This document shows positions 1 to 64,000 of a stretch of 64,000 nt of DNA, piece by piece (position 1 is the first letter of the stretch; every line of letters begins with the position of its first letter). Location of the stretch: the NCBI GenBank assembly GCA_020854035.1, contig JADZGE010000069.1:363-64362 (forward strand). The letters are read 5' to 3'. Both the position numbers and the translations under genes were made by a program. This DNA comes from Burkholderiales bacterium (lineage in GTDB: Bacteria > Pseudomonadota > Gammaproteobacteria > Burkholderiales > SG8-41). The notes below the pieces were generated by a model. It saw only the letters and a list, made by a program, of their open reading frames with translations, was not told the DNA's origin and did no database searches.

Positions 1-3
1 GAA

Positions 4-93
4 ATGAGCGCGAACGCCAGAACCGCGCTGGTGCTCGCCTCGATCGCGCTCGCGTTCTTCGTCGGCGTCGTGATCCGGCACTGGCCATGGTGA
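4..93 (+). CDS. 29-aa single-TM protein, probable cytochrome oxidase small assembly protein
   Basis: ATG at 4 and in-frame TGA at 91-93 overlapping the ctaG start (ATGGTGA). The peptide MSANARTALVLASIALAFFVGVVIRHWPW is one hydrophobic helix. It sits directly upstream of ctaG and is below the ORF-track length cutoff. Confidence 0.4.
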   Translation: MSANARTALVLASIALAFFVGVVIRHWPW

Positions 94-662
94 ACGCGAG
101 GCAGGCCGGCAACCGGCAGACGCTCGTCAGGCTCGCGCTCGTGTCCGCGATGATGTTCGGCTTCGGCTACGCGATGGTGCCGTTCTATCGCGCGCTGTGC
201 GAGGCGATCGGCATCAACAACGTCGTGAAGCCGGATGCGACCGGCGCGGCGGCCAACACCCAGGTCGACGCGACACGCACCCTGGTCGTCGAGTTCGACA
301 CCAATCTGCGCAACGACCTGCCGTGGACGTTCCGGCCGGCGCAACCGAGCGTGCGCGTGCATCCCGGCGAGCTCGCCACGGTCAACTTCGAGATCCGCAA
401 CAATTCCGGCCGTCCGGTGACCGGGCAGGCGATCCCGAGCTACGGCCCGCAGGTCGCGGCGCGCCATTTCCGCAAGCTCGAGTGCTTCTGCTTCACTCAG
501 CAGACGCTCGCGCCGGGCGAGGTGAAAGTCATGCCCGTTGCGTTCGTGATCGACCGCGAACTGCCGGACGATGTCAACACGGTGACGCTGTCCTACACCT
601 TCTTCGAGGTCGAGGGCAGGCGCGGCGGCGAGGAGGCGAATGCCCGTGGCCGGTCAGGTTGA
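87..662 (+). CDS. ctaG: cytochrome c oxidase assembly protein CtaG/Cox11
   Basis: N-terminal TM segment followed by a Cox11-type soluble domain (FYRALCEAIGI..., CFCF motif). Lies in cox cluster context. Confidence 0.9.
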   Translation: MVNARQAGNRQTLVRLALVSAMMFGFGYAMVPFYRALCEAIGINNVVKPDATGAAANTQVDATRTLVVEFDTNLRNDLPWTFRPAQPSVRVHPGELATVNFEIRNNSGRPVTGQAIPSYGPQVAARHFRKLECFCFTQQTLAPGEVKVMPVAFVIDRELPDDVNTVTLSYTFFEVEGRRGGEEANARGRSG

Positions 663-855
663 AACCCCGCGCAAGGCCGGAGCGGTGGACGCGGTGAAGG
701 CGGTGCTGTGCGCGTTCATCGGCATCCGCAGGGGCGCGGCGCACGAGCGCGACATCGCGACGCTCACGCCGGCGCAGGTGATCGCCACCGGCATCGCCGC
801 CGCGGCGCTGTTCGTCGCGGGGCTGGTGTTTCTGGTGCGCTACATAACGGGCTAG
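640..855 (+). CDS. DUF2970 family small membrane protein
   Basis: 71 aa with AVLCAFIGIRRGAAHERD followed by a C-terminal TM helix. Occupies the conserved position between ctaG and coxC. Confidence 0.7.
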   Translation: MPVAGQVETPRKAGAVDAVKAVLCAFIGIRRGAAHERDIATLTPAQVIATGIAAAALFVAGLVFLVRYITG

Positions 856-895
856 AGCGGGCGCACGCGCGCGGGAAGCGGGAGGGAACGGCATC

Positions 896-1744
896 ATGAT
901 GAGTCAGTCGGCACGCTATTTCATTCCGGACCCGTCGCGCTGGCCGATCTTCGGATCGATCGCGCTGCTCGCCATGGCTTCGGGGGCCGCGTCGTGGTTC
1001 AACGGCTGGGCGCCGGGCAAGTACGTCGTGCTCGCGGGGCTGGCGGTACTTGCCTACATGATGGTGGGCTGGTTCCATTCCGTCGCGCGCGAGAGCGAGG
1101 CCGGGCGCTACAACAAGCAGGTGGACGTCTCCTTCCGCTGGGGGATGAGCTGGTTCATCTTCTCGGAGGTGATGTTCTTCGCGGCCTTCTTCGGCGCGCT
1201 CTTCTACATGCGCGTGCTCTCCGTGCCATGGCTCGGCGACCTCGAGCACCAGCTGCTGTGGCCCGGGTTCAAGGCGGACTGGCCGGCTTCCGGCCCGGCG
1301 ATCAGGGAGCAGTTCACGCCGATGGGCGCCTGGGGCATCCCGGCGATCAACACGATGCTGCTCCTTTCTTCCGGGGTGACGGTCACGCTGGCGCACTGGG
1401 CGCTGCTGCGCAACGACCGGCAGAAGCTCATCGCGTGGATGTTCGCGACGATCGGCCTGGGCCTCACCTTCCTCGGCTTCCAGATCTACGAGTACGGCCA
1501 CGCCTACGCCGATCTCAACCTCAAGCTCTCGAGCGGCGCCTACGGCGCGACCTTTTTCATGCTGACCGGCTTCCACGGCTTCCACGTGACCGTCGGCTGC
1601 ATCATGCTGACCGTGATCCTGTTCCGCTGCGTGGCCGGGCATTTCACGCCGGAGCACCATTTCGGTTTCGAGGGCGTCGCGTGGTACTGGCACTTCGTGG
1701 ACGTGGTGTGGCTGGGCCTTTTCATATTCGTCTACTGGCTATAA
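896..1744 (+). CDS. ctaE: cytochrome c oxidase subunit III
   Basis: 282-aa polytopic protein with HGFHVTVGCIML and WYWHFVDVVWL motifs typical of CoxC. Confidence 0.95.
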   Translation: MMSQSARYFIPDPSRWPIFGSIALLAMASGAASWFNGWAPGKYVVLAGLAVLAYMMVGWFHSVARESEAGRYNKQVDVSFRWGMSWFIFSEVMFFAAFFGALFYMRVLSVPWLGDLEHQLLWPGFKADWPASGPAIREQFTPMGAWGIPAINTMLLLSSGVTVTLAHWALLRNDRQKLIAWMFATIGLGLTFLGFQIYEYGHAYADLNLKLSSGAYGATFFMLTGFHGFHVTVGCIMLTVILFRCVAGHFTPEHHFGFEGVAWYWHFVDVVWLGLFIFVYWL

Positions 1745-1820
1745 GGCAAGTCAGAACAATCCGAAGAAACAACAACGGCCGATCAACAAGAAGGGGGGAC
1801 ACCCTGTCAGTAGGGGACGG

Positions 1821-1848
1821 CGCCGCACCGAGCGTGCGGCGTTTTTTT
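1821..1848 (+). terminator. rho-independent terminator after coxC
   Basis: 8-bp GC stem cgccgcac/gtgcggcg with a 5-nt loop, followed by a T7 run (1842-1848). Confidence 0.6.
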
Positions 1849-1868
1849 CGGGCCCCGGCGGGCCGCCG

Positions 1869-2066
1869 CTACTGAAGCCGACCGCTGATGAAGCCGAAGT
1901 GGTAGCCGAGCATGAGGAGCGCGAACAGCACCAGGGAGAGCGCCACGCGGACCGTGAGCGCCCGCGCCATCCGCTCCGATCCGCCGCGGTCGGTGACGAG
2001 AAAGTAGAGCGCCGAGAACAGGCTCCCGACGATGAATGCCAGAAACAGGATGACGACGATCTTCAC
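1869..2066 (-). CDS. twin transmembrane helix small protein (DUF2909)
   Basis: GTG start at 2066. The 65-aa product VKIVVILFLAFIVGSLF...ALSLVLFALLMLGY has two TM helices. The upstream part of the 146-aa ORF is Arg/Ala/Pro-rich and looks non-coding. Confidence 0.7.
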   Translation of the reverse strand: MKIVVILFLAFIVGSLFSALYFLVTDRGGSERMARALTVRVALSLVLFALLMLGYHFGFISGRLQ

Positions 2067-2158
2067 GAGCGGCCCCGGCAGGCAACCAGTGTAGCCCAGA
2101 CTCCGGCGACCGTGGCGCACTTTCCCACCGGCGCCCCGGCCCGAGGCGCAGCCCGCGC

Positions 2159-2872
2159 ATGTCTTTTCGCCTGAAAGCGCGAGTCTTGCCGACGCTGGCA
2201 ACGGCAGCGGGCGTCGCGGTGGCGCTCTCGCTGGCGGGCTGGCAGCTCGGGCGCGCCCACGAGAAGGAGGCGCTCGGCGCGAGGCTCGCCGCGCTCGCGC
2301 GCGATGCACCGGTCGTGATCGCGCAGGCGCAAGTGCGGGCGGAGGACCTCGAATGGCGGCGGGTGATCGCGCGCGGGCGTTTCGAGCCGCGCTACGGCGT
2401 GTTGATCGACAACCGGACCCGTCACGGGGTGCCCGGCTACCACGTCGTGATGCCGCTCGCGCTCGGCGGGGGCGGGCGCTACGTGCTCGTCAACCGCGGC
2501 TGGATCGCGGGCAACCCCGACCGCTCCCGCCTGCCCGAAGTGCGCACGCCCGCGGGCGAAGTCGAAGTCTCCGGGTTCGCGACGGTGCCGGCGCGGAGCC
2601 ACTTCGAGCTTTCCGACCGGGTGATCGAGGGCCGGGTCTGGCAGAACCTGACGCTGGAGCGCTACCAGCGCGTCTTCCCGCTCGCGCTGCAACCGGTCCT
2701 CATCCAGCAGGAGAACCAGGCGAACGACGGGCTCGCGCGCGACTGGGCCCCGCCCGGCATCGGCGTCGAGCGCCATTACGGCTACGCGGTGCAGTGGCTG
2801 CTGCTGGCGGTGACGCTGCTCGTCTTCTACATCGTGACGCAGGTCGAACGCCGGCGCGAGCCGCCTGTCTGA
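2159..2872 (+). CDS. SURF1 family cytochrome oxidase biogenesis protein
   Basis: N-terminal TM plus GWQLGRAHEKE, and a C-terminal HYGYAVQWLLLA motif plus TM. Confidence 0.85.
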   Translation: MSFRLKARVLPTLATAAGVAVALSLAGWQLGRAHEKEALGARLAALARDAPVVIAQAQVRAEDLEWRRVIARGRFEPRYGVLIDNRTRHGVPGYHVVMPLALGGGGRYVLVNRGWIAGNPDRSRLPEVRTPAGEVEVSGFATVPARSHFELSDRVIEGRVWQNLTLERYQRVFPLALQPVLIQQENQANDGLARDWAPPGIGVERHYGYAVQWLLLAVTLLVFYIVTQVERRREPPV

Positions 2873-2937
2873 AGCGGGAGCGCCGCTGGCGCGCGAGCGG
2901 CGAACCGCGAAGACCGACGCCGGCAGGCGGGAGCAGG

Positions 2938-3522
2938 ATGAAAGCCACCGAACCCGGGCAAGCGCCGCGCCGCAGCCGAACCACGTTCTGGCTGATTCTG
3001 CTCGTGGCGGCTGCCCCCGTCGCCGCCTCGTATTTCGCGTACTTTCTCTGGCGCCCGGCGAGCACGGTGAACTACGGCGAGCTGATCGTCCCGCGGCCGG
3101 TATCCGGTATCGCGCTCGCGCGTCCCGACGGCACGCCGTTCGATCTCTCGGCGCTCAGGGGCAAGTGGGTGCTGGTCGCCGTGGACGCCGGGAGCTGCGA
3201 CGCGGAATGCGAGCGCAAGCTCGTCTACCTGCGCCAGTTGCGGCTGACGCAGGGCAAGAACAGGGACCGCGTCGAGCGCGCATGGCTCGTGAGCGGCGCC
3301 GGCCCGGTGGCCGGGGTTGCGGCGCGCTTTCCGGGCATGTTGGTGCTGCGCGCGTCCGGCCCCGGCCTCGCGGAGGCGTTTCCCGCGCCGCGCGCGGCTT
3401 CCGATCACATCTACCTCATCGATCCGCTGGGCAACCTCATGATGCGATTCCCGCGCGATCCCGATCCGAAAGGCATGACGCGGGACCTCTCGCGGCTGCT
3501 GAAGGCTTCGGCAAGCGGATAG
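2938..3522 (+). CDS. membrane-anchored thioredoxin-fold/SCO-like protein of the cox assembly cluster (uncharacterised)
   Basis: ATG at 2938 in frame within the 2353..3522 ORF. Has an N-terminal TM (FWLILLVAAAPVAASYFAYFLW) and a CDAEC pair after GKWVLVAVDAGS. Confidence 0.5.
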   Translation: MKATEPGQAPRRSRTTFWLILLVAAAPVAASYFAYFLWRPASTVNYGELIVPRPVSGIALARPDGTPFDLSALRGKWVLVAVDAGSCDAECERKLVYLRQLRLTQGKNRDRVERAWLVSGAGPVAGVAARFPGMLVLRASGPGLAEAFPAPRAASDHIYLIDPLGNLMMRFPRDPDPKGMTRDLSRLLKASASG

Positions 3523-3534
3523 CAGACGGTCGGA

Positions 3535-4512
3535 ATGGTGCTACACTTCGCCCTCTTTCGCACGATGAGCCCGATCGGGATCGCGACCCGGCGGGCCGCC
3601 GACGGGTCTCTCATGTCCACCAGTGTCGCGGGCGATGCGTTCGCATCGCGGTTCGGCCAGCTGCTGCGGCTCGCCAAGCCGCGCGTGGTCTCGCTCATCG
3701 TCTTCACGGCGGTGATCGGGATGTTTCTCGCCACCCCGGGCATGGTGCCGCCGCAGGCTCTCTTCGCCGGCAGCATCGGCATCGCGCTGACGGCCGCCGC
3801 CGCCGCGGCAGTGAACTGCCTGGTCGAGCAGAAACTCGACGCGCTGATGGCGCGCACCCGCTACCGGCCGCTGCCCCGCGGACAGGTCACCTCGCTCCAG
3901 ACCCTCGTTTTCGCGGGCATCGTGGGCGGAGCGGGGCTCATCACCCTGCACCAATGGGTGAACGCGCTCACCATGTGGCTTACGCTCGCCACGTTCGTCG
4001 GCTACGCGATCGTCTACACGGTCCTCCTGAAGCCGATGACGCCGCAGAACATCGTGATCGGCGGCGCCTCGGGCGCCATGCCCCCGGTGCTGGGATGGAC
4101 CGCCGTCACGGGAGAGATCGCGCCCGACGCGCTCATCCTCTTCCTCATCATTTTCGCCTGGACGCCGCCGCATTTCTGGGCGCTGGCGCTCTATCGCAAG
4201 GGCGAGTACGCCAGGGCGGGTATCCCGATGCTGCCGGTGACGCACGGCGACCGGTTCACCCGCCTGCACGTCCTCTTCTACACGGTGATACTCGCGGCAG
4301 TCACGTTGATGCCGTTCGTCACCCGGATGAGCGGGATGATCTACCTCGCGTCCGCGCTGGCGCTTGACGCCGTGTTCCTGTGGTACGCGGTCCGGATCTG
4401 CGTCGCGTACAGCGACCGGCTGGCGCAGCGGACCTTCCGCTATTCCATTTTCTACCTGACGGCGCTCTTCGCCGCGCTGCTCGTCGACCATTACTTCCGT
4501 GTACCGGTCTGA
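3535..4512 (+). CDS. cyoE: heme O synthase (protoheme IX farnesyltransferase)
   Basis: UbiA-type polytopic protein with [21 protein letters not shown] and [13 protein letters not shown]. The true start may be the internal MSTSV. Confidence 0.9.
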
Positions 4513-5119
4513 CGCAGCCGCGGCGGGCCGCCGCCGCGCGGCGATCCTCGCCTGCGTGCTCGTCGCGGCGGCGCTCGCCGGTTGCGAGCGGGCGCCGCAA
4601 AAACCGAGGTTCGAGCTCACCGACATCACCGGAGCCTCCTTCGGCCGGGAATTCGATCTGCCGGACCACGACGGGCGCAGGCGCACGCTGGCGGATTTCC
4701 GCGGCAAGGTCGTGACCGTCTTCTTCGGTTTCACGCACTGCCCGGACGTTTGCCCCACGACGCTCGGGGAAATGGCGCAGGTCATGCGCGAGCTCGGGCC
4801 CGACGCGGAAAAGGTCCAGGTATTGTTCGTGACGGTCGACCCCGAGCGCGACACCGCGCCGCTGCTCAAGCAATATGTACCGGCCTTTCACCCCTCGTTC
4901 ATCGGCCTTGCCGGCGATGCGGAGGCGACGGCGCGGGTGGCGAAGGAATTCAAGGTGTTCTACCAGAAGCAGCCGCTGAAGAGCGGCGGCTACAGCGTGG
5001 ACCACTCGGCCGGCACCTATGTCTTCGACCGCGAGGGACGCCTGCGCCTGTTCGCGCCGTACGGAAGGGGAGCCGCGCCCATCCTGCACGATATCCGGCT
5101 GCTGCTCGCCGGCGCGTGA
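4499..5119 (+). CDS. SCO family copper chaperone
   Basis: Signal/anchor sequence, then the [14 protein letters not shown] CxxxC motif and a conserved downstream His ([11 protein letters not shown]). Confidence 0.9.
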
Positions 5120-5145
5120 GCGCGGCCGGGGAGCGATCAACGAAA

Positions 5146-5167
5146 AGGCCCCGGAACGCCGGGGCCT
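5146..5167. terminator. hairpin between the convergent SCO and rpoH genes
   Basis: aggccccgg-aacg-ccggggcct forms a 9-bp stem with a 4-nt loop. An A-run precedes it but there is no clear T-run. Confidence 0.4.
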
Positions 5168-5191
5168 CGCGCGCGGCGGGTGCGCCCGTGC

Positions 5192-6049
5192 CTACGCCGC
5201 GGCGCGCGTCATCTCGCCCTTCATCCTGGCGAGCGCCTTCGCCTCGATCTGGCGGACCCGTTCGGCGGAGACGCCGAGTTCGCGGGCGAGATCGTGCAGC
5301 GTCGCCGGATCCCGCTCGGCGAGCCAGCGCGCTTCGATGATGCGGCGGCTGCGGGCATCGAGCGCCTGCAACGCCCGCGCGAGCCCCGCGCTGTCGCGCT
5401 CCGCGCCCTGCGCCTCTTCGAGCGCGCGGCCCGGCTCCGCGTTCTCGGCGGCGAGGTACGCGATCGGGGCGTATGCCGCTTCGTCATCGTCGGTGGAAGA
5501 CTCCAGCGCGAGATCCTGCCCGCCGAGACGCGTTTCCATCTCGGCCACGTCGTCCGGGCTCACGCGCAACTGCCGCGCGATGCGCTTGACGTCGTCGGCG
5601 CCGAGGCTCCCGAGTCCCTGCTTGAGGCTCCGCAGGTTGAAGAAGAGCTTGCGCTGCGCCTTGGTGGTCGCGACCTTCACGATGCGCCAGTTGCGCAGGA
5701 TGAACTCGTGCATCTCGGCCCGTATCCAGTACACCGCGAACGATACGAGTCGCACGCCGCGCTCCGGGTCGAAGCGCTTCACCGCCTTCATCAGCCCGAT
5801 GTTGCCTTCCTGGATGAGATCGGCCTGCGGCAATCCGTAGCCCATGTAACCCCGCGCAATCGCCACGACGACGCGCAGGTGCGAGACGACCAGCCGGCGG
5901 GCCGCCTCGAGATCGCCGTGCTCCCGCAGCCGCCGCGCGAGCGCAGTTTCCTCCTCCTGGGACAGGATGGGGAAGCTGTTCACGGCCTGGATATAGGATT
6001 CCAGGCCGACAGCGGCAGACGGAATGGGCAAGGCGTAGGTATTCATCAC
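5192..6049 (-). CDS. rpoH: RNA polymerase sigma-32 (heat shock sigma factor)
   Basis: Sigma-70 regions 2-4 plus the RpoH box QRKLFFNLR. Confidence 0.95.
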   Translation of the reverse strand: MMNTYALPIPSAAVGLESYIQAVNSFPILSQEEETALARRLREHGDLEAARRLVVSHLRVVVAIARGYMGYGLPQADLIQEGNIGLMKAVKRFDPERGVRLVSFAVYWIRAEMHEFILRNWRIVKVATTKAQRKLFFNLRSLKQGLGSLGADDVKRIARQLRVSPDDVAEMETRLGGQDLALESSTDDDEAAYAPIAYLAAENAEPGRALEEAQGAERDSAGLARALQALDARSRRIIEARWLAERDPATLHDLARELGVSAERVRQIEAKALARMKGEMTRAAA

Positions 6050-6159
6050 GATCCCCCTCTACCGGAGCGAGTTTAGCACTCCCAGGATGAGAGTGCCAGA
6101 ACGTGACAAAAGTTCCGCCGGAGAAAGGGATGAAAAGAGATTTCGATCAATGACTTGAG

Positions 6160-7083
6160 CTACATCCGCAGTGGCTGGCCGGCATCGACCCGGGAAAGAT
6201 GCCTCGCCACCGAGAGCCAGCTCCCGAGCCACCCCAGCGCCGTGGCCACGCCAAGGAGGAGCGCCGTATCGCGGGGACTCAGCGGGATCAGTTCGATGCG
6301 GGCGCCGTAGAGGGCGGACAATTCCCCCAGCCCGCCGTTCAGCGCCTTTACCGCACCCCACAGCATGGCCCAGGCGAGCGCGCCGCCCGCGAGACCTTGC
6401 AGCGCGCCGAAGTAGAGCAGCGGCCGGCGTATGAAGGCGGCGCTCGCCCCGATCAGCCGCGCCACCTCGATTTCGTCGCGGCGCGTCAGCAGTTGCAGGC
6501 GGATGGTGTTGAACGTGATGGCGATGAGAGCGAAGCCGAAGAGGGCCGCCAGTATCGCCACGGCCAAGCGTCCCGCCTTCAGCCCCGCCTCCAGCCGCTG
6601 CGCCCACTCCGAATCGAGTTGCACGTGCGCGACGCCCGGCCAGCGCGTCGCTTCGTCACGCAGCGCCGCGAGCGCCGCGGCCGAAGCGTCCCGGGGCTCG
6701 ACGATGTAGGCATCCGGCAGGGGATTGCGCTCCAGGCTCTCGATGACATCGGTAAGGCCGGTGCTTGCCTTCAGCTCGGCGAGGGCCTCGTCGCGCGACA
6801 CGAACCGGTACGCCCTGACCCCGGGATGCCCCTTGAGCCGCTCGCCGACCCGCGCGGTGTCCGCGGCTCCGGCGGCAAGCGCGAGGAACACCGAGATCCG
6901 CGGTTCCGGCGCGAGCGCCCGCGCCGATGCCTGCAGGTTCGCGACCACGAGATGCAGACCCGCGGGCAGCGCGATCGCGATGCCGGTCACGGCGACGCCG
7001 AAGAGCGTCGCGAGCGGCGCGCGGGCGAGGCGGGCGAGCGACCCGGTCAGGCTCTCGTAGTGGTGGCGAAGCCAGGCGCTCAT
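6160..7083 (-). CDS. ftsX: cell division ABC transporter permease FtsX
   Basis: 307 aa with an FtsX-type periplasmic loop and four TM segments. Overlaps the ftsE stop by 4 nt. Confidence 0.9.
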   Translation of the reverse strand: MSAWLRHHYESLTGSLARLARAPLATLFGVAVTGIAIALPAGLHLVVANLQASARALAPEPRISVFLALAAGAADTARVGERLKGHPGVRAYRFVSRDEALAELKASTGLTDVIESLERNPLPDAYIVEPRDASAAALAALRDEATRWPGVAHVQLDSEWAQRLEAGLKAGRLAVAILAALFGFALIAITFNTIRLQLLTRRDEIEVARLIGASAAFIRRPLLYFGALQGLAGGALAWAMLWGAVKALNGGLGELSALYGARIELIPLSPRDTALLLGVATALGWLGSWLSVARHLSRVDAGQPLRM

Positions 7084-7739
7084 GCGGTGTCCGCCAGCTT
7101 CCCGCGGTCGAGCGCGAGGCGGCGCGGAGCGAGCCGCGCCGCGAGCGCCTCGTCGTGGCTCGCGATCACCACCGTGACGCCGACCTCGTTGAACGACTTG
7201 AGCAGTTCCCCGAGCGCCGCCGCGCTCGCCGCGTCGAGATTGCCGGTCGGCTCGTCGACGAGGAGGATCGCCGGCCGGTGCACGATGGCGCGGGCGAGCG
7301 CGAGCCGCTGCTGTTCGCCCCCGGAAAGGGCAACCGGGTTGGCGCGCTCGTGCCGCAGCAAACCGACCTTGTCGAGCGCGGCCCGCGCGCGGCGCGCCGC
7401 CTCGCGGCGCGGGAAACCGACGATCGCGAGCGGCAGCGCGACGTTGTCGAAGGCGCTGCGGTCGAAGAGCAGCTTGTGATCCTGGAACACCAGGCCGAAA
7501 TTGCGCCGCAGGTACGGCAGCGCGCGATCCCTCAGGGCGCCGACGTTCTGCCCGTTGATCATCACCGTGCCGGCCGTCGGGCGCTCGATCGCCGCCATGA
7601 GCCGCATGAGCGTCGACTTGCCGGCGCCGGAGGGGCCCGTCACGAACACGAGTTCGCCCGCCTCGATCGCGAGCGAGACCCCGCTCAACGCTTCATGCCC
7701 GCCGGGGTAGCGCTTGGTGACGCGGCTGAACGAAATCAT
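7080..7739 (-). CDS. ftsE: cell division ATP-binding protein FtsE
   Basis: Walker A GPSGAGKST, signature LSGGEQQR, Walker B ILLVDEPT. Confidence 0.95.
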   Translation of the reverse strand: MISFSRVTKRYPGGHEALSGVSLAIEAGELVFVTGPSGAGKSTLMRLMAAIERPTAGTVMINGQNVGALRDRALPYLRRNFGLVFQDHKLLFDRSAFDNVALPLAIVGFPRREAARRARAALDKVGLLRHERANPVALSGGEQQRLALARAIVHRPAILLVDEPTGNLDAASAAALGELLKSFNEVGVTVVIASHDEALAARLAPRRLALDRGKLADTA

Positions 7740-7742
7740 GAA

Positions 7743-7777
7743 GACGGGCGAGCGGAGATCGGGGACCGGGGACGGGA
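7743..7777. repeat. 5 x 7-nt tandem array (GANCGGG)
   Basis: gacgggc gagcgga gatcggg gaccggg gacggga, read directly in the ftsY-ftsE spacer. Confidence 0.8.
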
Positions 7778-7811
7778 CCCGGCTCTCCTGTCCCTCATCC
7801 CGCGTCGCCCT

Positions 7812-8783
7812 TCACTCGAGCAGGGCGGAGACGAACTCGCCCGCATCGAACGGGCGCAGGTCATCCAGCCCTTCGCCGACGCCGATGAAGCGCAGCGGTA
7901 TCGGCCGCTCGCGGGCGGAACCCGGGCGCAGATGCGCGATCGCCGCGATGACGCCGCCACGCGCGCTGCCGTCGAGCTTGGTGAGGATGAGCCCGGTCAC
8001 GCCAAGCGCATCGTCGAACGCCTTCACCTGCGCGAGCGCATTCTGGCCGGTGTTCGCGTCGAGAACGAGCAGCACCTCGTGGGGCGCGCCCGGCAGCGCC
8101 TTGGCGATGACGCGCTTCACCTTCCTGATTTCCTCCATGAGGTGGAGCTGGGTCGGCAGCCGCCCAGCGGTGTCGGCGAGCACGACGTCGATCCCTCGCG
8201 CCTGCGCCGCGTTGATGGCGTCGTAGATCACCGCGGCGGCGTCCCCCGATTGCTGCGAGATCACCGTCACACCGTTCCGCTCGCCCCACGCGATGAGCTG
8301 TTCGCGCGCCGCGGCGCGAAACGTGTCTCCCGCGGCGAGCAGCACCGAGTGCCCCTGGCCCCGAAAATAATTCGCGAGCTTGCCGATCGAGGTGGTCTTG
8401 CCGCTGCCGTTCACCCCGGCCAGCATGATGACGAAGGGACGGCGCGCGTCCACGGCGAGCGGGACGGCGAGCGGCTCGAGCGCCGCGAGCAGCGCGCCGT
8501 GCAGCGCGTCCTTCAGTTGCGCGGCGTCGGTATAACGCCCGCGGCGCGCGCGCTCGCGCACCGCCTCGATGAGCGCCGCGCTCGCGCCGGGGCCCACGTC
8601 GGCAGTGAGGAGGACGGCCTCCAGCTCCTCGTAGAGCGACGCGTCGAGAGCGCGGCCAGCCCCGAAAAGACCCGCGAGGCGGGAGCCAAGCTGCCGGCGT
8701 GTCTTGTCGAGGCCCTGCTTCAGGCGGTCGATCCAGCGGGAGCCGCCGCCGTCGCCCTTCGAACCTCTCAGGAAACTAAACAC
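7812..8783 (-). CDS. ftsY: signal recognition particle receptor FtsY
   Basis: GTG at 8783 (VFSFLRGSK...). Carries the SRP GTPase motifs GVNGSGKTTSIGK, DTAGR and TKLDG. The 276-aa upstream extension of the ORF overlaps the M16 gene and looks non-coding. Confidence 0.9.
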   Translation of the reverse strand: MFSFLRGSKGDGGGSRWIDRLKQGLDKTRRQLGSRLAGLFGAGRALDASLYEELEAVLLTADVGPGASAALIEAVRERARRGRYTDAAQLKDALHGALLAALEPLAVPLAVDARRPFVIMLAGVNGSGKTTSIGKLANYFRGQGHSVLLAAGDTFRAAAREQLIAWGERNGVTVISQQSGDAAAVIYDAINAAQARGIDVVLADTAGRLPTQLHLMEEIRKVKRVIAKALPGAPHEVLLVLDANTGQNALAQVKAFDDALGVTGLILTKLDGSARGGVIAAIAHLRPGSARERPIPLRFIGVGEGLDDLRPFDAGEFVSALLE

Positions 8784-8909
8784 GCGCCTGGCAGTCTCAT
8801 CGGGTTGTGGTCGCGGGCGGGCAGCGCGCCCACGCCGCCGCGTCGGGACAGCCGGTGCGTCGCTCGCTACAATCCCGGATTCTAATCCACTCGCCGTCCT
8901 TCGCTGACC

Positions 8910-10301
8910 ATGCACTTTCCCGGATCGTCCCGCGCCGCGGCGCTCGCGTTCGTGGCGGCCCTGCTTGGCGCCACGCCCTCCCATTCCACCTTCGCCGCCA
9001 CCGCGGAGCACCGCCTCGCCAACGGCATGCAGGTGATCGTCAAGCCCGATCACCGTGCGCCGGTCGTCGTGGTCATGGTGTGGTACCGGGTGGGCAGCAT
9101 CGACGAAGTGAACGGCACAACCGGCGTCGCGCACGCGATCGAGCACATGATGTTCAAGGGCACGCGCGCGACCGGCATCGGGGAGTATTCGCGGCTCATC
9201 GCGGCGGCGGGCGGTCGCGACAACGCGTTCACCAGCAACGATTACACCGGCTATTTCGCCGTGTTGCAGAAGTCCCGGCTGGAGCTCGCGTTGCGGCTGG
9301 AGGCAGACCGCATGGTGAATCTCACGTTGAGTCCCGATGAATGGGCGCGCGAGATCAAGGTAGTCATGGAGGAGCGCCGCTACCGCACCGACGATCGGCC
9401 CCGCGCGCTCGTCTACGAGCAGCTGATGGCGGTGGCGTTGGCGGCGCACCCGCACCGCAATCCGGTCATCGGCTGGATGAGCGACCTCAGGAATCTCACC
9501 GTCGCGGATGCAAGCGAGTTCTACCGGCGCTGGTACGCGCCCAACAACGCCGTGCTGGTGGTGGTCGGTGACGTGCGCCCCGAAGAGGTGGTGGCGCTGG
9601 CGGAGAAGCATTTCGGCGGCATCGCCTCACGGCCACTGCCGCCACGCAAGCCCCAGGACGAGCCGCCGCAGCTCGGCATGAAGCGGCTGACGGTGAAGGC
9701 ACCGGCGGAACTGCCCTACGTGCTGACGGTCTTTCGCGCGCCCGTGCTGCGCGATCCCGAACGCGACGAAGAGCCCTACGCGCTCGAGATGCTCGCCGCG
9801 GTCCTCGCCGGCAACCCGGCGGCGCGCCTGCCCCGCAACCTCGTGCGGGTGGAGCGGCTCGCGAGCGCGGCGAGCGCGTCCTACGACGGCCTCTCGCGCG
9901 GGCCGGGCTTCTTCTACCTCAGCGCGACGCCGGTGCCGGGGCGCACCGCCGACGATGTCGAGCGCGGACTGCGGCGCGAGATGGAGCGGCTCATTGCCGA
10001 GGGCGTCACGCAGGAGGAACTCGACCGCGCGAAGGCCCAGGCGATCGCCGGTCATGTCTACCAGCGTGATTCCATGATGTATCAGGCCCGGGAGATCGGC
10101 GTGCTGGAGATGTCGGGCATTTCGCACCGGAGCATCGACGTGCAGCTCGAGCGGCTGCGGGCGGTGACGCCCGAGCAGGTGCGCGAGGTCGCTCGCAAGT
10201 ACTACGTCGACGACGCGCTCACCGTCGCGCACCTCGATCCCCAGCCGCTCGACGGCCGGCGCCCGGCGCCGCCGCCGGCGGGGTCGCGCCATGGGGAGTG
10301 A
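8910..10301 (+). CDS. M16 family zinc peptidase (catalytic subunit type)
   Basis: Signal peptide and inverted zinc motif HAIEHMMFKG (HxxEH). Confidence 0.9.
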   Translation: MHFPGSSRAAALAFVAALLGATPSHSTFAATAEHRLANGMQVIVKPDHRAPVVVVMVWYRVGSIDEVNGTTGVAHAIEHMMFKGTRATGIGEYSRLIAAAGGRDNAFTSNDYTGYFAVLQKSRLELALRLEADRMVNLTLSPDEWAREIKVVMEERRYRTDDRPRALVYEQLMAVALAAHPHRNPVIGWMSDLRNLTVADASEFYRRWYAPNNAVLVVVGDVRPEEVVALAEKHFGGIASRPLPPRKPQDEPPQLGMKRLTVKAPAELPYVLTVFRAPVLRDPERDEEPYALEMLAAVLAGNPAARLPRNLVRVERLASAASASYDGLSRGPGFFYLSATPVPGRTADDVERGLRREMERLIAEGVTQEELDRAKAQAIAGHVYQRDSMMYQAREIGVLEMSGISHRSIDVQLERLRAVTPEQVREVARKYYVDDALTVAHLDPQPLDGRRPAPPPAGSRHGE

Positions 10302-11688
10302 CCGGTTCGCTCCGGCCGCGGCCGGGTCGGCGCACGCCGCGGCGGGGGCCGGCGCGCCGGCACGGCGGGCCGCGTGGCGCGCGCTCCTCGCGTGCGCCGC
10401 GTTCGCACTCGCCCCTGCGCTTCCCGCCCGCGCCCAGTTGCCGATACAGCACTGGCAGACTTCGGGGGGGGCACGCGTTTATTTCGTGGAGAATCACGGC
10501 CTGCCCATGCTCGATCTCTCCGTGCAGTTCCCCGCCGGATCGAGCCGCGACCGCGCCCGGTCTTCCGGCGTCGCGGGCATGACGAACCGCCTGCTCCAGC
10601 TCGGGGCCGAGGGCATGGCCGAGGACGAGATCGCGCGGCGCCTCGCCGATGTCGGCGCGCAGCTCGGGGCGCGGTTCGATACCGACCATGCGGGACTCGG
10701 GCTGCGTACCCTCGTGAGCGAGCGCGAGCTCGTCCAGGCCCTCGACGTGTTCGCGCGCGTTCTCGCGCGCCCGGCGTTTCCGGCCGACATCCTCGAGCGC
10801 GAGAAGGTGAGACTGATCGGCGCGCTCCGCGAAGCCGATACCCGTCCCGATACGATCGCCACCGTCAATTTCTACCGCATGCTCTACCGCGACCATCCCT
10901 ACGCGCTGCGCCTTACCGGGGACGCCGGCACGGTGCAGGGCATCACGCGCGAGCAACTCGTCGCGTTTCACCGGGAATATTACGCGGGTGCGCGCGCGGT
11001 GGTCGCCATGATCGGCGATCTGTCGCGCGAGGCGGCCGAGCGCATCGCGGAGCAGGTGACCCGCGATCTGCCGGCGGGGAAGCCGGAGGACGCGCAACCG
11101 CCGCCCGTGCCGCCGCTGCCGGAGGCGGCCTCGCGCGCGATCGCCCACCCGGCCTCCCAGGCGCACATCATGATCGGGGCGCTCGGCATGAGCCGTGACG
11201 ATCCGGATTACTTCGCGCTCTACGTCGGCAACTACGTGCTGGGTGGCGGCGGATTCGTGTCCCGCATCAACGAGGAGATCCGCCAGAAGCGCGGACTTGC
11301 ATACTCCGCCTACAGCTATTTCCTGCCGCTCAGCCGGCCGGGGCCGTTCGTCATCGGCATGCAGACGCAGCGCGCGCAGGCACGGCAGGCGCTGGCGGTG
11401 ACGCGCGAGGTGCTGCGCGATTTCGTCGCGCGCGGGCCGACGGAGGCGGAGCTCACGGCGGCCAGGGAGAATATCGTGGGCGGCTTTCCGCTTCGCATCG
11501 ACAGCAACGCCAGGATCCACGAGTACCTCGCGATGATCGGCGCGTATCGCCTACCCCTCACGTACCTCGATGATTTCGTGAAGAACGTCGAGCGGGTCAC
11601 CGCCGGGCAGGTGAAGGATGCGTTTTCGCGGCGTATCGATCCGGAGCGCATGGTGACGGTGGTCGTCGCCGGCGAGGACGGGAAATGA
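10291..11688 (+). CDS. M16 family peptidase (non-catalytic partner type)
   Basis: M16 fold similarity with no HxxEH motif. Overlaps the upstream M16 gene by 11 nt. Confidence 0.85.
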   Translation: MGSDRFAPAAAGSAHAAAGAGAPARRAAWRALLACAAFALAPALPARAQLPIQHWQTSGGARVYFVENHGLPMLDLSVQFPAGSSRDRARSSGVAGMTNRLLQLGAEGMAEDEIARRLADVGAQLGARFDTDHAGLGLRTLVSERELVQALDVFARVLARPAFPADILEREKVRLIGALREADTRPDTIATVNFYRMLYRDHPYALRLTGDAGTVQGITREQLVAFHREYYAGARAVVAMIGDLSREAAERIAEQVTRDLPAGKPEDAQPPPVPPLPEAASRAIAHPASQAHIMIGALGMSRDDPDYFALYVGNYVLGGGGFVSRINEEIRQKRGLAYSAYSYFLPLSRPGPFVIGMQTQRAQARQALAVTREVLRDFVARGPTEAELTAARENIVGGFPLRIDSNARIHEYLAMIGAYRLPLTYLDDFVKNVERVTAGQVKDAFSRRIDPERMVTVVVAGEDGK

Positions 11689-11772
11689 CGTGAGCGACGG
11701 CGCTCACGGGCGCTACGGCGAGCGGCGCGGGCGCGCAGAGGGACGCGGCGCGACCGGCGCCGGGGCGCCGCG

Positions 11773-12318
11773 GTGAGCGCAAACCGCGTGCGCATCATCG
11801 GCGGCGCCTGGCGCAGCCGTCTGATCGAGTTCCCCCCGCACAAGGACCTGCGGCCGACGCCCGATCGCGTGCGCGAGACGCTGTTCAACTGGCTCGGGCA
11901 GGATCTCACGGGGGCCACGTGCCTCGATCTCTTCGCGGGGAGCGGCGTGCTCGGCTTCGAGGCCGCCTCGCGCGGCGCGCGGCGCGTCGTCATGGTGGAG
12001 CGCGATCCGGCGACGGTGCGCTTCCTCGCGGCGGCGCGCGAAGCGCTGCGGGCCGGGGCCGTCGAGCTCGCGCGCGCCGACGCGCTCCGGTTTCTCGCCG
12101 CGGAACGCGGTGTCTTCGACGTGATTTTCCTCGACCCGCCGTATGCCGTGGACTACTGGCCGCGGCTCGCGCCGCTGCTCCCGGCGCGGCTCGCCCCCGG
12201 CGGATTGGTCTATCATGAGCGTGGTGGGCGAGCCACGGCGCCGGCGGGGTGGAAGGTGCGGCGCCAGAGCCGCGCGGGAAGAGTCAACTATCAACTGCTG
12301 GAGCCTGACGCCGCATGA
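11773..12318 (+). CDS. rsmD: 16S rRNA (guanine966-N2)-methyltransferase
   Basis: [10 protein letters not shown]..., SAM-binding site [18 protein letters not shown], and the FLDPPY motif. Confidence 0.85.
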
Positions 12319-12809
12319 ATCACAAGGCCGTATACCCGGGCACGTTCGACCCGATCACGCTGGGCCACGAGGACCTGGTGCGTCGCGCGGCGAGGCTTTT
12401 CGATTATCTCATCGTCGCCGTCGCGGATGCCGCCGCCAAGCGCCCGTTCTTCACGCGCGACGAACGCGTCGCCATGGTGCGCGAAGTCGTCGGCGACGTG
12501 GAGAACGTGGCGGTCGTCGGCTTCTCCGGGCTGCTCATGAATTTCGTCCGGGAGCACGGCGCCCGCGTGGTGGTGCGGGGTCTGCGCGCGGTGTCGGATT
12601 TCGAGTACGAGTTTCAGCTCGCGGGCATGAACCGCGGCATGTATCCCGACGTCGAGACGTTGTTTCTCACCCCGGGCGAGCAGTACATGTTCATCTCGGC
12701 GACCATCGTGCGCGAGATTTCCACGATGGGGGGCGACGTGTCCCAGTTCGTGCCGCCGCAGATCGCGAAGCGGCTGCAGGCGAGGATGAGGGAACGTGGC
12801 GGGGGGTAA
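12315..12809 (+). CDS. coaD: phosphopantetheine adenylyltransferase
   Basis: [17 protein letters not shown] nucleotidyltransferase motif. Overlaps rsmD through an ATGA junction. Confidence 0.95.
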
Positions 12810-12863
12810 GTGCAGCATGCGGGGCCTTCCCGGCGCCCCCGCACCCGCGACCTCGGCGAATAG

Positions 12864-13142
<279 letters not shown>

Positions 13143-13205
13143 GCCGCCGGGGTACGCGCCCGCCTGCACCCTGTTCGTCGCAAGCGCAAGCCCCGCGGAT
13201 GCCCT

Positions 13206-13811
13206 TCAGTTCCGCTTGTGCCGGATTGCGCCCAAGCCGGCCAGCCCCAGAGCCAGAAGGGCCGCGGTCGCCGGTGCCGGCACCCGCTCGAGAAAGCCGC
13301 GTATCTCGCCGCCCGGGAAAGCGCTGCTGTGTATGTTGAAGTAGGCGCGCCCCGTCTCGAAGCCTGCGATCAGCGCCGCCTCGGCCCCGGCGACCGTTCC
13401 GCCGCCGAAGTTGGTGACAAACGCATTCGTATAGGTTCCCGCCAGCGTCAGATTGACCGTTGTTGCGTAGTTCCCGGAGGTTACGCCCGCCGGAAACCCC
13501 GGCAGCGTTCCCGGTGTTACCGCTACGCCGACTGTAGCTGTGCCGGGGGTGGCTGTGCAGCAGTGTATGTGGGCGACGGTCGTCGGGCCGATGAGCCCGG
13601 TCCAGTCCGCCGTGATGGCGAGCGTGTGGAGGGTATCGTCATAGCCGACGAGGGCGTGTCCGGTCCCCGGCGACGCATTGGCCGGGAATTCGGACGGGCC
13701 ATCGAGGAGCGCGTCGTAGTAGACGAACCCGGCCTGGACGGCGGGCGCCGGGAAGGAGAGCGCCATGGCGACCGCGAACGATAGGACGGGCACAGGTCGA
13801 GCATGCAGCAT
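13206..13811 (-). CDS. CHRD domain protein with PEP-CTERM sorting signal
   Basis: ATG at 13811. Has a signal peptide, AHIHC and YFNIHSSAFPGGEIRG CHRD-like motifs, and a C-terminal VPAPATAALLALGLAGLGAIRHKRN (PEP-CTERM-like TM plus basic tail). Confidence 0.75.
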   Translation of the reverse strand: MLHARPVPVLSFAVAMALSFPAPAVQAGFVYYDALLDGPSEFPANASPGTGHALVGYDDTLHTLAITADWTGLIGPTTVAHIHCCTATPGTATVGVAVTPGTLPGFPAGVTSGNYATTVNLTLAGTYTNAFVTNFGGGTVAGAEAALIAGFETGRAYFNIHSSAFPGGEIRGFLERVPAPATAALLALGLAGLGAIRHKRN

Positions 13812-13927
13812 GACGGACCTCCAGCGGTTGGGTTGCGAAGCGTAGCCTGCCACGCACAAACATCCCCCGCCGCCGGAGTATTCCCGCCGCCGGGGGAGGA
13901 GGCTTCGCGAGGCGGCCGCCCGGGATG

Positions 13928-14746
13928 TCAACGCCGCTGGCAGGCCGGGCAGTAGTACGTCGAGCGCTGCCCCTGCCGGATTCCCTTGATCGTACCGTCG
14001 CAACGGCGGCACGACTCGCCCGCCCGGTCGTAGACCATGAACTCGTTCTGGAAGTAGCCCGCCTGTCCGTCGGCCGCGACGTAGTCGCGCAGCGTGCTGC
14101 CGCCCGCGCCGATGGCGTGCTCGAGCGTCTCGCGTATCTTTACCACGAGGACCGCGCACCGTGCGCGGGAGAGCCGGCGCGCGGGGGTGCGAGGATGAAT
14201 TCCTGCCCTGAAGAGGGCCTCGCTGGCGTAGATGTTGCCGACACCCGCCACGACGTGCCCGTCCATGAGAACGAGCTTGATGGCTGCATCGCGCGCGCGG
14301 GTGACGCGATGCAGCCACGCGCCGTCGAACTCCGCGCTGAAGGGCTCCGGCCCGATGTCCTTCAGAAGCGGGTGCGCCAGCGGGTCGTCGCGCTGCCAGA
14401 GTACCAGTCCGAAGCGGCGCGGATCGCGCAGCCGCACCACGGTGCCGTTCTCGAGCGCGAGATCGAAATGGTCGTGCCGGGTGGGCGCCTCGTCGCTTCG
14501 CACCACCCACAGCCGTCCCGACATGCCGAGGTGCACGATCAGCGTGCCGGTGCCGCAATCGAAGAGGAGGTATTTCGCCCGGCGGGAGAGTCCGCGGATG
14601 ACGGCCCCTGCGATCCGCCGTGCCAGCTCGCGGGGTACCGGCTGGCGCAGGCGCCGGTCGCGGACGACCACTTCCCGCACGCGCTGGCCCGTCACGAGCG
14701 GAGCGAGCCCGCGGCGGGTGGTTTCGACCTCAGGCAGTTCCGGCAT
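13928..14746 (-). CDS. mutM: formamidopyrimidine-DNA glycosylase
   Basis: N-terminal MPELPEVE and a C-terminal zinc finger CRRC...CPACQ. Confidence 0.95.
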   Translation of the reverse strand: MPELPEVETTRRGLAPLVTGQRVREVVVRDRRLRQPVPRELARRIAGAVIRGLSRRAKYLLFDCGTGTLIVHLGMSGRLWVVRSDEAPTRHDHFDLALENGTVVRLRDPRRFGLVLWQRDDPLAHPLLKDIGPEPFSAEFDGAWLHRVTRARDAAIKLVLMDGHVVAGVGNIYASEALFRAGIHPRTPARRLSRARCAVLVVKIRETLEHAIGAGGSTLRDYVAADGQAGYFQNEFMVYDRAGESCRRCDGTIKGIRQGQRSTYYCPACQRR

Positions 14747-14833
14747 CGGCTGTGGCGCAATCGAACCGCTGCGACGCATGGAAGGCGCAATCAGGATCTT
14801 CCCTCTGCGCGCCCCGCGCCCCCGCGGTAAAGA

Positions 14834-15673
14834 TCATTTCCCGGCCGCCGGCGGGGAAAGGAGCCGCTGCGCGGCGCCCTTGAAGAGGTAGTAGGCGAGC
14901 TTCTCGTCGGGTCTCACCAGTACGAGCTCCGGCTCGCGCGCCATCACGCCGAGCGAGAGCGCCGTTCCCTCGCGAAACCGCATCCGCACCAGCGCGGCGG
15001 GCGAGCCCCTGCCGCCGTAGGGCTCGACGCGCAGCGCGGCTGCGTGCCGCCATTCGTCGACCCAGCGCTGGATGTCGTCCTGGCTCAGGTCCGGGCCGCC
15101 CGGTTTCACTACCCACCGTCCCTGCTCGCGGGCAACGGTGAAGCCCGGCAGCTCGATCGCCTCGGGAGTCTCGCCGTGCGCCAGCAATTGCCTGTCGATC
15201 ATTTCCGCCGCGCCCTTCGGCGGGGCCGCGGCGAGCGCCAGCGGAACGGTGTAGACCGCGTCCGCCACCAGCACGTACTGTTCGCGCGAGACGGCATTCA
15301 CCATGCCGAAGTCGAAACGCTGCCCGTCGATCACGAGGCGCACGGCGGGTTGGTCGAGCTCGAAGCGCGCGAGGTCGGTCGCCGGGAGGCGCGCGCTCGC
15401 CCGCGCGCCGGCGACCGCGAGCAGGCGCTGCACGCGCACCGGGTCGGCGCGGGCGGCGAGCGGCGCGGTCACGAACCAGGTCTCCTCGCGTCGCTCGAGC
15501 ACGATCGGCTGGGCGCCCGGGCGCTCGATGCGGATCGAGCGCGCGGCGCCGGCGACGGGGCCGGAGATGACGAGTTCGCGCGGGCCGCCGTCCCGGGGGC
15601 GCAGGTAAACGAAAGCGCCGAGCGCGGCGACGAGCGCCGCCAACACCAGGTTCACCCACAGCGCTCGCCTCAT
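14834..15673 (-). CDS. DUF4340 domain protein (accessory to the GldG-like ABC system)
   Basis: N-terminal TM anchor and a position directly downstream of the gldG-like gene. The family call is from recall of typical operon structure. Confidence 0.55.
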   Translation of the reverse strand: MRRALWVNLVLAALVAALGAFVYLRPRDGGPRELVISGPVAGAARSIRIERPGAQPIVLERREETWFVTAPLAARADPVRVQRLLAVAGARASARLPATDLARFELDQPAVRLVIDGQRFDFGMVNAVSREQYVLVADAVYTVPLALAAAPPKGAAEMIDRQLLAHGETPEAIELPGFTVAREQGRWVVKPGGPDLSQDDIQRWVDEWRHAAALRVEPYGGRGSPAALVRMRFREGTALSLGVMAREPELVLVRPDEKLAYYLFKGAAQRLLSPPAAGK

Positions 15674-15691
15674 GCCGGAGCCCGGTCCCGA

Positions 15692-17044
15692 TCAGCGGCG
15701 GCGCCACCAGACGAGGACGCCGGTCACCGTGAACGCGAGCGGCAGCGCGATGAGAAAGGTGAAGGCGATGAGATAGAGCATCATCGGCGGCATGTCGAGG
15801 TTGCTGTCGGGCGCCGGGCGCGGTTGCACGGTGATCAGGCGATCGTCGCCCGAGAGCCAGTTGACGAGGTTGACGCCGAGATCGAGGTTGCCGCCGTTGC
15901 CGAGGAAGGTGTTCGAGAGAAATGCGCCGTTGCCGACCACGACCACGCGCTGCTGGCGATCCCCGACCATGCGCTCGAAGGCGGTGGCGATGTTGACGGG
16001 TCCCGGGAAGTCGCGGTCCTTCTCGAAGGTGATCTCGCCCTCCAGTTTGCCGACTTCCACCCAGCCGCGCTGCGCGACCTGCACGAGCGGCACCACCCGC
16101 CACGCGTCGCTCTCGATCGTCCCGATCTGCCGCGCGTTGGGAAAGAGCGTGTTCAGGTCGAGCGAGTCGAGCACGGGGTGACGCCCGTAGCCGGCGGTGG
16201 TCCCGAGCGCGTACACCGGCGGACCGCTGCGCGGCGCGAGCGCCGGATCGATCACGGTGCCCGGCGTCAGCACCAGGCCCAGGTCTTCCGCGAGGGGCTG
16301 GAGCCCGCGCAGCGGCTCGGGATCGATCAGCCAGAGGAGGTTCCCGCCACCCGCGAGATGGCTGCGGATCCTGCCCACCTCCGCGGGAAGGAGATCGGTC
16401 TGCGGGGTGGCGATGACGAGCAGCGCCGCGTTCGCCGGCACCTCCTGCGCGACGCCAAGATTGAGGGCGCCCACGCGAAATCCCTTCTGCCGCAACTGGC
16501 GGCCGAATTCACCGAGATCGTGGTTCGCCGCGCCGTCCAGCCGGCGCTCGCCGTGGCCTTCCAGCCACAGCACCTGGCGCTCGGCGCCGCGCGACAGGCG
16601 CATGAGCGCGTTGGCGAACGTCTGCTCGTTGAACTCGGTCAGGCGCTCGGTGCGCTCGCGGTAGCTCACCACCATCTCCAGCGGGCCGCGCACGGCGGCC
16701 TCCGCCGCCGCGCGCGGCTGCTCGCGCGGATCGACGAGCTGCAACGCGATGTCGGGCTTGGCGCGCTGGTAGGGGCGCAGGAACTGCTCGATGCGACGGT
16801 GCACGTTCTCGCCGCGCGGGTCGTTCGCGATGGCGTACGCGGTCACCGTGACCGGGCCGTCCATCGCCTTCAGCACCTCCAGCGTCGCGGCGGAGACCGT
16901 GTTGCGGTGCGCGCGCGTGAGGTCGCGCTCGACGCGGTACTCGCGGGCGAACCACGCAACGAGCGTCGTGAGCGCGACGAGCAGCACGACGAAAAGGCCG
17001 TGGTGCGCGGAGAGCTGCCAGCGGCTGCGGGGCGTGATCTGCAT
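15692..17044 (-). CDS. GldG-like ABC transporter auxiliary protein
   Basis: ATG at 17044 overlaps the permease stop (ATGA). Has N- and C-terminal TM anchors and an ABC_transp_aux-type central region (VTVTAYAI..., LLVIATPQTDL, GGNLLWLIDPE). Confidence 0.8.
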   Translation of the reverse strand: MQITPRSRWQLSAHHGLFVVLLVALTTLVAWFAREYRVERDLTRAHRNTVSAATLEVLKAMDGPVTVTAYAIANDPRGENVHRRIEQFLRPYQRAKPDIALQLVDPREQPRAAAEAAVRGPLEMVVSYRERTERLTEFNEQTFANALMRLSRGAERQVLWLEGHGERRLDGAANHDLGEFGRQLRQKGFRVGALNLGVAQEVPANAALLVIATPQTDLLPAEVGRIRSHLAGGGNLLWLIDPEPLRGLQPLAEDLGLVLTPGTVIDPALAPRSGPPVYALGTTAGYGRHPVLDSLDLNTLFPNARQIGTIESDAWRVVPLVQVAQRGWVEVGKLEGEITFEKDRDFPGPVNIATAFERMVGDRQQRVVVVGNGAFLSNTFLGNGGNLDLGVNLVNWLSGDDRLITVQPRPAPDSNLDMPPMMLYLIAFTFLIALPLAFTVTGVLVWWRRR

Positions 17045-17814
17045 CAGCCCCTCAGCCGCAGCGCGTCGAGCTGCCTCGCCGCGAGCGCGAGAAACGCGAC
17101 CGTGAGCAGGACCGAGCAGGCGACGGCATAGCTGTCGAGCATGCCCCTGCCGAAAGGCTCGAAGTTGCGGATCGGGGAGAGCACCTGCGCGAGGCCCGCC
17201 GCGACGGCCCAGCCGCGCGCCTTCAAGCCGTCGCCGGCGACATCGCCGATCAGCAGCATCCCGAGCAGAGCCGCGAACGCGCCGATTGCGGCCGCGACGG
17301 GGTGCACCGTCAGGCACGAGAAATAGAGGCTTACCGCGGCGAAGCAGGCCGCGAGCAGCGCGAGACCCGCCGCGAACCCGGCGAGCAGTCCGTAGTCGAG
17401 GCGTGTCCCGGCGGCGAGAGCGAGCGGCATGAGCGTCACCAGCGCGACGATCACGAGCAGGAACGCGAAGAGCCCGGCGAACTTCCCGAGGACGATCTCG
17501 ACCATCGATACCGGCGCCGAAAAAAGGAACGCCATCGTCTGGTTGCGGCGCTCCTCCGCCACGAGCCGCATGGCGAGCACCGGCACCGCGAACATCAGCA
17601 CCGCCGCCGCCGTGGCGAAGGCGGGCGCCGCCACGAGCTCGGTCGCGCCCGGCGGGCTCGACATCCGCACGAGTTGCGGCTGCATCTGGAGGAAATCGTC
17701 GAGCCGCCGCAGGAAGGAGTAGCCGATCACGAGCTGCATCACGGTGAGCGTGACCCACGCGAGTGGCGAGGCGAAGAGCGCCCTCAGCTCCTTGCCGGCG
17801 ATGGTGAGTATCAT
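17044..17814 (-). CDS. ABC-2 type transporter permease (GldF-like)
   Basis: ATG at 17814 overlaps the ATPase stop. The product begins MILTIAGKELRALFASPLAW and is a 6-TM ABC-2 permease. Confidence 0.85.
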   Translation of the reverse strand: MILTIAGKELRALFASPLAWVTLTVMQLVIGYSFLRRLDDFLQMQPQLVRMSSPPGATELVAAPAFATAAAVLMFAVPVLAMRLVAEERRNQTMAFLFSAPVSMVEIVLGKFAGLFAFLLVIVALVTLMPLALAAGTRLDYGLLAGFAAGLALLAACFAAVSLYFSCLTVHPVAAAIGAFAALLGMLLIGDVAGDGLKARGWAVAAGLAQVLSPIRNFEPFGRGMLDSYAVACSVLLTVAFLALAARQLDALRLRG

Positions 17815-18755
17815 GCCGTCTCCTCGCGGCGGGTGAGGTTCACGAATACCTCTTCCAGGCTCGTCTGCGCGGGCTGCAGCCGGGCGAGCCCCCAGCTGCC
17901 CGCCGCCGCGCGGCCGACGAGGGCGTCGCAGCCCTGCGCCGCATCCGAGAACTGGACGCGGAAGAGCCCCGGCTCGAGCGCTTCGACTGCCGCGATCCCC
18001 GGTACCGCCGAGAGGGTTGCGAGCGATGGCGGACGCCGCAACTCGACCAGCACGGTATTGCCGCTCTCGAGGCGCTTGAGCGCCGCGATGCTGTCGCTGT
18101 AGACCACGCTGCCGCGATGCATGATCTGCACCCGGTCGCACACGGACTCCACCTCGGGCAGGATGTGGGTGGACAGGATCACGCTGTGCGCGCCGCCCAG
18201 TTCACGGATGAGGGCGCGAATCTCGCGGATCTGGTTCGGATCGAGGCCGATCGTGGGTTCGTCGAGGATCACGACGTCGGGACGGTGCAGGATGGCCTGC
18301 GCGATGCCGACGCGCTGCTGGTAGCCCTTCGAGAGCGCCCCGATGAGCCGCGCGCCGCTCTCGTGCAGGCCGCAGCGCCGCTTCGCCTCGCCGACCGCCT
18401 CGCGGCGCGCGGCGCGCGCGACCCGGTGCAGCCGGGCCGCGAGCGACAGGTACTCATCGACGGTCAACTCGCGATAGAGCGGCGGCACCTCGGGCAGGTA
18501 GCCGATGTGCGCCTTCGCCTCGAGCGGCCGCTCGACGAGATCGATGCCGCAGATGCGGATCTCGCCGGCGGTGGGCGCGAGGTTGCCGGCCAGCATCCGC
18601 ATCGTCGTCGACTTGCCCGCGCCGTTCGGGCCGAGAAAACCGAGGACTTCGCCGCGCCGCAGCTCGAGCGCGATGCCGTTCACCGCGACATGACGGCCGT
18701 AGCGACGTGTGAGCCCGCTGGCTGAGATGGTGGACGGGCTGTCCCGTTCCGGCAT
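17811..18755 (-). CDS. ABC transporter ATP-binding protein (GldA-like)
   Basis: Start at internal M30 (MPERDSPSTISASGL). Walker A GPNGAGKST, signature LSKGYQQR, Walker B VILDEPT. Confidence 0.9.
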   Translation of the reverse strand: MPERDSPSTISASGLTRRYGRHVAVNGIALELRRGEVLGFLGPNGAGKSTTMRMLAGNLAPTAGEIRICGIDLVERPLEAKAHIGYLPEVPPLYRELTVDEYLSLAARLHRVARAARREAVGEAKRRCGLHESGARLIGALSKGYQQRVGIAQAILHRPDVVILDEPTIGLDPNQIREIRALIRELGGAHSVILSTHILPEVESVCDRVQIMHRGSVVYSDSIAALKRLESGNTVLVELRRPPSLATLSAVPGIAAVEALEPGLFRVQFSDAAQGCDALVGRAAAGSWGLARLQPAQTSLEEVFVNLTRREETA

Positions 18756-18931
18756 TTGCGTGAGGCGCTCGATCTGGCGGGTAAACTTGTGAACCGGCCC
18801 AAATATACCTAAGATGTAACGCCTGATGAAGCATTTATCCACTCCTTTCGCCGGCGGGCGGCTTCGCCGGAGAAGTTCGCCGGAGCAGGGTCCGGCAATC
18901 CCCTAGCCGCGGCGTTTCCCCTTTTCGCGTC

Positions 18932-20692
18932 ATGCCGTTTAACCGCCTGCCGGTTCCGCTCGCCGCCTGCGTGTTCGTCGCCGCCTGCGCGAGCCAGCCG
19001 CCTGCCGGCACGCCGGCCGGGGAGGCGGGCGCCGCGCCCAAGCCGAAGGCCGAGCCGCGCGTTGTCGTCGCCAAGCCCGCGCCGCGGCAGGCGCCGCTGC
19101 CGCCGGTCGAGCTCTCCACCGACATCCTGTTCAAGATCATGATGGCGGAAGTCGCGATGCAACGCGGGCAGCCGCACGTCGCGGTTCCGGCCTATCTCGA
19201 GCTCGCGCGTGAAACGCACGATCCGCGCATCGCGCAGCGCGCGACCGAGCTCGCGTGGAACGCGCGCTTCGTGTCGGCCGCGCTCGAGGCGGCTGGCATC
19301 TGGCTGCAGGCCGATCCCGAGTCGGCGCAGGCCCGGCAGATCGTGGCGACGCTGCTCGTGAGCCAGTCCTCGCTGGAGGACGCCGCTCCGCACCTTGCGC
19401 GCTGGCTCGCCTCCGACAAGGAGAACGTGGGGCGGAGCTTCCTGCAGTTGAACACGCTGCTCGCGCGCCATCAGGACAAGCAGGCGGTGCTGAGGCTCGT
19501 CGCGAGCCTCGCCGCGCGCTACCCGTCGGTTCCGGAGGCGCGGCTCACCGTCGCGCAGGCCGCCTGGAACGCGAACGACACGGAGCTCTCGCTCGGGGAG
19601 GCGCGCGCCGCGCTGGAGCTGCGGCCCGACTGGGAGCTGGCCGCGCTCTTCGTGGCCCAGGTGCTGCAACGGCGTTCGAACGCGGAGGCGGCGCGCTTCC
19701 TCGGGGAGTTCCTCGAGCGCCATCCCAGGGCGCGTGACGTCCAGCTGAACTACGCCCGCATGCTGGTGAACGAGCGCCGCTACGCAGAGGCGCGCCAGCA
19801 GTTCGAGGCGCTGACGCGCGAGTACCCGCGGAACGCCGAAGTCGGCATGGCCGTCGCGCTGCTCGCGATCCAGGCGCGCGACTACGAGGCGGCGGACGCG
19901 CAGTTGCGGCGCGTGCTCGAGCTCGACTACAAGGATCCCGACACCGTCCGCTTCTACCTCGGCCAGGTGAACGAGGAGCTCAAGCGCGCCGACGAGGCGC
20001 TCAAGTGGTACGGCGGCGTCACCGGCGGCAGCCAGTACGTGAGCGCGCAGGCGCGCTACGCGGGAATACTCGCGCGGCAGGGACAGCTCCCGCAGGCGCT
20101 TCGCCACCTGCGGGAGGCCGCCGCCGGAAACAGCCAGCAACGCGTGCAGTTGACGCAGGCCGAGGCGCAGCTCCTGCGGGAGGCGGGCGACTACCGGGGA
20201 GCGTTCGACGTGCTGGCGCAGGGGCTGGAGACATCACCCGCCCAGCCGGACCTCCTCTACGACTACGCGATGGCGGCGGAGAAGCTCGACCGTCTCGACG
20301 TTCTCGAGGGGAGTCTGCGCAAGCTGATCGCGCTGCGACCCGACCACGCCCACGCCTACAACGCGCTCGGCTACTCGCTCGCCGACCGCAACGTGCGCAT
20401 CGACGAGGCGCACCGCCTGATCGAAACGGCGTTGAAACTCGCGCCCGAGGATCCGTTCATCATGGACAGCATGGGCTGGGTCCTCTACCGCATGGGCCGC
20501 CCGGCCGAGGGGCTCGACTACCTGCAGCGCGCGTTCAAGCTGCGCCCGGACCCGGAGATCGCGGCGCATCTCGGGGAGCTGCTGTGGGTCGCGGGCCGGC
20601 AGGGGGAAGCGCGCCGGGTCTGGGACGACGCGCTGAAGGAACATCCCGCCAACGACGTGCTGAAGGCGACGGTCAAGCGCTTGGCCCCGTAG
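18932..20692 (+). CDS. tetratricopeptide repeat lipoprotein
   Basis: Lipobox-like LAACVFVAAC followed by many TPR-like helical repeats. Conserved position upstream of lolB-ispE. Confidence 0.8.
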   Translation: MPFNRLPVPLAACVFVAACASQPPAGTPAGEAGAAPKPKAEPRVVVAKPAPRQAPLPPVELSTDILFKIMMAEVAMQRGQPHVAVPAYLELARETHDPRIAQRATELAWNARFVSAALEAAGIWLQADPESAQARQIVATLLVSQSSLEDAAPHLARWLASDKENVGRSFLQLNTLLARHQDKQAVLRLVASLAARYPSVPEARLTVAQAAWNANDTELSLGEARAALELRPDWELAALFVAQVLQRRSNAEAARFLGEFLERHPRARDVQLNYARMLVNERRYAEARQQFEALTREYPRNAEVGMAVALLAIQARDYEAADAQLRRVLELDYKDPDTVRFYLGQVNEELKRADEALKWYGGVTGGSQYVSAQARYAGILARQGQLPQALRHLREAAAGNSQQRVQLTQAEAQLLREAGDYRGAFDVLAQGLETSPAQPDLLYDYAMAAEKLDRLDVLEGSLRKLIALRPDHAHAYNALGYSLADRNVRIDEAHRLIETALKLAPEDPFIMDSMGWVLYRMGRPAEGLDYLQRAFKLRPDPEIAAHLGELLWVAGRQGEARRVWDDALKEHPANDVLKATVKRLAP

Positions 20693-20708
20693 CGCTTCCC
20701 CCCGCGCC

Positions 20709-21284
20709 GTGCGCATGTCGCGGCTCCACGCAGTTTGCGCGCTCCTCGCGGCGGCGAGCCTCGCGGGCTGCGCCCTCTTCGCGCCGCCGCGCGGCTCGGT
20801 CGCGCCGTTCGACCTGGTCGGCCGGGTGGCGGTCATCTTCGATGGCCGGGCGTTCTCGTCGAACCTGCGCTGGAGTCATGCACCCGGCCGCGAGGAGCTG
20901 TGGCTCATGACGCCGCTCGGGCAGGCGCTCGCCTACATCGAAAGCGGCGACACCGGCGCGACGCTCACCGGCGCCGACCGCCAGCGCTACCACGCCGCCA
21001 GCGTGGAATCGCTCACCGGACGAGCGCTCGGCTGGGAGCTGCCGCTCGCGAGCCTCACCTGGTGGGTCCGCGGCGAGCCCGTGCCGGACGCGCCCGCGTC
21101 GGGCGAGCAGCACGACGGGCGGCAGCGCCTGACGGCGCTCGAGCAGCACGGGTGGAGGATATCCTGGGTTCACTACCCCCCCGGGGAGCAGGGCGGGCTG
21201 CCGCGGCGTCTCGAGCTGCGGCGCGGCGGACAGGAAATCCGCCTCGTGATCGACGCGTGGCGCGAGACCGGGACCGAACGATGA
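20709..21284 (+). CDS. lolB: outer membrane lipoprotein LolB
   Basis: Lipobox SLAGC, about 190 aa, located directly upstream of and overlapping ispE. Confidence 0.8.
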   Translation: MRMSRLHAVCALLAAASLAGCALFAPPRGSVAPFDLVGRVAVIFDGRAFSSNLRWSHAPGREELWLMTPLGQALAYIESGDTGATLTGADRQRYHAASVESLTGRALGWELPLASLTWWVRGEPVPDAPASGEQHDGRQRLTALEQHGWRISWVHYPPGEQGGLPRRLELRRGGQEIRLVIDAWRETGTER

Positions 21285-22117
21285 CCGAGGCGAGCTTTCC
21301 CGCGCCCGCGAAATTGAACCTCATGTTGCGCGTCGTCGGCCGGCGCCCCGACGGCTACCACCTGATCCAGAGCGTCATCCGGTTCATCGACCACGGCGAT
21401 GCGATCACCGTGCGCGTGCGCCCCGACGGGGTGGTGGCGCGCGTGAACGACGTGCCCGGCATCGCCCCCGCGGAGGACCTGACCGTGCGCGCGGCGCGGC
21501 TGCTGCAGCGTGCAACGGGTACCGCTCTTGGCGCCGACCTGACCGTGGAGAAGCGACTGCCGGCGGGCGGCGGCCTGGGCGGGGGCAGTTCGGACGCCGC
21601 CACGGCCCTGCTCGCACTCAATCACCTGTGGAAGACCGGCCTCTCCCGGGCGGAACTGCTCGACCTGGCGCTCCCGCTCGGTGCCGACGTGCCGGTGTTC
21701 GTGTTCGGCGAGAACGCGCTCGTGGAAGGCATCGGCGAGCGCCTGACTCCGCTCGTGCTGGAGGACGCCTGGTACGTGGTCCTGACACCACCGGTGGCGG
21801 TCGCTACCGCGCGCATCTTCGCCGATAACCGATTGAAGCGAGACTCGAAACCGATTACAATTCACGCCTTTTCGGCCGGCCTCGCCGGCAACGATCTCGA
21901 GCCCGTCGTGTGCCGCGAATTCCCCGAAGTCGCGCGGCATCTCGCCTGGCTTGCGGAGTCGGGGCCGGCGTGGGTTACCGGCTCGGGCGGGTGCGTGTTC
22001 GCGGCATTCGCCTCGGAAGGGGCGGCACGGGCGGTGCGGGCGGCGGCGCCCGGGGACATGCGGGGATTCGTCGCGCGCGGGCTCGCGCGCCACCCGCTGC
22101 GCGAGCTCGCGCAATGA
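21281..22117 (+). CDS. ispE: 4-(cytidine 5'-diphospho)-2-C-methyl-D-erythritol kinase
   Basis: ATG at 21281. KLNLMLRVVGRRPDGYH and the GHMP kinase motif PAGGGLGGGSSDAA. Confidence 0.95.
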   Translation: MTEASFPAPAKLNLMLRVVGRRPDGYHLIQSVIRFIDHGDAITVRVRPDGVVARVNDVPGIAPAEDLTVRAARLLQRATGTALGADLTVEKRLPAGGGLGGGSSDAATALLALNHLWKTGLSRAELLDLALPLGADVPVFVFGENALVEGIGERLTPLVLEDAWYVVLTPPVAVATARIFADNRLKRDSKPITIHAFSAGLAGNDLEPVVCREFPEVARHLAWLAESGPAWVTGSGGCVFAAFASEGAARAVRAAAPGDMRGFVARGLARHPLRELAQ

Positions 22118-22204
22118 ACGCGGCGGGCTGGCGGCGGCGGTGCGAAGCGTGGCGGCGATGCGAGTACAGTCGGCTTCAGCGCGGCGCCTCGAGCGCCGTG
22201 CTAC

Positions 22205-22278
22205 TGGGGAGTCGCCAAGCTGGTTAAGGCACCGGATTTTGATTCCGGCATGCGTGGGTTCGAATCCTACCTCCCCAG
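22205..22278 (+). tRNA. tRNA-Gln (anticodon TTG)
   Basis: Cloverleaf folded by hand: acceptor TGGGGAG/CTCCCCA, anticodon arm CCGGA-TTTTGAT-TCCGG, T arm GTGGG-TTCGAAT-CCTAC. Close to the E. coli tRNA-Gln sequence. Confidence 0.9.
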
Positions 22279-22295
22279 CCCTGTTGAGTTGAACG

Positions 22296-23285
22296 ATGGC
22301 CATGCGACCGGACAAGCTGCGTATCGGTGACGGCGGCACATTCGACCGCCTGATGGTGTTCACGGGCAACGCGAATCCGCGGCTCGCCGGGGACGTCGTG
22401 CGGCACCTCAACATCGACCTGGGGCGCGCCAAGGTGGGCCGCTTCAGCGACGGCGAGGTGATGGTCGAGATCCTGGAGAACGTGCGCGGCCGTGACGTCT
22501 TCGTGCTGCAGTCGATCTGCTCTCCGACCAACGACAACCTGATGGAGCTGCTGGTGATGGTCGATGCGCTGAAGCGCGCCTCCGCGGGGCGCGTCACGGC
22601 GACGATTCCCTACATGGGCTACGCGCGGCAGGACCGGCGGCCGGGTTCGGCGCGGGTGCCGATCAGCGCCAAGGTGGTCGCGAACATGATGTCGAGCGTG
22701 GGCGTCGACCGGCTGCTGACGATGGACCTCCATTCGGAGCAGATCCAGGGCTTCTTCGATATCCCCGTGGACAACATCTACTCGGGCCCGATCATGCTGG
22801 GTGATGTCTGGAAGCACGGCTTCCGGGGACTCGTCGTCGTTTCGCCGGACGTGGGCGGGGTGCTGCGCGCGCGCGCGCTCGCGAAACGGCTCGAGGCGGA
22901 CCTCGCGATCATCGACAAGCGGCGGCCGCGGCCGAACGTCGCCACCGTCATGCACATCATCGGCGAAGTGGCCGGCCGGCCGTGCGTGATCGTGGACGAC
23001 CTCGTCGACACCGCCAACACGCTGTGCGAGGCGGCCGGCGCGCTGAAGGAGCGCGGCGCCGAGCGCGTGCTCGCCTATTGCACGCACGCGGTGCTCTCGG
23101 GCAGGGCGGTGGAGCGCATCGGCGCGTCCGCGCTCGACGAGGTGGTGGTGACGGACACCATTCCGCTCTCGGATGGCGCGCGCTCGTGCAGCAAGATCCG
23201 CGTGCTCACGGTGGCCGGACTGTTCGCCGAGACCATGCGGCGCATCAACAACGAGGACTCGGTCAGCTCGCTCTTCGTCGAATAG
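22296..23285 (+). CDS. prs: ribose-phosphate pyrophosphokinase
   Basis: [11 protein letters not shown] and the PRPP-binding loop [12 protein letters not shown]. Confidence 0.95.
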
Positions 23286-23353
23286 CGAACCCACCGGGAC
23301 GGTTTTTTTCGGGGGGCGGGCCGGTAACGGCCGCCCCGGATCGGGAGACGGAC

Positions 23354-24070
23354 ATGAAGATAGAAGTGACGGCATTTCCCCGCGCGCACCGGGGATCGGG
23401 CGCCAGCCGGCGGCTGCGCGCGGGCGGGCGCGTCCCCGGGATCATTTACGGCGCCGGCGGGGCCGCGCGCAACGTCGAGGTGGACCATCGCACGCTGCTG
23501 CAGCAGTTGAAGCGCGAAGCGTTCCACGCCTCGATACTCGAATTGAAGCTCGACGGCGAAAGCATGCAGGTGCTCTTGCGCGACCACCAGATGCACCCGT
23601 GGCGCCAGCAGGTGCTGCACGTCGACTTCCAGCGCGTGGACAAGAACCGCAAGATCCGCATGCGCATCCCGCTGCACTTCACCAACGCGGAGATCTGCCC
23701 CGGGGTGAAGACCGGCGGCGGCGTGGTGCAGCACATCATGAACGAGATCGAGATCCAGTGCCTGCCGGACGACCTGCCGGAGTACATCGAGGTCGACCTC
23801 TCGGCGCTGGAACTCAACCAGACGCTGCACGTCACCGATCTCGCCATGCCGCGCGGGGTGGAGCCGCTGCCGCGCGTGAAGCACGAGGACCCGGCGGTGG
23901 TGTCGGTGCACGTGCCGAAGGAGATCGTGATCGAGGAAGAGGCGGCCGCGCCGGTCACCGAGATCATCGGCGAGGCTCCCGCCGAGGGCGAGGCTCCCGC
24001 CGAGGGCGCGGCCGAGGGCGAGAAGAAGGAAGCCGCGGCGGAGAAGAAGGAGCCCCCCAGGAAGGAGTGA
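23354..24070 (+). CDS. rplY: 50S ribosomal protein L25/general stress protein Ctc
   Basis: ATG at 23354. RRLRAGGRVPGIIYG, a two-domain Ctc form, and an acidic/Ala-rich tail containing EAPAEG repeats. Confidence 0.9.
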   Translation: MKIEVTAFPRAHRGSGASRRLRAGGRVPGIIYGAGGAARNVEVDHRTLLQQLKREAFHASILELKLDGESMQVLLRDHQMHPWRQQVLHVDFQRVDKNRKIRMRIPLHFTNAEICPGVKTGGGVVQHIMNEIEIQCLPDDLPEYIEVDLSALELNQTLHVTDLAMPRGVEPLPRVKHEDPAVVSVHVPKEIVIEEEAAAPVTEIIGEAPAEGEAPAEGAAEGEKKEAAAEKKEPPRKE

Positions 24071-24088
24071 TACCCCTGCGGCCCGATG

Positions 24089-24120
24089 GCCCGCCGGGTC
24101 GACGGCCCGGCGGGCTTTTT
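24089..24120 (+). terminator. rho-independent terminator after rplY
   Basis: Perfect 10-bp stem gcccgccggg/cccggcgggc with a 7-nt loop, followed by TTTTT. Confidence 0.65.
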
Positions 24121-24190
24121 GTTGGCGGCATGGCGGGCGAGTGTCCCGCTCCCGGATCGTAACCCCAGTCCATCACCCATCACCGCGGCG

Positions 24191-24856
24191 ATGAAACTCA
24201 TAGTCGGGCTCGGCAATCCGGGCGACAAGTACGAGGCGACCCGGCACAACGCGGGCTTCTGGTTCGTCGAGCGGCTTGCCGTCTCGAGCGGCGCCGCGCT
24301 GCGCCGGGACGCCCGGTTCCAGGCGCTCGTCGGGCGGCTTGACGCGGGGGGTCCGTGGCTCGTCCTGCCCCAGAGCTACATGAACTCGAGCGGCCGGCCG
24401 GTGCAGATGTTGGCGGGTTTCTTCCGGATCGAGCCCGCCGACGTGCTGGTCGTTCACGACGAACTCGATTTGCCGCCGGGCGTTGTTCGCCTGAAGCGGG
24501 GCGGCGGCATCGCCGGGCACAACGGCTTGAAGGACATCTCCGCCCGGCTCGGATCGCATGACTACTGGCGCCTGCGCATCGGCATCGGCCGGCCGGCCGA
24601 GCGCGCCGCGGCGGCCGATTACGTGCTGCACCGCCCCGCGCGGGAGGAACGCGCCGCGATCGACGAGGCGATGGCGCGCGCGCTGGAGGTGCTGCCGCTC
24701 GTGCTCGCCGGCGACATGCAGGGCGCGATGCTGCGGCTGCATACGGAGGCGCCGGCGCAGGAGCGGGCGCGCCCGGCGGACGAGCCGATACCCGGGCCCG
24801 GGCCGGCGGGCGGGAACGCGCAGCGCCCGGGCAGCGGCCCCGGGCGATCCGGATGA
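24191..24856 (+). CDS. pth: peptidyl-tRNA hydrolase
   Basis: ATG at 24191. GLGNPGDKYEATRHNAGF. Has a Pro/Gly-rich C-terminal extension of about 30 aa. Confidence 0.9.
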   Translation: MKLIVGLGNPGDKYEATRHNAGFWFVERLAVSSGAALRRDARFQALVGRLDAGGPWLVLPQSYMNSSGRPVQMLAGFFRIEPADVLVVHDELDLPPGVVRLKRGGGIAGHNGLKDISARLGSHDYWRLRIGIGRPAERAAAADYVLHRPAREERAAIDEAMARALEVLPLVLAGDMQGAMLRLHTEAPAQERARPADEPIPGPGPAGGNAQRPGSGPGRSG

Positions 24857-25947
24857 GCCTGCGCTGCGGCATCGTCGGGCTGCCGAATGTCGGCAAGTCC
24901 ACGCTCTTCAACGCGCTCACGCGGGCCGGCATCGCCGCGGAGAACTACCCCTTCTGCACGATCGAGCCAAACGTCGGCATCGTGGCGCTGTCCGATCCGC
25001 GGCTCGAGCGGCTCGCGGCGCTGGTCAGGCCGGAGAAGGTGACGCCTGCCACCGTCGAGTTCGTCGACATCGCCGGGCTGGTGGCAGGGGCCTCGAAGGG
25101 CGAGGGACTCGGCAACCAGTTCCTCGCGCATATCCGCGAGACCGACGGGATACTCCAGATCGTGCGCTGCTTCGGCGGCGAGAACGTCGTGCACGTCGCC
25201 GGCCGCGTCGACCCGCTGGCGGACATCGAGACCGTGCAGACCGAGCTCGCGCTCGCCGATCTCGCCGCCGTCGAGCGACAGCTCGAGCGTTGCGGCAAGG
25301 CGGCCCGCTCCGGCGGCGACAAGGAGGCGCAGCGTCTCCTGCCGGTACTGGAGAAGTGCCGCTCGGCGCTGGACGCCGGGCGCCCGGTGCGCGCGCTCGA
25401 ATTCACCGCGGCGGAACGGGAAGTGCGGCGGCGCCTCCATCTCCTCACCGCGAAGCCGGCGATCTACGTCGCCAACGTAGACGAGGACGGCTTCCGGGAG
25501 AATGCCCGCCTCGAGCAGGTGGCCGCGCACGCCGCGGCGGAAGGCGCGCCGGTCGTCGCGATCTGCGCCCGGCTGGAGGCCGAGATGGCGGACATGAGCG
25601 ACGAGGACAAGCGCGTTTTCCTCGCGGACCTGGGGCTCGAGGAACCGGGACTGAATCGACTCGTGCGCGCGGCGCACGAACTTCTCGGCCTGCACACCTT
25701 CTTCACCGCGGGGCCGAAGGAAGTGCGGGCGTGGACCATACGGCGGGGCGACACGGCCGCGCAGGCTGCGGCGGAAATCCATACCGACATCTCGCGCGGG
25801 TTCATCCGCGCCGAAGTGATTTCGTGGGACGACTACCTCGCATGCGGGGGCGAGCAGCGCGCGAAGGAGGCGGGCCGGATGCGGCTGGAAGGCCGGGACT
25901 ACGTGGTGCGCGACGGCGACGTGATTTACTTCCGCTTCAACATATGA
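24853..25947 (+). CDS. ychF: redox-regulated ATPase YchF
   Basis: G1 motif GLPNVGKSTLFNAL, 364 aa, Obg-family YchF architecture. Confidence 0.95.
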   Translation: MSLRCGIVGLPNVGKSTLFNALTRAGIAAENYPFCTIEPNVGIVALSDPRLERLAALVRPEKVTPATVEFVDIAGLVAGASKGEGLGNQFLAHIRETDGILQIVRCFGGENVVHVAGRVDPLADIETVQTELALADLAAVERQLERCGKAARSGGDKEAQRLLPVLEKCRSALDAGRPVRALEFTAAEREVRRRLHLLTAKPAIYVANVDEDGFRENARLEQVAAHAAAEGAPVVAICARLEAEMADMSDEDKRVFLADLGLEEPGLNRLVRAAHELLGLHTFFTAGPKEVRAWTIRRGDTAAQAAAEIHTDISRGFIRAEVISWDDYLACGGEQRAKEAGRMRLEGRDYVVRDGDVIYFRFNI

Positions 25948-25971
25948 TTCTCCGGCTCCACCGGAGAATCA
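25945..25971 (+). terminator. hairpin overlapping the ychF stop codon
   Basis: 11-bp perfect stem tgattctccgg/ccggagaatca with a 5-nt loop. No T-run follows, so the terminator role is uncertain. Confidence 0.35.
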
Positions 25972-26055
25972 TCGCCGAAAACCCCGCCATATCGGCCGTT
26001 CGGGCCGGAAGGGCCGGGGTTATACTTTCCCCACTGTAGCGGGCGGGAGGCTGGT

Positions 26056-26820
26056 ATGCGGAGGAGCAGTTCTGCCTTGAGATCCGTGGTGGCCGCCGGG
26101 CTTGCGGCGGTCGCGGTGACGCTTTCGGGCTGCGGCACGATGCAGCACGCGGACGGTGACGCGGTACGGATGGTGAACGCGATCGTGATGGACGACGCGG
26201 GCTACGTGCGCGCGGCGGTCGAGTCGAAGGCGGTCACCGTCAACCAGCGTGTGCCGGCGCCGGCGTACATGGAGGGCACGCCGCTCATCACGATCGCGGC
26301 ACGGGCGGCGGCGCTCGACGTGCTGCGCTATCTCGTCGCCGCGGGCGCGGACGTGAACGCCCGCACGCCGGCGGACGAGACGCCGCTCATGCTCGCCGCG
26401 TTCTTCGGTGACGACGACGGCGCGGCCAGCCCGCGGCACGAGGCGGCGGTGCGCCTGCTGGTGAAGGCCGGCGCGTCGCTCGAGACGGAAACGCACAATT
26501 ACACGCCGCTCACCTACGCGGCCTACAAGAACCGGCAGCACACGCTGCGCTTCCTGCTGCAGCTCGGCGCGAACGTCGATGGCGGCGCCGACGAATCGAT
26601 CACCTACGTCAACACGCCGCTCATGATGGCCGCGATCCAGGGGTATGCCGACACCGTGCGGCTGCTCCTCGAGGCCGGCGCCAACCCGCGCATCCGGATG
26701 AAGGGCGGGCACACCGCCAGCGAGCTCGCGCTGAAGCACCGCCACGAGCGCCTCGCGCGGCTGCTCCACTGCGCCGAGACGCTGCCGCCCGGGGCGCGGC
26801 TCGCCGAGCGCTGCCCGTGA
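26056..26820 (+). CDS. ankyrin repeat lipoprotein
   Basis: Lipobox LSGC and several ANK repeats (TPLMLAA..., TPLTYAAYKN..., TPLMMAAIQGYADTVRLLLEAGANP). Confidence 0.85.
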   Translation: MRRSSSALRSVVAAGLAAVAVTLSGCGTMQHADGDAVRMVNAIVMDDAGYVRAAVESKAVTVNQRVPAPAYMEGTPLITIAARAAALDVLRYLVAAGADVNARTPADETPLMLAAFFGDDDGAASPRHEAAVRLLVKAGASLETETHNYTPLTYAAYKNRQHTLRFLLQLGANVDGGADESITYVNTPLMMAAIQGYADTVRLLLEAGANPRIRMKGGHTASELALKHRHERLARLLHCAETLPPGARLAERCP

Positions 26821-26846
26821 TCCGGGCGCCGTCGCGCCCGGATCAC
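26817..26846. terminator. hairpin between convergent genes
   Basis: 13-bp stem gtgatccgggcgc/gcgcccggatcac with a 4-nt loop, overlapping the ankyrin gene stop. Confidence 0.45.
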
Positions 26847-26872
26847 GACGGGCACGTTCATCGAAGCGGCGG

Positions 26873-27214
26873 CTAGCGCGACGGTTTCGGGGGAACGAGC
26901 GGCCGTTTCTCCCCCCAGAGGAGGTCGCAGTTCTTTTTCACGCAACGCCGCAGGAGCTCGATCAGGGGCCAGGCGCGCTGCCGGATCGAGATCCGCGGCT
27001 CGCCATCGGCGCCGGACGCGCGAGCGGATTGCGCGGGCGCGCCGGGGGGCGTCGCGGCGAGGGCGCGTTCCAGCCGCTCGAGCGCGGCCGGTATGTCCTT
27101 CGCGAGGATGGCTCCGGGCAGCTCGCCGCTCTGGCCCATCATCTTCAGGAGCGCGACGCCGGGCTCGCCGAACATGGTCATGTCCCCGGCATCGCTCCGG
27201 AACTCGATCAGCAT
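26873..27214 (-). CDS. DUF1840 domain protein
   Basis: Start at M13 (MLIEFRSDAGDMTMFGEPGVALLKMMGQSG...), about 113 aa. The family call is from recall of the N-terminal motif. Confidence 0.7.
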   Translation of the reverse strand: MLIEFRSDAGDMTMFGEPGVALLKMMGQSGELPGAILAKDIPAALERLERALAATPPGAPAQSARASGADGEPRISIRQRAWPLIELLRRCVKKNCDLLWGEKRPLVPPKPSR

Positions 27215-27289
27215 GGCGGTCTCCGTATTCGAGGGATCGATGCCCTGCATATCATCTCACGGTCAAGGAGGCCGGGGGCCGCGCTGCCG

Positions 27290-27534
27290 ATTACAATGGC
27301 CGGATCAACAGCCCCGGAGAAGAACATGTTTTCGGCGTGACTCTCACCGCGATCCGGCCGGGCGCGAGCTCCGCGCTGCGGCACTGGCATTCCCATGAAG
27401 ACGAGTTCGTCTACGTGCTCGAAGTCGGCGACCGCAACGCGCGGGATGACGTCGTCTACCCCGACGACGACCTGGTGGCCCGCGCGAGCCCGCGGGGGCG
27501 GCGGTTCACGCGGCGAGACGGCACGCCGTACTGA
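27290..27534 (+). pseudogene. cupin domain gene remnant
   Basis: FGVTLTAIRPGASSALRHWHSHEDEFVYVLE matches the cupin metal motif. The usual roughly 50-aa beta-barrel core is then missing. The reading frame resumes with a family-typical C-terminus (DDVVYPDDDL...RFTRRDGTPY). There is no credible N-terminus or start. Confidence 0.5.
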
Positions 27535-27597
27535 CGCGCTCTCCGCGGCCGGCATCGCCACGGTCGTCTACGTCCCGGCCAATGCCGGAAAGGCGGA

Positions 27598-28497
27598 TTA
27601 CCGTTTGAGGCTGATCGCGACGACGCCCACGAGCACCAGCGCCGAGCCGGCGAGCTGCAGCGGGGTCATGACTTCCTCGAGCCCCAGCCAGCCGAACGCG
27701 ATGGTCGTGATGGGGCCGAGCGCGCCGACGATCGCGACGGTGTTCGCGCCCACGCGCTTCAGCGCCTCCGAGGTCATGAAAACGGGGATGGCGGTGGACA
27801 CGACCGCCATGCCGATCGCGTAGCCGTAGACCGGCGCGGGGAGGTCGAGGGCGGCGAGCGGCCGCAGGAGCACCCACTGCAGGATGCACGCGGCGCTCGC
27901 GGCCGACATCGCGTAGGCGGTGAAGCGCACCGAGCCCACGCGCGCTATGACTTCGGAACCCGCGACGAGGTAGACCGCGTAGCAGAGCGCGCTCGCGAAC
28001 GCGAGCGCGGCGCCAAGCCAGAGGTCGCGCTCGCCGCCGCCGAGCGACTGCGCGAAGACCAGGACGAGACCCCCGTAGGTCAGCGCGAGCGCGACGACCT
28101 CCCGCCGCGTGACGCGCTTGCCGAGCATCAGCGCCGAGAGCACGACGACCATCGTGGGATACACGAAGAGAAGCAGTCGCCCGAGCCCGGCGGAGATGTA
28201 CTGGAGCGCGAGAAAATCGAGGAAGCTCGCCCCGTAGTAGCTGAGGACGCCCAGGGCGCACACCGCGGCGAACTCGCGCCCCGCGAGCGGGCGATGCCCG
28301 GCGCCGCTCCTCACCCAGTACGCCGCGCCGAGGAAGAACGGCAGCGCGAACACCATCCGCAGCGCGAGCAGCGTCACCGGGTCGACGACGTGCGCGTAGG
28401 CGAGCTTGATGAAGATCGGCCGGATGGAGAAGAACACCACCCCGCCGATGGCGAGGAGCAGCCCGGAGACGAAATAACCGCGCGCGGGGGCGGACAT
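27598..28497 (-). CDS. DMT superfamily (EamA-like) transporter
   Basis: 299 aa with ten predicted TM helices in two EamA-like halves. Confidence 0.9.
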   Translation of the reverse strand: MSAPARGYFVSGLLLAIGGVVFFSIRPIFIKLAYAHVVDPVTLLALRMVFALPFFLGAAYWVRSGAGHRPLAGREFAAVCALGVLSYYGASFLDFLALQYISAGLGRLLLFVYPTMVVVLSALMLGKRVTRREVVALALTYGGLVLVFAQSLGGGERDLWLGAALAFASALCYAVYLVAGSEVIARVGSVRFTAYAMSAASAACILQWVLLRPLAALDLPAPVYGYAIGMAVVSTAIPVFMTSEALKRVGANTVAIVGALGPITTIAFGWLGLEEVMTPLQLAGSALVLVGVVAISLKR

Positions 28498-28757
28498 CGG
28501 ATTCGAAGGGACTGACCGAAGAGGGGGCGGTTAGTCGAGCCGAGCGCTACCGGGCAAGGCCCGCGCGCGCACTATCCAGAGTGACGCAACCTCGCTTCTG
28601 CAATCCGTCTCGTCCGGCACGCTTCGGCGACATTCTTGCGGCGGTGCGACGGGGTCTTCAAATAGATCCATACGTCTGATTCGATGAGGGTTTGTCGACC
28701 TTACTGTGCTTCCATAAACCAGCTAAATTCCACCAAATCGGAACCAGTGGGGGGAGC

Positions 28758-29735
28758 TCAGCAGTACTGTCGCACCAGCGCCTTCAGCGTCATGTTCTCC
28801 GCAATCGCGGTATGCGGGATCAGAGCATACCGCCAAGGCTTTCCGCCATTTCCCTGAGCGTGGTCTGATGCATTGCGGCACCATTTGACCGCCGATTCCT
28901 TCTTCGCAAGCACCACCGGGTCGGTCATCTCGTTGCTTGCCTTGGGTTCGAGCATGTAGATCTCGCCGTCAACCTCTGCCACGAAGTCTGGTTGGTACTC
29001 GAGATGTTCCGAGCCCTGGCGGTAGAAGATCTGGAACTGCCCCTTCGCGGGTTTGAACCAGCGCAACGCATCCCGCTCCAGGATCACCGCCAGTTTGCGC
29101 TCGGCGTCGGAATCGAATTTCTGCACCGGATAGAGGCAGCGTGCGAATCCGCCAAACAGGTACTTCGACATGTTGCTCTTGTCGGATGGAGACACGCGGT
29201 AGTCGGCCGGTGGCTCCTGCGCCGTGCAGGTATACGCGCTCGGCTTCAACTCCGAGTAACCCTTGCTAACCTTGACCTCGTAACCAGGGGCGTCCTCCCA
29301 ATAGTGCTCCTGCATCTGCGCGTGGATGAAGCGCGCGATGTCGCGCTGGTAGCAGCGGTTCTCTTCGATGTGGTCAAACACCCACAACACTCCGTGACAG
29401 CGCACTTCCCCGGCCTCAGCGAGACGGCGCATCGCAGCCTCGCCGGCGAGGAGTACTGCGGCCTCGGCCTTGGCGAGCGAGAGTGCGTAACTGTCATGAA
29501 TGGAGATGCGGCGTTCGCGCGAGCGCAGGCGCTGGGCCTCGGCGACCTCCTCGCCGGAGAGGGATCGGACCTGAAGGCCGAGGGCCATGAGGCGTTCGCC
29601 GCCATAGTCCTTGAGTTCTGCTTCATACAGCGCGTCCGGCACGACAAAGCGGTAGGGCAATGAGAACACCTGCTCGATCAACTGCGCGCGTTCGAGGTCG
29701 ATGACGACGGACGTGTCCGAGACCAGGACGTCCAT
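28758..29735 (-). CDS. chimeric ORF: PIN domain nuclease (aa 1 to about 125) fused to the C-terminal PD-(D/E)xK region of a type III-like restriction Res subunit
   Basis: N-terminal PIN hallmarks are present: VLVSDTSVVIDL, IHDSYALSLAKAEAAVLLAGE and HGVLWVFD. From about aa 126 the sequence resembles Res C-termini (KFDSDAERKLAVILERD..LRWFKP...YQPDFVAEVDGEIYMLEPK...KWC). The start lies 12 nt after the XRE-ImmA stop. Confidence 0.65.
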   Translation of the reverse strand: MDVLVSDTSVVIDLERAQLIEQVFSLPYRFVVPDALYEAELKDYGGERLMALGLQVRSLSGEEVAEAQRLRSRERRISIHDSYALSLAKAEAAVLLAGEAAMRRLAEAGEVRCHGVLWVFDHIEENRCYQRDIARFIHAQMQEHYWEDAPGYEVKVSKGYSELKPSAYTCTAQEPPADYRVSPSDKSNMSKYLFGGFARCLYPVQKFDSDAERKLAVILERDALRWFKPAKGQFQIFYRQGSEHLEYQPDFVAEVDGEIYMLEPKASNEMTDPVVLAKKESAVKWCRNASDHAQGNGGKPWRYALIPHTAIAENMTLKALVRQYC

Positions 29736-29747
29736 CGCCCGGCGCCC

Positions 29748-30806
29748 TCAGGCCGGGTTTTCCAGCCGCCGCCCCAGCTCCCGGACCGTGATCCCCAGAA
29801 GCTCCGCGGCTTTCGCCTCCGAAATCGCGCCCTCGGACACCGCGCGGTAGCAGAGCCGCGTGAATCGTTCCGGTTTCTCCGGCGGGACCGCGCCAGGCTC
29901 GGCATAGGGCGGTTTCCGCCATCCCCGGCGCACGAACTCCTCGAACAGACGCTTGAAGACTGGCTCGCCGATGATCCCCAAGTCCTTCAAGCGATACGTG
30001 ATTGCCTGGATGCTGACCTTGAAAAGCGCTTTCAGCTCGACCAGCTCGCCAATGGAGAGTGCGTCGCGGTGCTTGCCGACCTCCCTCCAGAGAATCTCGG
30101 CGGGCATCAAGAAAGCGCTCGCGAAGCGGTGCGCGAGCTTCTCGCCGGCCGCACCGCCCGGTACCTGGAGCACATGGTGCGCCAGTTCATGCGCGAGCGT
30201 GAAGCGCTGGCGCTCGCCCGTGTCGTCCTGATTGACCATGACAATCGGCACGTCGGCGCCCTTGCTGCGGCGCGCGACGCACATGAGTCCCGACACGCGC
30301 TCGCCCAGCTTGAGCGGAATCACCTTGACGCCCTGTTCTTCCAGGAACTCGGCGAGGTTGGGGATCGGGTCATTGCCCAGGGTCCACGCCGAGCGCAGGC
30401 GCTCCGCCGCTGCTTCGGCCTCGCCCTGCTCGCTCACGCGGTACGGCACGCCCTGCGGTGGCGACCATGCGCCGCTCGGTGCCCCAATGAAGTCCTCGAT
30501 CTCCAGGTAGCGCTCCACCGCGCTCAGAACCGAGGCCTTGATGGAGGCCTCTTCCTTGCGGCTGGTGATCTTGTTCTTGCGGAATTCCATCGCCTCGAGC
30601 CTCAGGTCGTTCTCACCGAGGAGATAGCTCTCCGGCACATTCAGCGCCCTGGCGATGGCGGCAAGCACGTCCGAGCCGGGCATCATCTCGTCTCGCTCGT
30701 ATTTACTAAGTGCTTGTGCGGACACGCGTTTGTCAATGGCGGCTACCAGGTCGCGCAGGGACATCCCCGCTGCCTTGCGGGCTAGCGCTAGTCGTTTACC
30801 GATCAT
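29748..30806 (-). CDS. XRE-family HTH fused to an ImmA/IrrE (M78) metallopeptidase domain
   Basis: ATG at 30806 (MIGKRLALARKAAGMSLRDLV, HTH). Central zinc motif HELAHHVL (HExxH) followed by FASAFLMP, typical of ImmA/IrrE. Confidence 0.9.
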   Translation of the reverse strand: MIGKRLALARKAAGMSLRDLVAAIDKRVSAQALSKYERDEMMPGSDVLAAIARALNVPESYLLGENDLRLEAMEFRKNKITSRKEEASIKASVLSAVERYLEIEDFIGAPSGAWSPPQGVPYRVSEQGEAEAAAERLRSAWTLGNDPIPNLAEFLEEQGVKVIPLKLGERVSGLMCVARRSKGADVPIVMVNQDDTGERQRFTLAHELAHHVLQVPGGAAGEKLAHRFASAFLMPAEILWREVGKHRDALSIGELVELKALFKVSIQAITYRLKDLGIIGEPVFKRLFEEFVRRGWRKPPYAEPGAVPPEKPERFTRLCYRAVSEGAISEAKAAELLGITVRELGRRLENPA

Positions 30807-30838
30807 GGCAGGCCTCTCGGCAATGGTGGATGGGCAAG

Positions 30839-30867
30839 TTGACAAATGATGTATATTATATACTATC
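30839..30867. promoter_or_regulatory. divergent promoter/operator candidate
   Basis: TTGACA (30839-30844), a 16-nt spacer, then TACTAT (30861-30866) on the plus strand. TATAAT lies on the minus strand (30860-30855). The perfect palindrome GTATAT-T-ATATAC (30851-30863) overlaps both. Confidence 0.4.
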
Positions 30868-30944
30868 TGTAAACTATCGAGCCGCACCGTCAGGAACCCC
30901 TCCCGCCGGCGGACGGCGCCGGGCTATCAAATCGGAGCACAGCC

Positions 30945-31247
30945 ATGGCGCACAATCCCGGAAGGAAGAAAGATGGCGGTAGTTTTGACGAAGCGACGAT
31001 CGAAGCAGTCTGGCAGAAGGGAACGCCCGTTCCCGGTTACGCAGCCTTCCGCAGGGACGCCTGCGGCGCACTGATGCAGCGGAATCGCCACGGGTTGGCC
31101 ATGCAGTACGGTTGGGAGATCGATCACATTTATCCGATTTCCAAGGGCGGTTCCGACAATCTCAGCAACCTGCAGCCGCTACAGTGGGAGAACAACCGCA
31201 ACAAGGGCGATTCGACTTCCGGCAACTACTGCAAGGTTGCGGCCTGA
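30945..31247 (+). CDS. small HNH endonuclease
   Basis: 100 aa with the WEIDHIYPISKGGSDNLSNLQPLQWENNRNKGD beta-beta-alpha-Me motif. Confidence 0.85.
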   Translation: MAHNPGRKKDGGSFDEATIEAVWQKGTPVPGYAAFRRDACGALMQRNRHGLAMQYGWEIDHIYPISKGGSDNLSNLQPLQWENNRNKGDSTSGNYCKVAA

Positions 31248-31254
31248 GGCTCCC

Positions 31255-31446
31255 ATGAACGGATTCGACAACGAAACCCACCGTGCTGTATTCGAGAAGT
31301 CGAACGGGCTCTGCCACCTGTGCCGGGAGCCGATCGCATTCTCGAACTACGGAAACCACGGCGCACGCGGCGCCTGGGAAATCGATCATTCCAGGCCCAA
31401 GTCGCAAGGCGGTACCGATCACCTGAACAACCTCTACGCGGCCCAT
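31255..31446 (+). pseudogene. second HNH endonuclease gene, truncated at the 3' end
   Basis: ATG lies 8 nt after the HNH-1 stop. CHLC...WEIDHSRPKSQGGTDHLNNLYAAH is retained, but the expected CNxxK zinc-finger tail is replaced by read-through into the inverted helicase fragment. The ORF stop is at 31626. Confidence 0.6.
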
Positions 31447-31820
31447 ACCGCGATACGCTTCTCGAAATCGACGCCGGATTCGATCGCGCCCAGGACTTCG
31501 TCGCTCGCGCCGAACACCCCCTCGAAGAGTTGGAACTTCTGCGACAGGAGTTCGAACACACGCCGGTCCGCGTCGTTCTTGCGGTTGAGGAAGTTGACGA
31601 CCACAACGTCGTGCTCCTGCCCGTAGCGATGGTAGCGGCCGATGCGCTGCTCGATCCGCTGCGGATTCCAGGGCAGGTCGTAATTCACCACCAGCGAGCA
31701 GAACTGCGGATTGATGCCCTCGGCGCCTGCCCCGGTGGCGATCATGATGCGGCCCTGCTCGCGGAAATAGTCCACGAGCGCGGAGCGCATGTCGGCGGTG
31801 CGTGAACCGGTGACGCGATC
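31434..31820 (-). pseudogene. SNF2-family helicase fragment (C-terminal lobe only)
   Basis: Helicase motifs IV-VI only: IMIATGAGAEGINPQFCSLVVNYDLPWNPQRIEQRIGRYHRYGQ...VVVVNF. There is no ATPase N-lobe, and the upstream part of the 360-aa ORF is Arg/Gly-rich junk overlapping the herA-like gene. Confidence 0.7.
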
Positions 31821-31894
31821 CGTCGGCGTCCGTTGACCTTCAAAATCCAAAGCTGATCGCCCGGCCAGCCGCTGGAACGAGCCTGTCGCGAAAG

Positions 31895-33403
31895 CTACCG
31901 TTTTCGCCCCCCGAGCAGGCCGCCGAGTACGCCCCGGACGATCTCCCGGCCGACCTGCGACCCGATGGCCCGCGCCGCGCTCTTTGCCGCCGCCTCGAGC
32001 GCGCCCTCGCGCCGGCCGCCGCGCGGACCGGTCGAACCGCCGAGGAGACCCCCGAGCGCGTCGAGAAAGCCGCCGCCGCGCCCGGCCTGGGCGCTCCCGC
32101 CCGCGCCACCGGAGGCAGGCGACTCGACCCCCGCGCGCCGCTGGAGCATTTCGCAGGCGGATTCCCGGTCCACCGCCTTGTCGTAGACGCCCGCCACGAC
32201 GGAAGACGCCATCACTTTCCGTCGCTCCTCCGCGCTGACCGGCCCCACCCGCGTGCCCGGCGGCACGACGAGCGCGCGCTCGACGACGGTGGGGCGGCCC
32301 TTCTCGTCGAGCATCGAAACGAGCGCCTCGCCCACCGCGAGCTCGGTGATCGCCGCCTCCACGTCGAGCTTCGGGTTCGCGCGGAGCGTCGTCGCTGCCG
32401 CCTTGACGGCCTTCTGGTCGCGAGGGGTGAAAGCGCGCAGCGCGTGCTGCACGCGGTTGCCGAGCTGTCCCAGCACGGTGTCGGGCACGTCGAGCGGGTT
32501 CTGGGTGACGAACCACACCCCCACGCCCTTGGAGCGGATCAACCGCACCACCTGCTCGATTCTCTCCAGCAGCGCGGGCGGTGCGTCGGTGAAGAGTAGA
32601 TGCGCCTCGTCGAAGAAGAACACGAGCTTCGGCTTCTCCGGGTCGCCCACTTCCGGCAGCGCTTCGAAGAGCTCGGAGAGCATCCAGAGGAGCAGCGTCG
32701 AGTAGAGCTTAGGCGCGCTCATCAGCCGCTCGGCGGCGAGGATGTTGACGAGCCCGCGGCCGCGCGCGTCGGTCTGGATGAGGTCCGCGAGGTTCAGCGC
32801 CGGCTCGCCGAAGAACCGGTCGCCGCCCTGCTGCTCGATCGCGAGGAGCCCGCGCTGTATCGCGCCGATCGACGCGGCGGAAACGTTGCCGTACTGCGTC
32901 GTGAAGGCGCGCGCGTTCTCGCCGACGTGGGCGAGGAGTGCGCGAAGATCCTTGAGGTCGAGCAGCAGCAGCTTGTTGTCGTCGGCGATCTTGAAGGCGA
33001 GCGCGAGCACGCCGGACTGGGTCTCGTTCAGTCCCAGCATGCGGGCGAGAAGGAGCGGCCCCATCTCGGAAACGGTGGCGCGCACGGGGTGTCCCAGCTC
33101 GCCGAAGGGATCCCAGAAGGTGACCGGACAAGCCTCGAAGGCCATGTCACCGAGGCGGAGCCGCTCGATGCGCTCCTTGATCCTGCCTTTCGGCTCGCCC
33201 GGCTGCGAGAGTCCCGCGAGATCCCCCTTCACGTCGGCCAGGAACACCGGCACGCCGATGCGGGAGAGCCCTTCGGCGATGCGCTGGAGCGTCACGGTCT
33301 TGCCCGTGCCGGTTGCTCCGGCGATCAGGCCGTGGCGGTTGGCGAACTTCGGCAGCAGCGTCGCATCGGAGTCGCTTTTCGCGACGAGAATCGGCTCGGG
33401 CAT
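31895..33403 (-). CDS. HerA-like helicase domain protein (DUF853/YjgR family ATPase)
   Basis: Walker A GATGTGKT near the N-terminus, [10 protein letters not shown] Walker B region, 502 aa. Confidence 0.9.
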
Positions 33404-33547
33404 GGCGGGGCGCGTGTTAGAATCCGGGCCATTCTAGCCCGCATTCGACGCGGGCAGGGGCCGCGCGTAGCGCGGGCGGCGCGTGGCGCGAGCGGAGCTC
33501 CGCGGGGGGACACGTTCCCCCGCTCTTTCGGGTTTCAGGGGTCAGTC

Positions 33548-34282
33548 ATGGCCGGTCACAGCAAGTGGGCCAACGTCCAGCATCGCAAGAACCGCCAGGA
33601 CGCGAAGCGCGGCAAGATCTTCACCCGCCTCATCAAGGAAATCACCGTCGCGGCGCGCCTCGGCGGCGGCGATCCCGATTCCAATCCGCGGCTGCGTCTC
33701 GCGATGGACAAGGCCTATTCGAACAACATGTCCAAGGACAACGTCGAGCGCGCCATCAAGCGCGGCACCGGCGGGCTCGAGGGCGCCAACTACGAGCAGG
33801 TGCGCTACGAGGGCTACGGCATCGGGGGGGCCGCGGTGATGGTGGATTGCCTGACGGACAATCGCACCCGCACCGTCGCCGACGTGCGCCACGCGTTCAC
33901 CAGGTCCGGCGGCAATCTCGGCACCGACGGCTCGGTCGCGTTTCTCTTCAGGCACTGCGGTCAGCTCGTCTTCGCGCCGGGCACCGACGAGGCGAAGCTC
34001 ATGGACGCCGCGATCGACGCGGGCGCGGAGGACGTCGTCACGAACGACGACGGCAGCATCGAGGTCGTCACGGCGCCGAACGACTTCGTCGCGGTGCGCG
34101 CCGGCCTCGAGCGGGCGGGGTTCAGGGCGGAGCTCGCCGAAGTGACTTTCAAGCCCACCACCGAGAACGTCATGAAGGGTGACGAGGCCCAGCGCATGCA
34201 GAAGCTCCTCGACGCGCTCGAAGGCATCGACGACGTGCAGGAGGTGTACACCACGGCCGTCATCGACGGCGGCGGTGGGTGA
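33548..34282 (+). CDS. YebC/PmpR family DNA-binding regulator
   Basis: [28 protein letters not shown] at the N-terminus. Confidence 0.95.
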
Positions 34283-34336
34283 GGTGGAACGCGGGAGGAG
34301 AGGGGAGCGAGGAGCGCCCGTCGGCCGCAAAGCGTC

Positions 34337-34912
34337 ATGACCTTCCTGCCCGGCAGCGCGCCATCGACCTCGTCAGGATCCTCTCGACGATGCGTTCGCA
34401 TCCTGGGTATCGACCCCGGTCTCGTCTGCACCGGTTTCGGCGTCATCGACCAGGCCGGCAACCGCATGTCCTACGTCGCGAGCGGACGCATTCGCACGCC
34501 GAAAGGCGACCTCGCGGAGCGGCTGAAGGCGATCCTCGAGGGCCTGCGCGAGGTGATTTCTTCCCATGCGCCAGCCGAGGTCGCGCTGGAGAAAGTCTTC
34601 GTCAACGCCAATCCGCACTCGACGCTGCTCCTCGGCCAGGCGCGCGGCACCGCGATCTGCGCGGCGGTCCTCCACGGGCTGCCGCTGGCGGAGTACACTG
34701 CGCTGCAGGTGAAGCAGGCGGTGGTCGGCAGCGGCCACGCGGAAAAGCGGCAGGTGCAGGAAATGGTGCGCCGCCTCCTTGCCCTGGCCGGCAATCCGGG
34801 CCCGGACGCGGCCGACGCGCTCGCCTGCGCGATCTGCCACGCGCACGGCGGCCACGGTCTGGGGCGGATCGCGACGGCGGGTTTCCGGGTGCGCCGCGGC
34901 CGGCTCGTGTAG
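34337..34912 (+). CDS. ruvC: crossover junction endodeoxyribonuclease RuvC
   Basis: [16 protein letters not shown] and the C-terminal [13 protein letters not shown]. The exact start is uncertain. Confidence 0.9.
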
Positions 34913-34957
34913 AAGTACAAGAGATGCCGCGGGCAAGCGCGGATCGATCAACCGGTT

Positions 34958-34987
34958 TTCATCGGCGTTCATCGGCGGCTCATCAGG
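34958..34987. repeat. decamer array TTCATCGGCG x2 plus a degenerate third unit
   Basis: ttcatcggcg ttcatcggcg gctcatcagg, ending 7 nt before the ruvA ATG. Confidence 0.85.
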
Positions 34988-34994
34988 GATCCGG

Positions 34995-35573
34995 ATGATC
35001 GGGCGGATAGCCGGCAGGCTCCTCGAGAAGCATCCCCCGCAGATCGTGGTGGACGTGAACGGCGTCGGCTACGAGGTGGACGTGCCGATGAGCACGTTTT
35101 ACAACCTGCCGGCGACCGGCGCCGAGGTGGCGCTCTACACGCATCTCGCGGTGCGCGAGGACGCGCACCAGCTCTACGGCTTCGCGACCGAGAGCGAGCG
35201 CCACGCCTTCCGCCAGCTCCTGAAGATCTCCGGCGTCGGCGCGCGGACCGCGCTCGCGGTGCTGTCGGGACTGTCGGTCGCCGATCTCCGCGACGCGGTG
35301 GCGGGACAGGACGGCGGGCGGCTCACGCGCATACCGGGGATCGGCAGGAAGACCGCGGAGCGCCTGCTGCTGGAACTGCGCGACAAGCTCGACGCGAGCG
35401 CCGCCGCGCAGCCGGCCGTTCCGGGCGCGGCGAGGACGAGCGACGTCACGAATGCGCTGCTCGCGCTGGGATACAATGAAAAGGAAGCCGCGTGGGCGGT
35501 CAGGCAACTGCCCGCCGGCGCCGCGGTCGCCGACGGGATACGGCAGGCGCTGCGGCTTCTGTCGAAGCAGTGA
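34995..35573 (+). CDS. ruvA: Holliday junction branch migration protein RuvA
   Basis: [28 protein letters not shown], 192 aa. Confidence 0.95.
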
Positions 35574-35631
35574 CGAGCGATGAGCACAGGCGGGCAACGC
35601 GCGGAGCGCCGCCGCTTCTCCGGCCGCGTCG

Positions 35632-35659
35632 CCCATTACCATTGCCCATTGCGCATCCG
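35632..35659. repeat. heptamer array (CCATTGC-like) x4
   Basis: cccatta ccattgc ccattgc gcatccg, immediately upstream of the ruvB start. Confidence 0.75.
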
Positions 35660-35661
35660 GC

Positions 35662-36711
35662 ATGCTAGAAACTGACCGCCTCGTCGCCGGCGCCGCGGCC
35701 TCGCCGCAGGAAGAGGCGCTTGATCGCACGCTGCGCCCGCGCCTGCTCGAGGATTACGTGGGGCAGGAGAAGATCCGCGACCAGTTGTCCGTCTTCATCG
35801 AGGCGGCGCGCAGGCGGCGCGAGGCGCTCGACCATGTGCTCCTGTTCGGACCGCCGGGGCTCGGCAAGACCACCCTCGCGCACATCGTCGCGCACGAGAT
35901 GGGCGTGAACCTGCGGCACACCTCCGGCCCGGTGCTGGAGCGCCCCGGCGATCTCGCGGCGCTGCTCACCAATCTCGAGCCGAACGATGTCCTCTTCATC
36001 GACGAGATCCACCGGCTCTCGCCCGTGGTCGAGGAGATACTCTATCCCGCGCTGGAGGACTTCCAGATCGACATCATGATCGGCGAGGGCCCCGCGGCGC
36101 GCTCGGTCAAGCTCGACCTGCCGGCGTTCACGCTGGTGGGCGCGACCACGCGCGCGGGCATGCTCACCAATCCGTTGCGCGACCGCTTCGGCATCGTCGC
36201 GCGCCTGGAGTTCTACGACGCCGCGGAGCTTGCCCGCATCGTCGAGCGCTCGGCGCGGCTGCTCGCGATCGGAATCGTGCCCGAAGGGGCCGCCGAGATC
36301 GCCGCGCGCGCCCGCGGCACCCCGCGCATCGCCAACCGCCTCCTGCGGCGCGTGCGCGATTTCGCCGAAGTGCGGGCGCAGGGGACCGTCACGCGCGAGG
36401 TCGCCGACGCCGCGCTGAAACTCCTCGACGTGGACCCGCTGGGACTCGACGTGATGGACCGCAAGCTGCTGCTCGCGGTGATCGACAAGTTCGCCGGCGG
36501 CCCGGTGGGCGTCGACAACCTCGCCGCGGCGATCGGCGAGGAGCGCGATACCATCGAGGACGTACTCGAGCCCTACCTCATCCAGCAGGGCTACCTCCAG
36601 CGCACCCCGCGCGGGCGCGTGTGCACGGTCACGGCGTACCGGCATTTCGGCCTGGCGCAGCCCGCGCGCGCCGCCACGCCGGACCTGTGGTCGGAGCCGC
36701 CCGCCGGATGA
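35662..36711 (+). CDS. ruvB: Holliday junction branch migration DNA helicase RuvB
   Basis: Walker [12 protein letters not shown], Walker [10 protein letters not shown]. Confidence 0.95.
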
Positions 36712-36747
36712 TTGATGCGGAATGATGCATGTGGAATGATGCATCGA
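36706..36747. repeat. heptamer/14-mer array (GGAATGATGCAT)
   Basis: ggatgat tgatgcg gaatgat gcatgtg gaatgat gcatcga. Two 14-nt units, gcggaatgatgcat and gtggaatgatgcat, occupy 36717-36744. The array overlaps the ruvB TGA and the predicted ybgC ATG. Confidence 0.85.
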
Positions 36748-37214
36748 ACTCCGCGCGCGGGTTCCGGCCGCGGGGTGAAAGCCGTCCCGTCGGTCATGGC
36801 TCATCGTTCCGGCAGTTCACCTGGGCCGTCCGCGTCTACCACGAGGACTGCGACGGCGCGGGCGTCGTCTATCACGCCGGATACCTGAGGTTCCTCGAAC
36901 GGGCCCGCACCGAGTGGCTGCGCGCCCTCGGGTTTCCCCAGTCGGCGCTCGCCGCCCGGCACCGCATCGCCTTCGTCGTGCGCGCGCTCGCGATCGACTA
37001 CCTGCGGCCGGCGCGCTACGACGACACGCTGGTGGTCGGCGTCGCGCTGGAGGCGTTGAAGGGCGGGAGCATCCTGCTCGCGCAGGAGGTCGCGCGCGAC
37101 GGCGCGACGCTCGCGAGCGCGCGCGTTAAGATCGCGTGCGTCAACACGGGCTCCTTCCGCCCCGTTAGAATACCCGGCGTCGTATCGGCGGCGATCGACC
37201 GGTGCGGCGTCTGA
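36729..37214 (+). CDS. ybgC: tol-pal associated acyl-CoA thioesterase YbgC
   Basis: Hotdog 4HBT motif VRVYHEDCDGAGVVYHAGYLRFLERARTEWLR. The start is uncertain because the only upstream in-frame ATG lies inside the repeat array. Confidence 0.8.
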   Translation: MWNDASNSARGFRPRGESRPVGHGSSFRQFTWAVRVYHEDCDGAGVVYHAGYLRFLERARTEWLRALGFPQSALAARHRIAFVVRALAIDYLRPARYDDTLVVGVALEALKGGSILLAQEVARDGATLASARVKIACVNTGSFRPVRIPGVVSAAIDRCGV

Positions 37215-37239
37215 CGGAGATCGCGGACGAGGACCCGGT

Positions 37240-37920
37240 ATGAGCCCTGGCGTCACCCACGACATGTCGGTGCTGGGCCTGATCACCGGGGCGAGCGTGC
37301 TGGTGCAGCTCGTGATGGCGGGGCTGCTGCTCGCCTCCCTCCTTTCGTGGTACTACATCTTCCTCAAGACCTTCACCTTCAAGCGCGCGACGCGCCTCGC
37401 CGACGAGTTCGAGAAGGATTTTTGGAGTGGCGGCGACCTGAACGAGCTCTACCAGCGGGCGGCAGGCTCCCGCGGCGCGGGAACGCTGGAGCGCGTCTTC
37501 GAGGCGGGGTTCCGCGAGTTCGCGAAGCTGCGCAAGCAGCCCGGGATGGACGTCGCGGTGGTGATGGACGGCACCCGCCGCGCGATGCGCGCCACCTACC
37601 AGCGCGAAATGGAGCGCCTCGAGTCCCATCTCTCCTTCCTCGCCTCGGTCGGCTCGGTGAGTCCCTACGTGGGGCTCTTCGGCACGGTCTGGGGGATCAT
37701 GAATTCGTTCCGGGGCCTCGCCAACGTCGCGCAGGCCACCCTGGGACACGTCGCGCCGGGTATCGCGGAAGCGCTGATCGCCACCGCGATGGGGCTGTTC
37801 GCGGCGATCCCGGCGGTGATCGCCTACAACCGCTTCGCCGGGGACGTGAACCGCCTCGCCACGCGCTTCGATTCGTTCATGGAAGAGTTTTCGAACATAT
37901 TGCAGAGGCAGACGCACTAA
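37240..37920 (+). CDS. tolQ: Tol-Pal system protein TolQ
   Basis: MotA/TolQ/ExbB family, three TM helices, GLFGTVWGIMNSF. Confidence 0.95.
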   Translation: MSPGVTHDMSVLGLITGASVLVQLVMAGLLLASLLSWYYIFLKTFTFKRATRLADEFEKDFWSGGDLNELYQRAAGSRGAGTLERVFEAGFREFAKLRKQPGMDVAVVMDGTRRAMRATYQREMERLESHLSFLASVGSVSPYVGLFGTVWGIMNSFRGLANVAQATLGHVAPGIAEALIATAMGLFAAIPAVIAYNRFAGDVNRLATRFDSFMEEFSNILQRQTH

Positions 37921-37924
37921 GTCT

Positions 37925-37973
37925 GGTGATGGGTGATGGGTGATGGGTGACGAGGGACGCGGGAGGAGGGGCG
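37925..37973. repeat. 7 x 7-nt array, GGTGATG decaying towards the tolR RBS
   Basis: ggtgatg ggtgatg ggtgatg ggtgacg agggacg cgggagg aggggcg. This fills the tolQ-tolR spacer. Confidence 0.9.
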
Positions 37974-37977
37974 AACC

Positions 37978-38400
37978 ATGCTGATTGAACGGCGCAGCGG
38001 TCGCCGCCTGATGAACCAGATCAACGTCGTGCCCTACATCGACGTGATGCTGGTGCTGCTCGTGATCTTCATGGTCACCGCGCCGCTCATCAATCCCGGC
38101 CAGATCGAACTGCCGCAGGTGGGCAAGACCTCGGACCCGCCGGTCCAGCCGATGGAGGTGTCGATACGTGCGGACGGCTCCCTGTGGTTGCGCGATCGCG
38201 CGCGCGCCGGTGACGAGCGCAAGGTCTCGCGCAGCGAGCTTCTTGCCGCGATCCGGCAGAAGCAGAAGATGAATCCCGAGCAGGCCGTCGTGATCGCGGG
38301 CGACAAGGAGGTCCGCTACGAGTCCGTGCTCGAGGTGATGGACATGCTCCAGCAGAACCACGTGCGCAAGGTGGGGCTGCTCGCCAAGCCCCGCCCGTGA
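37978..38400 (+). CDS. tolR: Tol-Pal system protein TolR
   Basis: ExbD/TolR family: NVVPYIDVMLVLLVIFMVTAPL. Confidence 0.9.
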   Translation: MLIERRSGRRLMNQINVVPYIDVMLVLLVIFMVTAPLINPGQIELPQVGKTSDPPVQPMEVSIRADGSLWLRDRARAGDERKVSRSELLAAIRQKQKMNPEQAVVIAGDKEVRYESVLEVMDMLQQNHVRKVGLLAKPRP

Positions 38401-38464
38401 AGCAGGCGGCCGCGCTCCCCGCGGTTTCCAGGGCGCGCGAAGCACCCGGCTACCGAACCTGTCG

Positions 38465-39271
38465 ATGACGGCCGACCCCTTCACCACTGCCCACGAGCGC
38501 GCCGCTTCCGGCGCGCTGGCGGTCGTGACGCATCTCCTTTTCCTCGCGCTCATCGTCTTCGGCGTGACGTGGCAGAAGCGACAGCCCGAGGCGATGGTGG
38601 TGGATCTCTGGAACAACCTGCCGCCGCTCGCCGTGCCGAGGGCGGAACCGGCGCCGGAACCCACGCCCAAGCCCGAGCCGCGGGCGGTGAAGCCCGAGCC
38701 CAGGGCGGAACCGAAGCCGGTCCCCAAGGCGGAACCGAAGGCGGTGCCGAAACCGGTCGCCAAGGCCGAGCCCAAGCCCGCCGTGAAACCCGACATCGCG
38801 TTGCGCGAGAAGAAGGAGCAGGAGCGCAAGGCGGCCGAAGCGGCGCTCGCCGAGAAGAAGCGCCGGGAGCAGGAGCAGGCGCAGGCACAGGCGGCGATGC
38901 AGGCAAAGGAGGCCGCCGAGGCGAGACAGCGCGCCGCGCGGGAGGAGGAGGCGCAGAAGAAGCTCGCCGCGCAGCAGGCAACCGCGCAGGCGAAACTGGT
39001 GGACGAGTACAAGCGGAGGATCGCCGAGCGGATCAAGCGCTTCATCGTCGAGCCGCCCAATCTCCAGGGCAATCCCGAGGTCGAGTTCGATGTCGTGCTG
39101 TTGCCGGGGGGCGAAGTGCTCGGCGTGAAAACCCGCCGGGCGAGCGGCACGGCCTGGGACAACGCGGTCGAGCGCGCCATCCTCAAGGCGCAGCCGCTGC
39201 CGCTGCCGCCCGACCCCACGCTGTTCCGCGAGTTCCGGGAACTAAACCTGAAATTCCGGCCCAAAGAATGA
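38465..39271 (+). CDS. tolA: Tol-Pal system protein TolA
   Basis: N-terminal TM, a Pro/Lys/Glu/Ala-rich central helix (EPKPVPKAEPKAVPKP...) and a TolA C-terminal domain. Lies in tolQR-tolB context. Confidence 0.85.
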   Translation: MTADPFTTAHERAASGALAVVTHLLFLALIVFGVTWQKRQPEAMVVDLWNNLPPLAVPRAEPAPEPTPKPEPRAVKPEPRAEPKPVPKAEPKAVPKPVAKAEPKPAVKPDIALREKKEQERKAAEAALAEKKRREQEQAQAQAAMQAKEAAEARQRAAREEEAQKKLAAQQATAQAKLVDEYKRRIAERIKRFIVEPPNLQGNPEVEFDVVLLPGGEVLGVKTRRASGTAWDNAVERAILKAQPLPLPPDPTLFREFRELNLKFRPKE

Positions 39272-39345
39272 TCGCGGGGGGGGAGCGCCGCGCGCGGCGC
39301 TCCGGAGGCTGAACTTTGGCGTGCCGCCCGGTATAATCATCGGAC

Positions 39346-40650
39346 ATGAGGCTAGTCGAACGGCTCGTGCGGCTCGGCGCGGTTTCGGGCTTCCTGATCG
39401 TTGCGCCGGCGTTCTTCGCCGCATCCGTTCACGCCGCGCTCACCATAGAGATCATCGGCGCGGGCACGAACCAGCTTCCCGTTGCCATCGCCCCGTTTCG
39501 CGCCGAGGAGGGGCTTTCCCAGAAGCTGACGCCGGTCATCGCGGCGGACCTCGCGCGAAGCGGCCTCTTCCGGCTCGTCGATCCGGGTGGAGTCAACCCG
39601 CCGCCGTACCAGCCGGGCGAGGTGGATTTCGGCACCTGGCGCGCGCGGGGGGCCGAGGCGCTCGTGATCGGCGGCGTTTCCCCGCGCGGCGACGGGCGTT
39701 TCGACGTCCAGTTCCGCCTCATGGATACGGTGAAACAGGTCCAGCTCGCCGGCTTTGCCTACACGGCGTCCGCCGCGCAGTTGCGGCTGACCGCCCACAA
39801 GATCGCGGACGTCGTCTACGAGAAGCTGACCGGCGATGCCGGCGTATTCTCCACGCGCATCGTCTACGTCGTGAAGCAGGGTCGCCGCTACGAGCTGCAA
39901 GTCGCGGACGCGGACGGCCACGGCGCGCAGACGATCCTCGCGTCGAACGAGCCCATCATTTCCCCCGCGTGGTCCCCCGACGGCGGGCGGGTCGCCTATG
40001 TCTCCTTCGAGCAGAGGAAGCCGGTCGTCTACGTGCAGTCACTCACCACCGGCGCGCGCCGGGCGGTGGCGAACTTCTGGGGCAGCAACAGCGCGCCCGC
40101 ATGGTCGCCGGACGGCGTGAAGCTCGCGGTGGTGCTCACGAAGGACGGCGGCTCGCAGATCTACCTCATCGGCGCGGACGGGAGCGGCGAGACGCGGCTT
40201 ACCCGCAGCTCGGCGATCGATACCGAGCCCAATTTTTCGCCCGACGGCAAGAGCATCCTCTTCACCTCCGACCGCGGCGGGAGCCCCCAGATCTACCGCA
40301 TGCCGGCGACGGGGGGTCAGCCCGAGCGCGTCACTTTCGAGGGCACCTACAACGTGTCCCCGCGGCACAGCCCCGACGGACGCGGCTTCACGTTCATACA
40401 GCGGAACGGCTCGCGCTTCAACGTGGCGACGCAGGACTTCGCCACGCGGCAGGTGCAAGTGCTGACGGAGGGTGCCGTGGACGAGTCGCCGACGTTCGCG
40501 CCCAACGGCAGGATGATCCTCTATGCGACCGTGGTCCGCGGCCGCGGCATCCTGTCCGCGGTTTCGAGCGATGGCCGGGTGAAGCAGCGGCTCGTATCGG
40601 AGGCCGGCGACGTGCGGGAACCGGCGTGGGGCCCGCTCATGAAGCAGTGA
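39346..40650 (+). CDS. tolB: Tol-Pal system beta-propeller protein TolB
   Basis: Signal peptide and repeated SP(A)WSPDG propeller blades. Confidence 0.95.
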   Translation: MRLVERLVRLGAVSGFLIVAPAFFAASVHAALTIEIIGAGTNQLPVAIAPFRAEEGLSQKLTPVIAADLARSGLFRLVDPGGVNPPPYQPGEVDFGTWRARGAEALVIGGVSPRGDGRFDVQFRLMDTVKQVQLAGFAYTASAAQLRLTAHKIADVVYEKLTGDAGVFSTRIVYVVKQGRRYELQVADADGHGAQTILASNEPIISPAWSPDGGRVAYVSFEQRKPVVYVQSLTTGARRAVANFWGSNSAPAWSPDGVKLAVVLTKDGGSQIYLIGADGSGETRLTRSSAIDTEPNFSPDGKSILFTSDRGGSPQIYRMPATGGQPERVTFEGTYNVSPRHSPDGRGFTFIQRNGSRFNVATQDFATRQVQVLTEGAVDESPTFAPNGRMILYATVVRGRGILSAVSSDGRVKQRLVSEAGDVREPAWGPLMKQ

Positions 40651-40669
40651 ACCGCAAGGAGACCGACAC

Positions 40670-41242
40670 ATGAAACAACTCGCGATGACGGCATTGAGCG
40701 TGGTCTTCCTCGTCGGGCTGGCTGCTTGCAGCAGCACGCCGACAAAGGAGCAGGAGGGCGCCGCGGTCGAGGACCGCAAGCCCGACGCGGGCCCGCCGCC
40801 GGTGGTCGTCGACCGCCCGCCGGTGAGGCCGGTCGACCCGGCGGCGGCGAAGGGGCTGAAGACCGACTCCTTTGCGGGGAGCCCGCTGCGCGATCCGAAG
40901 AACATCCTGTCCAAGCGCAGCATCTTCTTCGATTACGACAGCAACCTCGTGAAGGAGGAGTACAAGCCGATCGTCGCGGCCCACGCCCGCTATCTGCAGC
41001 AACACGCCGCAACGAAGATGCGAATCGAGGGTAACGCGGACGAGCGCGGGAGCCGCGAGTACAACCTCGCGCTCGGCCAGCGGCGCGCGGACGCGGTGAA
41101 GCAGATGATGCAGATCCTGGGCGCCAAGGCGAACCAGGTGGAGACGGTGAGCTTCGGCGAGGAGAAGCCGCGCTGCAACGAGTCGAGCGAATCATGCTGG
41201 GCCCAGAACCGGCGCGGGGACATCGTCTACCAGGGCGAATGA
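40670..41242 (+). CDS. pal: peptidoglycan-associated lipoprotein Pal
   Basis: Lipobox LAAC and the OmpA-like motif NADERGSREYNLALGQRRA. Confidence 0.95.
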   Translation: MKQLAMTALSVVFLVGLAACSSTPTKEQEGAAVEDRKPDAGPPPVVVDRPPVRPVDPAAAKGLKTDSFAGSPLRDPKNILSKRSIFFDYDSNLVKEEYKPIVAAHARYLQQHAATKMRIEGNADERGSREYNLALGQRRADAVKQMMQILGAKANQVETVSFGEEKPRCNESSESCWAQNRRGDIVYQGE

Positions 41243-41255
41243 CCCCGGGCGACGA

Positions 41256-42107
41256 GTGACGGGCAGGACCGTGCGGCGGGTCGCGCTGTCGCTGCTCTGC
41301 GCCGGGGCCCTCGCGGGCCCGGCGCAGGCGCAGCTCTTCGGCGGCGATGAACTCGCGCGCAAGCAGATCGCCGAGCAGGGCCGGCGCATCGACGCGCTGA
41401 AGGAACAGAACGACGCGCTCGCGGCGCGGCTCGCGCGTATCGAGGACGCCATGAAGTCGCTCGCCTCCTCCAGCTCCGGTTTCGAACTCGCGCAGCAGCT
41501 GGAGCTGCTGCGCACGGAGTTGCGGCAGATGCGCGGGCAGATCGAGGTGCTGGGCAACGACGTGCAGCAGAGCGCCCGGCGGCAGCGCGACATGTACGTC
41601 GATCTCGACGGGAGGCTCAAGCGTCTCGAGCAGTCCGGGCCTGCGGCCGCGGGCACACCCGCTGCGGGCGCGGCGCCCGCCGCCGTGGCATCCGCGAAGC
41701 CACCGGCCCCCGGAGCGCCCGCCGCGGCGCCGCCCGCCGAGGCGGGCGCGTACGAGGCGGCGCAGGGCCAGCGGCGCATCGGCAACTACCAGGGCGCGAT
41801 CGCGGGATTCCAGCACTTCGTCGCGCAGTATCCGAAGAGCACGCTCGCGCCGCGGGCGCAGTACTGGATCGGCGACTCCTACTACAACCTGCGCGATTTC
41901 AAGAACGCGATCGCGAGCCAGAACCGGCTGATCGCGACCTATCCCGAGAGCTCCTCCGTGCCGGACGCGCTGCTCAATATCGCGAGCTGCCAGATCGAAC
42001 TCGGCGACACGGTGGGCGCGCGGCGCACCATGGACGGCCTCGTGACCCGCTACCCCGCGAGCGAGGCGGCGGAGAAAGCGAAGCGGCGGCTCGCCACCCT
42101 CAAGTGA
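41256..42107 (+). CDS. cpoB: cell division coordinator CpoB (YbgF)
   Basis: GTG start, a coiled-coil N-terminal region and a C-terminal TPR-like domain (YWIGDSYYNLRDFKNA). Confidence 0.9.
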   Translation: MTGRTVRRVALSLLCAGALAGPAQAQLFGGDELARKQIAEQGRRIDALKEQNDALAARLARIEDAMKSLASSSSGFELAQQLELLRTELRQMRGQIEVLGNDVQQSARRQRDMYVDLDGRLKRLEQSGPAAAGTPAAGAAPAAVASAKPPAPGAPAAAPPAEAGAYEAAQGQRRIGNYQGAIAGFQHFVAQYPKSTLAPRAQYWIGDSYYNLRDFKNAIASQNRLIATYPESSSVPDALLNIASCQIELGDTVGARRTMDGLVTRYPASEAAEKAKRRLATLK

Positions 42108-42138
42108 TGGGTGATGAGCGGTGGGCGACCGGTGACGC
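42104..42138. repeat. 5 x 7-nt array (GTGATGG-like) starting on the cpoB stop codon
   Basis: gtgatgg gtgatga gcggtgg gcgaccg gtgacgc. The cpoB TGA is nt 2-4 of the first unit. Confidence 0.85.
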
Positions 42139-42226
42139 CGGAATTCGAGCGCCCAGTCCGTCGCGAGTCGCCGAACATGAGGTCACGCACCAAGCGACTG
42201 CGGCTGTCCGCTTCCGTTAGCCCGCG

Positions 42227-42907
42227 ATGACCGATCTCGCAGTCGTGCTGCTCTCGGGTGGGCTCGATTCCGCGACGACGCTCGCCATCGCGCGCAGAGA
42301 GGGCTATGCCTGCCACTGCCTCACTGTCGACTACGGCCAGCGCCACCGCCCGGAACTCGGGGCGGCCGCCCGGGTGGCCGACGCGCTCGGCGCGGCCGAG
42401 CACCGGGTGATCTCGCTCGATCTTGCGGCATTCGGCGGCTCGGCGCTCACGGACCCGGCCATCGCGGTCCCGCCGGGCCCGACGGCGGGAATACCGGTCA
42501 CCTACGTCCCGGCGCGCAACACCGTGTTCCTCTCCCTCGCCCTTGCGTGGGCGGAGGTCCTTGACGCACGGTCGATCTGGTTCGGCGCGAACGCCGTGGA
42601 TTATTCCGGCTATCCCGACTGCCGCCCCGAGTACATGCGAGCGTTCGAAACGCTCGCCAACCTGGCGACGAAGGCGGCGGTCGAGGGCCGCCGGATCGCG
42701 TTGCGGACCCCCATCATCGATCTCAGCAAGGCGGAGATCATCCGGCGCGGCACCGCGCTCGGGGTGGACTACGGCATGACGCTTTCCTGCTACCAGCCGG
42801 ACGCGGAGGCCGGGGCGTGCGGCGTGTGCGATGCGTGCCGGTTGCGACGGGCGGGTTTCGCGGCGGCGGGTGTGCCGGATCCGACGCGCTACGCGGGAAA
42901 GGCGTGA
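42227..42907 (+). CDS. queC: 7-cyano-7-deazaguanine synthase
   Basis: PP-loop VLLSGGLDS and the C-terminal cysteine cluster [10 protein letters not shown]. Confidence 0.95.
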
Positions 42908-42942
42908 CCGGAGACTCGGGACCGGAGGCGGGAGACGGGCGG
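42908..42942. repeat. 5 x 7-nt array (CGGGAGA-like) starting right after the queC stop
   Basis: ccggaga ctcggga ccggagg cgggaga cgggcgg. Confidence 0.75.
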
Positions 42943-43052
42943 GCCCGGTTTGTCACCGCCTGGTGTTCGCCCGCCAGTGTGGCTTGCTCCTCTCCCTGCT
43001 GTCGCCTTTCGCCTCCCCCTGCGGATTGGTAGAATTCGCAGCCTTTCACTTG

Positions 43053-43098
43053 ATGAATTCGTGACGCGCCACGAACCCCTGGCGCGTCACGAATTCAT
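43053..43098. repeat. perfect 19-bp inverted repeat (8-nt loop) abutting the tRNA-Lys 5' end
   Basis: atgaattcgtgacgcgcca (43053-43071) and tggcgcgtcacgaattcat (43080-43098). tRNA position +1 is 43099. Confidence 0.9.
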
Positions 43099-43173
43099 GG
43101 GCGGTTAGCTCAGGGGTAGAGCAGCGGACTTTTAATCCGTTGGTCGGGGGTTCAAATCCCCCACCGCCTACCA
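43099..43173 (+). tRNA. tRNA-Lys (anticodon TTT), CCA encoded
   Basis: Cloverleaf folded by hand: acceptor GGGCGGT/ACCGCCT, D arm GCTC..GAGC, anticodon arm GCGGA-CTTTTAA-TCCGT, T arm GGGGG-TTCAAAT-CCCCC, then ACCA. Confidence 0.9.
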
Positions 43174-43494
43174 GAACAATGCCGGCCGATGCCGCCATGT
43201 TTCTGGATGCTGGAGACCTGGCGCTCGGGCCGATCCATCCATTGCGCCGGGCCGCATCGCTTCGGTCCCGGCTCTCCCTGTCGTCTCGTGGCGACGCGGC
43301 GGAAACCTTCGGCGGGTCTGGCAGCACAAGTACCCGGCTATTCAGCGGAATTCTTCGCCTCTTGACCTGTCCTATGTGATCCGGAGCCCGGCGGAAGCCG
43401 GGATCCGGATACCTTTTGTAACAATTTGCACAGCACGGATACAGCACCCTTAGCTACCATCGCCCATGTAGCGTCAGGCTTGCGAGGCAGGGCC

Positions 43495-43914
43495 ATGAAA
43501 GCCGTCAAGGCGTCCGTTCTTTCCGTGATCGCGCTGGTGGGGTTCGCGCTCGCCGCGGAAGCGTTCGCGCACGGGCGCGGCTACTACTACCCGCGCCACC
43601 GGAGCAGCGTCAGCATCGGTATCGGGGTCGGCGTGCCGGGATACTGGTACGGGGCGCCCTACTACCGGCCGTACTATCGCCCCTACTACGGCTATCCGTA
43701 CTACGGTTATCCCTATTACGCTCCAGCGGTGGTCGTTCCCTCCGCTCCGCCCGTCTATATCGAGCAAGGGCAGCCCGCTCCGTCGGCGGCCGCGCCGGCC
43801 GCCCCCTCGGAAGCGTACTGGTATTTCTGCGCCGAGTCGCACGCCTACTATCCCTACGTGAAGGAGTGCGCCGGTCCGTGGCAGCGGGTGTCGCCGCTGC
43901 CGCCGCCGTCGTGA
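43495..43914 (+). CDS. small secreted Tyr/Pro-rich protein with a conserved Cys-containing C-terminal motif
   Basis: Signal peptide, a low-complexity YYRPYYRPYYGYPYYGYPYY region, and the C-terminal YWYFCAESHAYYPYVKECAGPWQRV. Confidence 0.6.
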   Translation: MKAVKASVLSVIALVGFALAAEAFAHGRGYYYPRHRSSVSIGIGVGVPGYWYGAPYYRPYYRPYYGYPYYGYPYYAPAVVVPSAPPVYIEQGQPAPSAAAPAAPSEAYWYFCAESHAYYPYVKECAGPWQRVSPLPPPS

Positions 43915-43925
43915 GCGGGTCCCGC

Positions 43926-44486
43926 ATGATCTCCGCATCGAGAACTTTCGCCCCGCTGCTGGCCCTGCTCATCGGTGGCTGCGTGACGGTGCCGACCGGC
44001 CCGAGCGTGATGGTCCTGCCGGGCACCGGCAAGAGCTTCGATCGGTTCCGCGCGGATGAATCCGTGTGCCGCCAGTATGCCTACGAGAGCATCGGCGGCC
44101 AGACCGCGGCGGGCGTGCAGCAGGATGCCGCGGTGAAGAGCGCGGTCATCGGGACGGTCCTCGGGGCCGCCGCCGGTGCGGCGCTCGGCGGCCATTCGCA
44201 GGATGCGGCGATCGGTGCCGGCGTCGGCCTGCTGACGGGGAGCCTCGCCGGGGCGAGCGCCGGCAACCTGTCCGCATACGAGGCGCAGTACCGCTACGAC
44301 ATCGCTTACACGCAGTGCATGTACTCCAAAGGCCACCGCGTGCCGGTTTCGCGCGGCTACACCGCGCCGGCGGGCGAGCGGCAGGATGCTCCGGCCCAGC
44401 GCGGCTACTCCATCCCGCCGCCCCCGCCGCCGGGCACGCCGCCGCCCCCGCCGCCAGGCGTCGCTCCACCGCGCCCGGCTTCCTGA
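43926..44486 (+). CDS. glycine-zipper lipoprotein with a polyproline tail
   Basis: Lipobox LIGGC, glycine zipper GTVLGAAAGAALGG...GAGVGLLTGSLAGASAG, YDIAYTQCM, and a PPPPPPGTPPPPPPG tail. Confidence 0.7.
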   Translation: MISASRTFAPLLALLIGGCVTVPTGPSVMVLPGTGKSFDRFRADESVCRQYAYESIGGQTAAGVQQDAAVKSAVIGTVLGAAAGAALGGHSQDAAIGAGVGLLTGSLAGASAGNLSAYEAQYRYDIAYTQCMYSKGHRVPVSRGYTAPAGERQDAPAQRGYSIPPPPPPGTPPPPPPGVAPPRPAS

Positions 44487-44664
44487 GTTCCCGCCGCCAC
44501 GACGTGCGCCGGCGTCCGCGCCGCGCGCGCGCGCTTCTCGTGTCCGATGCGCGCGACAATCCGCCGCCGCTCCGCCGTCTCGCGCCCTGTCCCGGCGCGA
44601 ATCGCCTCCGCGCCACGCTGTGGTATCGTGCGCGACTGTTTCGAGGAGGAAAGGAGCATCGAAC

Positions 44665-45648
44665 ATGCTGAAAGCGGCGATCTACGGCCTCGGCCGCTGG
44701 GGCAGCACGCTGGTGGACTCGGTGAAGGACAGCCGGAAGTTCCGCTTCGTCAGGGGGATTTCACGCAATCCCGCGAATCACGAGGAGTTCTCGAAGTCGG
44801 CCGGGATCAGGATCGTGTCGTCGTACGGGCGCGTGCTGAAGGATCCCGGGATCGACGCCGTCGTGCTGGCAACCCCGCACTCGCTGCACCCGAAGCAGAT
44901 CATGCAGGCGGCGAAGGCCGGCAAGCACGTCTTCGTCGAGAAGCCGATGACGTTGACGCGCAAGAGCGCGGAGAAAGCGGTCGAGGCCTGCCGCGCCGCT
45001 GGCGTGACCCTCGGCGTCGGGTTCAACCGTCGCCACGCTCCGGCGATCGTCGAGATGGTGCGCCGCATCCGCGCGGGCGAGATCGGCGATGTGCTGCACG
45101 TGGAGGGCGCGCATTCCGGATCGACGGGCTATCGTCTTGGCACGCAGAGCGCCTGGCGCGCGACGCGCGAGGAAGCGCCCGGCGGCGGCATGACCGCGCG
45201 CGGCATCCACGCGCTCGACGCGATGATCCAGATCGCGGGGCTCGTCACCAGCGTCTACGCGTTCAGCGACCGGCGCAAGATGCCCGAGCCGCAGTTCACG
45301 ATGGACGACACGACCACAATGCTGCTAAGGCACGCGAGCGGCGCGACCGGCTATCTCAGCACGATTTTCGTGACGGGCGAGTTCTGGCGCGTGCACGCCT
45401 TCGGCTCGAAGGGATGGATCGAGTCGCGCGGGGACACCGACCTCGCGATCCGCGGCCTCGACGGCGCTCCGCAGAGGATCGCGCTCGACGCCGTGAACAA
45501 GGAGCAGGCGGAACTGGAGGCGTTCGCGGACGCGGTCGCGGCGAAGCGGCCGTTCGTCGTGCCGGCCGACGAGGCGGTGAACAGCGTGGCGGTGCTCGAG
45601 GCGATCGTCGCGTCGGCGGCGAAGGGACGCCCTGTCGCGATTCGGTGA
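44665..45648 (+). CDS. Gfo/Idh/MocA family oxidoreductase
   Basis: ATG at 44665. Rossmann N-terminus IYGLGRWG and the FVEKPM motif. Confidence 0.9.
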   Translation: MLKAAIYGLGRWGSTLVDSVKDSRKFRFVRGISRNPANHEEFSKSAGIRIVSSYGRVLKDPGIDAVVLATPHSLHPKQIMQAAKAGKHVFVEKPMTLTRKSAEKAVEACRAAGVTLGVGFNRRHAPAIVEMVRRIRAGEIGDVLHVEGAHSGSTGYRLGTQSAWRATREEAPGGGMTARGIHALDAMIQIAGLVTSVYAFSDRRKMPEPQFTMDDTTTMLLRHASGATGYLSTIFVTGEFWRVHAFGSKGWIESRGDTDLAIRGLDGAPQRIALDAVNKEQAELEAFADAVAAKRPFVVPADEAVNSVAVLEAIVASAAKGRPVAIR

Positions 45649-45710
45649 CCCGCCGCGCGGTCCCGACCCGGTCGCGCCCCGGGAGGAAAGGGGAACCGCT
45701 CGCCATCCGA

Positions 45711-45752
45711 GCCGCCAGCGGTCGGCCGCCAGCGGCAAGCAGCCGGAGCCGG
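45711..45752. repeat. 14-nt tandem repeat x2-3
   Basis: gccgccagcggtcg gccgccagcggcaa gcagccggagccgg. Confidence 0.7.
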
Positions 45753-45826
45753 CACCGCGCGCCAATGGCTGCGAACTGGCGGCGGACATCTGACGGCTGC
45801 CGGCTCTTGGGCGGCGTGGCCGCCGC

Positions 45827-46744
45827 TCAGCCGCCCTTCAGCACCTCCTGAAGGGCGGCTTCGGCTACCGAGATTTCCACTCCCGCGCGCTCGGATTGCA
45901 GCAGCATGAAGCAGCGCGTGTCGCGCTCGCCCCAGCCGCGGTTCAGCGCATCCGTCATTTCCGCGAGCGTGAGATTGGCGATGCGCATCGGCACGTTGAG
46001 CTCGCGCCCGAGCTCGGTGGCGAGCACGGCGTCCTTCACCCCGAGCGTCAACGCGAAGGCGGCCGGGTCGTAGCTGCCCGGCAGGTATTGCTCGGCGAGG
46101 CGGTCGAAAACGCGCTTTCGTCCCATCGCGCCCTGGCGCACGGCTGTCCACAGCGCCAGCGGGTCGATACCGGCTTTCACGCCGACGGAGAACACCTCCG
46201 CCAGCACGCCCATGAGGGCGTAGCCCGCCATGTTGTGCGTCAACTTCGCCACCGAGCCCGCGCCGACCGGCCCGATGTGCATGGGCTCGTCCGCGATGGC
46301 GTCGAGCAGCGCCTTGTGCCGGTCGTAGACGGCGCGCTCGCCACCGACCCACAGCGCGAGCTTGCGCGACTTCGCCCCGGCCGGGCCGCCCGAGACCGGC
46401 GCGTCGAGCACCGCGATGCCCTTCGGGGCGAAGCGGTCCGCGATGCGCCGCATCACCGTCGGCGAGTTCGTCGAAAGGTCGAACCAGGCGGTGCCCGGGC
46501 GCATGCCTACCTGGAGCGCTTCGGACACTGTCTCGACCTCCTTCGGGCCCGGCAGCGAGGTAAACACGACCTCGGCGGCCTGCCCCACCTGCCGCGCGCC
46601 GTCGGCCCACCTGCAGCCCGCCTCGACGTGCGGGTCTCCCGCCGCGCGCCTGAGGTCGGTCACGACGAGGTCGTGCCCGGCCGCGCGCACGTTCAACGCC
46701 ATGCTCGAGCCCATGAGGCCGAGACCGATGAATCCCACTTTCAT
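45827..46744 (-). CDS. NAD(P)-dependent oxidoreductase, 3-hydroxyisobutyrate dehydrogenase family
   Basis: MKVGFIGLGLMGSSMA dinucleotide fold, 305 aa. Confidence 0.9.
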   Translation of the reverse strand: MKVGFIGLGLMGSSMALNVRAAGHDLVVTDLRRAAGDPHVEAGCRWADGARQVGQAAEVVFTSLPGPKEVETVSEALQVGMRPGTAWFDLSTNSPTVMRRIADRFAPKGIAVLDAPVSGGPAGAKSRKLALWVGGERAVYDRHKALLDAIADEPMHIGPVGAGSVAKLTHNMAGYALMGVLAEVFSVGVKAGIDPLALWTAVRQGAMGRKRVFDRLAEQYLPGSYDPAAFALTLGVKDAVLATELGRELNVPMRIANLTLAEMTDALNRGWGERDTRCFMLLQSERAGVEISVAEAALQEVLKGG

Positions 46745-46762
46745 GTTGTCTCCTCGAGACTG

Positions 46763-46896
46763 GCCGCCGATGAACGCCGATGTGACGAGTGCAAGCTCCG
46801 CGCGGCGGCGAGCGGCGGGGAACCCCCGACGTCACAACGCGGCACGTGAGATGACGCGCTGTTGACTCTATCGGCGTCTATCGGCGTCCATCGGCG
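46763..46896. repeat. inverted pair of CATCGGCG decamer arrays flanking an 84-nt spacer
   Basis: The left arm gccgccgatgaacgccgatg (46763-46782) is the reverse complement of TTCATCGGCG units. The right arm is tctatcggcg tctatcggcg tccatcggcg (46867-46896). The arms are complementary at 17 of 20 positions. Confidence 0.85.
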
Positions 46897-46903
46897 GTTC
46901 CGT

Positions 46904-48067
46904 TCACGCCTTCCTCATCGCCGCGAACGCCTGCTCCAGGTCCGCGATGAGATCGTCCGGATCCTCGAGCCCGATGTGCAGCCGTATCGTCGGGCCGCCG
47001 GGATCCCACCGGGTCGCGCTGCGGTTCCTCGCTACGTGCGCTACCTGGACGAGACTCTCGTAGCCGCCCCAGCTCGAACCGATGCCGAAGAGCTTCAGCG
47101 AATCGATGAACGTCGCGACCGCCCGGTCGGTCACCGGGATCAGCACCAGCGAGAAGAGGGAGGCGGCGCCCTCGAAGTCGCGTTTCCAGATCTGGTGGCC
47201 GGGATCGTTCTCGAGCGCGGGGTAGATCACGCGCTTCACGTCCGAGCGCAGTTGCAGCCAGCGCGCGACCCTGAGAGCGCTCGCCATCTGCTGCTTCATG
47301 CGCACGCCGATGGTGCGAAACCCGCGCAGCGCGAGGTAACAGTCCTCCGGGCTCACGCAGAAACCGAACCCGCCGACGGTTCTGCGCAGCGGCAGCCAGC
47401 AGCGCTCGGTCGTGACGATGACGCCCATCATCACGTCGGAGTGCCCCGCGATGTACTTGGTGGCGGCGTGTATGGAGAGGTCCACGCCGTGCTCGAAAGA
47501 GCGGAAGAAGTACGGCGTGCCCCAGGTCGTGTCGGCGAAAACGAGCGCGCCGCGCGAGTGGGCGACCGCCGCGATCGCCGGAATGTCCTGCATCTCGAAG
47601 GTGAGCGAACCCGGCGACTCGCAGAACACCACTTTCGTGTTGGGCCGCATGATCCGCGCGATGTCCGCGCCGAGGAGCGGATCGTAGTAGTCGACCTCGA
47701 TCCCGCCCGGCTTCAGGCGGCGCTCGCAGAAATTGCGCGTCGGCACGTACGCCGAGTCGGTGACGAGGACGTGGTCGCCGGGCTTGAGAAACGCGGAGAG
47801 CGACGCGGTGATCGCGGCGAGCCCCGAGGGCACGGCGACCGCCGCGTAGCCGCCTTCCATACGCGCCACGGCGTCCTCCAGCGCGAAGGTCGTGGGCGTG
47901 CCGTGAATCCCGTAACGGACTTTCTTGAAGTCATCGTCGCCGCGCGCTTCGTACGCGGCGAGGTCGGGGAAGATCACGGTGGATGTGCGGAACACCGGCG
48001 TGTTGACCATGCCCTGGTAGCGGGCTGGGTCGCGCCCGGTTCGGGCGAGGAGCGTGTCTTTCTTCAT
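46904..48067 (-). CDS. metC: cystathionine beta-lyase
   Basis: PLP-dependent Cys/Met metabolism family. The PLP lysine context is ATKYIAGHSD. 387 aa. Confidence 0.85.
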   Translation of the reverse strand: MKKDTLLARTGRDPARYQGMVNTPVFRTSTVIFPDLAAYEARGDDDFKKVRYGIHGTPTTFALEDAVARMEGGYAAVAVPSGLAAITASLSAFLKPGDHVLVTDSAYVPTRNFCERRLKPGGIEVDYYDPLLGADIARIMRPNTKVVFCESPGSLTFEMQDIPAIAAVAHSRGALVFADTTWGTPYFFRSFEHGVDLSIHAATKYIAGHSDVMMGVIVTTERCWLPLRRTVGGFGFCVSPEDCYLALRGFRTIGVRMKQQMASALRVARWLQLRSDVKRVIYPALENDPGHQIWKRDFEGAASLFSLVLIPVTDRAVATFIDSLKLFGIGSSWGGYESLVQVAHVARNRSATRWDPGGPTIRLHIGLEDPDDLIADLEQAFAAMRKA

Positions 48068-48415
48068 GGGAATGCGCGGTCAGGGTGGACGCAGTGGGTG
48101 GGTCAGCCGCTCCCGTATTCTGCGCGGTCGCTCCGCCCTGCGCAAAGTCCATCATGTGTACAAAGGGGCGCGACCCCGGGAGTCCGGAGTGGACCGCGCA
48201 AACGGGCGGTAGCTATAATCCGTCGCCTCCCGGCGTGCGCTCACGCGAAGAAGGCGACTCGGTGCGGCAGGCGGTTCCGCCGTTGCGATATCGAACGTGC
48301 AGCAACAAGGGGGCGCTGTCGTCGCGGCCTGTCCCGGGTGGCATGCTGCCGGCCGGCAGCCGATTGCTGAACGCGTCGTTCGAGGGCCTGCTCCGCGAGG
48401 AACACCGCAACCGCC

Positions 48416-50719
48416 ATGCATGCCAAAGCATCGCCCCATTCGGGTGGCCGGGTGGAGGACTTCCGCCTCGTCACCGGGTCCGGCAAGTACGCCGCCGACT
48501 GGAGGCTCCCGGGGCAGCTCCACGCGCATTTCTTGCGATCGGACCGCGCGCACGCGGCGATCGTGTCGGTGGATACCACGCTCGCGTCGCGGCATCCCGG
48601 GGTGAGACGCGTCTACACCGGCAAGGATGCAATGCGCGCCGGCTACGACCGGTTTCTCGTGATGCTGAACGCTCCGGGGCGCGACGGCGAGCCTATCCGG
48701 AAGCCCCGCCGCCCCGCGCTCGCCACGGACCGGGTGCGCCACGTCGGCGATGCCGTGGCGATGGTCGTCGCCGACACCGCCGCCGCCGCGCAGGATGCCG
48801 CCGAGTTGATCGAGATTGCCTGCCGCGACCTGCCAGTGGTCGTGTCCCCCGAGCGCGCGCTGGCCGACGGCGCGCCGCGGTTGCACGAGGAAGCGCCCCG
48901 GAATCTCGCGTACGACTACGAGACCGGCGACGAGCAATCGGTCGAGGCGGCGTTCACGAGGGCCGCTCACGTCACGCGCCTCAGGCTGGAGGTGACCCGC
49001 GTCGCGCCGAGCCCGATGGAATTGCGCGGGTGCACGGTGGCTTACGACCCGAAGGACGATGCATATCACCTGTACGTGTGCATCCAGGGCATCAACATGA
49101 TGCGCAAGCAGGCCTCGTTTGCGACGGGCGTGCCCGAAGAGAGGATCCACGTCCACGCCGCGGACGTCGGCGGCGGTTTCGGACAGCGCAGCGCTTTCTA
49201 CCCGGAATACGCCATGCAGATGCTCGCGTCGAGGGAACTCGGCCGCCCGGTGCGCTGGATCTCCAGCCGCGCCGAAGGCTTCATGACCGATACCCACGGC
49301 CGCGGCAATATCGTCACGGCCGGACTTGCCCTCGACGGGAATGGGAAGTTCCTGGCGGTGCGGCTCGACTGGGTCGGGGACATGGGCGCGTACCTGTCCG
49401 CAACCGGCGCGGCGAGCCATACCCGCAACCCCACGACCTGCCTCACCGGCGTCTACCGGATCCCGGCGCTCTACAACCGCATCCGGCTCGTGTTCACGAA
49501 CACCACGCCGATTGCCGCGTACCGCGGGGCGGGGCGTCCGGACATCGCCTACGTGCTGGAGCGGGTGGTCACGCAGGCCGCCGCCGAGCTCGGGATGGAC
49601 CCGGCCGAGCTGCGCCGGCGCAACTTCATACCGCGCGGCGCGTTTCCGTACAAGACCCCGAACGGCGCGACCTACGAGGAAGCCGATTTCGCCGGATGCC
49701 TCGACAAGGCTCTCAGCGCGGCCGACTGGAGCGGATTCGAGCGGCGGCGCGCGGAGGCGAACCGGCGGGCGCGGCTACGCGGGATAGGCCTGTCCACCGT
49801 GATCGAGCCCACCGGCGCGGGGATGTTTCCCAAGGACCAGGTTCTGATCGAGTGCACCGCGGAGAGCGTCACCGTGTTCTCGCTCGCGCACTCCCAGGGG
49901 CAGAGTCACGAGACCACGTTCGCGATGGTGGTGGCCGATGCGCTGGGCGTGCCGATGGACAAGGTGCGGATCCGGCAGAGCGTGCAGGAGAAGGGGCTGA
50001 TCGGCAACCACACGGGCGGCTCGCGCTCCATGGTGGGGCAGGGCAGTGTTTGCCGGCTTGCCGCGCTGAAGCTCGTCGAAATGACAAAAGCCCGGGCGGC
50101 ACAGAAACTCGGCGTCGAGCCCTCCCAGGTCGAGTACGCGCGCGGCGAGTTCCGGTCGAAGGAATCGAAGAAGACCGTCACCCTGTTCGGCCTCGCGCAA
50201 GGGGAGCCGCTCTCCGCGCTGGCGGAAGCGACGGTAGGCTCGACCTTCCCCAACGGCTGCCACATCGCCGAAGTGGAAGTGGATCCGGACACCGGCGTCA
50301 CCCGGGTCGTGGGCTATCATGCGGTGGATGACTCGGGCAATATCGTGAACCACACCGTGGTCGAGGGACAGGTGCACGGGGCCGTTACGCAGGGCGCGGG
50401 CCAGGTCTTCGGCGAGAAGGTGACCTACGACGAGCATACCGGTCAGCTCCTCACCGGGAGCTTCATGGACTACTTCATGCCGCGCGCCGGGATGCTGCGG
50501 GCGATCGGCGTCGCGGACCATCCCGTGCCGAGCGCGACCAATGCGCTCGGCGCGAAGGGCGTGGGCGAATCCGGCTGCACCGCGTCGCTGCCCGCGCTCA
50601 CGAACGCCGTGCTGGACGCGTTGCGGCCGCTGGGGATAGAGCACCTCGACATGCCGCTCACGCCGAACAAGGTGTGGCACGCGATCTGCTCGGCGAAGGC
50701 TCAGGTCAAGGCAGGTTGA
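48416..50719 (+). CDS. xanthine dehydrogenase family molybdopterin-binding large subunit (form II CoxL-like), paralog 1
   Basis: 767 aa with N-terminal RLVTGSGKYAADW. The active-site loop is AAYRGAGRP (about 49517-49537), not the CO-dehydrogenase AYxCSFR. Confidence 0.9.
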   Translation: MHAKASPHSGGRVEDFRLVTGSGKYAADWRLPGQLHAHFLRSDRAHAAIVSVDTTLASRHPGVRRVYTGKDAMRAGYDRFLVMLNAPGRDGEPIRKPRRPALATDRVRHVGDAVAMVVADTAAAAQDAAELIEIACRDLPVVVSPERALADGAPRLHEEAPRNLAYDYETGDEQSVEAAFTRAAHVTRLRLEVTRVAPSPMELRGCTVAYDPKDDAYHLYVCIQGINMMRKQASFATGVPEERIHVHAADVGGGFGQRSAFYPEYAMQMLASRELGRPVRWISSRAEGFMTDTHGRGNIVTAGLALDGNGKFLAVRLDWVGDMGAYLSATGAASHTRNPTTCLTGVYRIPALYNRIRLVFTNTTPIAAYRGAGRPDIAYVLERVVTQAAAELGMDPAELRRRNFIPRGAFPYKTPNGATYEEADFAGCLDKALSAADWSGFERRRAEANRRARLRGIGLSTVIEPTGAGMFPKDQVLIECTAESVTVFSLAHSQGQSHETTFAMVVADALGVPMDKVRIRQSVQEKGLIGNHTGGSRSMVGQGSVCRLAALKLVEMTKARAAQKLGVEPSQVEYARGEFRSKESKKTVTLFGLAQGEPLSALAEATVGSTFPNGCHIAEVEVDPDTGVTRVVGYHAVDDSGNIVNHTVVEGQVHGAVTQGAGQVFGEKVTYDEHTGQLLTGSFMDYFMPRAGMLRAIGVADHPVPSATNALGAKGVGESGCTASLPALTNAVLDALRPLGIEHLDMPLTPNKVWHAICSAKAQVKAG

Positions 50720-50890
50720 CGCCGCCGATGGATGCCGATGGACGCCGATAGAATGAGCACGGCCACGGTGGCGCATCGGCGCCGCGCCGTTGTCGCTGCC
50801 GGGAACGTCCCGGTCCTGAGGCGTGGAACGCATTGTGGTCGAGGCATGACGAGTCGCCAGAATCGGCGTTCATCGGCGTTCATCGGCGGC
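50720..50890. repeat. inverted pair of CATCGGCG decamer arrays flanking a spacer of about 106 nt
   Basis: The left arm cgccgatgga tgccgatgga cgccgataga (50723-50752) is the reverse complement of TCTATCGGCG-type units. The right arm is aatcggcg ttcatcggcg ttcatcggcg gc (50861-50890). Arm types are swapped relative to the 46.8 kb copy. Confidence 0.85.
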
Positions 50891-50911
50891 TAGATTTCGG
50901 GGTTTGACGAC

Positions 50912-53233
50912 ATGGCGGCGAAGGCGAACAGGGAGGCACACGGCCATCACGACCCGGTCGGCCGCGTGGAGGACGCGCGGCTCGTCACGGGCAACGGCAA
51001 GTACGCCGCCGACTGGCGGCTGCCGGGGCAGCTCCACGCCCGTTTCGTGCGCGCCGACCGGGCGCACGCCGACATCGTTTCGATCGACGCTACGGCGGCG
51101 CTGCGCCACCCGGGCGTGAAGGCGGTGCTGACCGGCGAGGACGCGGTGCAGGCGGGTTACTTCACTGCGCCGAACGCGCTCAATTTCCCGGGCAGGAATG
51201 GCATGACGGCGATCGCGCCCAGGCGCCCGGCGCTCGCCCACGGGCGCGTGCGCTTCGTCGGCGAAGCGGTCGCGCTCGTCGTCGCCGCGACCCCCGCCGC
51301 GGCGCAGGATGCCGCCGAACTCGTCGCCGTCGAGTATCGCGACCGGGTCCCGGTCACGGCGCCCGAGGCGGCGCTCGCACCGGGGGCGCCGCGGATTCAC
51401 GACGAGGTGCCGGGCAACTGCCCTTTCGAATCGGAGGCCGGCAGCGCGGAGGCGGTCGCGGCAGCGATCGCGGCAGCCGCGCACGTGACGCGGCTGAAGG
51501 TCGTTTCGAACCGCGTCGCCCCCAGTCCCATGGAGCCTCGCGCCTGTATGGTCGAATGGGATGCGTCCCGCGATCACTACACCCTCTACGTCTGCTCGCA
51601 GGGCATTACCACCCAGCGCCAGCAGATGTCGGCCTGGACCGGGGTCAAGGGATCGCAGTTCACGATACACGCGCGCGACGTGGGCGGGGGCTTCGGCCAG
51701 CGCACGCTCGCCTACCCCGAGTATTGCGCGCTCATGATCGCGGCGAAAAAGCTCGGGCGGCCGGTGCAGTGGGTCGCCACCCGGGGCGAGGGTTTCATGG
51801 CCGATTCGCACGGGCGGGCGAACGTGATCGAGGGTGAGCTCGCGCTCGACGCGGGTGGGCGCTTTCTGGGGCTGCGGCTGTCGTGGGTGAACGACATGGG
51901 GTCGTACCTCTCGCCCGGCGCGATGGGACACATCCGCAACACGACGACCTGCATGACCGGGGTCTACCGCATCCCCGCGCTCTACGCTTCGTACCGGGTG
52001 GCCCTTACCAACACCACCCCGGTGGCGGCCTACCGGGGCGCGGGCCGTCCCGATATCGCCTACGTGGTGGAGCGCCTCGTGAGCGAGGCTGCGGCCGAAC
52101 TCGGAATCGACCCGGCGGAGCTGCGGCGGCGCAACTTCATCCCGGTGGAGGCCTTCCCGTACGCCACCCCGACTGGCTCGACCTACGAGTACGCGGACAT
52201 GCCGGGGTTGATCGAGAAGGCGCTGAAGCTCGCCGACTGGACGGGTTTCGCGGAACGCCGCGCGAAGACGGAGAAGAACGGGAAGCTCCGCGGCCTCGGC
52301 ATCGCGACGGTGATCGAGAACACCGGGGCGGGCAACGCGCCGAAGGACGACGCCGAGATCGAGGTCGGGGCGGACGGCATCGTCACCGTGCACACGCTCG
52401 CCAAGGCGCAGGGGCACGGCCACGAGACGACTTTCGCGCAGATCGTCGCCGGGGCGCTGGAGCTGCCGCTTGCGCGCGTGCGTGTCATGCAATGCGCGCC
52501 GGAGAAGCAGCAGTCGATGGTCGGCAACCACACCGGGGGATCGAGGAGCACGGTCGGCGCGGGCAGCGTCTGCCATCTCGCCGCGCTGAAGGCGATCGAC
52601 GAGGGCAAGGCCCGGGCGGCGCTCGTCCTTGGCGTGGAGCCCTCGCAGGTCGCCTACGCGCGGGGCGTCTTCGGCTCGACGGAGTCGGGGAAGAAGGTCG
52701 CGCTCGCGGACCTCGCGCGGGACGGGACGCCCTTCGCGGTCGCTGCGGAGGGCAGGTTCGGCTCCACTTTTCCCAACGGCTGCCACATCGCCGAGGTCGA
52801 GGTCGATCCCTCGACCGGCGCGACCGGGATCACCGCCTACAGCGCCGTGGACGACTGCGGCCGGGTGATCAACCATGCGATCGTGGAAGGTCAGCTCCAC
52901 GGCGGCGTCATGCAGGGCATCGGCCAGGTGCTCGGCGAGTCGATCGTATACGACGACGCGACGGGCCAGCTCCTCACCGGGAGCTTCATGGATTACTGCA
53001 TGCCGCGCGCCGGGTGGCTGCGCGGCATCAGCGGGCAGGAGCATGCGACGCCGAGCAAGGTGAGCCCGCTCGGCGTGAAGGGCATGGGCGAGTCGGGCTG
53101 CACCGGGTCGATCCCGGCGGTGGCGAACGCCGTCATGGATGCACTCCGGAGCGCGGGCGTGGGACACGTCGACATGCCGTTGACGCCGTCGCGAGTTTGG
53201 CTTGCACTGCAGTCGCGGCAGCGGAAGGGGTGA
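50912..53233 (+). CDS. xanthine dehydrogenase family molybdopterin-binding large subunit (form II CoxL-like), paralog 2
   Basis: 773 aa. Shares long near-identical blocks with paralog 1 (GKYAADWRLPGQLHA, GSTFPNGCHIAEVEVDP, TGQLLTGSFMDY). Loop VAAYRGAGRP. Confidence 0.9.
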   Translation: MAAKANREAHGHHDPVGRVEDARLVTGNGKYAADWRLPGQLHARFVRADRAHADIVSIDATAALRHPGVKAVLTGEDAVQAGYFTAPNALNFPGRNGMTAIAPRRPALAHGRVRFVGEAVALVVAATPAAAQDAAELVAVEYRDRVPVTAPEAALAPGAPRIHDEVPGNCPFESEAGSAEAVAAAIAAAAHVTRLKVVSNRVAPSPMEPRACMVEWDASRDHYTLYVCSQGITTQRQQMSAWTGVKGSQFTIHARDVGGGFGQRTLAYPEYCALMIAAKKLGRPVQWVATRGEGFMADSHGRANVIEGELALDAGGRFLGLRLSWVNDMGSYLSPGAMGHIRNTTTCMTGVYRIPALYASYRVALTNTTPVAAYRGAGRPDIAYVVERLVSEAAAELGIDPAELRRRNFIPVEAFPYATPTGSTYEYADMPGLIEKALKLADWTGFAERRAKTEKNGKLRGLGIATVIENTGAGNAPKDDAEIEVGADGIVTVHTLAKAQGHGHETTFAQIVAGALELPLARVRVMQCAPEKQQSMVGNHTGGSRSTVGAGSVCHLAALKAIDEGKARAALVLGVEPSQVAYARGVFGSTESGKKVALADLARDGTPFAVAAEGRFGSTFPNGCHIAEVEVDPSTGATGITAYSAVDDCGRVINHAIVEGQLHGGVMQGIGQVLGESIVYDDATGQLLTGSFMDYCMPRAGWLRGISGQEHATPSKVSPLGVKGMGESGCTGSIPAVANAVMDALRSAGVGHVDMPLTPSRVWLALQSRQRKG

Positions 53234-53294
53234 AGGGAAGGGGTGACGAGGAATGGTGACGGGAAGGGGTGACGGGAAATGGTGACGGGGGACG
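53230..53294. repeat. 5 x 13-nt tandem repeat (GTGACGGGAAnnG) starting on the stop codon
   Basis: gtgaagggaaggg gtgacgaggaatg gtgacgggaaggg gtgacgggaaatg gtgacgggggacg. The paralog 2 TGA is nt 2-4 of unit 1. Confidence 0.9.
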
Positions 53295-53355
53295 TGCCGG
53301 CCCGCGTCGGTGACCTCCGTGTTTCCCGCCGCTGAATCGCAAGGAGAGAGAACCG

Positions 53356-54156
53356 ATGTACGCGCTGAACTACGTGAAGGTGAAATCGGTGACGGAGGCG
53401 GTGGATCTCGTCGCCGCCAACCCGGAGGCGAAACTGCTCGCGGGCGGCATGACGCTCATCCCGACGTTGAAACAGCGCCTCGCGAGGCCCTCGCATCTGG
53501 TGGACATCGGGGGGCTCGCCGAGCTCGCCGGTATCGAGGTGAAGGGCGGCAGGCTCGTCGTGGGCGCGGGGACGAAGCACCACGAGGTCGCGACTTCCGC
53601 CGCCGTCGCGAAGTCGATCCCGGCGCTCGCGTCGCTCGCCGGACGGATCGGCGACCCGCAGGTGCGCAACATGGGCACCATCGGCGGGTCGGTCGCGAAC
53701 AACGATCCCGCGGCGGACTACCCGGCGGCGGTGCTGGGTTTGAACGCCGTCGTCGTCACCAGCAGGCGCGAGATCGCGGCCGACGATTTTTTCAAGGGTA
53801 TCTTCGCCACGGCGCTCGCCGACGGCGAAATCCTCGTGCGCCTCGAGTTCCCGCTGCCGAAGGCGGCGGCCTACGCCAAGTTTCCGCATCCGGCATCCGG
53901 CTTCGCGATGGCGGGCGTCATGGTCGCGGACACGGACTCGGGCGTGCGCGTGGCCGTGACCGGCGCGGGTCCCGGCGTCTTCCGCTGGCGCGAGGCGGAA
54001 GCGGCGCTGGGGAAATCGATGGCGGCCACGGCGCTCGAGGGTCTCGCGCTCGCCGCCGGCGAATTCAACGAGGACATCCACGGTACGCGCGAATACCGCG
54101 CGAACCTGGTGCGCGTCATGACGAAGCGCGCGCTCGCGCAGCTCGCCGGCAGGTAG
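53356..54156 (+). CDS. xanthine dehydrogenase family FAD-binding subunit (CoxM-like)
   Basis: 266 aa with LLAGGMTLIPTLK in an FAD-binding PCMH-type domain. Confidence 0.9.
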   Translation: MYALNYVKVKSVTEAVDLVAANPEAKLLAGGMTLIPTLKQRLARPSHLVDIGGLAELAGIEVKGGRLVVGAGTKHHEVATSAAVAKSIPALASLAGRIGDPQVRNMGTIGGSVANNDPAADYPAAVLGLNAVVVTSRREIAADDFFKGIFATALADGEILVRLEFPLPKAAAYAKFPHPASGFAMAGVMVADTDSGVRVAVTGAGPGVFRWREAEAALGKSMAATALEGLALAAGEFNEDIHGTREYRANLVRVMTKRALAQLAGR

Positions 54157-54181
54157 CTCTCGCATCATTTTCGCCACAGGG

Positions 54182-54254
54182 GCGCGGAGGCCACGGAGGA
54201 CTGCGAAACGGGGAAGGGCTCTTCCTTCTCTGCGGACTCCGCGGCTCCGTGGCC
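54182..54254. repeat. inverted word repeats (CGCGGAG / CCACGGAG and their complements)
   Basis: ggccacggag (54189-54198) is exactly complementary to ctccgtggcc (54245-54254). cgcggag and ctccgcg words lie nearby, in the coxM-coxS spacer. Confidence 0.7.
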
Positions 54255-54276
54255 AATAGACACAAGGACTGGAAAC

Positions 54277-54747
54277 ATGGCCAAGGTCGAATTGAAGGTC
54301 AACGGCACGAAGCATGCGCGCGAGGTGGAAGACCGCACGCTGCTGGTCGATCTGCTGCGCGACCATCTGGGGTTGACGGGCACGCACATCGGCTGCGACA
54401 CCTCGCAGTGCGGCTGCTGCACGGTGCACGTCGACGGCCGCGCGGTGAAGTCGTGCACCATGCTCGCCGCGCAGGCGAACGGCGCCGACGTGCTGACGAT
54501 CGAGGGCATGGCGAAGGATGGCGAGCTCCATCCCATCCAGCAGGCGTTCTCCGAGTGCCACGCGCTGCAGTGCGGTTTCTGCACGCCGGGAATGATCATG
54601 GCGACCGCGGGGCTGTTGAAGGACAATCCGGACCCCACCGAGGACGAGATCATCCACGGGCTCGAGGGCAACCTCTGCCGCTGCACCGGCTACATCAACA
54701 TCATCAAGGCGGTGAAGCGCAGCGCGCAAGTGATGGCGAAAAAGTAG
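54277..54747 (+). CDS. (2Fe-2S)-binding small subunit (CoxS-like)
   Basis: CDTSQCGCC and CGFCTPG...CRCTGY cluster motifs, 156 aa. Confidence 0.95.
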
Positions 54748-54881
54748 CTCGCCGCCCGGGCCGGCTGCGCATCGCCGGCTGTTCCGCGGCGGACACAGAG
54801 ACCACGGAGAGCGCCTCGCGAACCGCCGCCGCGCGCTCCGCGAGCGCCGTGACCGAAGTTTCCCAACAGGAGCGATTTCCC

Positions 54882-55952
54882 ATGAAGAACGGCAGCAGGA
54901 CCCGGGGAACGGGCGGCTCGCTCGTATTCACCGGTTGCGGGGCAACGAGCGCCATGCCGGGCGCGCCGCAGGCGGGCGGGCGGCGCCGCCACGTGACGGT
55001 GGGCGGACGCCGCGTGACGACGGTCGACGTCCACGCGCACTGCGTCGTGCCCGAGGCGCTCGCGCTGATGGGCCGCGGTGCGGACGAGCAGCAGTTTCCC
55101 GACCTCGACGAAGTGGGCCCGAAGCGCATCGGCGAAATGGACCGGCAGGGCGTGGATATCGAGGCGCTTTCGATCAATCCGTTCTGGTACCGGGCGGAGC
55201 GGGATCTCGCCGCGGAGCTCGTGCGGATCCAAAACGAGCGGCTCGCCGAGATGTGCGCCCGGTATCCCGACCGGTTCGTCGCGTTCGCCTCCGTCGCGCT
55301 GCAGTTTCCGGAGCTCGCCGTCGAGCAGCTCGTGCACGGCGTGAAGAAGCAGGGGTTGCGCGGGGCGGCGGTGGGCGCGAGCTGCGCCGGCGACGAGTTC
55401 TCCGACCCGAAGTTCCACCCGTTCTGGGCGAAGGCGGAGGAACTCGGGGTGCTGATCTTCATCCACCCGCAGAGCACGCCGGACCTCGCGAAGCGCTTCA
55501 GGGGCAACGGCTGGCTCGCCAACACGATCGGCAACCCGCTCGACACCACGATCTGCCTGTCGCATCTTATTTTCGAGGGCACGCTCGACCGCTTCCCGGG
55601 GCTGAAGATCTGCGCGGCGCACGGCGGGGGCTACCTGCCCTCCTACGCGCCGCGCTCCGACCATCCGTGCCGTGTCGCGCCGTGGCACTGCAACCCGGAG
55701 ATCCGGCTGAAGAAGAAGCCGACCGAGTACCTGCGGACGATGTATTACGACACGCTGGTTTTCACCTCCGAGATGCTGCGCCACCTCGCGGCGGAAGTGG
55801 GATCGGGCCAGCTCGTGATCGGCACCGACCACCCGATACCGTGGCACCAGGACCCGGTGACCCACATCATGGAGGCGCCGGGCTTCACCGACGACGAGCG
55901 CCGCGCGATGCTGGGGGAGACGGCGGCGAAGCTCCTCGGCATTCCGGCGTAA
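54882..55952 (+). CDS. amidohydrolase_2 / ACMSD-family metal-dependent hydrolase or decarboxylase
   Basis: ATG at 54882 (start uncertain). Has the HxH motif VDVHAHCV, then IFIHPQ, and AAHGGGYLP late in the barrel. Confidence 0.8.
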   Translation: MKNGSRTRGTGGSLVFTGCGATSAMPGAPQAGGRRRHVTVGGRRVTTVDVHAHCVVPEALALMGRGADEQQFPDLDEVGPKRIGEMDRQGVDIEALSINPFWYRAERDLAAELVRIQNERLAEMCARYPDRFVAFASVALQFPELAVEQLVHGVKKQGLRGAAVGASCAGDEFSDPKFHPFWAKAEELGVLIFIHPQSTPDLAKRFRGNGWLANTIGNPLDTTICLSHLIFEGTLDRFPGLKICAAHGGGYLPSYAPRSDHPCRVAPWHCNPEIRLKKKPTEYLRTMYYDTLVFTSEMLRHLAAEVGSGQLVIGTDHPIPWHQDPVTHIMEAPGFTDDERRAMLGETAAKLLGIPA

Positions 55953-56048
55953 CGGGCGGGTTCCCGAGGTCCACCGCGCCGCCGTCCACCCCCCGATGAG
56001 GGGGTGGCGGGGCAACGGAGTACGCACCACCCCGAAAGGAGAGAAGGA

Positions 56049-57182
56049 ATGATCCGCCGATTCCCTTCGTCTGCCCGTACGCTTGCAACCGGTCTGGCCC
56101 TCGCCTGCCTGGCCGCCGCCGGGTGCGCCGCCTCGGGCGGCGGCGCGGTGAAGCAGGGCTATTTCTTCGTCGGCGGGCGCTACGTGGACACGAAGGCCGG
56201 GCCGATCATGGAGCGGCAGATGTACGTGGAGTATCGCGTGCCCGCCGCGCAGTCGCAGCGCTGGCCGATCGTGATGATCCACGGCGCCGCGCAGACCGGC
56301 ACGAACTTCACCGGCACACCCGATGGCCGCAAGGGCTGGGCCGAGTGGTTCGTCGAACAAGGCTACGCCGTGTACGTGGTGGATCAGCCGGCGCGGGGCC
56401 GGTCGGCGTGGAACGAGTCGGTCGCGCCCGTGATCCGTTTCCCGGCGCACCAGCTCGAGCAGCGCTTCACCGCGACCGCGAACTTCAACCTGTGGCCGCA
56501 GGCGGCTCTCCACACGCAATGGCCGGGGGAGGGGCCGAAGAAGGGCCTGCGCGGCGATCCGGTGTTCGATCAGTTCTACGCGTCGCAGGTCCAGTACGTG
56601 GGCGCCTCGACGGTAAACGAGACGAACAACCGCAGCGCGCTGGCGGCGCTCCTCGACCGGATCGGCCCGGCGATCATCCTTACCCACTCGCAGTCAGGCC
56701 CCTTCGGCTGGGTCGTCGCCGACGAGCGCCCCGCGCTGGTGAAGGCCATCGTGGCCGCCGAGCCGACTGGCCCGCCGTTTCGAAATGCCGTGTTCAACAC
56801 CACCGCCGCGCGGCCCTGGGGCGTGACGTCCACTCCCATGAAGTACGATCCCCCGGTCGCCGACCCGAAGGAGTTGAGGACGCAGGAGCAGGCCGCCCCC
56901 GACGGGCCGAACCTCGTGCGTTGCATCCTGCAGGCGGAACCGGCCCGCAGGCTCGCGTCGCTGCAGCGCATCCCCGTCATGATCTTCGCGGCGGAGGCGT
57001 CCTACCACGCGACATACGACCATTGCACCGCGAAGTTCCTCAACCAGGCCGGCGTGAAGACGGATTTCGTCCGGCTCGAGGACGAGGGCATTCGCGGCAA
57101 CGGGCACATGGTCATGATCGAGAAAAACAACCTGGAGATCGCGGCGCTGATACACCGCTGGCTCGCGGCGAACGTCAAGTAG
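56049..57182 (+). CDS. alpha/beta hydrolase lipoprotein
   Basis: Start at the internal ATG 56049. Lipobox LAAAGC, oxyanion region VMIHGAAQTG, nucleophile elbow THSQSG. Confidence 0.75.
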   Translation: MIRRFPSSARTLATGLALACLAAAGCAASGGGAVKQGYFFVGGRYVDTKAGPIMERQMYVEYRVPAAQSQRWPIVMIHGAAQTGTNFTGTPDGRKGWAEWFVEQGYAVYVVDQPARGRSAWNESVAPVIRFPAHQLEQRFTATANFNLWPQAALHTQWPGEGPKKGLRGDPVFDQFYASQVQYVGASTVNETNNRSALAALLDRIGPAIILTHSQSGPFGWVVADERPALVKAIVAAEPTGPPFRNAVFNTTAARPWGVTSTPMKYDPPVADPKELRTQEQAAPDGPNLVRCILQAEPARRLASLQRIPVMIFAAEASYHATYDHCTAKFLNQAGVKTDFVRLEDEGIRGNGHMVMIEKNNLEIAALIHRWLAANVK

Positions 57183-57221
57183 GCGCCGGGAGCGCGCCTG
57201 CCGCTCTCGCGCGTCGTTGCG

Positions 57222-58427
57222 CTACAGGGTGGGGTTCACCACCTCTCCTCCCAGCGCCGCGAACCCCCACGCGGAAGCCTGCGTGTCCATGCTGAAGCTG
57301 ATGTGTCCGGCGAGTGCGTGGGCATCGCGAACGAGGCGCTCGAGCGGGTAGCTCGTGTAGATGCCGTTCGCGCCCGCCATCGCGTGCAGCAAATCCACCG
57401 CTTCGGTGGCGAGCCCGACCGCGTAGGCGAGGTTGCGCTTGAAGCGGAGCTTCGTCTGGATATCGGGCACTTCGCCCCGATTCGCGATCTCCTGCGCTTC
57501 CAGGCAGTCCCCGCGCAGCGTCAGGCGCGCGGTGTCGATCTTCGCGCCGGCCGCGCCGATCCGCAGCTGGACCGTCTGGAATTCCCGCATCTTCGACCCG
57601 GTGTAGCTGGTGCTCCGCTCCCTGACGAGAGCGATCGAATGTTCGAGCGCGGCCTGCGCGTTGCCCACGGCGCACGCGCCGATGCCGTGGCCGCCGACCG
57701 CGGAGAACGGCACGCGGTAGAGCGGGCTGGAATTCAAGAGCGCGCCGGGAAAGCGGCCCCCGCCCAGCACGTCGTAGGCGCAGAGCGCCCGGTGATCGGG
57801 CACGAACACGTCGTTCGCGACGACCGTCATGCTGCCCGTCGCGCGCATGCCGAGCACGTGCCAGTCGTCAACCACTTCGTAGTCGGAAGAGGGCACGAGG
57901 CAGGTTCGATGATCGACGACCCGCTCGCCCTCGCGCACCACGGCCGAGAGCATGTTCCAGCCGGAGAGGCCGACGCAGCTCGAGAAGTTCCAGCGGCCGG
58001 AGAGCACGAAACCGCCGCCGACCCGGCGCGCGCGGCCCTGCGGAAAGGCGACGCCGGAGGCGATAAAGGCTTCGGGGTCCACGCCCCAGACCTCCTCCTG
58101 CGCCCGCTCGTCGTACATCGCGAGCATCCAGTGGTGGATCTGGAGGTTGGCGAGGCACCACGCCGTCGAGGCGCAGCCGCGCGCGATCTCCAGCGGGAAA
58201 TCCACGTACGCGACGTAGTCGAACTCCATCCCGCCCCGCCGCTTCGGCTGGAGTGTGCGCACGAGGCCCGACGCGTGCAGGTCGTGGATGGTTTCCGGGA
58301 CGAGCGTGCGCGCCGCCTCGGCGGCCGCCGCGCGCTCCCGCAGCCGGGGCACGAGCGCTCGCGCTCGCGCGATAGCCTCCTCGTAGCTGACGCCGGAGAA
58401 GTCCGGCGCCCGCCGCAGGGAGTCCAC
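57222..58427 (-). CDS. acyl-CoA dehydrogenase-fold flavin-dependent monooxygenase (group D oxygenase component)
   Basis: 401 aa with an ACAD-like three-domain layout. The N-terminal region (ETIHDLHASGLVRTLQPKRRGG) resembles HsaA/HpaH-C2-type oxygenases rather than true acyl-CoA dehydrogenases. No reductase gene is present in the window. Confidence 0.7.
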   Translation of the reverse strand: MDSLRRAPDFSGVSYEEAIARARALVPRLRERAAAAEAARTLVPETIHDLHASGLVRTLQPKRRGGMEFDYVAYVDFPLEIARGCASTAWCLANLQIHHWMLAMYDERAQEEVWGVDPEAFIASGVAFPQGRARRVGGGFVLSGRWNFSSCVGLSGWNMLSAVVREGERVVDHRTCLVPSSDYEVVDDWHVLGMRATGSMTVVANDVFVPDHRALCAYDVLGGGRFPGALLNSSPLYRVPFSAVGGHGIGACAVGNAQAALEHSIALVRERSTSYTGSKMREFQTVQLRIGAAGAKIDTARLTLRGDCLEAQEIANRGEVPDIQTKLRFKRNLAYAVGLATEAVDLLHAMAGANGIYTSYPLERLVRDAHALAGHISFSMDTQASAWGFAALGGEVVNPTL

Positions 58428-58434
58428 GCGCGCT

Positions 58435-58968
58435 TTACCGCCGCGCGCCGCGAGCGGCCCGCCGCGGCGTGGCCTTCCGGCCGGCGCGGCGCGCGCGGGC
58501 CCTGCCGTTCGCGCGCGGCATCTTCGAGTAATCCTCGCCGCCCCAGCCGGGATCGGCCTTCACCACGCCGAAGAAGTTCAACTCGATGGTGAGCCCGTCC
58601 GGGTCCTTGAGGAAGAGCTGGAAAAGCTCCGCCTCGGGGAGGCTCCTCGGGCGCACCTTGATGCCGAGCTTGCGAAAGCGCTCCACGAATCCGCCGGGAT
58701 CGGTCGCCAGGAAGGCAATGTGGTCGATTACGCCGGAGTTGTTCCTCGCGGCGTTCCTCGGGCTGCCAAGGTAGTAGAGCGCGGAGTTGGGCACGCCGGC
58801 CTGCGCCAGGTGGACCTGGATCTTGCCGTCCACGCCCAGCCAGTAGCCGGGAAACGGAAACTCAGGCCGGCGCATGACCTCGAAGCCCAGAACCTTGACG
58901 TAGAAATCCTTCGTGCGCTCGAGATTGTTGGCACGCATGAGGTAATGATTGAGCTCGGTTACTGGCAT
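58435..58968 (-). CDS. VOC (glyoxalase/bleomycin resistance/dioxygenase) family protein with an Arg-rich tail
   Basis: Single VOC module (LNHYLMRANNLERTKDFYVKVLGF...IDHIAF...LKDPDGLTIEL) plus a basic tail of about 40 aa (RARARRAGRKATPRRAARGARR). Confidence 0.75.
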   Translation of the reverse strand: MPVTELNHYLMRANNLERTKDFYVKVLGFEVMRRPEFPFPGYWLGVDGKIQVHLAQAGVPNSALYYLGSPRNAARNNSGVIDHIAFLATDPGGFVERFRKLGIKVRPRSLPEAELFQLFLKDPDGLTIELNFFGVVKADPGWGGEDYSKMPRANGRARARRAGRKATPRRAARGARR

Positions 58969-59035
58969 AATTCCCTCTGCAGCGCCAAACCGGGAATGGG
59001 CGTCCGGCGCCGCGGTATTTTAACCGCTCCGCGCC

Positions 59036-59210
59036 ATGAGCTATCGGCTTTGAGCTCCGTGCTGCGCGCTTCGGGCCATGAACTTTGAGCTATTGGCTGT
59101 GAGCCGTGGGCTGTGAGCTGTGAGGTCGCCCCTCGTTCGCAACCCGTAGCCCATAGCCCAAAGCCCATGGCTCAAGGCTCACAGCCCATAGCTCATAGCT
59201 CATAGCGAGG
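59036..59210. repeat. 25 in-register heptamers: 13 x nTGAGCT-like, a 21-nt centre, then 8-9 x AGCYCAY (inverted)
   Basis: atgagct atcggct ttgagct ccgtgct gcgcgct tcgggcc atgaact ttgagct attggct gtgagcc gtgggct gtgagct gtgaggt | cgcccct cgttcgc aacccgt | agcccat agcccaa agcccat ggctcaa ggctcac agcccat agctcat agctcat agcgagg. Positions 59078-59105 are complementary to 59176-59203 at 25 of 28 positions. Confidence 0.95.
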
Positions 59211-59218
59211 AAGACGAC

Positions 59219-60190
59219 ATGGGAATGCTGGTAGAGGGCGTGTGGCAGGATGTCCCGCGCGACACGCGTGCGACGGGCGGCGCGTTCGTGCGGCCCGAGT
59301 CCGTGTTCCGCGACCGCGTGACGGCAGACGGGTCCTCGGGCTTCAGGGCCGAGCCGGGGCGCTACCACCTGTACGTCTCCTACGCGTGCCCGTGGGCGCA
59401 CCGCACGATCGTCTTCCGTGCCCTCAAGGGACTGGAGCGGGTGATCACGATGTCCGCGGCCGACCCGGTAAGCGAGCCGAACGGCTGGACCTACGAGAGC
59501 CGGCCCGACACCGCGAACGGCGTGCGCCATCTCCACGAGGCGTACGTCAGGGCGCGGCGCGATTACACGGGCCGGGTGACGGTGCCGGCGCTCTGGGACC
59601 GCGAGAGGCAGACCATCGTCAACAACGAGTCTTCCGAGATCATCCGGATGCTCAATACCGCGTTCGACGCGTTCGCGACGCGCGAGCTGCCGGACATGTA
59701 CCCGGACGCACTGCGCGGGGAAATCGACCGCTGGAACGACTTGATCTACCCCTCCGTCAACAACGGCGTCTACCGCGCGGGCTTCGCCACCGCGCAGGAC
59801 AAGTACGAGGAGGCCGCGCGCGGCGTGTTCGATACCTTCGACCGGCTGGAGCGGCATCTCGCGGGCAGCCGCTATCTCTGCGGCGACAGCGTGACGGAAG
59901 CGGACTGGCGCCTGTTCACGACCCTCGTGCGCTTCGACAGCGTCTACCACTACCACTTCAAGTGCAACCTCGCGCGGCTCACCGACTATCCGGGCCTCTG
60001 GGCCTATACCCGCGAGCTCTACCAGTATCCCGGCGTCGCGGCGACCGTGGATCTCAAGGAAATCAAGGAGCACTACTACCGCAGCCAGCCGCGCGTCAAT
60101 CCGAGCGGTGTGGTCGCAATCGGCCCGCGCCTCGACGAGCGGGATTTCATGGCGCCGCACGGCCGGGACGTGGTAAAGGTGACGGGATGA
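59219..60190 (+). CDS. Xi-class glutathione transferase (glutathionyl-hydroquinone reductase, YqjG/PcpF-like)
   Basis: Signature YVSYACPWAHRT (CPWA catalytic Cys), 323 aa. Confidence 0.9.
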   Translation: MGMLVEGVWQDVPRDTRATGGAFVRPESVFRDRVTADGSSGFRAEPGRYHLYVSYACPWAHRTIVFRALKGLERVITMSAADPVSEPNGWTYESRPDTANGVRHLHEAYVRARRDYTGRVTVPALWDRERQTIVNNESSEIIRMLNTAFDAFATRELPDMYPDALRGEIDRWNDLIYPSVNNGVYRAGFATAQDKYEEAARGVFDTFDRLERHLAGSRYLCGDSVTEADWRLFTTLVRFDSVYHYHFKCNLARLTDYPGLWAYTRELYQYPGVAATVDLKEIKEHYYRSQPRVNPSGVVAIGPRLDERDFMAPHGRDVVKVTG

Positions 60191-60210
60191 TGGTGACGCG
60201 CGGTTCGCAT

Positions 60211-60294
60211 CGTCACTCGTATCTCGTCACTCGTATCTCGTCACCCGTATCCCGTCACCCGTATCCCGTCACCCGTATCTTGCCACCTCCTTTG
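60211..60294. repeat. 6 x 14-nt tandem repeat (CGTCACYCGTATCY; complement contains GGTGACG)
   Basis: cgtcactcgtatct x2, cgtcacccgtatcc x2, cgtcacccgtatct, then the degenerate tgccacctcctttg. Lies between the GST stop and the coxL-like paralog 3 start. Confidence 0.95.
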
Positions 60295-60311
60295 CGCGAA
60301 AAGGCAGAGCC

Positions 60312-62606
60312 GTGACCAGCGAGTTCAAGGGCCGGCGCGAGGATTACCGCCTCGTGACGGGACAGGGCAGGTACGCATCGGACTGGAACCTGCCGGGGCA
60401 GGTGCACGGGGCCTTCCTGCGCGCGGACCGGGCGCACGCGGACATCGTCTCGATCGACACGGCGCGGGCGAAGAAGGCGCCGGGGGTCGTCGCGGTGCTG
60501 ACGGGCGCGGACCTCGCTTCCGAGAAGCTGGGCGTCCCGCCGCCGCACGTCAAGTTCCCGGGACGCGGCGGCATGGCGCTGAAGGTTCCGCACCGCGACC
60601 TGCTGGCACGAGACCGGGTGCGTTTCGTCGGACAGGAAGTGGCGCTGGTTCTCGCCGAAGCCCCTGCTGCCGCGCGCGACGCCGCCGATCTCATCGACGT
60701 GGCTTACCGTGACCTTCCCGTGGTGACGGTCGGCGAGGCGGCGCTGGCGGCGGGCGCGCCGCAGTTGCACGCGGAAATCCCGGGTAACCTCTGCTTCGAC
60801 TACCAGTACGGCGACGAGGCGAGAACGGCGGAGGCTTTCGCGCGCGCGGCCCACGTGGCGCGCGTCACCCTGACCGCGCAGCGGATGGTGGGCAACCCGA
60901 TGGAGCCGCGTGCCTGCCTCGCGGCCTGGGACGCCGCGGCGGAACGCTACGACCTGTGGTCGTGCTCGCAGGGGATGTCGCATATCCTGTCGGGACTGTC
61001 GGGCATTTTCGGGCTGCCCGAAGCGAGATTCCGGGCGCACGCACGGGACGTGGGCGGCGGCTTCGGTATACGTACCGACGCCTACGTCGAGTATGCGGCG
61101 GCGCTCGTCGCCGCGCGCCGGCTCGGCCGGCCGGTGAAGTGGGTGTCCTCGCGCTCCGAGACCTTCCTCTCCGACTACCAGGGCCGCGACGTGCTGCTGG
61201 AGGGCGCGCTCGCACTCGACGGCGCGGGCCGGTTTATCGGGCTCCGCGTGAACTGGCTCTGCAACATGGGCGCCTACCTGTCGCAGCCCGGCCCGATCAT
61301 CAACACTCTCCCCGCGACGACGCACATGGTGAACGCCTACCGCATCCCGGTGCTTCACGGCAGGCACCGCCTGGCGTTCACCAACACGGCGCCGACCACG
61401 GCGTATCGCGGCGCCTTCCGGCCGAACGTGAGCTACCTCCTCGAAAGCCTCGCGGAGCAGGCTGCGCGCGAGACGGGTATCGACCGAGTGGCGCTCCGGC
61501 GCCGCAACGTCATCCCGCGAGAAGCGTTCCCACATCAGACGCCGACCGTCGTCTACGACAGCGGCGACCCTCCGGGATTGCTCGATCTCGCGGTCGAGCA
61601 ATCCTCATGGAAGACATTCGATGGCAGGCGCGATGCCTCGAAGCGCGAGGGCAGGTTGCGGGGGATCGGCTGCGCGGTGTTCATCGAGCCCTCGGGCGGC
61701 GGGACCGCGCCCAGGGAGGAGGTCGCGATCAAGTTCGGCGATTCCGGAAACGCGTCGATCTACACTCTCGCGGGCCCGTCGGGGCAGGGGCACGAGACCG
61801 TGTTTCCCGATATCGTCGCGGAGGTGCTGGGCCTGAGCGCGGAGAAGCTGGTCCTTCACGCGAGCGACCCGGCAGGACCGGCGCTCGTCGGCGGTGGCAC
61901 GATCTCCTCGCGCTCGTCGATCTCGCACGGCAGCGCGATGGTGTTCGCGGCGCGCGAGGTGATCCGCAAGGCGCTCGATCTCGCGGCGAAGGACCTCGAA
62001 GTCGCGCCCGCCGACCTGGAGTTCGTGGCCGGCGAGTTCCGCGTCAAGGGCACGGACTTGAGGGTGGCGATGGAAACCCTCGCCCGCAGGCATGCAAGCG
62101 CGCTCGATTCGATGGGCGAGATTCCGACGCCGCGCTCCTACGCGGGCGGCGCGCACGTGGCGGAGGTCGAGATCGACCCCGAGACCGGCGCGATCGAGCT
62201 CCTGCGCTACGTCGCGGCCGACGACTGCGGGCGGGTACTGAACCACACGCTCCTCGACGGGCAGCTCCACGGCGGCATCGTGCAGGGGGCGGGACAGGCG
62301 CTGGGCGAGCACTGCCGCTACGACCCCGCCACGGGGCAGCTCCTTACCGGGAGCTTCATGGACTACTACATGCCGCGCGCGGGGCTGCTGCGCGACGTGC
62401 GGCTCTTCGACCACTGCGTGCCCGCGCCGGGCAATCCCCTCGGCGTGAAAGGGGCGGGCGAAGCCGGCACGACCGGGGCCGTGCCCGCCATCGCCAACGC
62501 GGTGCTGGACGCGCTCGCGCCGCTGAAGATACGGCAGCTCGAGTTTCCCTACACCCCGGCGCGGGTGTGGGAGGCGATACGGGCTGCCAGGCGGAATCAG
62601 GATTAG
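60312..62606 (+). CDS. xanthine dehydrogenase family molybdopterin-binding large subunit, paralog 3 (divergent)
   Basis: GTG start, 764 aa. The active-site loop variant is TAYRGAFRP (about 61401-61421). No adjacent M or S subunit genes. Confidence 0.9.
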   Translation: MTSEFKGRREDYRLVTGQGRYASDWNLPGQVHGAFLRADRAHADIVSIDTARAKKAPGVVAVLTGADLASEKLGVPPPHVKFPGRGGMALKVPHRDLLARDRVRFVGQEVALVLAEAPAAARDAADLIDVAYRDLPVVTVGEAALAAGAPQLHAEIPGNLCFDYQYGDEARTAEAFARAAHVARVTLTAQRMVGNPMEPRACLAAWDAAAERYDLWSCSQGMSHILSGLSGIFGLPEARFRAHARDVGGGFGIRTDAYVEYAAALVAARRLGRPVKWVSSRSETFLSDYQGRDVLLEGALALDGAGRFIGLRVNWLCNMGAYLSQPGPIINTLPATTHMVNAYRIPVLHGRHRLAFTNTAPTTAYRGAFRPNVSYLLESLAEQAARETGIDRVALRRRNVIPREAFPHQTPTVVYDSGDPPGLLDLAVEQSSWKTFDGRRDASKREGRLRGIGCAVFIEPSGGGTAPREEVAIKFGDSGNASIYTLAGPSGQGHETVFPDIVAEVLGLSAEKLVLHASDPAGPALVGGGTISSRSSISHGSAMVFAAREVIRKALDLAAKDLEVAPADLEFVAGEFRVKGTDLRVAMETLARRHASALDSMGEIPTPRSYAGGAHVAEVEIDPETGAIELLRYVAADDCGRVLNHTLLDGQLHGGIVQGAGQALGEHCRYDPATGQLLTGSFMDYYMPRAGLLRDVRLFDHCVPAPGNPLGVKGAGEAGTTGAVPAIANAVLDALAPLKIRQLEFPYTPARVWEAIRAARRNQD

Positions 62607-62643
62607 CCGCAGAGGCGCAGAGGGCGCGGAGAAATGCGGAAAA
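62607..62643. repeat. degenerate 8-10-nt word repeats (GCAGAG/GCGGAG) right after the stop codon
   Basis: ccgcagag gcgcagag ggcgcggaga aatgcggaaa. Confidence 0.6.
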
Positions 62644-62861
62644 CATGCCGGTAGTAACCGCAGCCCGGCCAGATCCCCGGGGGCGCGACGAACCCGAAGA
62701 GCGGCGGCCGCAACCGCAGCGTGCGTGCCGCGCGCACGGCGCATCCCCTCCGGTATGCGGCGATCAGGCCAACACGGCGGCAGCGCCGGATGCGCAGACC
62801 CGCCGGACTGCGCCGTCACGGGCCTCGTTCGCGAGGGGCGCGCCGGGGCCGGTCCGCCGGT

Positions 62862-64000
62862 TCATGGAATGATCGGCAGTAGCAGATGGGCCGGGCGATC
62901 CGCTCCCGCGTGCAGCGTCACCTTGTTGTGGAAGATAGCGGGCGGCCGGTCGGCGGGATCGTCGTGCACGAACGGGCCGCAGCCGCGCATCGGGTTCTTC
63001 ATGTTGGAGAGCTCGAAGGCTTCTCCCTCGTACTCGTAGTCCCTGCCGCGGATCGTGAGCGCGAGGCGCCAGCCCTTCGGCACGACGACGCAGGTCGGCC
63101 AGATTTCCACGTCGAGCTGGTAGATCCCTCCGGGCGTCAACGGCTGCTTCTCGTCGTGTGCGTGCCAGGGCCGGTACGGGAGCGTCAACTTCGGGTCGAG
63201 CTTCCTTTGCGAGGCGCGCAGCCACCCCTGCGCGACGGGCGTGTGCGGGTCGAGCGCGCCCTGGAAGACGAGTTCCCTGCCCTGGGGATCGAACACGCGC
63301 ACCACGGCGAAGATGTCCGCGTCGGCTGTGGAGGAGGAAATCCAGAGCTTCAGCGCGATCGGGCCCGTCACCTCGGTGTCTTTCTCGAGTGGCGGGGTCG
63401 AGAAGGTGACGCCCTCGCCCGTGGCGTCGTAGGTCACCGAACGCGGGACCTTCACCGGCTCCGTCGCGAGGCGCTGTCCCTGGGGGTCGAGGTGGAACCG
63501 CGTCCAGAGCGTGCGCGCGAGCGGCCACTCGTTCTCCGCGCGCTCGACGAACTTTTCGCCGGGGTGGCGCACCTTGAGGCTGACGCGCGGCTGCCGGTCC
63601 CAGCCGTTCTGCCTTCCCTTCAGGAAGTGATCGAAAAACCTCTTCTGGAGCGCGACACCCCAGTCGGTGTAGAACGGCGCCCAGTGCGAGCCGCCGTGGA
63701 CCTCCAGCCACTTCTCGGTGGAGGCGGCGCGCGTGAAGCCTTCGAAGTTGCCGCGCGGGTGCAGGCCCTGCCCGCCCCAGTTGGCGGCCGAAAGGAGCGG
63801 CACCGTCACCTTCGAGAAGTCCGCCGAGCGCTCGCGGTAGTAGGGGCCGTCGAGCGGCCGCGACAGAAAATCCTCCCACATGTTGGCGCGATTCTTCGCG
63901 AGTTCCGCTTCGGCAAGCGTCTCGGGCCCGCAGACGAGCTCGCCGGTGACCGCGCTCTTCGGACCGCGTTCGCCGCGCCCGTGCTGGACCGTCATCACCT
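62862..64000 (-). CDS. CocE/NonD family hydrolase (partial, N-terminus beyond the window end)
   Basis: The C-terminal two thirds are present: SADFSKVTVPLLSAANWGGQGLHPRGNFEGF, then the beta-sandwich C-terminal domain. The frame stays open to the window edge. Confidence 0.8.
   Translation of the reverse strand, partial: VMTVQHGRGERGPKSAVTGELVCGPETLAEAELAKNRANMWEDFLSRPLDGPYYRERSADFSKVTVPLLSAANWGGQGLHPRGNFEGFTRAASTEKWLEVHGGSHWAPFYTDWGVALQKRFFDHFLKGRQNGWDRQPRVSLKVRHPGEKFVERAENEWPLARTLWTRFHLDPQGQRLATEPVKVPRSVTYDATGEGVTFSTPPLEKDTEVTGPIALKLWISSSTADADIFAVVRVFDPQGRELVFQGALDPHTPVAQGWLRASQRKLDPKLTLPYRPWHAHDEKQPLTPGGIYQLDVEIWPTCVVVPKGWRLALTIRGRDYEYEGEAFELSNMKNPMRGCGPFVHDDPADRPPAIFHNKVTLHAGADRPAHLLLPIIP

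Follow-up and report, generated by a model that had tools for sequence, protein, structure and literature searches.

Intergenic spacers of an uncultured soil betaproteobacterium are densely filled with short tandem repeats, as seen in a stretch of 64,000 nt (the window) from a metagenome-assembled genome ('Burkholderiales bacterium' contig, NCBI). We lean towards the view that these arrays have two origins: decamers and CRCRGAG nonamers (class A) would be gene-less termini of a nuclease cassette, and locus-specific arrays on 7-nt units (class B) would be simple-sequence repeats grown by slippage. The original prediction had pooled all arrays in one class, which did not stand, since the decamers and the CGCGGAG/CACGGAG/GCAGAG words differ from the others in bracketing GxxExxY genes elsewhere. 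The split itself may be artificial, because the arrays with 7-, 13- and 14-nt units have the inverted-pair geometry and polarity of class A. Arrays of this kind are already known from Xanthomonas and Burkholderia, and the two dispersed families match the ends of a nuclease-gene cassette present in several phyla.

Arrays were detected with Tandem Repeats Finder (TRF, score 30) and with a separate period scan of our own (Table 1). Arrays of period 7-16 covered 507 of the 6,912 intergenic nt in the 64-kb window, compared to only 21 ± 21 nt (maximum 85) in dinucleotide-shuffled spacers, a comparison specified beforehand. Coding DNA of the window showed no excess (210 nt versus 183 ± 63 expected). 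The claim that such arrays fill the spacers was thus upheld. Three spaced words recurred in the window far above expectation, namely ATCGGCG-N3-ATCGGCG (8 matches, 0.33 expected), GGTGAYG-N7-GGTGAYG (6 matches, 0.19 expected) and tandem CRCRGAG pairs (6, ~0.1 expected). The predicted decamers at 34958, 46763/46867 and 50723/50861, the heptamers at 59036-59210, 7743 and 42908 and the CGCGGAG/CACGGAG/GCAGAG words near 54182-54254 and 62607-62643 were all present. The GGTGAYG core was found again at 37925, 53230 and 60211 and was weak at 42104, where two good GTGATGG units are followed by degenerate ones. Among three further predicted units, the one at 36717 was recovered by TRF, that at 35632 was weak and that at 45711 did not exceed chance level.

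In 11 of the 14 array-bearing spacers with a stop-codon edge, the array, its limits drawn by hand, overlapped the stop codon or started at most 7 nt away from it, whereas random placement in the same spacers gave 5.1 ± 1.2 (P ~1e-4). This bias in the window had been predicted, and the gene names ruvB, tolQ, cpoB, queC, coxL-like and GST given with it agreed with Pfam. The STRR arrays of heterocystous cyanobacteria are likewise tandem heptamers in non-coding DNA; their unit sequences and host lineage differ, and we know of no link to stop codons or of inverted pairs among them. Naming these and the REP/BIME elements as analogues was fair. Genes, simple terminators and CRISPR did not account for the arrays, as had been proposed: Rfam matched two tRNAs and no other RNA family in the window, and neither terminator-like nor promoter-like sites were found at decamer arrays in the single scanned stretch 46600-51000. 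The metagenomic source of the genome might point to assembly artefacts, but arrays and arms are at most ~90 nt long and probably lie inside a single short read, and the same families recur in many independent assemblies, finished plasmids and isolate genomes, which leaves this explanation with hardly any credit.

Table 1. Repeat arrays in the window and their sequence context (TRF or own scan: position, period in nt, copies).
Position	Strand	Repeat units	Context	Detection and remarks
7743..7808	.	G-rich heptamer-like words GACGGGC GAGCGGA GATCGGG GACCGGG, then C-rich complement	fills spacer ftsY-to-ftsE (Pfam; both genes minus strand)	own scan 7747-7773, 7 x3.9, 80% identity; sense-strand RNA fold z=-2.3
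34277..34316	+	imperfect purine-rich heptamers GGGTGAGGTGG...GGAGAGGGGAGCGAGGAGCG	starts on yebC stop codon (YebC: Pfam)	own scan 34295-34316, 7 x3.1
34951..34979	+	solo decamer module, TTCATCGGCG x2 + degenerate unit	17 nt 5' of ruvA start	TRF 34958-34977, 10 x2.0
35631..35656	+	CCCATT(A/G) heptamers	directly 5' of ruvB start	weak; TRF 7 x3.9, 75%
36703..36744	+	14-nt units GGAATGATGCATNN x3	ruvB stop codon in first unit	TRF 36715-36744, 14 x2.1
37925..37974	+	GGTGATG heptamers, perfect x3.7, then degenerate GACGAGG-type units	to tolR ribosome-binding site	TRF 37925-37950, 7 x3.7, 100%; degenerate continuation to 37974; G3N4 quadruplex motif; no structure predicted as RNA
42101..42140	+	GTGATGG GTGATGA + degenerate units	on cpoB stop codon	weak, below TRF threshold
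42901..42945	+	heptamers GGCGTGA CCGGAGA CTCGGGA CCGGAGG CGGGAGA	from queC stop codon	own scan 42922-42939, 7 x2.6
45711..45735	+	GCCGCCAGCGG, two copies, 14 nt apart		from original prediction; at chance level (two copies only, no TRF report at score 30)
46763..46782	-	decamer module, left arm of inverted pair; TTCATCGGCG on minus strand	18 nt upstream of start of 3-hydroxyisobutyrate-dehydrogenase-like gene	
46864..46896	+	decamer module x3.3, right arm of pair	7 nt from stop of Cys/Met PLP enzyme gene (minus strand)	TRF 46867-46896, 10 x3.0
50721..50749	-	decamer module x2.9, plus-strand CGCCGATGGA type	1 nt past coxL-like gene 1 stop	TRF 50723-50749, 10 x2.7
50862..50888	+	decamer module x2.7	23 nt 5' of coxL-like gene 2 start	TRF 100%
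53223..53289	+	13-nt units GGAAGGGGTGACG x5.2	coxL-like gene 2 stop in first unit	TRF
54183..54251	.	inverted pair, CRCRGAG nonamer units CGCGGAGGCCACGGAG ... CTCCGCGGCTCCGTG	coxM-to-coxS spacer	predicted hairpin
54794..54809	+	solo CRCRGAG pair CACAGAGACCACGGAG	46 nt 3' of coxS stop	
59036..59126	+	~13 degenerate heptamers NTGRGCT, core GCTGTGA	left hairpin arm, divergent glyoxalase/GST spacer	TRF 59096-59124, 7 x4.1
59138..59206	-	~10 complementary heptamers CCCATAG/CTCACAG (plus-strand reading)	right hairpin arm	TRF 59143-59206, 7 x9.1
60164..60198	+	two forward 14-nt units GGTAAAGGTGACGG GATGATGGTGACGC	span GST stop codon	
60210..60280	-	five 14-nt units, TCGTCACCCGTATC on plus strand	complementary to 60164-60198 units	TRF 14 x5.1, 94%
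62607..62645	+	units CCGCAGAGG CGCAGAGGG CGCGGAGAAA	immediately after coxL-like gene 3 stop	TRF 62608-62623, 8 x2.0

The 20-mer CATCGGCGTTCATCGGCGGC of the decamer module is identical in three spacers of the window. The module was also present in at least 120 metagenome contigs with a GC content of 0.32 to 0.70, loci that were picked because they bear arrays and in which gene calls are crude. Its consensus and flanks (G-C-T/C-A-A) were conserved across contigs, and 119 of 136 arrays had exactly three units. Of 124 arrays, 68 had an inverted partner within 300 nt upstream; downstream the count was 10 of 122, and controls gave 0 of 91. The pairs were usually inverted and outward-facing; solo modules made up 45% of the arrays. 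Hosts belonged to at least two phyla and included Burkholderiales-like contigs, one Sumerlaeota-like contig and one Methylobacterium plasmid. Both the CATCGGCG decamers and the words of the CGCGGAG/CACGGAG/GCAGAG family are dispersed cross-phylum modules and not products of local slippage.

The opposite explanation takes all arrays, decamers included, as neutral products of slippage in place, with shared words mirroring common local sequence such as TGA stops, G-rich runs resembling Shine-Dalgarno sites and a GC-rich composition. It would fit stop codons as array starts, the frequent TGA in the units, the different units at the same spacer among relatives and the proposal that polymerase slippage favours 7-nt units (Mrazek et al., 2007, as cited in later work). 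We nevertheless consider it unlikely, because two or more phyla share decamer modules of 30 nt that are almost identical and have conserved flanks, their copy number is fixed at three, the orientation of partners is strongly asymmetric and one genome has a whole ~270-nt module that is missing from close relatives. In this genome (L156), the insert with its decamer pair separates hydA from hydB. In L210 and L211, where the DNA flanking hydA-hydB is closely similar and the HydA protein is 94% identical to that of L156, the two genes overlap or are 8 nt apart; this is the one comparison of a filled with an empty site. The symmetric part of the insert has the 7-nt direct repeat ATGAACC on both sides. 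A target duplication of fixed length was not found, and only 5 of 53 pairs had flanking direct repeats of at least 7 nt (7 to 15 nt). The spacer of relative L202 equivalent to that of 50721-50888 is only 27 nt long.

The recurrent small gene beside the arrays (120 loci) encodes GxxExxY, a protein of ~125 residues of the PD-(D/E)XK nuclease family (PF13366, PDDEXK_3; NCBIfam TIGR04256). In L093 and L095 this gene is bracketed by arrays, in L113 an array precedes it, and in L097, L106 and L168 decayed remnants are found behind arrays. Short repeats also flanked eight of nine plasmid-borne GxxExxY genes picked solely by protein similarity. Among these plasmid genes, those of Bacteroides, Gemmatirosa and Bernardetia stand beside CRCRGAG-type arrays; Gemmatirosa also has CGCGGAT decamers, and Treponema has inverted units of 10-11 nt. 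Array-bracketed genes are known from metagenome contigs and from plasmids of Bacteroidota, Gemmatimonadota and Spirochaetota. Words nearly identical to those of the array at 62607..62645 stand 3' of a GxxExxY gene of Gemmatirosa. The decamer and CRCRGAG families, which we grouped by eye via their common C-R-C-N-G-A core, are shared by these loci and the window, but the window contains only gene-less copies and no GxxExxY gene or detectable remnant. The family has been reported to be horizontally transferred between divisions (PMC3424549); our literature search found no paper on repeats flanking its genes or on the nuclease link.

These observations suggest that class A, i.e., (TTCATCGGCG)x3 with its G-C-T/C-A-A flank and the CRCRGAG nonamers, could be gene-less copies of the repeats that end a small selfish cassette, which in full would consist of an array, the nuclease gene and an inverted array. 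The modules would come in by insertion, usually as outward-facing inverted pairs with arms 30-150 nt apart, and would be kept by a sequence-reading factor, most likely the nuclease, and not by base pairing between the arms. The two arms of decamer pairs showed no covariation at variable positions, which argues for sequence recognition rather than hairpin selection. Against this reading, the interiors of gene-less pairs had no similarity to the GxxExxY gene, so their descent by deletion would be hypothetical. The modules resemble MITEs such as the Correia element of Neisseria: they are non-coding inserts of 90-270 nt between genes, have terminal inverted repeats and greatly outnumber the forms that carry a gene between such ends. 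Unlike MITEs, they lack a fixed-length target duplication, their termini are tandem arrays and the gene-carrying form encodes the nuclease and no DDE transposase.

It is very unlikely that the arrays are REP/REPIN elements mobilised by a RAYT (TnpA-REP) transposase whose gene lies in another part of the genome. REP, BIME and REPIN elements are likewise dispersed, extragenic, co-transcribed in operons and often inverted doublets with long hairpins, and the REPIN-like spacing and mostly missing target duplications also agree. However, a REP is a palindrome by itself, whereas an arm in the window consists of 8-10-nt units in direct order; it forms no imperfect palindrome, and a lone arm is unable to fold. 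REP/REPIN elements go with RAYT; no RAYT gene, Y1 or other transposase was found among the ~67 called genes of the window, and none among the largest array-adjacent ORF families at the 120 loci, where the associated gene encodes the nuclease.

Both array classes occupy the stretch from the stop codon to the ribosome-binding site of the next gene and would be co-transcribed inside operons; facing arms are predicted to fold the spacer RNA into a long imperfect hairpin. For the arms 50721-50749 and 50862-50888, a helix closing the spacer was predicted (z=-5.2); the spacer with the other decamer pair gave z=-4.2 and the glyoxalase/GST spacer a long hairpin with z=-6.9. A local hairpin was predicted for 60164-60198 with 60210..60280. 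Such strongly stable long-range helices in three spacers would suit selected cis-regulatory operon elements that spread through function and not by selfish propagation. These might serve as intercistronic RNA hairpins (attenuators, RNase III sites or blocks to 3' exonucleases), as G-quadruplexes, or as operator arrays that a DNA- or RNA-binding protein recognises. A period of 10 nt and three units per array are compatible with binding along one helix face, and the single or paired type of a repeat is kept between Xanthomonas species (PMC4692102). Against this, the arms lack covariation and many modules are solo, the adjoining genes have no common function, G3N1-7 x4 quadruplex motifs occur in only 3 of ~19 arrays, terminator- and promoter-like consensus sites were missing from 46600-51000 and Rehm et al. 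(2015; PMC4692102) saw no regulatory effect. We therefore regard a regulatory origin as rather improbable.

The locus-specific arrays have units of 7, 13 or 14 nt (GGTGAYG, GCTGTGA, GGGAGAC and others), arranged as direct arrays or inverted pairs. TGA was present in 33 of 51 heptamer-class units (12 ± 2.9 expected), and no fewer than six arrays of the window have the real stop codon inside their first unit. Closure of each of the three reading frames within 80 nt of the stop was seen in only 3 of 10 window arrays, and a role in providing stops in every frame is therefore not supported in the window. No gene was found linked to the 7-, 13- and 14-nt arrays. The relatives L202 and L203 have arrays made of different units at the equivalent spacers, and both lack the 13-nt array at 53223..53289. 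We infer that class B arrays were seeded on the very 3' end of the upstream gene, its TGA stop included, expanded by replication slippage and survived only where the protein and the start site that follows are left undisturbed.

The heptamer class corresponds to the long simple-sequence repeats of Burkholderia and Xanthomonas, and its features match those described by Rehm et al. (2015). The original prediction knew of no equivalent description for such genomes, but one does exist in that study (PMC4692102) and in Mrazek et al. (2007), who, as relayed in PMC4679880 and PMC4692102, counted Burkholderia among the genomes with the most simple-sequence repeats of 5-11 nt, heptamers being commonest. 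As far as cited there, these repeats also form non-coding head-to-tail arrays beyond chance length in large high-GC genomes, betaproteobacterial hosts included, but were treated as slippage-prone, whereas two window families have a fixed copy number, conserved flanks and insertion-like behaviour. The Xanthomonas GGGAATC repeats favour spacers between co-oriented genes, lie near or over stop codons, vary in length between species and form 70-75 inverted pairs per genome (PMC4692102). Together with the GGGGA(C/T)T heptamers of Nostoc, they share with the window the intergenic position with mostly co-oriented neighbours, frequent inverted pairs, a G-rich strand whose 5' end adjoins the gene at most 50 nt from or over the stop, and a repeat type that persists among related species even though length and sequence change (PMC4692102). 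In contrast, the window units are varied (GGTGAYG, GCTGTGA, GGGAGAC, 13- and 14-mers), show no four-unit preference, rarely permit a quadruplex and have a betaproteobacterial host. The TAACTGA direct repeats that MacGregor (2015; PMC4679880) described in marine Beggiatoaceae, cyanobacteria and Bacteroidetes have a single unit sequence, lie mostly directly 5' of start codons and are inverted in one case of 170, unlike the window arrays. Like these, they are stop-containing intergenic heptamers near gene boundaries, and they are patchy across phyla, suggesting horizontal spread (PMC4679880).

The genes of the window were called from third-position GC content, and nearly all of them were checked with Pfam. 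They include a cluster of cox-assembly genes with rpoH and ftsYEX, the cluster ruvC-ruvA-ruvB-ybgC-tolQRAB-pal-cpoB-queC, and a cluster that combines three coxL-like genes, coxM-like and coxS-like genes, and genes for an amidohydrolase, a GST and others. The approximately 67 called genes included neither a transposase nor a RAYT (Y1 transposase) gene. The GC content of the window is about 70%. The proteins closest to its RuvB, from uncultured Burkholderiales, Betaproteobacteria and Casimicrobiaceae genomes, showed 85% identity. Leaving aside the source contig, the nearest relatives were at most 83% identical in protein, and exact-protein look-ups of TolQ, TolR and RuvB gave no match.

Arrays were detected by Tandem Repeats Finder, which placed the main ones at their predicted coordinates, and by our own periodicity scan, which covered the weaker ones. 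The spacers of the window total 6,912 nt, and arrays with periods of 7-16 nt occupied 507 nt of them compared to 21 ± 21 nt in dinucleotide shuffles, which bears out the original prediction that short tandem arrays fill the spacers. The excess was confined to spacers: 210 nt of coding DNA lay in arrays versus 183 ± 63 nt expected, and the arrays within genes had periods that are multiples of three (6, 9, 12, 15, 18 and similar). Like the long simple-sequence repeats with 5-11-nt units, the window arrays are head-to-tail, longer than chance and concentrated in non-coding DNA, and units whose length is not divisible by three are kept out of genes. In-frame coding repeats were seen in TolA (periods 12, 21 and 24 nt), a Tyr/Gly-rich ORF (12 and 15 nt), a (CCG)n run and ribosomal protein L25 (18 nt), the regions concerned being 38643-38751, 43657-43720, 44415-44455 and 23969-24012.

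The proposed recurrence of a few word families was confirmed by counts in the window: the decamer pair had 8 matches (0.33 expected), GGTGAYG repeated at 14-nt spacing 6 matches (0.19 expected) and CRCRGAG tandem pairs 6 matches (about 0.1 expected). Two of the predicted items, at 42104 and 45711, were weak, the latter being at chance level. Many of the arrays had also been said to begin at or near stop codons. Indeed, in 11 of the 14 array-bearing spacers with a stop codon at one edge the array overlapped the stop or lay at most 7 nt from it, compared to 5.1 ± 1.2 of 14 expected from random placement (P ~1e-4), and for ruvB, cpoB, queC, coxL-like gene 2, the GST gene and yebC the real stop codon was located inside the first unit. 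Array-bearing spacers were concentrated in 34000-63000, and the first 34 kb held one (ftsY/ftsE). Classical hairpin-plus-T-run terminators were observed in the first 34 kb at 1820-1852, 5143-5170 and 23296-23345.

Several arrays are accompanied by their reverse complement (see Table). Three of the spacers with inverted pairs were predicted to fold as RNA into long helices closing the spacer (z = -5.2, -4.2 and -6.9 versus shuffles), and the direct-only arrays at 37925, 53223, 42104 and 42908 were unstructured as predicted RNA. Such hairpins might affect the mRNA. Known signals accounted poorly for the arrays. A scan for sigma-70 promoters and intrinsic terminators returned nothing at the decamer pairs (46600-51000), and the arrays there differ from intrinsic terminators, which consist of a short GC-rich hairpin and a T run. 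CRISPRs have 24-48-nt repeats and unique spacers of similar length, whereas the window arrays are contiguous 7-14-nt units. REP, BIME and REPIN units are imperfect palindromes of about 20-40 nt, whereas the window arms are direct arrays without self-complementarity. The G-quadruplex motif (G3N1-7)x4 fitted only 37931-37956, 59143-59166 (minus strand) and 60251-60274 (minus strand) among the window arrays and was therefore rejected as a general explanation. Only 3 of 10 arrays closed every reading frame within 80 nt, so a role in providing stop codons in each frame behind the gene was not supported in the window. Rfam searches, at gathering thresholds for the window and at E-value thresholds for seven array-rich loci, yielded tRNAs and spurious microRNA hairpin matches only. 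Visual inspection suggested likenesses to DnaA boxes, Neisseria uptake sequences, ops sites, SRP RNA and 23S rRNA, on which nothing here relies.

Features of the window and of loci with GxxExxY nuclease genes (positions refer to the window)
Locus	Position	Strand	Feature
Window	46763/46864		Array and reverse complement at opposite spacer edges
Window	50721/50862		Array and reverse complement at opposite spacer edges
Window	54183/54228		Array and reverse complement at opposite spacer edges
Window	59036/59138		Array and reverse complement at opposite spacer edges
Window	60164/60210		Array and reverse complement at opposite spacer edges
Window	7743-7808		Array and reverse complement as the two halves
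Window, low-GC island	28758-29735	minus	ORF without Pfam hit
Window, low-GC island	29748-30887	minus	IrrE/HTH protein
Window, low-GC island	30945-31246 and 31255-31626		Two small HNH ORFs
Window, low-GC island	31434-31790	minus	Helicase C-terminal domain fragment
Window, adjoining low-GC island	31895-33403	minus	HerA-like ATPase
L093			GxxExxY ORF reads through left array; stop overlaps first unit of right array
L095			GxxExxY gene bracketed by arrays 441 nt apart
L113			Array immediately before GxxExxY gene
L097, L106, L168			Arrays followed by decayed GxxExxY remnants
L168			Array-internal ATG opens reading frame (MNADERGYLDTLTERVLE)
Bacteroides finegoldii			GxxExxY gene with CCACAGAGGACGCAGAGGACACGGAGGA upstream and its complement downstream
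Bacteroides			GxxExxY neighbours: genes for RadA and an FAD-dependent protein
Bernardetia			GxxExxY gene with CACAGAGA-type units upstream and complement downstream; neighbours: ade and mannose-1-phosphate guanylyltransferase gene
Gemmatirosa			CGCGGAT decamer pair after one GxxExxY copy; CCGCAGAGGACGCAGAGGGCCGCAGAGGA after another
Treponema			GxxExxY gene flanked by ACACGGATTCG and CGAATCCGTGT
Sphingomonas			GxxExxY gene with CACGCGAAG and complement; neighbours: fabD and fabG
Fusobacteria and Prevotella			GxxExxY genes with direct repeats containing decamer-like units

In general terms, bacterial repeats like these arrays are already known, although their lineage had not been surveyed before, and the claim of the original prediction that no equivalent description exists was wrong. 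Abundant intergenic repeats with 5-11-nt units have been on record in bacteria since 2007. As summarised in PMC4679880 and PMC4692102, Mrazek et al. (2007) found heptamers to be the commonest and Burkholderia to be among the richest genomes. Rehm et al. (2015; PMC4692102) described GGGAATC repeats of Xanthomonas, which prefer spacers of co-oriented genes, overlap the stop codon or lie at most 50 nt from it on the coding strand, have a polarity toward the 5' neighbour gene whatever the gene orientation, and form 70-75 inverted pairs per genome; their length differs between species while the repeat type is kept, and a function was not identified. We distinguish two classes in the window, heptamer-type arrays, which are locus-specific and built on 7-nt units (7, 13 or 14 nt), and the dispersed decamer and CRCRGAG families; the boundary between them is uncertain because both share geometry and polarity.

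The heptamer-type arrays of the window match the published Xanthomonas and Burkholderia repeats. Stop proximity or overlap, inverted pairs and co-oriented genes are common to the Xanthomonas and Nostoc repeats and the window arrays. The units differ, being GGGNATC or GGGGAYT in the former and GGTGAYG, GCTGTGA, GGGAGAC and others in the window, and the window arrays show no preference for four units and, apart from the three that fit the quadruplex motif, do not have four or more G3 tracts. Relatives bear similar arrays with other units at ruvB and other loci (e.g., GGTGAGG, GAGTGAG, GGCTGAA, GGGATGA and CCTGTCA). TGA was present in 33 of 51 heptamer array units compared to 12 ± 2.9 expected from letter permutation, GTGA in 21 of 51 (5.8 expected), and in 24 of 35 cases, based on crude gene calls, the TGA-bearing strand had its 5' end on the gene side. 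In L202 and L203, two relatives syntenic with the window, the same spacers hold arrays with different units; the GST-to-coxL spacer has GTGTCGA/TCGACAC in L203 versus GGTGACG-type 14-mers in the window, and neither relative has the 13-mer array that follows coxL-like gene 2 in the window. Slippage starting from the end of the gene may have given rise to the heptamer arrays.

The decamer family, with about three 10-nt units around an ATCGGCG core, is a fixed, conserved module present in at least two phyla. Three window spacers share an identical 20-mer, CATCGGCGTTCATCGGCGGC, and the 5' decamer arms following two stop codons of the window are nearly identical. Neither CATCGGCGTTCATCGGCGGC nor GGTGAYG pairs were found in 80 ruvB loci of relatives. 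The sequence TYYATCGGCGTYYATCGGCG occurred in at least 120 metagenome contigs, with a GC content of 0.32-0.70 among the matches listed. In the same matches, the consensus comprised a T-rich stretch, ATCsGCG TTcATCGGCG TTCATCGGCG, G-C-T/C-A-A and a second T-rich stretch. The hosts of the module included Burkholderiales-like contigs, a contig with proteins nearest to those of Candidatus Sumerlaeota, and a Methylobacterium plasmid. Exactly three units were present in 119 of the 136 decamer arrays listed, and this fixed copy number argues against membership of the decamer family in the long simple-sequence repeats. Among the matches listed, an inverted partner was located at most 300 nt upstream for 68 of 124 arrays and downstream for 10 of 122 (controls 0/91), and the gaps within pairs clustered near 30 nt and at 85-145 nt. 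No covariation beyond the genome background was seen between the variable positions of the arms; selection for a hairpin was therefore rejected, and each arm is conserved independently of the other. Nor did an ORF-based test support a constant spacing of decamer arrays ahead of start codons (22% versus 25% for random positions). Phage origin is unlikely, with 5 matches in 2.9 million viral contigs, and no Rfam family matched the module. The Sumerlaeota-like contig L186 has two copies of a segment of about 140 nt (2700-2840 and 3345-3485, 650 nt apart), which contains, in this order, CACGGAA/CGCGGAG words, a CACAGATAAA-type arm and a TTTATCGGCG-type arm, the two arms being built from different unit variants; a promoter-like TTGACA-N17-TAAATC follows the second copy, ahead of the next gene. 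The IMG/VR viral contig L206 carries six CRCRGAG tandem pairs on one strand within 380 nt (1150-1530).

One insertion polymorphism was found, a single case. The metagenome locus L156 contains a segment of about 270 nt with a decamer pair between hydA and hydB, whereas in L210 and L211, with HydA 94% identical in protein to that of L156 and closely similar flanking DNA, hydA and hydB either share an ATGA overlap or are 8 nt apart. The symmetric part of the insert, about 216 nt, is bounded by the 7-nt direct repeat ATGAACC, which takes in the hydB start codon. Flanking direct repeats of at least 7 nt were present at 5 of 53 pairs (9.4%) versus 2.2% in re-paired controls; with lengths of 7-15 nt, they do not amount to a target duplication of constant size. 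The coxL1-to-coxL2 spacer has 192 nt with a pair in the window, compared to 27 nt without one in L202. Decamer pairs resemble MITEs in having inverted repeats at both ends of a short non-coding interior (gaps of 0-150 nt; in the window 46763/46864 and 50721/50862) and, in the L156 case, in presence and absence at orthologous sites, but they lack the fixed-length target-site duplication of MITEs. A second indel distinguishes L156 from L210 and L211, about 200 extra nt without arrays in the tctC-hydA gap (L156 4810-5010).

When ORFs near arrays were clustered across 120 decamer loci among the matches listed, the recurrent neighbours were TctC receptors and a small PD-(D/E)XK protein. The TctC receptor family is greatly expanded in Burkholderiales. 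The small protein is GxxExxY (NCBIfam TIGR04256), and GxxExxY genes are bracketed by the same unit families. The gaps between arms were 0-150 nt in 55 pairs and 293-441 nt in four among the matches listed. As an independent set we used nine plasmid-borne GxxExxY genes picked by protein similarity alone, and eight of these had flanking short repeats. The words found in Gemmatirosa and Bacteroides differ little from the window arrays at 62607 and 54183, and the window arrays match those flanking GxxExxY in L093, L095, L216 and L218, with inverted 8-10-nt units of the C-R-C-N-G-A type. In the plasmid loci L215, L218 and L219, GxxExxY is a single small gene between co-oriented housekeeping genes, a position of the same kind as that of the gene-less arrays in the window. 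The family is listed with unknown function and multiple between-division transfers (PMC3424549). Neither the decamer element nor repeats beside GxxExxY genes turned up in searches of the literature by sequence, peptide and family name, and the link of the two word families to such cassettes goes beyond the searchable literature.

The shared units suggest that the gene-less modules of the window may descend from GxxExxY cassettes or be moved by them, and that the nuclease could be the factor reading the units. Against this stands that no GxxExxY homologue or remnant was found in the window, where all array copies are gene-less, and that the interiors of gene-less pairs showed neither similarity to the gene nor a remnant of it. 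We consider it possible, though rather doubtful, that the GxxExxY PD-(D/E)XK protein, as a homing-like or recombination-promoting enzyme, mobilises a previously unrecognised class of small bacterial elements with ends formed by inverted arrays of three 8-10-nt units, that gene-less decamer and CRCRGAG derivatives have colonised stop-proximal spacers, including those of essential operons, in several phyla, and that the same machinery may also have produced the heptamer arrays found in Burkholderiales and perhaps those in Xanthomonas.

At least part of the intergenic repeat signal consists of discrete inserted modules and not of slippage noise, and these modules have ends that match the ones around a very widespread nuclease gene. 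This link makes the origin of the repeats testable and provides testable hypotheses for the role of GxxExxY proteins, for the spread of repeats into spacers of essential operons (ruv, tol-pal, fts) and for the closeness of arrays to stop codons. In addition, the arrays yield spurious small ORFs in annotations (e.g., MNADERR), can mislead predictors of terminators and small RNAs, and are candidate markers for strain typing.

Apart from the arrays, the region 28500-31900 of the window has a GC content of 0.63-0.64 compared to 0.70 and looks like a mobile or defence island (see Table). A perfect 17-bp inverted repeat, GAATTCGTGACGCGCCA ... TGGCGCGTCACGAATTC, is located at 43055-43097, directly 5' of a tRNA gene (43099-43170).

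Follow-up and report, generated by a model that had tools for sequence, protein, structure and literature searches.

Genes of the islet

The window (the whole stretch of DNA analysed, 64,000 nucleotides from a Burkholderiales bacterium) contains an islet with a GC content of 0.63–0.64, compared to ~0.70 around it, which carries an intact rmrA-like gene (29748–30806, minus strand) encoding a regulator of 352 aa. The first-pass annotation had described this product as an XRE HTH joined to an M78 peptidase domain, which is borne out by Pfam matches to HTH_3 (1.8e-11, residues 7–62) and Peptidase_M78 (1.7e-17, residues 156–274). The protein comprises an XRE HTH (residues ~3–63), a linker helix, an M78/ImmA-IrrE Zn-peptidase (~127–293) and a C-terminal three-helix domain (314–349). 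Its HELAHHVL motif corresponds to H206-E207-x-x-H210, and H206, E207, H210 and E222 are all kept, as are 120 of the 122 family-conserved columns (≥95%). Fourteen PADLOC RmrA models match over the full length, the best being PDLC03949 (1e-54, residues 4–344), and the capP model also matches (8e-18). The AF2 model (pLDDT 88.8) has PprI/IrrE, CapP and ImmR as its Foldseek neighbours (8sln, 3dti, 3dte, 7t5t, 7t8i, 7t5u), and profile matches are to structures 3dte, 7t5t and 8slm; by sequence, the peptidase region is closest to PDB 9vzy, on which we found no paper. We place the start at the ATG at 30806 and not at the upstream GTG at 30887, since the MIGKRL with which the product begins is a start common to all homologues.

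Upstream of this gene lies a divergent control region (30807–30944) in which consensus matching picks out overlapping, face-to-face sigma70-like promoters: a putative rmrA promoter on the minus strand (TTTACA-16-CATCAT, 30873–30846) and a putative HNH-gene promoter on the plus strand (TTGACA-16-TACTAT, 30839–30866). The same arrangement is present on contig L011, which carries an intact island of the same type, and the -35 boxes are conserved across five related loci. The palindrome GTATATTATATAC (30851–30863) was considered as a conserved operator and rejected, being window-specific and not kept in five related loci, where only the face-to-face -35/-10 elements persist. Divergent from rmrA is an intact gene for a small HNH endonuclease of 100 aa (30945–31247, plus strand; Pfam HNH_4 and HNH), found at the equivalent position in L003, L004, L007–L009, L011 and L022 (dN/dS 0.14). 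It is followed on the same strand by the 5' remnant of a second HNH gene (31255–31452; Pfam HNH, 4e-5), which retains ~66 of 142 codons; in blastn, window position 31452 corresponds to position 8284 of L011, within HNH142 (8053–8481). Next is an internal fragment of a DrmD-like SNF2 helicase gene with helicase C-terminal motifs (31448–31823, minus strand), matching L011 6632–7007 at 86% identity (blastn), DrmD at 1.4e-62 (PADLOC/NCBIfam) and Pfam Helicase_C.

A truncated PIN-like toxin gene joined to a restriction gene

On the other side, the rmrA-like stop codon (29748–29750) and the next ATG (29733–29735) are separated by the spacer of exactly 12 nt (29736–29747, minus strand) that the first-pass annotation had reported, and the spacer is also 12 nt in the closest loci (L003, L007–L009, L011 and L022). 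The ORF that follows (28758–29735, minus strand) had been read as a PIN-domain gene with VSDTS and IHDSYAL motifs. Both motifs are present, but only the first 127 codons are PIN-like, Pfam gives no match, and the rest belongs to another gene: the ORF is a 325-codon chimera of the 5' part of a PIN-like (COG2405/DUF3368) toxin gene (codons 1–127, 29355–29735, identified from homologue alignments) and the 3' end of a type III restriction Res gene (198 codons and the stop, 28758–29354), joined in frame without stops at ~29355–29357 in the junction alignment. The Res part, which contains the PD-(D/E)xK nuclease domain with its QPDF...LEPK motif, matches PADLOC REase_III at 4.4e-45 (profile positions 667–861 of 871) and corresponds to Res residues ~695–892 in tblastn; window 29357–28757 equals L011 15984–16584 in blastn.

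The current copy of Pfam gives nothing above threshold for PIN or DUF3368 on the window ORF or on intact homologues, and the PIN assignment is based on the predicted structure of an intact homologue together with precomputed PF11848 labels on homologues. The intact homologue is predicted to fold as a PIN domain, with 2mdt (SSO1118), a COG2405 representative, as the top Foldseek match and VapC2, VapC4, VapC11, VapC15 and FitB as further matches; the 127 residues retained in the window span strands 1–5 of the predicted fold and the helix after strand 5. The PADLOC scan that had been proposed as a check recovers the regulator and not the toxin: RmrT models match neither the window ORF (E≤0.01) nor the intact homologue (E≤1e-5), and the sole matches on the toxin side are weak ones to candidate family PDC-S70 (6.5e-5 and 7.5e-6).

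The family alignment covers residues 1–127 only, at 80–91% identity to proteins of 163–175 aa, and with the cut at codon 127 of ~166 some 39 C-terminal codons (residues 128–166) are missing. Lost with them is a tail, L134..L138..HPRCRLP, that is invariant even at 40% identity. Asp99, invariant in 162/162 homologues, is Glu in the window copy, while D7, E40, D81 and D121 of the PIN core are still encoded. Of 73 conserved columns the fragment departs from the family at 3, where the mean is 0.8; RmrA has no such excess. The description of the pair as the only fully intact operon of the islet therefore fails, since the toxin gene breaks off at codon 127, runs on into a Res remnant and carries a change at D99. 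We consider this half of the module most likely dead, given the loss of the invariant C-terminal two-helix extension and the substitution of Glu for an invariant active-site Asp, although the PIN core is retained and D99E is conservative, and the fragment may have residual nuclease activity.

Among 5.8 billion proteins, both halves of the chimera are spanned by the window's own product only. One candidate for a natural PIN–Res fusion, P0161 (94% coverage), proved to be a normal Res fragment whose extension is spurious. That breaks recur where the Res nuclease domain begins, as many ORFs of ~200 aa beginning MLRCYQRD suggested, was likewise rejected, because these ORFs are called from an internal GTG and the remnants beneath them differ in breakpoint or frameshift (L089–L092).

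Conservation of the gene pair

A full-length PIN gene follows directly on the Xre-M78 gene in 54 of 55 other loci, with gaps of 1–25 nt, and there the PIN protein is always 163–170 aa long and never fused. The pair is also carried on 33–52 plasmids, mostly conjugative or mobilizable. The survey of co-occurrence that had been called for thus upholds the earlier view of the pair as a module resembling a toxin-antitoxin (TA) system, built from an Xre-COG2856 fusion and a PIN-type toxin, of the class since named RosmerTA.

The parent island and its erosion

Intact islands share a gene order in which an SNF2/DrmD-like helicase and two HNH genes, the latter divergent, precede a co-directional series of rmrA-like gene, PIN-like gene, variable cargo, type III Mod and Res. 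Their parts are ZacB/ZacC-like and DrmD-like genes, the two HNH genes, the RmrA-PIN pair, the cargo and a type III restriction-modification (R-M) system. The frame is constant and the cargo is swapped among islands (AIPR/AbiU; AAA_23 SMC-like; DUF2130+SIR2+HerA) in L003–L011 and L022. Identity of the parent island with ARMADA was rejected, because the paper on ARMADA reports another set of genes. The islet in the window keeps three segments, colinear with the intact island on L011, and in it Mod is absent and Res is represented by residues ~695–892 only, both genes being intact in L011.

The host genes on both flanks of the islet are syntenic with same-genus genomes, four of which (G022, G016, G013 and G008) have an empty EamA/DUF853 site, and no close copy of the rmrA-like gene was found in the 24 same-genus genomes searched. 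Alignment of the window to the empty site of G022 is too diverged to give exact insertion ends, and a search for direct repeats flanking the islet found nothing convincing. The EamA/DUF853 site was also considered as a defence hotspot of the genus and rejected, other inserts there being ordinary metabolic and transport genes.

Two deletions account for the arrangement of the islet. The first, of ~5.6 kb relative to L011, would have cut out everything from the PIN tail through the cargo and mod to the first 2.1 kb of res, its size and content being judged from relatives only ~76% identical in DNA, and would have put Res codon ~695 in frame behind PIN codon 127. The second, of ~1.3 kb, would have taken the 3' ends of the SNF2 gene and of the second HNH gene. 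Both junctions show 3–5 nt of microhomology. That they are assembly artefacts masking intact genes might be suspected in an incomplete MAG such as this one (G000; 128 contigs, 86% complete, 5.8% contamination), yet we find this hard to credit: the junctions join colinear parts of a single island in the right order and orientation, beyond these 3–5 nt the junctions have no repeat of a length to confuse an assembler, the flanking host genes are syntenic as described, and comparable decay is seen in independent assemblies. Islands of the same type have eroded similarly in L007/L008, where an SNF2 stub remains, in L076 and in L089–L092.

When compared to the nearest intact island, every segment of the islet has a dN/dS of 0.06–0.14, and there has therefore been no long period of neutral drift; the dead Res tail and the SNF2 piece are as free of frameshifts as the rmrA-like gene. 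Recent deletion is the simplest reading of this pattern, which bears on whether the module still works. Were it working, the PIN-Res chimera would be toxic through its PIN core, with or without the PD-(D/E)xK domain, and rmrA would have been kept for addiction or defence. Consistent with this are the stop-free, in-frame fusion, the near-complete set of conserved residues in RmrA, the persistence of the Res nuclease motif, and the length of the PIN fragment, which is about that of canonical VapC toxins (Foldseek targets of 132–146 aa). We nevertheless judge a working module quite improbable, given the lost tail and the Glu at position 99, the uniqueness of the fusion, and a Res nuclease domain that stands alone with neither Mod partner nor translocase. 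Moreover, the SNF2 piece and the second HNH gene, which are clearly dead, are equally unscarred, so that the intactness of rmrA is explained by recency, and the proposal in the first-pass annotation that the pair was retained for addiction or defence finds no support.

Relation to known systems

Three-component TA systems consisting of an HTH-DUF955 protein and a COG2405 PIN-like protein were predicted computationally (Makarova et al. 2009, PMC2701414; Matelska et al. 2017, PMC5499597). RosmerTA was later named and shown to have anti-phage activity, a delta-rmrA mutant being unobtainable (Millman et al. 2022, 10.1101/2022.05.11.491447), and PIN-like toxins are reported as partners of the ImmA/Rosmer antitoxin node (Ernits et al. 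2023, PMC10440598). The locus resembles RosmerTA in having a regulator of the RmrA type (N-terminal HTH plus ImmA/IrrE-type Zn-peptidase with HExxH), in its two tightly spaced co-directional genes, and in the location of the pair in a defence island and on plasmids. It differs in that the adjacent toxin, whether the window fragment or the intact homologue, is recognised by no PADLOC RmrT model, and in that the system in the window is incomplete, since its toxin is truncated and fused to the Res remnant. The systems of Matelska et al. share the HTH-DUF955 fusion with HExxH, on the same strand as a COG2405/DUF3368 PIN-like gene that begins <100 nt downstream; the subfamily to which the window's relatives belong has in addition the invariant two-helix C-terminal extension (HPRCRLP), and the window copy lacks full PIN length and has D99E.

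With ImmA/ImmR of ICEBs1, IrrE(PprI)/DdrO of Deinococcus and the CBASS regulators CapP/CapH, the locus shares the M78 fold with HExxH, an XRE-type HTH and, by analogy, a repressor-protease logic that would operate at the promoter adjoining the controlled genes, although here HTH and protease form one polypeptide with an extra C-terminal helical domain and there is no separate repressor gene. VapBC modules likewise have a toxin of PIN fold (supported here by the structure predicted for the intact homologue) and an antitoxin-first operon; they differ in that the antitoxin here is a 352-aa HTH-metallopeptidase, rather than an RHH, AbrB or Phd protein, and that the toxin has no Pfam PIN match above threshold. 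A type III R-M system consists of Mod and a full-length Res (helicase plus PD-(D/E)xK nuclease), which the islet does not contain. The locus is thus a degraded copy of a module already described, and not a new system.

Interpretation

We conclude, with a probability of roughly 80%, that the locus is what remains of a composite defence island with a RosmerTA-like core, acquired horizontally and degraded only recently. As we infer from the family for the ancestral core, the Xre-M78 protein would bind the divergent promoter region and silence PIN by repression, by direct neutralisation or by both. Upon a trigger such as infection or DNA damage, the Zn-peptidase would inactivate the repressor/antitoxin, by analogy with ImmA/ImmR, IrrE/DdrO and CapP/CapH, and the freed PIN nuclease would arrest the cell, making the core an abortive-infection or addiction module of the RosmerTA type. 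The toxicity, neutralisation, cleavage and trigger in this subfamily are extrapolated in the same way. The rmrA-like gene in the window would be an orphan autoregulator that has not yet decayed, possibly still repressing the divergent HNH gene.

An alternative, which overlaps with this explanation and which we consider rather unlikely, is that the Xre-M78 protein acts chiefly as a damage- or infection-responsive transcription switch, comparable to CapH/CapP or ImmR/ImmA, over the entire co-directional operon and the HNH genes, and not as a toxin-binding antitoxin; the copy in the window would then be left with almost nothing to control. The structural and HMM likeness to CapP, IrrE/PprI and ImmR is in keeping with a switch, as is the organisation of intact islands, where the genes from rmrA through PIN, cargo and mod to res run in one direction, overlapping or with short gaps, and where the slot between PIN and Mod changes its cargo from island to island while the rmrA-PIN pair stays constant. 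In positions 8000–17000 of L011, moreover, the strong sigma70-like promoters are a divergent pair upstream of rmrA only, although this is a matter of consensus matching. Against the switch, more distant loci and plasmids carry the pair without the island, as a self-contained TA cassette would travel. A broader form of the idea, distinctly unlikely in our view, is that in intact relatives the Xre-M78 protein is an infection- or damage-triggered master switch that acts from one divergent promoter region over PIN, the swappable cargo, Mod-Res and the two divergent HNH nucleases. If true, these islands would be inducible restriction/abortive-infection arrays, and of the lost array the window would have kept the switch and one HNH gene. 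Less likely still is the variant in which the PIN-PD-(D/E)xK chimera would be a new toxin with two nucleases that RmrA still restrains.

On the preferred reading, that of a recently degraded island remnant, the window copy itself carries very little biological weight, being one more, broken, Xre-M78 and PIN-like cassette. The window captures cleanly the breakdown of such islands through a few large microhomology deletions that leave in-frame chimeras, and these can mislead annotation (e.g. "PIN domain protein, 325 aa"). Its relatives define a highly conserved PIN-like subfamily of 163–170 aa with an invariant HPRCRLP tail, nearly always after rmrA, complete copies of which would escape defence-finder tools because no PADLOC RmrT model detects the subfamily. 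They also reveal a recurrent island frame in which the pair is followed closely by a swappable cargo slot and then by a type III R-M system.

The regulator gene

The islet (approximately 28757-31823, 3.1 kb; GC content 0.63–0.64 compared to about 0.70 in its surroundings) contains an rmrA-like gene, named after the RosmerTA antitoxin (29748-30806, minus strand), whose 352-aa product displays HTH_3 (1.8e-11) and Peptidase_M78 (1.7e-17) domains in Pfam. Fourteen PADLOC RmrA models match this product over its full length (top match 1e-54); it also matches PADLOC capP (8e-18), and its top NCBIfam match is 'spr1629 family repressor/antitoxin', under the family cutoff. The true start is the ATG at 30806, because all homologues begin MIG. 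In a comparison with 53 homologues (48–83% identical), 122 columns are conserved to 95% or more; the protein keeps 120 of them, H206-E207-x-x-H210 and E222 among them, and its two deviations, L51I and R158Q, are no more than is usual in the family. An AlphaFold model (39-sequence alignment, pLDDT 88.8) comprises, from N to C terminus, an HTH, a long linker helix, a peptidase domain and a three-helix domain, and is matched in Foldseek by PprI/IrrE (8sln, 3dti, 3dte), CapP (7t5t), ImmR (7t8i) and CapH (7t5u). Pfam, PADLOC, the conserved residues and the structural matches thus bear out the first-pass annotation of this gene as an XRE HTH-M78 regulator. By sequence, the peptidase region of the RmrA profile is matched best (1.4e-9) by PDB 9vzy_A, a solved 393-aa 'HTH cro/C1-type domain-containing protein' and possibly the first Xre-M78 fusion with a solved structure; a literature search found no paper on it.

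A chimeric PIN ORF

The adjacent PIN ORF (28758-29735, minus strand) does begin 12 nt past the rmrA stop, as originally described, but its 325-aa product is a chimera that is PIN-like in residues 1–127 only. These residues share 80–91% identity with many 163–175-aa proteins (PF11848/DUF3368, 'predicted nucleic acid-binding protein'), and the alignment stops exactly past ...FDHIEENR. Residues 128–325 correspond to the C-terminal end of a type III restriction enzyme (positions 667–861 of 871 in the PADLOC REase_III profile, 4.4e-45), are similar by tblastn to residues 695–892 of the restriction subunit (Res) of L011, the contig with the closest intact island, and contain the PD-(D/E)xK motif QPDF...LEPK. 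We rejected a PIN-Res fusion as a natural architecture: among 5.8 billion proteins searched with the 325-aa query, the window's own product is the only one covering both halves, all other matches being to the Res part. What had been taken for a fully intact operon is therefore an intact regulator gene followed by a PIN fragment fused to a Res C-terminus.

The predicted structure of an intact homologue from L011 (P0032, L011:10001-10501; 48-sequence alignment, pLDDT 94.7) has a PIN fold, with top PDB matches to 2mdt (SSO1118, which represents COG2405 in Matelska 2017, PMC5499597), VapC toxins and HARP RNase P. It has two additional C-terminal helices (131–142 and 151–164), and the motif lying in their region, L134..L138..H144-P-R-C-R-L-P150, is invariant in 118 close and 44 distant homologues and gone from the window's fragment. 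Asp99 (LLAGD), present in 162/162 homologues, is Glu in the window; judging by its position past the fourth strand, it probably matches the third, essential acidic residue found in VapC toxins. The fragment deviates at 3 of 73 conserved columns compared to a family mean of 0.8; just 4% of homologues have as many as 3 deviations. We consider a dead toxin and an orphaned regulator the most likely state of the window (probability roughly 0.8), and it is unlikely that the chimera keeps residual activity. In this PIN-like subfamily, which none of the PADLOC models for the RosmerTA toxin RmrT detects, C113/H114 (RCHG) are also invariant or near-invariant, besides the HPRCRLP motif of the two-helix C-terminal extension (residues 128–166 of P0032); this extension may be an antitoxin interface, a metal site or involved in substrate binding.

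Parent island and deletions

Contigs carrying the nearest PIN homologues share a conserved island. Its order in L011 is ZacB-like, ZacC-like helicase, DrmD-like SNF2 helicase (949 aa), two HNH genes on the opposite strand (142 and 100 aa), Xre-M78 (352 aa), PIN-like (166 aa), AIPR/AbiU, type III methyltransferase (Mod, 542 aa) and type III restriction enzyme (Res, 893 aa). The cargo between PIN and Mod varies, with an AAA_23 SMC-like ATPase or DUF2130, SIR2 and HerA replacing AIPR/AbiU in other copies, and rmrA-PIN, swapped cargo and Mod-Res together form a modular defence array; the related contigs L003-L011 and L022 share this co-directional frame (L011:8930-16583). The only strong predicted promoters of the rmrA-to-Res array are a divergent pair upstream of rmrA, overlapping and conserved (TTTACA-16/17 toward rmrA, TTGACA-16 toward the HNH genes). 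A reading in which RmrA would switch the whole island operon concerns the relatives and has common ground with the main explanation. The spacer of the divergent promoters contains a perfect, window-specific palindrome, GTATATTATATAC (30851-30863); related loci keep the -35 boxes and have a different AT-rich sequence between them.

In blastn the window aligns to L011 as three colinear pieces: the middle of SNF2 (31823-31448 to L011 6632-7007), the 5' end of HNH-2 to PIN codon 127 (31452-29356 to 8284-10380) and the 3' end of Res (29357-28757 to 15984-16584). The islet is thus explained by two deletions, approximately 1.3 and 5.6 kb long when measured on L011, the ancestral cargo and exact deletion size being inferred from relatives that share about 76% DNA identity. 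The junctions show microhomology of a few bases only. The source genome is a MAG, which favours an assembly artefact at the junctions, but we regard this as very improbable.

In four same-genus genomes (G022, G016, G013 and G008) the flanking EamA and DUF853 genes lie 25–190 bp apart, the site being empty, and a search of 24 same-genus genomes detected no close homologue of rmrA; the island is thus foreign to the lineage. The site (window 28483-31896 vs G022:C206:11348-11519) varies across the genus, holding 2–8 kb of ordinary genes in other genomes (amidohydrolase, peptidase C26, TauE, DUF899). Elsewhere in the source genome, a SNF2-like stretch (G000:C37:37593-37710) that shares 73% identity with the window's helicase fragment across 118 nt may represent another SNF2 helicase gene.

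Age of decay

Pairwise dN/dS against L011, with dS saturated, is 0.12 for rmrA, 0.06 for PIN 1–127, 0.08 for the Res tail and 0.14 for HNH-1, and frameshifts are absent from every fragment, so the deletions must be recent compared with the split from known relatives. This recency suffices to explain the intactness of rmrA, so retention for addiction or defence, as first proposed, need not be invoked. Res genes of the same type are often decayed in other genomes, with breakpoints different from the window's: a frameshift near codon 681 (L089), an isolated remnant that has lost an internal segment (L090/L091) and a multi-fragment copy (L092). In broken Res genes, an internal GTG is called as the start of an ORF of about 200 aa whose product begins MLRCYQRD. 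Only a 142-aa stub of the SNF2 helicase is left in L007:433-1011 and L008:3478-4056, and in a Nitrosovibrio MAG (L076:7413-8336) rmrA is down to 191 aa and PIN recognisable over the first ~32 residues only; these represent independent decay of the same island type.

Function and distribution

Inferring from its families, the Xre-M78 protein would repress and/or neutralise, and by analogy with ImmA/ImmR, IrrE/DdrO, CapP/CapH and RosmerTA its peptidase might, on a trigger, inactivate HTH/antitoxin function. In RosmerTA, which protects against phages, a delta-rmrA mutant was not obtainable (10.1101/2022.05.11.491447). The locus does not formally qualify as RosmerTA, for two reasons: the window's toxin is incomplete and there is no RmrT match; the functional analogy stands. 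Systems of the Xre-M78 plus PIN-like kind have already been described: PADLOC has models for the regulator, PIN-like toxins are reported as partners of ImmA-type antitoxins (PMC10440598), and exactly this HTH-DUF955 and COG2405 arrangement was predicted (PMC5499597, PMC2701414).

Co-occurrence of the two genes in other genomes, named initially as a check, held up in a survey of 56 loci, which come from Alpha-, Beta- and Gammaproteobacteria and several further phyla: of the 55 loci with enough upstream sequence, 54 have an RmrA-like gene (~351–360 aa) that ends 1–25 nt before a 163–170-aa PIN-like gene. The frame from SNF2 to Mod-Res is confined to the closest clade; elsewhere the pair stands alone, also on 33–52 plasmids, mostly conjugative or mobilizable. 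It thus behaves as a mobile TA-type cassette does.

What the first reader, a model, noticed from the sequence alone, without database searches (positions are those of the whole stretch)
59036..59210. A 175-nt block of 25 in-register heptamers forms an inverted structure across a divergent promoter region
The 250-bp spacer between the VOC/monooxygenase operon (minus strand) and the GS-hydroquinone reductase/coxL-like operon (plus strand) is almost entirely one heptamer lattice. It has 13 forward nTGAGCT-like units, three centre units, then 8-9 AGCYCAY units, which are the reverse complement word. The 7-nt register is never broken across the centre. Positions 59078-59105 and 59176-59203 are complementary at 25 of 28 positions, so a long cruciform or RNA hairpin is possible. 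The last unit (agcgagg) supplies the RBS of the downstream gene. A repeat lattice in this position could set promoter spacing, act as a multi-site operator, or vary by slippage.
Basis: seen in the sequence. Interest (0 to 1): 0.65.

Follow-up and report, generated by a model that had tools for sequence, protein, structure and literature searches.

The report
Inverted heptamer-repeat hairpin before a gene
The 175-base block is real: two opposed runs of a degenerate 7-base simple repeat that can fold into one long hairpin just upstream of a glutathione-transferase gene, but it is a fast-changing repeat of an already described kind, not a conserved control site.

Summary
Window 59036-59210 reads as 25 in-register heptamers: 13 nTGRGCY units, 3 centre units and 8 exact RGCYCAn units plus one degenerate unit. 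The claimed 25-of-28 complementarity is exact, and the fold is far stronger than shuffles (RNA z about -6.5).

Relatives keep the same gene order (VOC gene, then divergent GST and coxL-like genes). Their spacers share a fixed part: VOC ribosome site, a small hairpin whose sequence differs between lineages, and a conserved box TATTGTAAT. The segment from the box to the GST start varies from 7 to 195 nt, and the lattice lies wholly inside it.

- Six lineages have no lattice.
- Two have only direct heptamers.
- Four others have their own inverted heptamer lattice with a different word (ACGAGCY/RGCTCG, GCTGCAA/TTGCAGC). The two arms are complementary in every case.
- Near-identical contigs show no change in unit number.

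Arrays of the same word occur in many phyla, and 13% of them have an inverted partner. Inverted pairs of heptamer repeats are already described in Xanthomonas. A heptamer-repeat hairpin in a 5' leader is described for Haemophilus hmw1A.

Best reading: an aged heptanucleotide simple repeat plus inverted duplication, probably transcribed as a long hairpin in the GST leader. A specific operator is not supported. It is a new member of a known kind, of modest interest.

The parts
58972..58977 (-). Ribosome-binding site of the VOC gene (GAGGGA on the minus strand). The VOC start codon is at 58966-58968.
   Evidence: Read directly from the sequence. CAT followed by a CTCC-type motif is conserved in all related spacers.
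58999..59011 (.). Small GC-rich hairpin between the VOC start and the conserved box. Relatives have a hairpin at the same place with a different sequence.
   Evidence: Examples: L130 ATGAAATGCGGGC...GCCCGCATTTCAT and L137 GGAACGGCGAGG...CCTCGCCGTTCC.
59016..59023 (.). Conserved box, TATTTTAA here and (A/C)TATTGTAAT in relatives, about 45-52 nt from the VOC start. It reads TAAAAT/TACAAT on the minus strand and TATTTT/TATTGT/TGTAAT on the plus strand, so it is a candidate overlapping -10 region for both divergent genes.
   Evidence: Comparison of 12 related spacers. The promoter role is inferred; the consensus promoter scan found nothing.
59036..59126 (+). Forward arm: 13 heptamers of the form nTGRGCY. 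Units 4-6 are degenerate and form a side branch in the predicted fold.
59127..59147 (.). Centre of three non-repeat heptamer lengths (CGCCCCT CGTTCGC AACCCGT). This is the loop region of the hairpin.
59148..59203 (+). Reverse arm: 8 exact RGCYCAn heptamers, the reverse complement of the forward word. The order of the outer four units mirrors forward units 7-10, including GTGAGCC against GGCTCAC.
59207..59213 (+). Shine-Dalgarno sequence GAGGAAG of the GST (GS-hydroquinone-reductase-like) gene, whose ATG is at 59219. It overlaps the degenerate 'unit 25'.
59143..59166 (-). Potential G-quadruplex motif on the minus strand (GGGCTTTGGGCTATGGGCTACGGG), created by the AGCCCAn variants of the unit.
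   Evidence: There are 7 such motifs in the whole window on both strands.
60178..60280 (+). Second inverted repeat lattice, at the 3' side of the same GST gene. GGTGACG words overlap the GST stop codon, followed by five copies of TCGTCACYCGTATC, which carry the reverse-complement word.
   Evidence: RNA fold z -2.3. Relatives have inverted short-repeat words (heptamer arrays in L130, L133, L131) at the same place with other words.

Best explanation
The block is an inverted pair of degenerate heptanucleotide simple-sequence-repeat arrays.

Origin. It grew in place, in the one segment of the VOC/GST divergent spacer that is free to vary: between the conserved TATTGTAAT-type box and the GST ribosome site. 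Growth was by replication slippage in steps of one or more units (copies lie 14, 28 or 35 nt apart), together with an inverted duplication or template switch that made the second arm.

What it does. When single-stranded, the two arms pair into one long imperfect hairpin. The most likely setting is RNA. If the GST/coxL-like operon is transcribed from the conserved box, the whole lattice is a leader of about 190 nt, and the hairpin ends at the Shine-Dalgarno sequence. There it would act as a generic long double-stranded leader element, for example an RNase III target or a modulator of mRNA stability or translation. It would not act as a sequence-specific binding site.

Shown: the anatomy, the fold potential, the position in the variable segment, the turnover of length and word among relatives with arm complementarity kept, and the lack of variation between near-identical contigs.

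Inferred: the transcription start at the box, any effect on expression, and the mutational route.

The confidence of 0.55 is for the whole statement. I put the identity (a locus-bound inverted heptamer simple repeat, not a conserved operator) at about 0.85, and the leader-RNA function at about 0.35.
For: - Anatomy and statistics.
- Fold. The leader folds at -98.8 kcal/mol in the window and -97.1 in L130, z about -7. Non-lattice relatives give z about 0.
- Position. Twelve related spacers share the order VOC start, RBS, small hairpin, box. They differ only between the box and the GST ATG, by 7 to 195 nt. In the short versions (L138 19 nt, L137 30 nt, L135 7 nt) the box sits where a -10 element of a short or leaderless GST transcript would be.
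- Turnover with pairing kept. The words are TGAGCT/AGCTCA in the window, ACGAGCY x15 / RGCTCG x7 in L130, GCGAGCC/AGCTCGT in L133, and GCTGCAA/TTGCAGC in L005. The T-A to C-G difference between window and L130/L133 appears on both arms.
- The same gene's 3' spacer also carries inverted repeat words (heptamer arrays in L130, L133, L131) in several lineages, each with its own word.
- The kind is general. Arrays of this word occur in Acidobacteriota, Gemmatimonadota, Lysobacterales, Chloroflexota and other groups. 16 of 122 array clusters have an inverted partner within 200 nt.
- Literature. Heptamers are the commonest long-unit simple repeat, Burkholderia is among the richest genera, and polymerase slippage was proposed (Mrazek 2007, as summarised in PMC4679880). 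About 70-75 inverted pairs of heptamer arrays per Xanthomonas genome vary between species and are mostly transcribed (PMC4692102). The hmw1A heptamer repeat lies in a 5'-UTR hairpin cut by RNase III (PMC12721329).
Against: - There are no transcript data, and the consensus promoter scan found no sigma-70-like site in 58700-59500.
- In this window the box is changed (TATTTTAA), so the GST promoter could lie elsewhere.
- Predicted accessibility of the SD is no different between lattice and non-lattice leaders, so a simple translation block is not indicated.
- Half of the related lineages do without any lattice, so any function is dispensable.
- Arm complementarity could be kept by quasipalindrome template-switch correction, with no selection at all.
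Confidence: 0.55

Rival explanations
1. Neutral mutational by-product. The lattice comes only from slippage of a 7-nt unit plus template-switch 'correction' of a quasipalindrome. It sits in a stretch of spacer under no constraint and has no effect on either operon.
For: - It is absent from six related lineages with the same gene pair.
- Word and length turn over quickly.
- The units are degenerate, with at most two identical neighbours.
- SD accessibility does not differ.
- Slippage and sequence-directed palindrome conversion are both established ideas (PMC4060949).
Against: - Inverted lattices recur at both flanks of the same gene in several lineages. Complementarity is kept while the word changes.
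- 13% of same-word arrays in unrelated phyla have an inverted partner, far above chance.
- Both points suggest the hairpin is either favoured or made by a specific mechanism. Neither separates selection from mechanism.
Confidence: 0.28
2. DNA-level control element. The heptamers would be a multi-site operator for a repeat-binding regulator, or would set the spacing or geometry of the two divergent promoters.
For: - It lies in a divergent promoter region.
- Genome-specific heptamer arrays have been annotated as putative global regulator sites in Geobacter (PMC2700814).
- A second word (GGTGAYG) recurs as arrays at four places in this window.
Against: - It is not conserved in orthologous spacers, and the word differs where a lattice exists.
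- This word has no second array in the 64-kb window.
- The 7-bp period is out of phase with the helix.
- The conserved element of the spacer is the box outside the lattice.
Confidence: 0.06
3. Contingency locus. Unit number changes at high frequency and switches or grades GST/coxL expression, as in the hmw1A system.
For: It is a heptamer repeat between a promoter-like box and the start codon, with a hairpin, which resembles hmw1A. Unit number differs among related lineages.
Against: - Four sets of near-identical contigs from different samples show identical unit numbers.
- The repeats are impure, which lowers slippage rates.
- The organism is a free-living soil betaproteobacterium, and the gene is a metabolic enzyme.
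Confidence: 0.04
4. Mobile palindromic element (REP/BIME- or MITE-like) inserted into the spacer.
For: It is long and palindromic, intergenic, and present in some relatives and absent in others.
Against: - There is no second copy in 64 kb.
- There are no distinct termini or target duplication.
- Relatives carry lattices of graded length and word at exactly the same position, which fits evolution in place.
- Only 64 kb of this genome could be searched.
Confidence: 0.03
5. G-quadruplex-forming heptamer repeat on the template strand, like the GGGNATC repeats of Xanthomonas.
For: The minus strand at 59143-59166 is a canonical G3-N4 x4 motif made by the AGCCCAn units. G4-forming heptamer repeats are known (PMC4692102).
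Against: - Only four of about 22 units contribute.
- Most units are AGCTCA/TGAGCT, with no G-tract.
- Related lattices (L133, L005) lack the motif.
- The competing duplex or hairpin is very stable.
Confidence: 0.03

Closest known systems
Long simple sequence repeats with 5-11-nt units, above all heptanucleotide repeats, in free-living bacteria (Mrazek, Guo and Shah 2007, as summarised in PMC4679880 and PMC4692102)
   Same: Tandem 7-nt units, intergenic, in a betaproteobacterium (Burkholderia was among the richest genera). Unit number and sequence differ between relatives. A slippage origin is proposed.
   Different: Here two arrays of opposite polarity form one hairpin, and the units are degenerate rather than pure.
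Inverted pairs of GGGAATC heptamer arrays in Xanthomonas campestris and X. axonopodis (Rehm et al. 2015, PMC4692102)
   Same: Two heptamer arrays in convergent orientation close together, able to form stem-loops. Extensive length and sequence variation at orthologous intergenic sites. Mostly transcribed.
   Different: The word is different (TGAGCT, not G-rich). G4 potential is only local, on one strand. The Xanthomonas repeats are under-represented between divergent genes, whereas this one lies between divergent genes. Abundance of this word in this genome is unknown; the 64 kb holds one locus.
Haemophilus influenzae hmw1A/hmw2A (ATCTTTC)n repeat in the 5'-UTR (Rapun-Araiz et al. 2025, PMC12721329)
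   Same: A heptamer repeat lies between promoter and start codon and forms one arm of a long leader hairpin (122 nt there, about 170 nt here).
   Different: In hmw the right arm is a unique G-rich stretch, not a reverse-complement array. Those repeats are pure and phase-variable, and RNase III cleavage is shown by experiment. Here nothing is shown by experiment and no variation in unit number was seen.
TAACTGA direct heptamer repeats just upstream of start codons in marine Beggiatoaceae and cyanobacteria (MacGregor 2015, PMC4679880)
   Same: Heptamer arrays that end within a few nucleotides of a start codon. A post-transcriptional role is proposed.
   Different: Those are short (2-6 copies), direct and of one genome-wide word, with only one inverted case reported. 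Here the array is long and inverted, and the word differs between lineages.
REP/BIME and MITE palindromic intergenic elements
   Same: Intergenic and hairpin-forming.
   Different: Those are dispersed copies of a defined sequence with defined ends. This is a locus-bound tandem-repeat lattice that changes in place.

Membership tests
Heptanucleotide long simple sequence repeat (LSSR) | Head-to-tail iteration of a 5-11-nt unit well beyond chance | tested here: met
   TRF period 7/14/21. 13 + 8 in-register units. Lag-7 scan gives 2 segments in 64 kb against 0 in shuffles.
Heptanucleotide long simple sequence repeat (LSSR) | Non-coding location | tested here: met
   It lies between the VOC start (58968) and the GST start (59219), as shown by the ORFs and Pfam hits.
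Heptanucleotide long simple sequence repeat (LSSR) | Unit number and sequence differ between related genomes at the same site | tested here: met
   0 to about 25 units in 12 related spacers, with the word differing between lineages.
Inverted heptamer-array pairs (Xanthomonas type, PMC4692102) | Two arrays of the same unit on opposite strands, close together | tested here: met
   Forward arm 59036-59126, reverse arm 59148-59203, 21-nt centre.
Inverted heptamer-array pairs (Xanthomonas type, PMC4692102) | G-rich unit GGGNATC with four G-tracts able to form a quadruplex | tested here: not met
   The unit is nTGRGCY. Only one local G3N4 x4 motif exists, on the minus strand at 59143-59166.
Inverted heptamer-array pairs (Xanthomonas type, PMC4692102) | Hundreds of copies of one word per genome | not testable with these tools
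   Only 64 kb of this genome is available, and it holds one locus of this word. A different word, GGTGAYG, forms four arrays.
Phase-variable contingency repeat (hmw1A type) | Unit number varies among near-identical strains or within populations | tested here: not met
   window = L001; L002 = L003; L005-L010 identical; L133 vs L134 differ by one SNP only. Sampling is small and these are consensus assemblies.
Phase-variable contingency repeat (hmw1A type) | Pure, identical repeat units | tested here: not met
   The longest run of identical adjacent units is 2.
Phase-variable contingency repeat (hmw1A type) | Repeat transcribed in the 5'-UTR, with the hairpin cleaved by RNase III | not testable with these tools
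   No transcript data. The position between the conserved box and the SD is compatible.
REP/BIME or MITE | Multiple dispersed copies of the same element with defined ends (terminal repeats, target duplication) | tested here: not met
   No other copy in the window. Graded lattices occur at the orthologous site in relatives. The test is limited to 64 kb.
Intrinsic transcription terminator | Stem-loop plus U-tract downstream of a gene's stop codon | tested here: not met
   The lattice lies between two divergent start codons. The only terminator-like hit is the small hairpin at 58999-59011.
Operator or iteron array for a DNA-binding regulator | Sequence conserved at orthologous promoters, with spacing in phase with the helix (about 10-11 bp or multiples) | tested here: not met
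   The lattice is absent or has a different word in orthologous spacers. The period is 7 bp.
Any curated RNA family (Rfam 15) | Match at or above the family's gathering score | tested here: not met
   Only sub-threshold matches to microRNA-precursor models, which fit any long hairpin.

The most novel reading that the evidence does not exclude
Hairpins built from heptamer arrays may be a selected, lineage-wide RNA module that brackets the GST cistron at its 5' leader and its 3' intercistronic spacer. The two arms would co-evolve in concert, so the word turns over while pairing is kept. The module would be read by a structure-specific factor (RNase III) or a factor with heptamer periodicity (a Csp-like protein). 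More broadly, a common undescribed mechanism may seed inverted TGAGCY-type arrays across unrelated soil phyla.
Probability: 0.12. Interest if true: 0.6.

Novelty: new member of a known kind. Interest (0 to 1): 0.33.

Why it matters
The block looks striking, but it does not need a new kind of regulatory element to explain it. It is a clear example of how heptanucleotide simple repeats can build a long hairpin at one intergenic site and remodel it quickly.

The comparative series found here is a natural experiment. The same gene pair carries 0 to 25 units, with several different words, and the arms are always complementary. This could be used to test two questions. One is whether arm complementarity in repeat-built hairpins is kept by selection on an RNA structure or by template-switch mutation. 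The other is whether such leaders are RNase III substrates outside Haemophilus.

For annotation, the lesson is that the conserved TATTGTAAT box next to the lattice is the better candidate control site of this divergent promoter region, not the lattice.

Tried and rejected
- Rfam scan of 58000-61000 at permissive E-values gave only sub-threshold microRNA-precursor hits, which are generic long-hairpin matches. Rejected.
- The sigma-70 promoter scan of 58700-59500 found nothing. By eye I also saw no usable -35/-10 pair or sigma-54 site inside the lattice (and the sequence).
- SD and AUG accessibility from partition-function folding gave no consistent difference between lattice and non-lattice leaders. 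The simple 'SD-sequestering hairpin' idea is therefore not supported.
- Register continuity across the centre is not shared by L130 or L133. Dropped as a chance feature.
- An exact-protein look-up of the VOC protein found nothing. The GST look-up gave one identical short Logan contig.
- The Mrazek 2007 PNAS paper could not be retrieved by PMC id or DOI. It is cited only through two papers that summarise it.
- Gene-context classification of 122 same-word arrays used a crude ORF/GC3 caller. Contexts were mixed and about a quarter fell 'in ORF', which is probably inflated by spurious ORFs. I use only the count of inverted partners.
- An unbiased period-7 scan of 394 kb (window plus GST-selected contigs) found arrays almost only around this GST gene. 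The idea that every spacer of this lineage is heptamer-filled was toned down.
- Small upstream ORFs in the lattice (ATGAGCTATCGGCTTTGA and others) were considered and dismissed, because the word is not conserved among relatives.

Full report

Yes. Reading 59036-59210 in steps of seven gives these units:

| Units | Form | Quality |
|---|---|---|
| 1-13 | nTGRGCY | 6 exact, 5 with one mismatch, 2 with two (units 4 and 5) |
| 14-16 | unrelated centre | not repeat units |
| 17-24 | RGCYCAn (the reverse-complement word) | all 8 exact |
| 25 (AGCGAGG) | degenerate | 3 mismatches; it is the start of the SD GAGGAAG (59207-59213), 6 nt before the GST ATG at 59219 |

- The claimed pairing of 59078-59105 with 59176-59203 is 25/28.
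- The repeat finder reports arms of 36-59 nt at 75-81% complementarity. It also reports direct copies 14, 28 or 35 nt apart.
- Ten copies of the word fall in one 100-nt stretch. Nowhere else in 64 kb has more than three.
- A lag-7 identity scan finds only this place and 37918-37977, and nothing in shuffles.
- Folding 59020-59220 gives -98.8 kcal/mol as + strand RNA (z -6.5), -106.1 as - strand RNA (z -6.7), and z -4.65 as DNA.

Two claims need trimming. The lattice is 70% of the 250-nt spacer, not nearly all of it. The unbroken register across the centre has a 1-in-7 chance and is not shared by the related lattices.

**2. Surroundings**

- 58435-58968 (-) is a VOC/Glyoxalase-family protein.
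- 57222-58427 (-) is an Acyl-CoA_dh_2-type flavoenzyme.
- 59219-60190 (+) is a GST with GST_N_2/GST_C_2 domains. Some sources name its homologues glutathionyl-hydroquinone reductase.
- 60312-62606 (+) is a MoCo-binding coxL-like protein.

The window is 69% G+C. The nearest named relatives of the GST are uncultured Burkholderiales and Betaproteobacteria MAGs. No Rfam family matches; only sub-threshold microRNA-precursor hits appear, as expected for any long hairpin. No sigma-70-like promoter passes the consensus scan.

**3. Related loci**

I collected contigs that encode GST relatives of 73-84% identity and keep the order VOC(-) / GST(+) / coxL(+).

All spacers begin the same way from the VOC side: start codon, CTCC-type ribosome site, a small GC hairpin whose sequence differs from lineage to lineage, then a conserved box (A/C)TATTGTAAT about 45-52 nt from the VOC start. 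In the window the box is TATTTTAA at 59016-59023. It reads as a good -10 hexamer on the minus strand (TACAAT, or TAAAAT in the window). On the plus strand it reads as a fair one (TATTGT or TGTAAT, TATTTT in the window).

Everything between the box and the GST ATG is variable, from 7 to 195 nt:

| Locus | Box-to-ATG distance | Content of the variable segment |
|---|---|---|
| L135 | 7 nt | no lattice |
| L138 | 19 nt | no lattice |
| L154 | 29 nt | no lattice |
| L137 | 30 nt | no lattice |
| L002/L003 | 64 nt | no lattice |
| L004 | 103 nt | no lattice |
| L131 | 73 nt | direct heptamers only (AACTYGA) |
| L132 | 74 nt | direct heptamers only (TTGGAAT) |
| L133/L134 | 99 nt | about 5 GCGAGCC-type units, then about 5 AGCTCGT-type units |
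| L005-L010 | 104 nt | GGCTKCA units, then TGCAGCC-type units |
| L136 | 136 nt | a looser inverted lattice |
| L130 | 170 nt | about 15 ACGAGCY/ATGGGCT units abutting 7 RGCTCGn units |
| window | 195 nt | the 25-heptamer lattice |

The lattice-bearing leaders of the window and L130 fold far better than shuffles (z about -7). The non-lattice leaders do not.

The word differs between loci, but the two arms of each locus are complementary. The T-A pair of the window's unit (TGAGCT/AGCTCA) is a C-G pair on both arms in L130 and L133.

**4. Is it varying now?**

No sign of it. The window and a Logan contig are identical over the spacer. L002 equals L003. Six JGI samples give the identical L005-type spacer. 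L133 and L134 differ by one substitution and not in unit number. The units are impure, with at most two identical neighbours, which lowers slippage. The lattice therefore changes on the time scale of species divergence, not of populations, as far as these few consensus assemblies can show.

**5. Is it a special property of this site or a general kind?**

Both flanks of the GST gene carry such structures. In the window, GGTGACG words overlap the GST stop codon and are followed by five copies of TCGTCACYCGTATC, which carry the reverse-complement word. At the same place:
- L130 and L133 have AAGGATG x3 facing CATCCTT x3, and L133 has an extra ~100 nt in the loop.
- L131 has GTGACAC facing GTCAC x4.
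- L002 and L004 have CTGACG facing CGTCAG.

I also ran a period-7 scan over 394 kb of sequence that was not chosen for repeats (the window plus the GST-selected contigs). Arrays appeared almost only around this gene, plus 37920-37970.

It returned 119 loci from Acidobacteriota, Gemmatimonadota, Lysobacterales, Chloroflexota, Bacteroidota, Planctomycetota, Streptomyces and others. In 16 of 122 array clusters an array of at least three units of the reverse-complement word lies within 200 nt. By chance that would essentially never happen. My crude gene calls place these clusters in mixed contexts: tandem, convergent and divergent.

**6. What is known**

- Heptanucleotide repeats are the most abundant class among simple repeats with 5-11-nt units. 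Burkholderia genomes are among the richest, and polymerase slippage over a roughly 7-nt contact was proposed. This is Mrazek et al. 2007, as summarised in PMC4679880 and PMC4692102. I could not read the original.
- Rehm et al. (PMC4692102) describe GGGAATC heptamer arrays in Xanthomonas. There are 70-75 cases per genome of two arrays in convergent orientation that could form stem-loops. Length and sequence vary extensively between two species at the same intergenic sites. Most repeats are transcribed, and they are under-represented between divergent genes.
- Rapun-Araiz et al. (PMC12721329) show that the hmw1A (ATCTTTC)n repeat of Haemophilus influenzae is transcribed in the 5'-UTR. It forms the left arm of a 122-nt hairpin and is processed by RNase III.
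- MacGregor (PMC4679880) describes TAACTGA heptamer arrays just upstream of start codons.
- Heptamer arrays were annotated as putative regulatory elements in Geobacter metallireducens (PMC2700814).

Inverted heptamer arrays and heptamer-repeat leader hairpins are therefore both on record.

**7. How it most likely works**

Shown:
- The lattice occupies exactly the unconstrained segment of the spacer.
- It is built from multi-unit duplications.
- Its arms are complementary.
- Length and word turn over among relatives.

Inferred:
- It grew in place by slippage plus an inverted duplication or template switch. The outer four units of the two arms mirror each other in order, including the distinctive GTGAGCC/GGCTCAC pair.
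- The GST operon is transcribed from the conserved box. The short-spacer relatives leave no other room for a promoter. This would make the lattice a leader of about 190 nt that folds into a long imperfect duplex ending at the SD.

Such a duplex is a generic RNase III-type substrate, and it may affect mRNA half-life or translation. I could not show any effect. SD accessibility is no different from relatives without a lattice, and six lineages lack the lattice altogether.

The main rival is that it does nothing and is kept palindromic by template-switch correction. A sequence-specific operator, promoter-spacing device, phase-variable switch, mobile element, terminator or G-quadruplex repeat each fail at least one test (see the membership table). 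A cruciform in duplex DNA is unlikely from general knowledge, because the arms are only about 80% complementary and the centre is at least 21 nt.

**8. Verdict**

The feature is real and was accurately described. Its interpretation as a locus-specific regulatory lattice is not supported. It is a new member of a known kind: intergenic heptanucleotide simple repeats in inverted pairs. The comparative series is modestly interesting, because it shows word turnover with arm complementarity kept, on both flanks of one gene. Interest is 0.33. The most novel reading still open is a selected, co-evolving hairpin module, or a common mechanism that seeds such arrays across phyla. I put that at about 0.12.

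Noticed in passing
window 60178-60280: A second inverted repeat lattice lies between the GST stop (60190) and the coxL-like start (60312). GGTGACG words overlap the stop codon and are followed by five copies of TCGTCACYCGTATC (94% matches by TRF). Relatives have inverted short-repeat words (heptamer arrays in L130, L133, L131) of other words at the same position (L130/L133 AAGGATG/CATCCTT, L131 GTGACAC/GTCAC, L002/L004 CTGACG/CGTCAG).
   Followed up: partly
window 53223-53289: Five copies of a 13-mer (GGAAGGGGTGACG) carry the same GGTGACG word. They overlap the end of a coxL-like ORF (50912-53233) and precede a coxM-like FAD-binding gene (53356-54156). No inverted partner was seen.
   Followed up: partly
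window 37925-37974: GGTGATG x3.7 runs into GACGAGG-type units. It fills the spacer between an ExbB-family gene (stop at 37920) and a 140-aa ORF that starts at 37978. This is the same GGTGAYG word as at 53242 and 60178, so a second heptamer word recurs at four places in 64 kb.
   Followed up: partly
window 46867-46896, 50723-50749, 50862-50888: Three triplets of a 10-nt repeat share the core ATCGGCG (TCTATCGGCG x3; its reverse complement CGCCGATGGA x2.7; ATCGGCGTTC x2.7). They lie next to a Cys/Met PLP-enzyme gene and on both sides of the spacer between two coxL-like genes. The 10-nt period is one helical turn, so these are better operator candidates than the heptamer lattice.
   Followed up: no
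window 58996-59025, and the same place in L002, L004, L130, L131, L133, L137, L138, L154: A conserved box (A/C)TATTGTAAT (TATTTTAA in the window) is preceded by a small hairpin whose sequence differs in every lineage but stays palindromic. It lies about 45-52 nt from the VOC start. It is likely the real control region of the divergent pair: overlapping -10 elements and a VOC leader hairpin or operator.
   Followed up: partly
window 59143-59166, minus strand: A canonical G-quadruplex motif, GGGCTTTGGGCTATGGGCTACGGG, is formed by the AGCCCAn unit variants. It is one of 7 such motifs in the window.
   Followed up: partly
window 58949-58959 and 59050-59060: The lattice word with its flank (TTGAGCTCGGT / TTGAGCTCCGT) also occurs inside the first codons of the VOC gene, about 100 nt away (10 of 11 identical). 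It may be chance, or the seed of the repeat.
   Followed up: no
L028, L044-L047, L052, L055, L061, L067, L071, L079, L085 (coordinates): Hairpins built from 4-6 tandem units of the same word family (GGCTCAG...CTGAGCC, TGAGCTG...AGCTCAA, AGCCCAG...TGGGCTT) occur in Acidobacteriota, Gemmatimonadota, Lysobacterales, a delta-proteobacterium and candidate division FCPU426. They are often right after a stop codon. In L045 the hairpin is followed by a T-run like a terminator.
   Followed up: partly
L133 3455-3660 compared with L130 2038-2130: The two loci share the AAGGATG / CATCCTT hairpin after the GST stop, but L133 has about 100 extra nucleotides in the loop. This shows that the loops of these hairpins accept insertions.
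   Followed up: no
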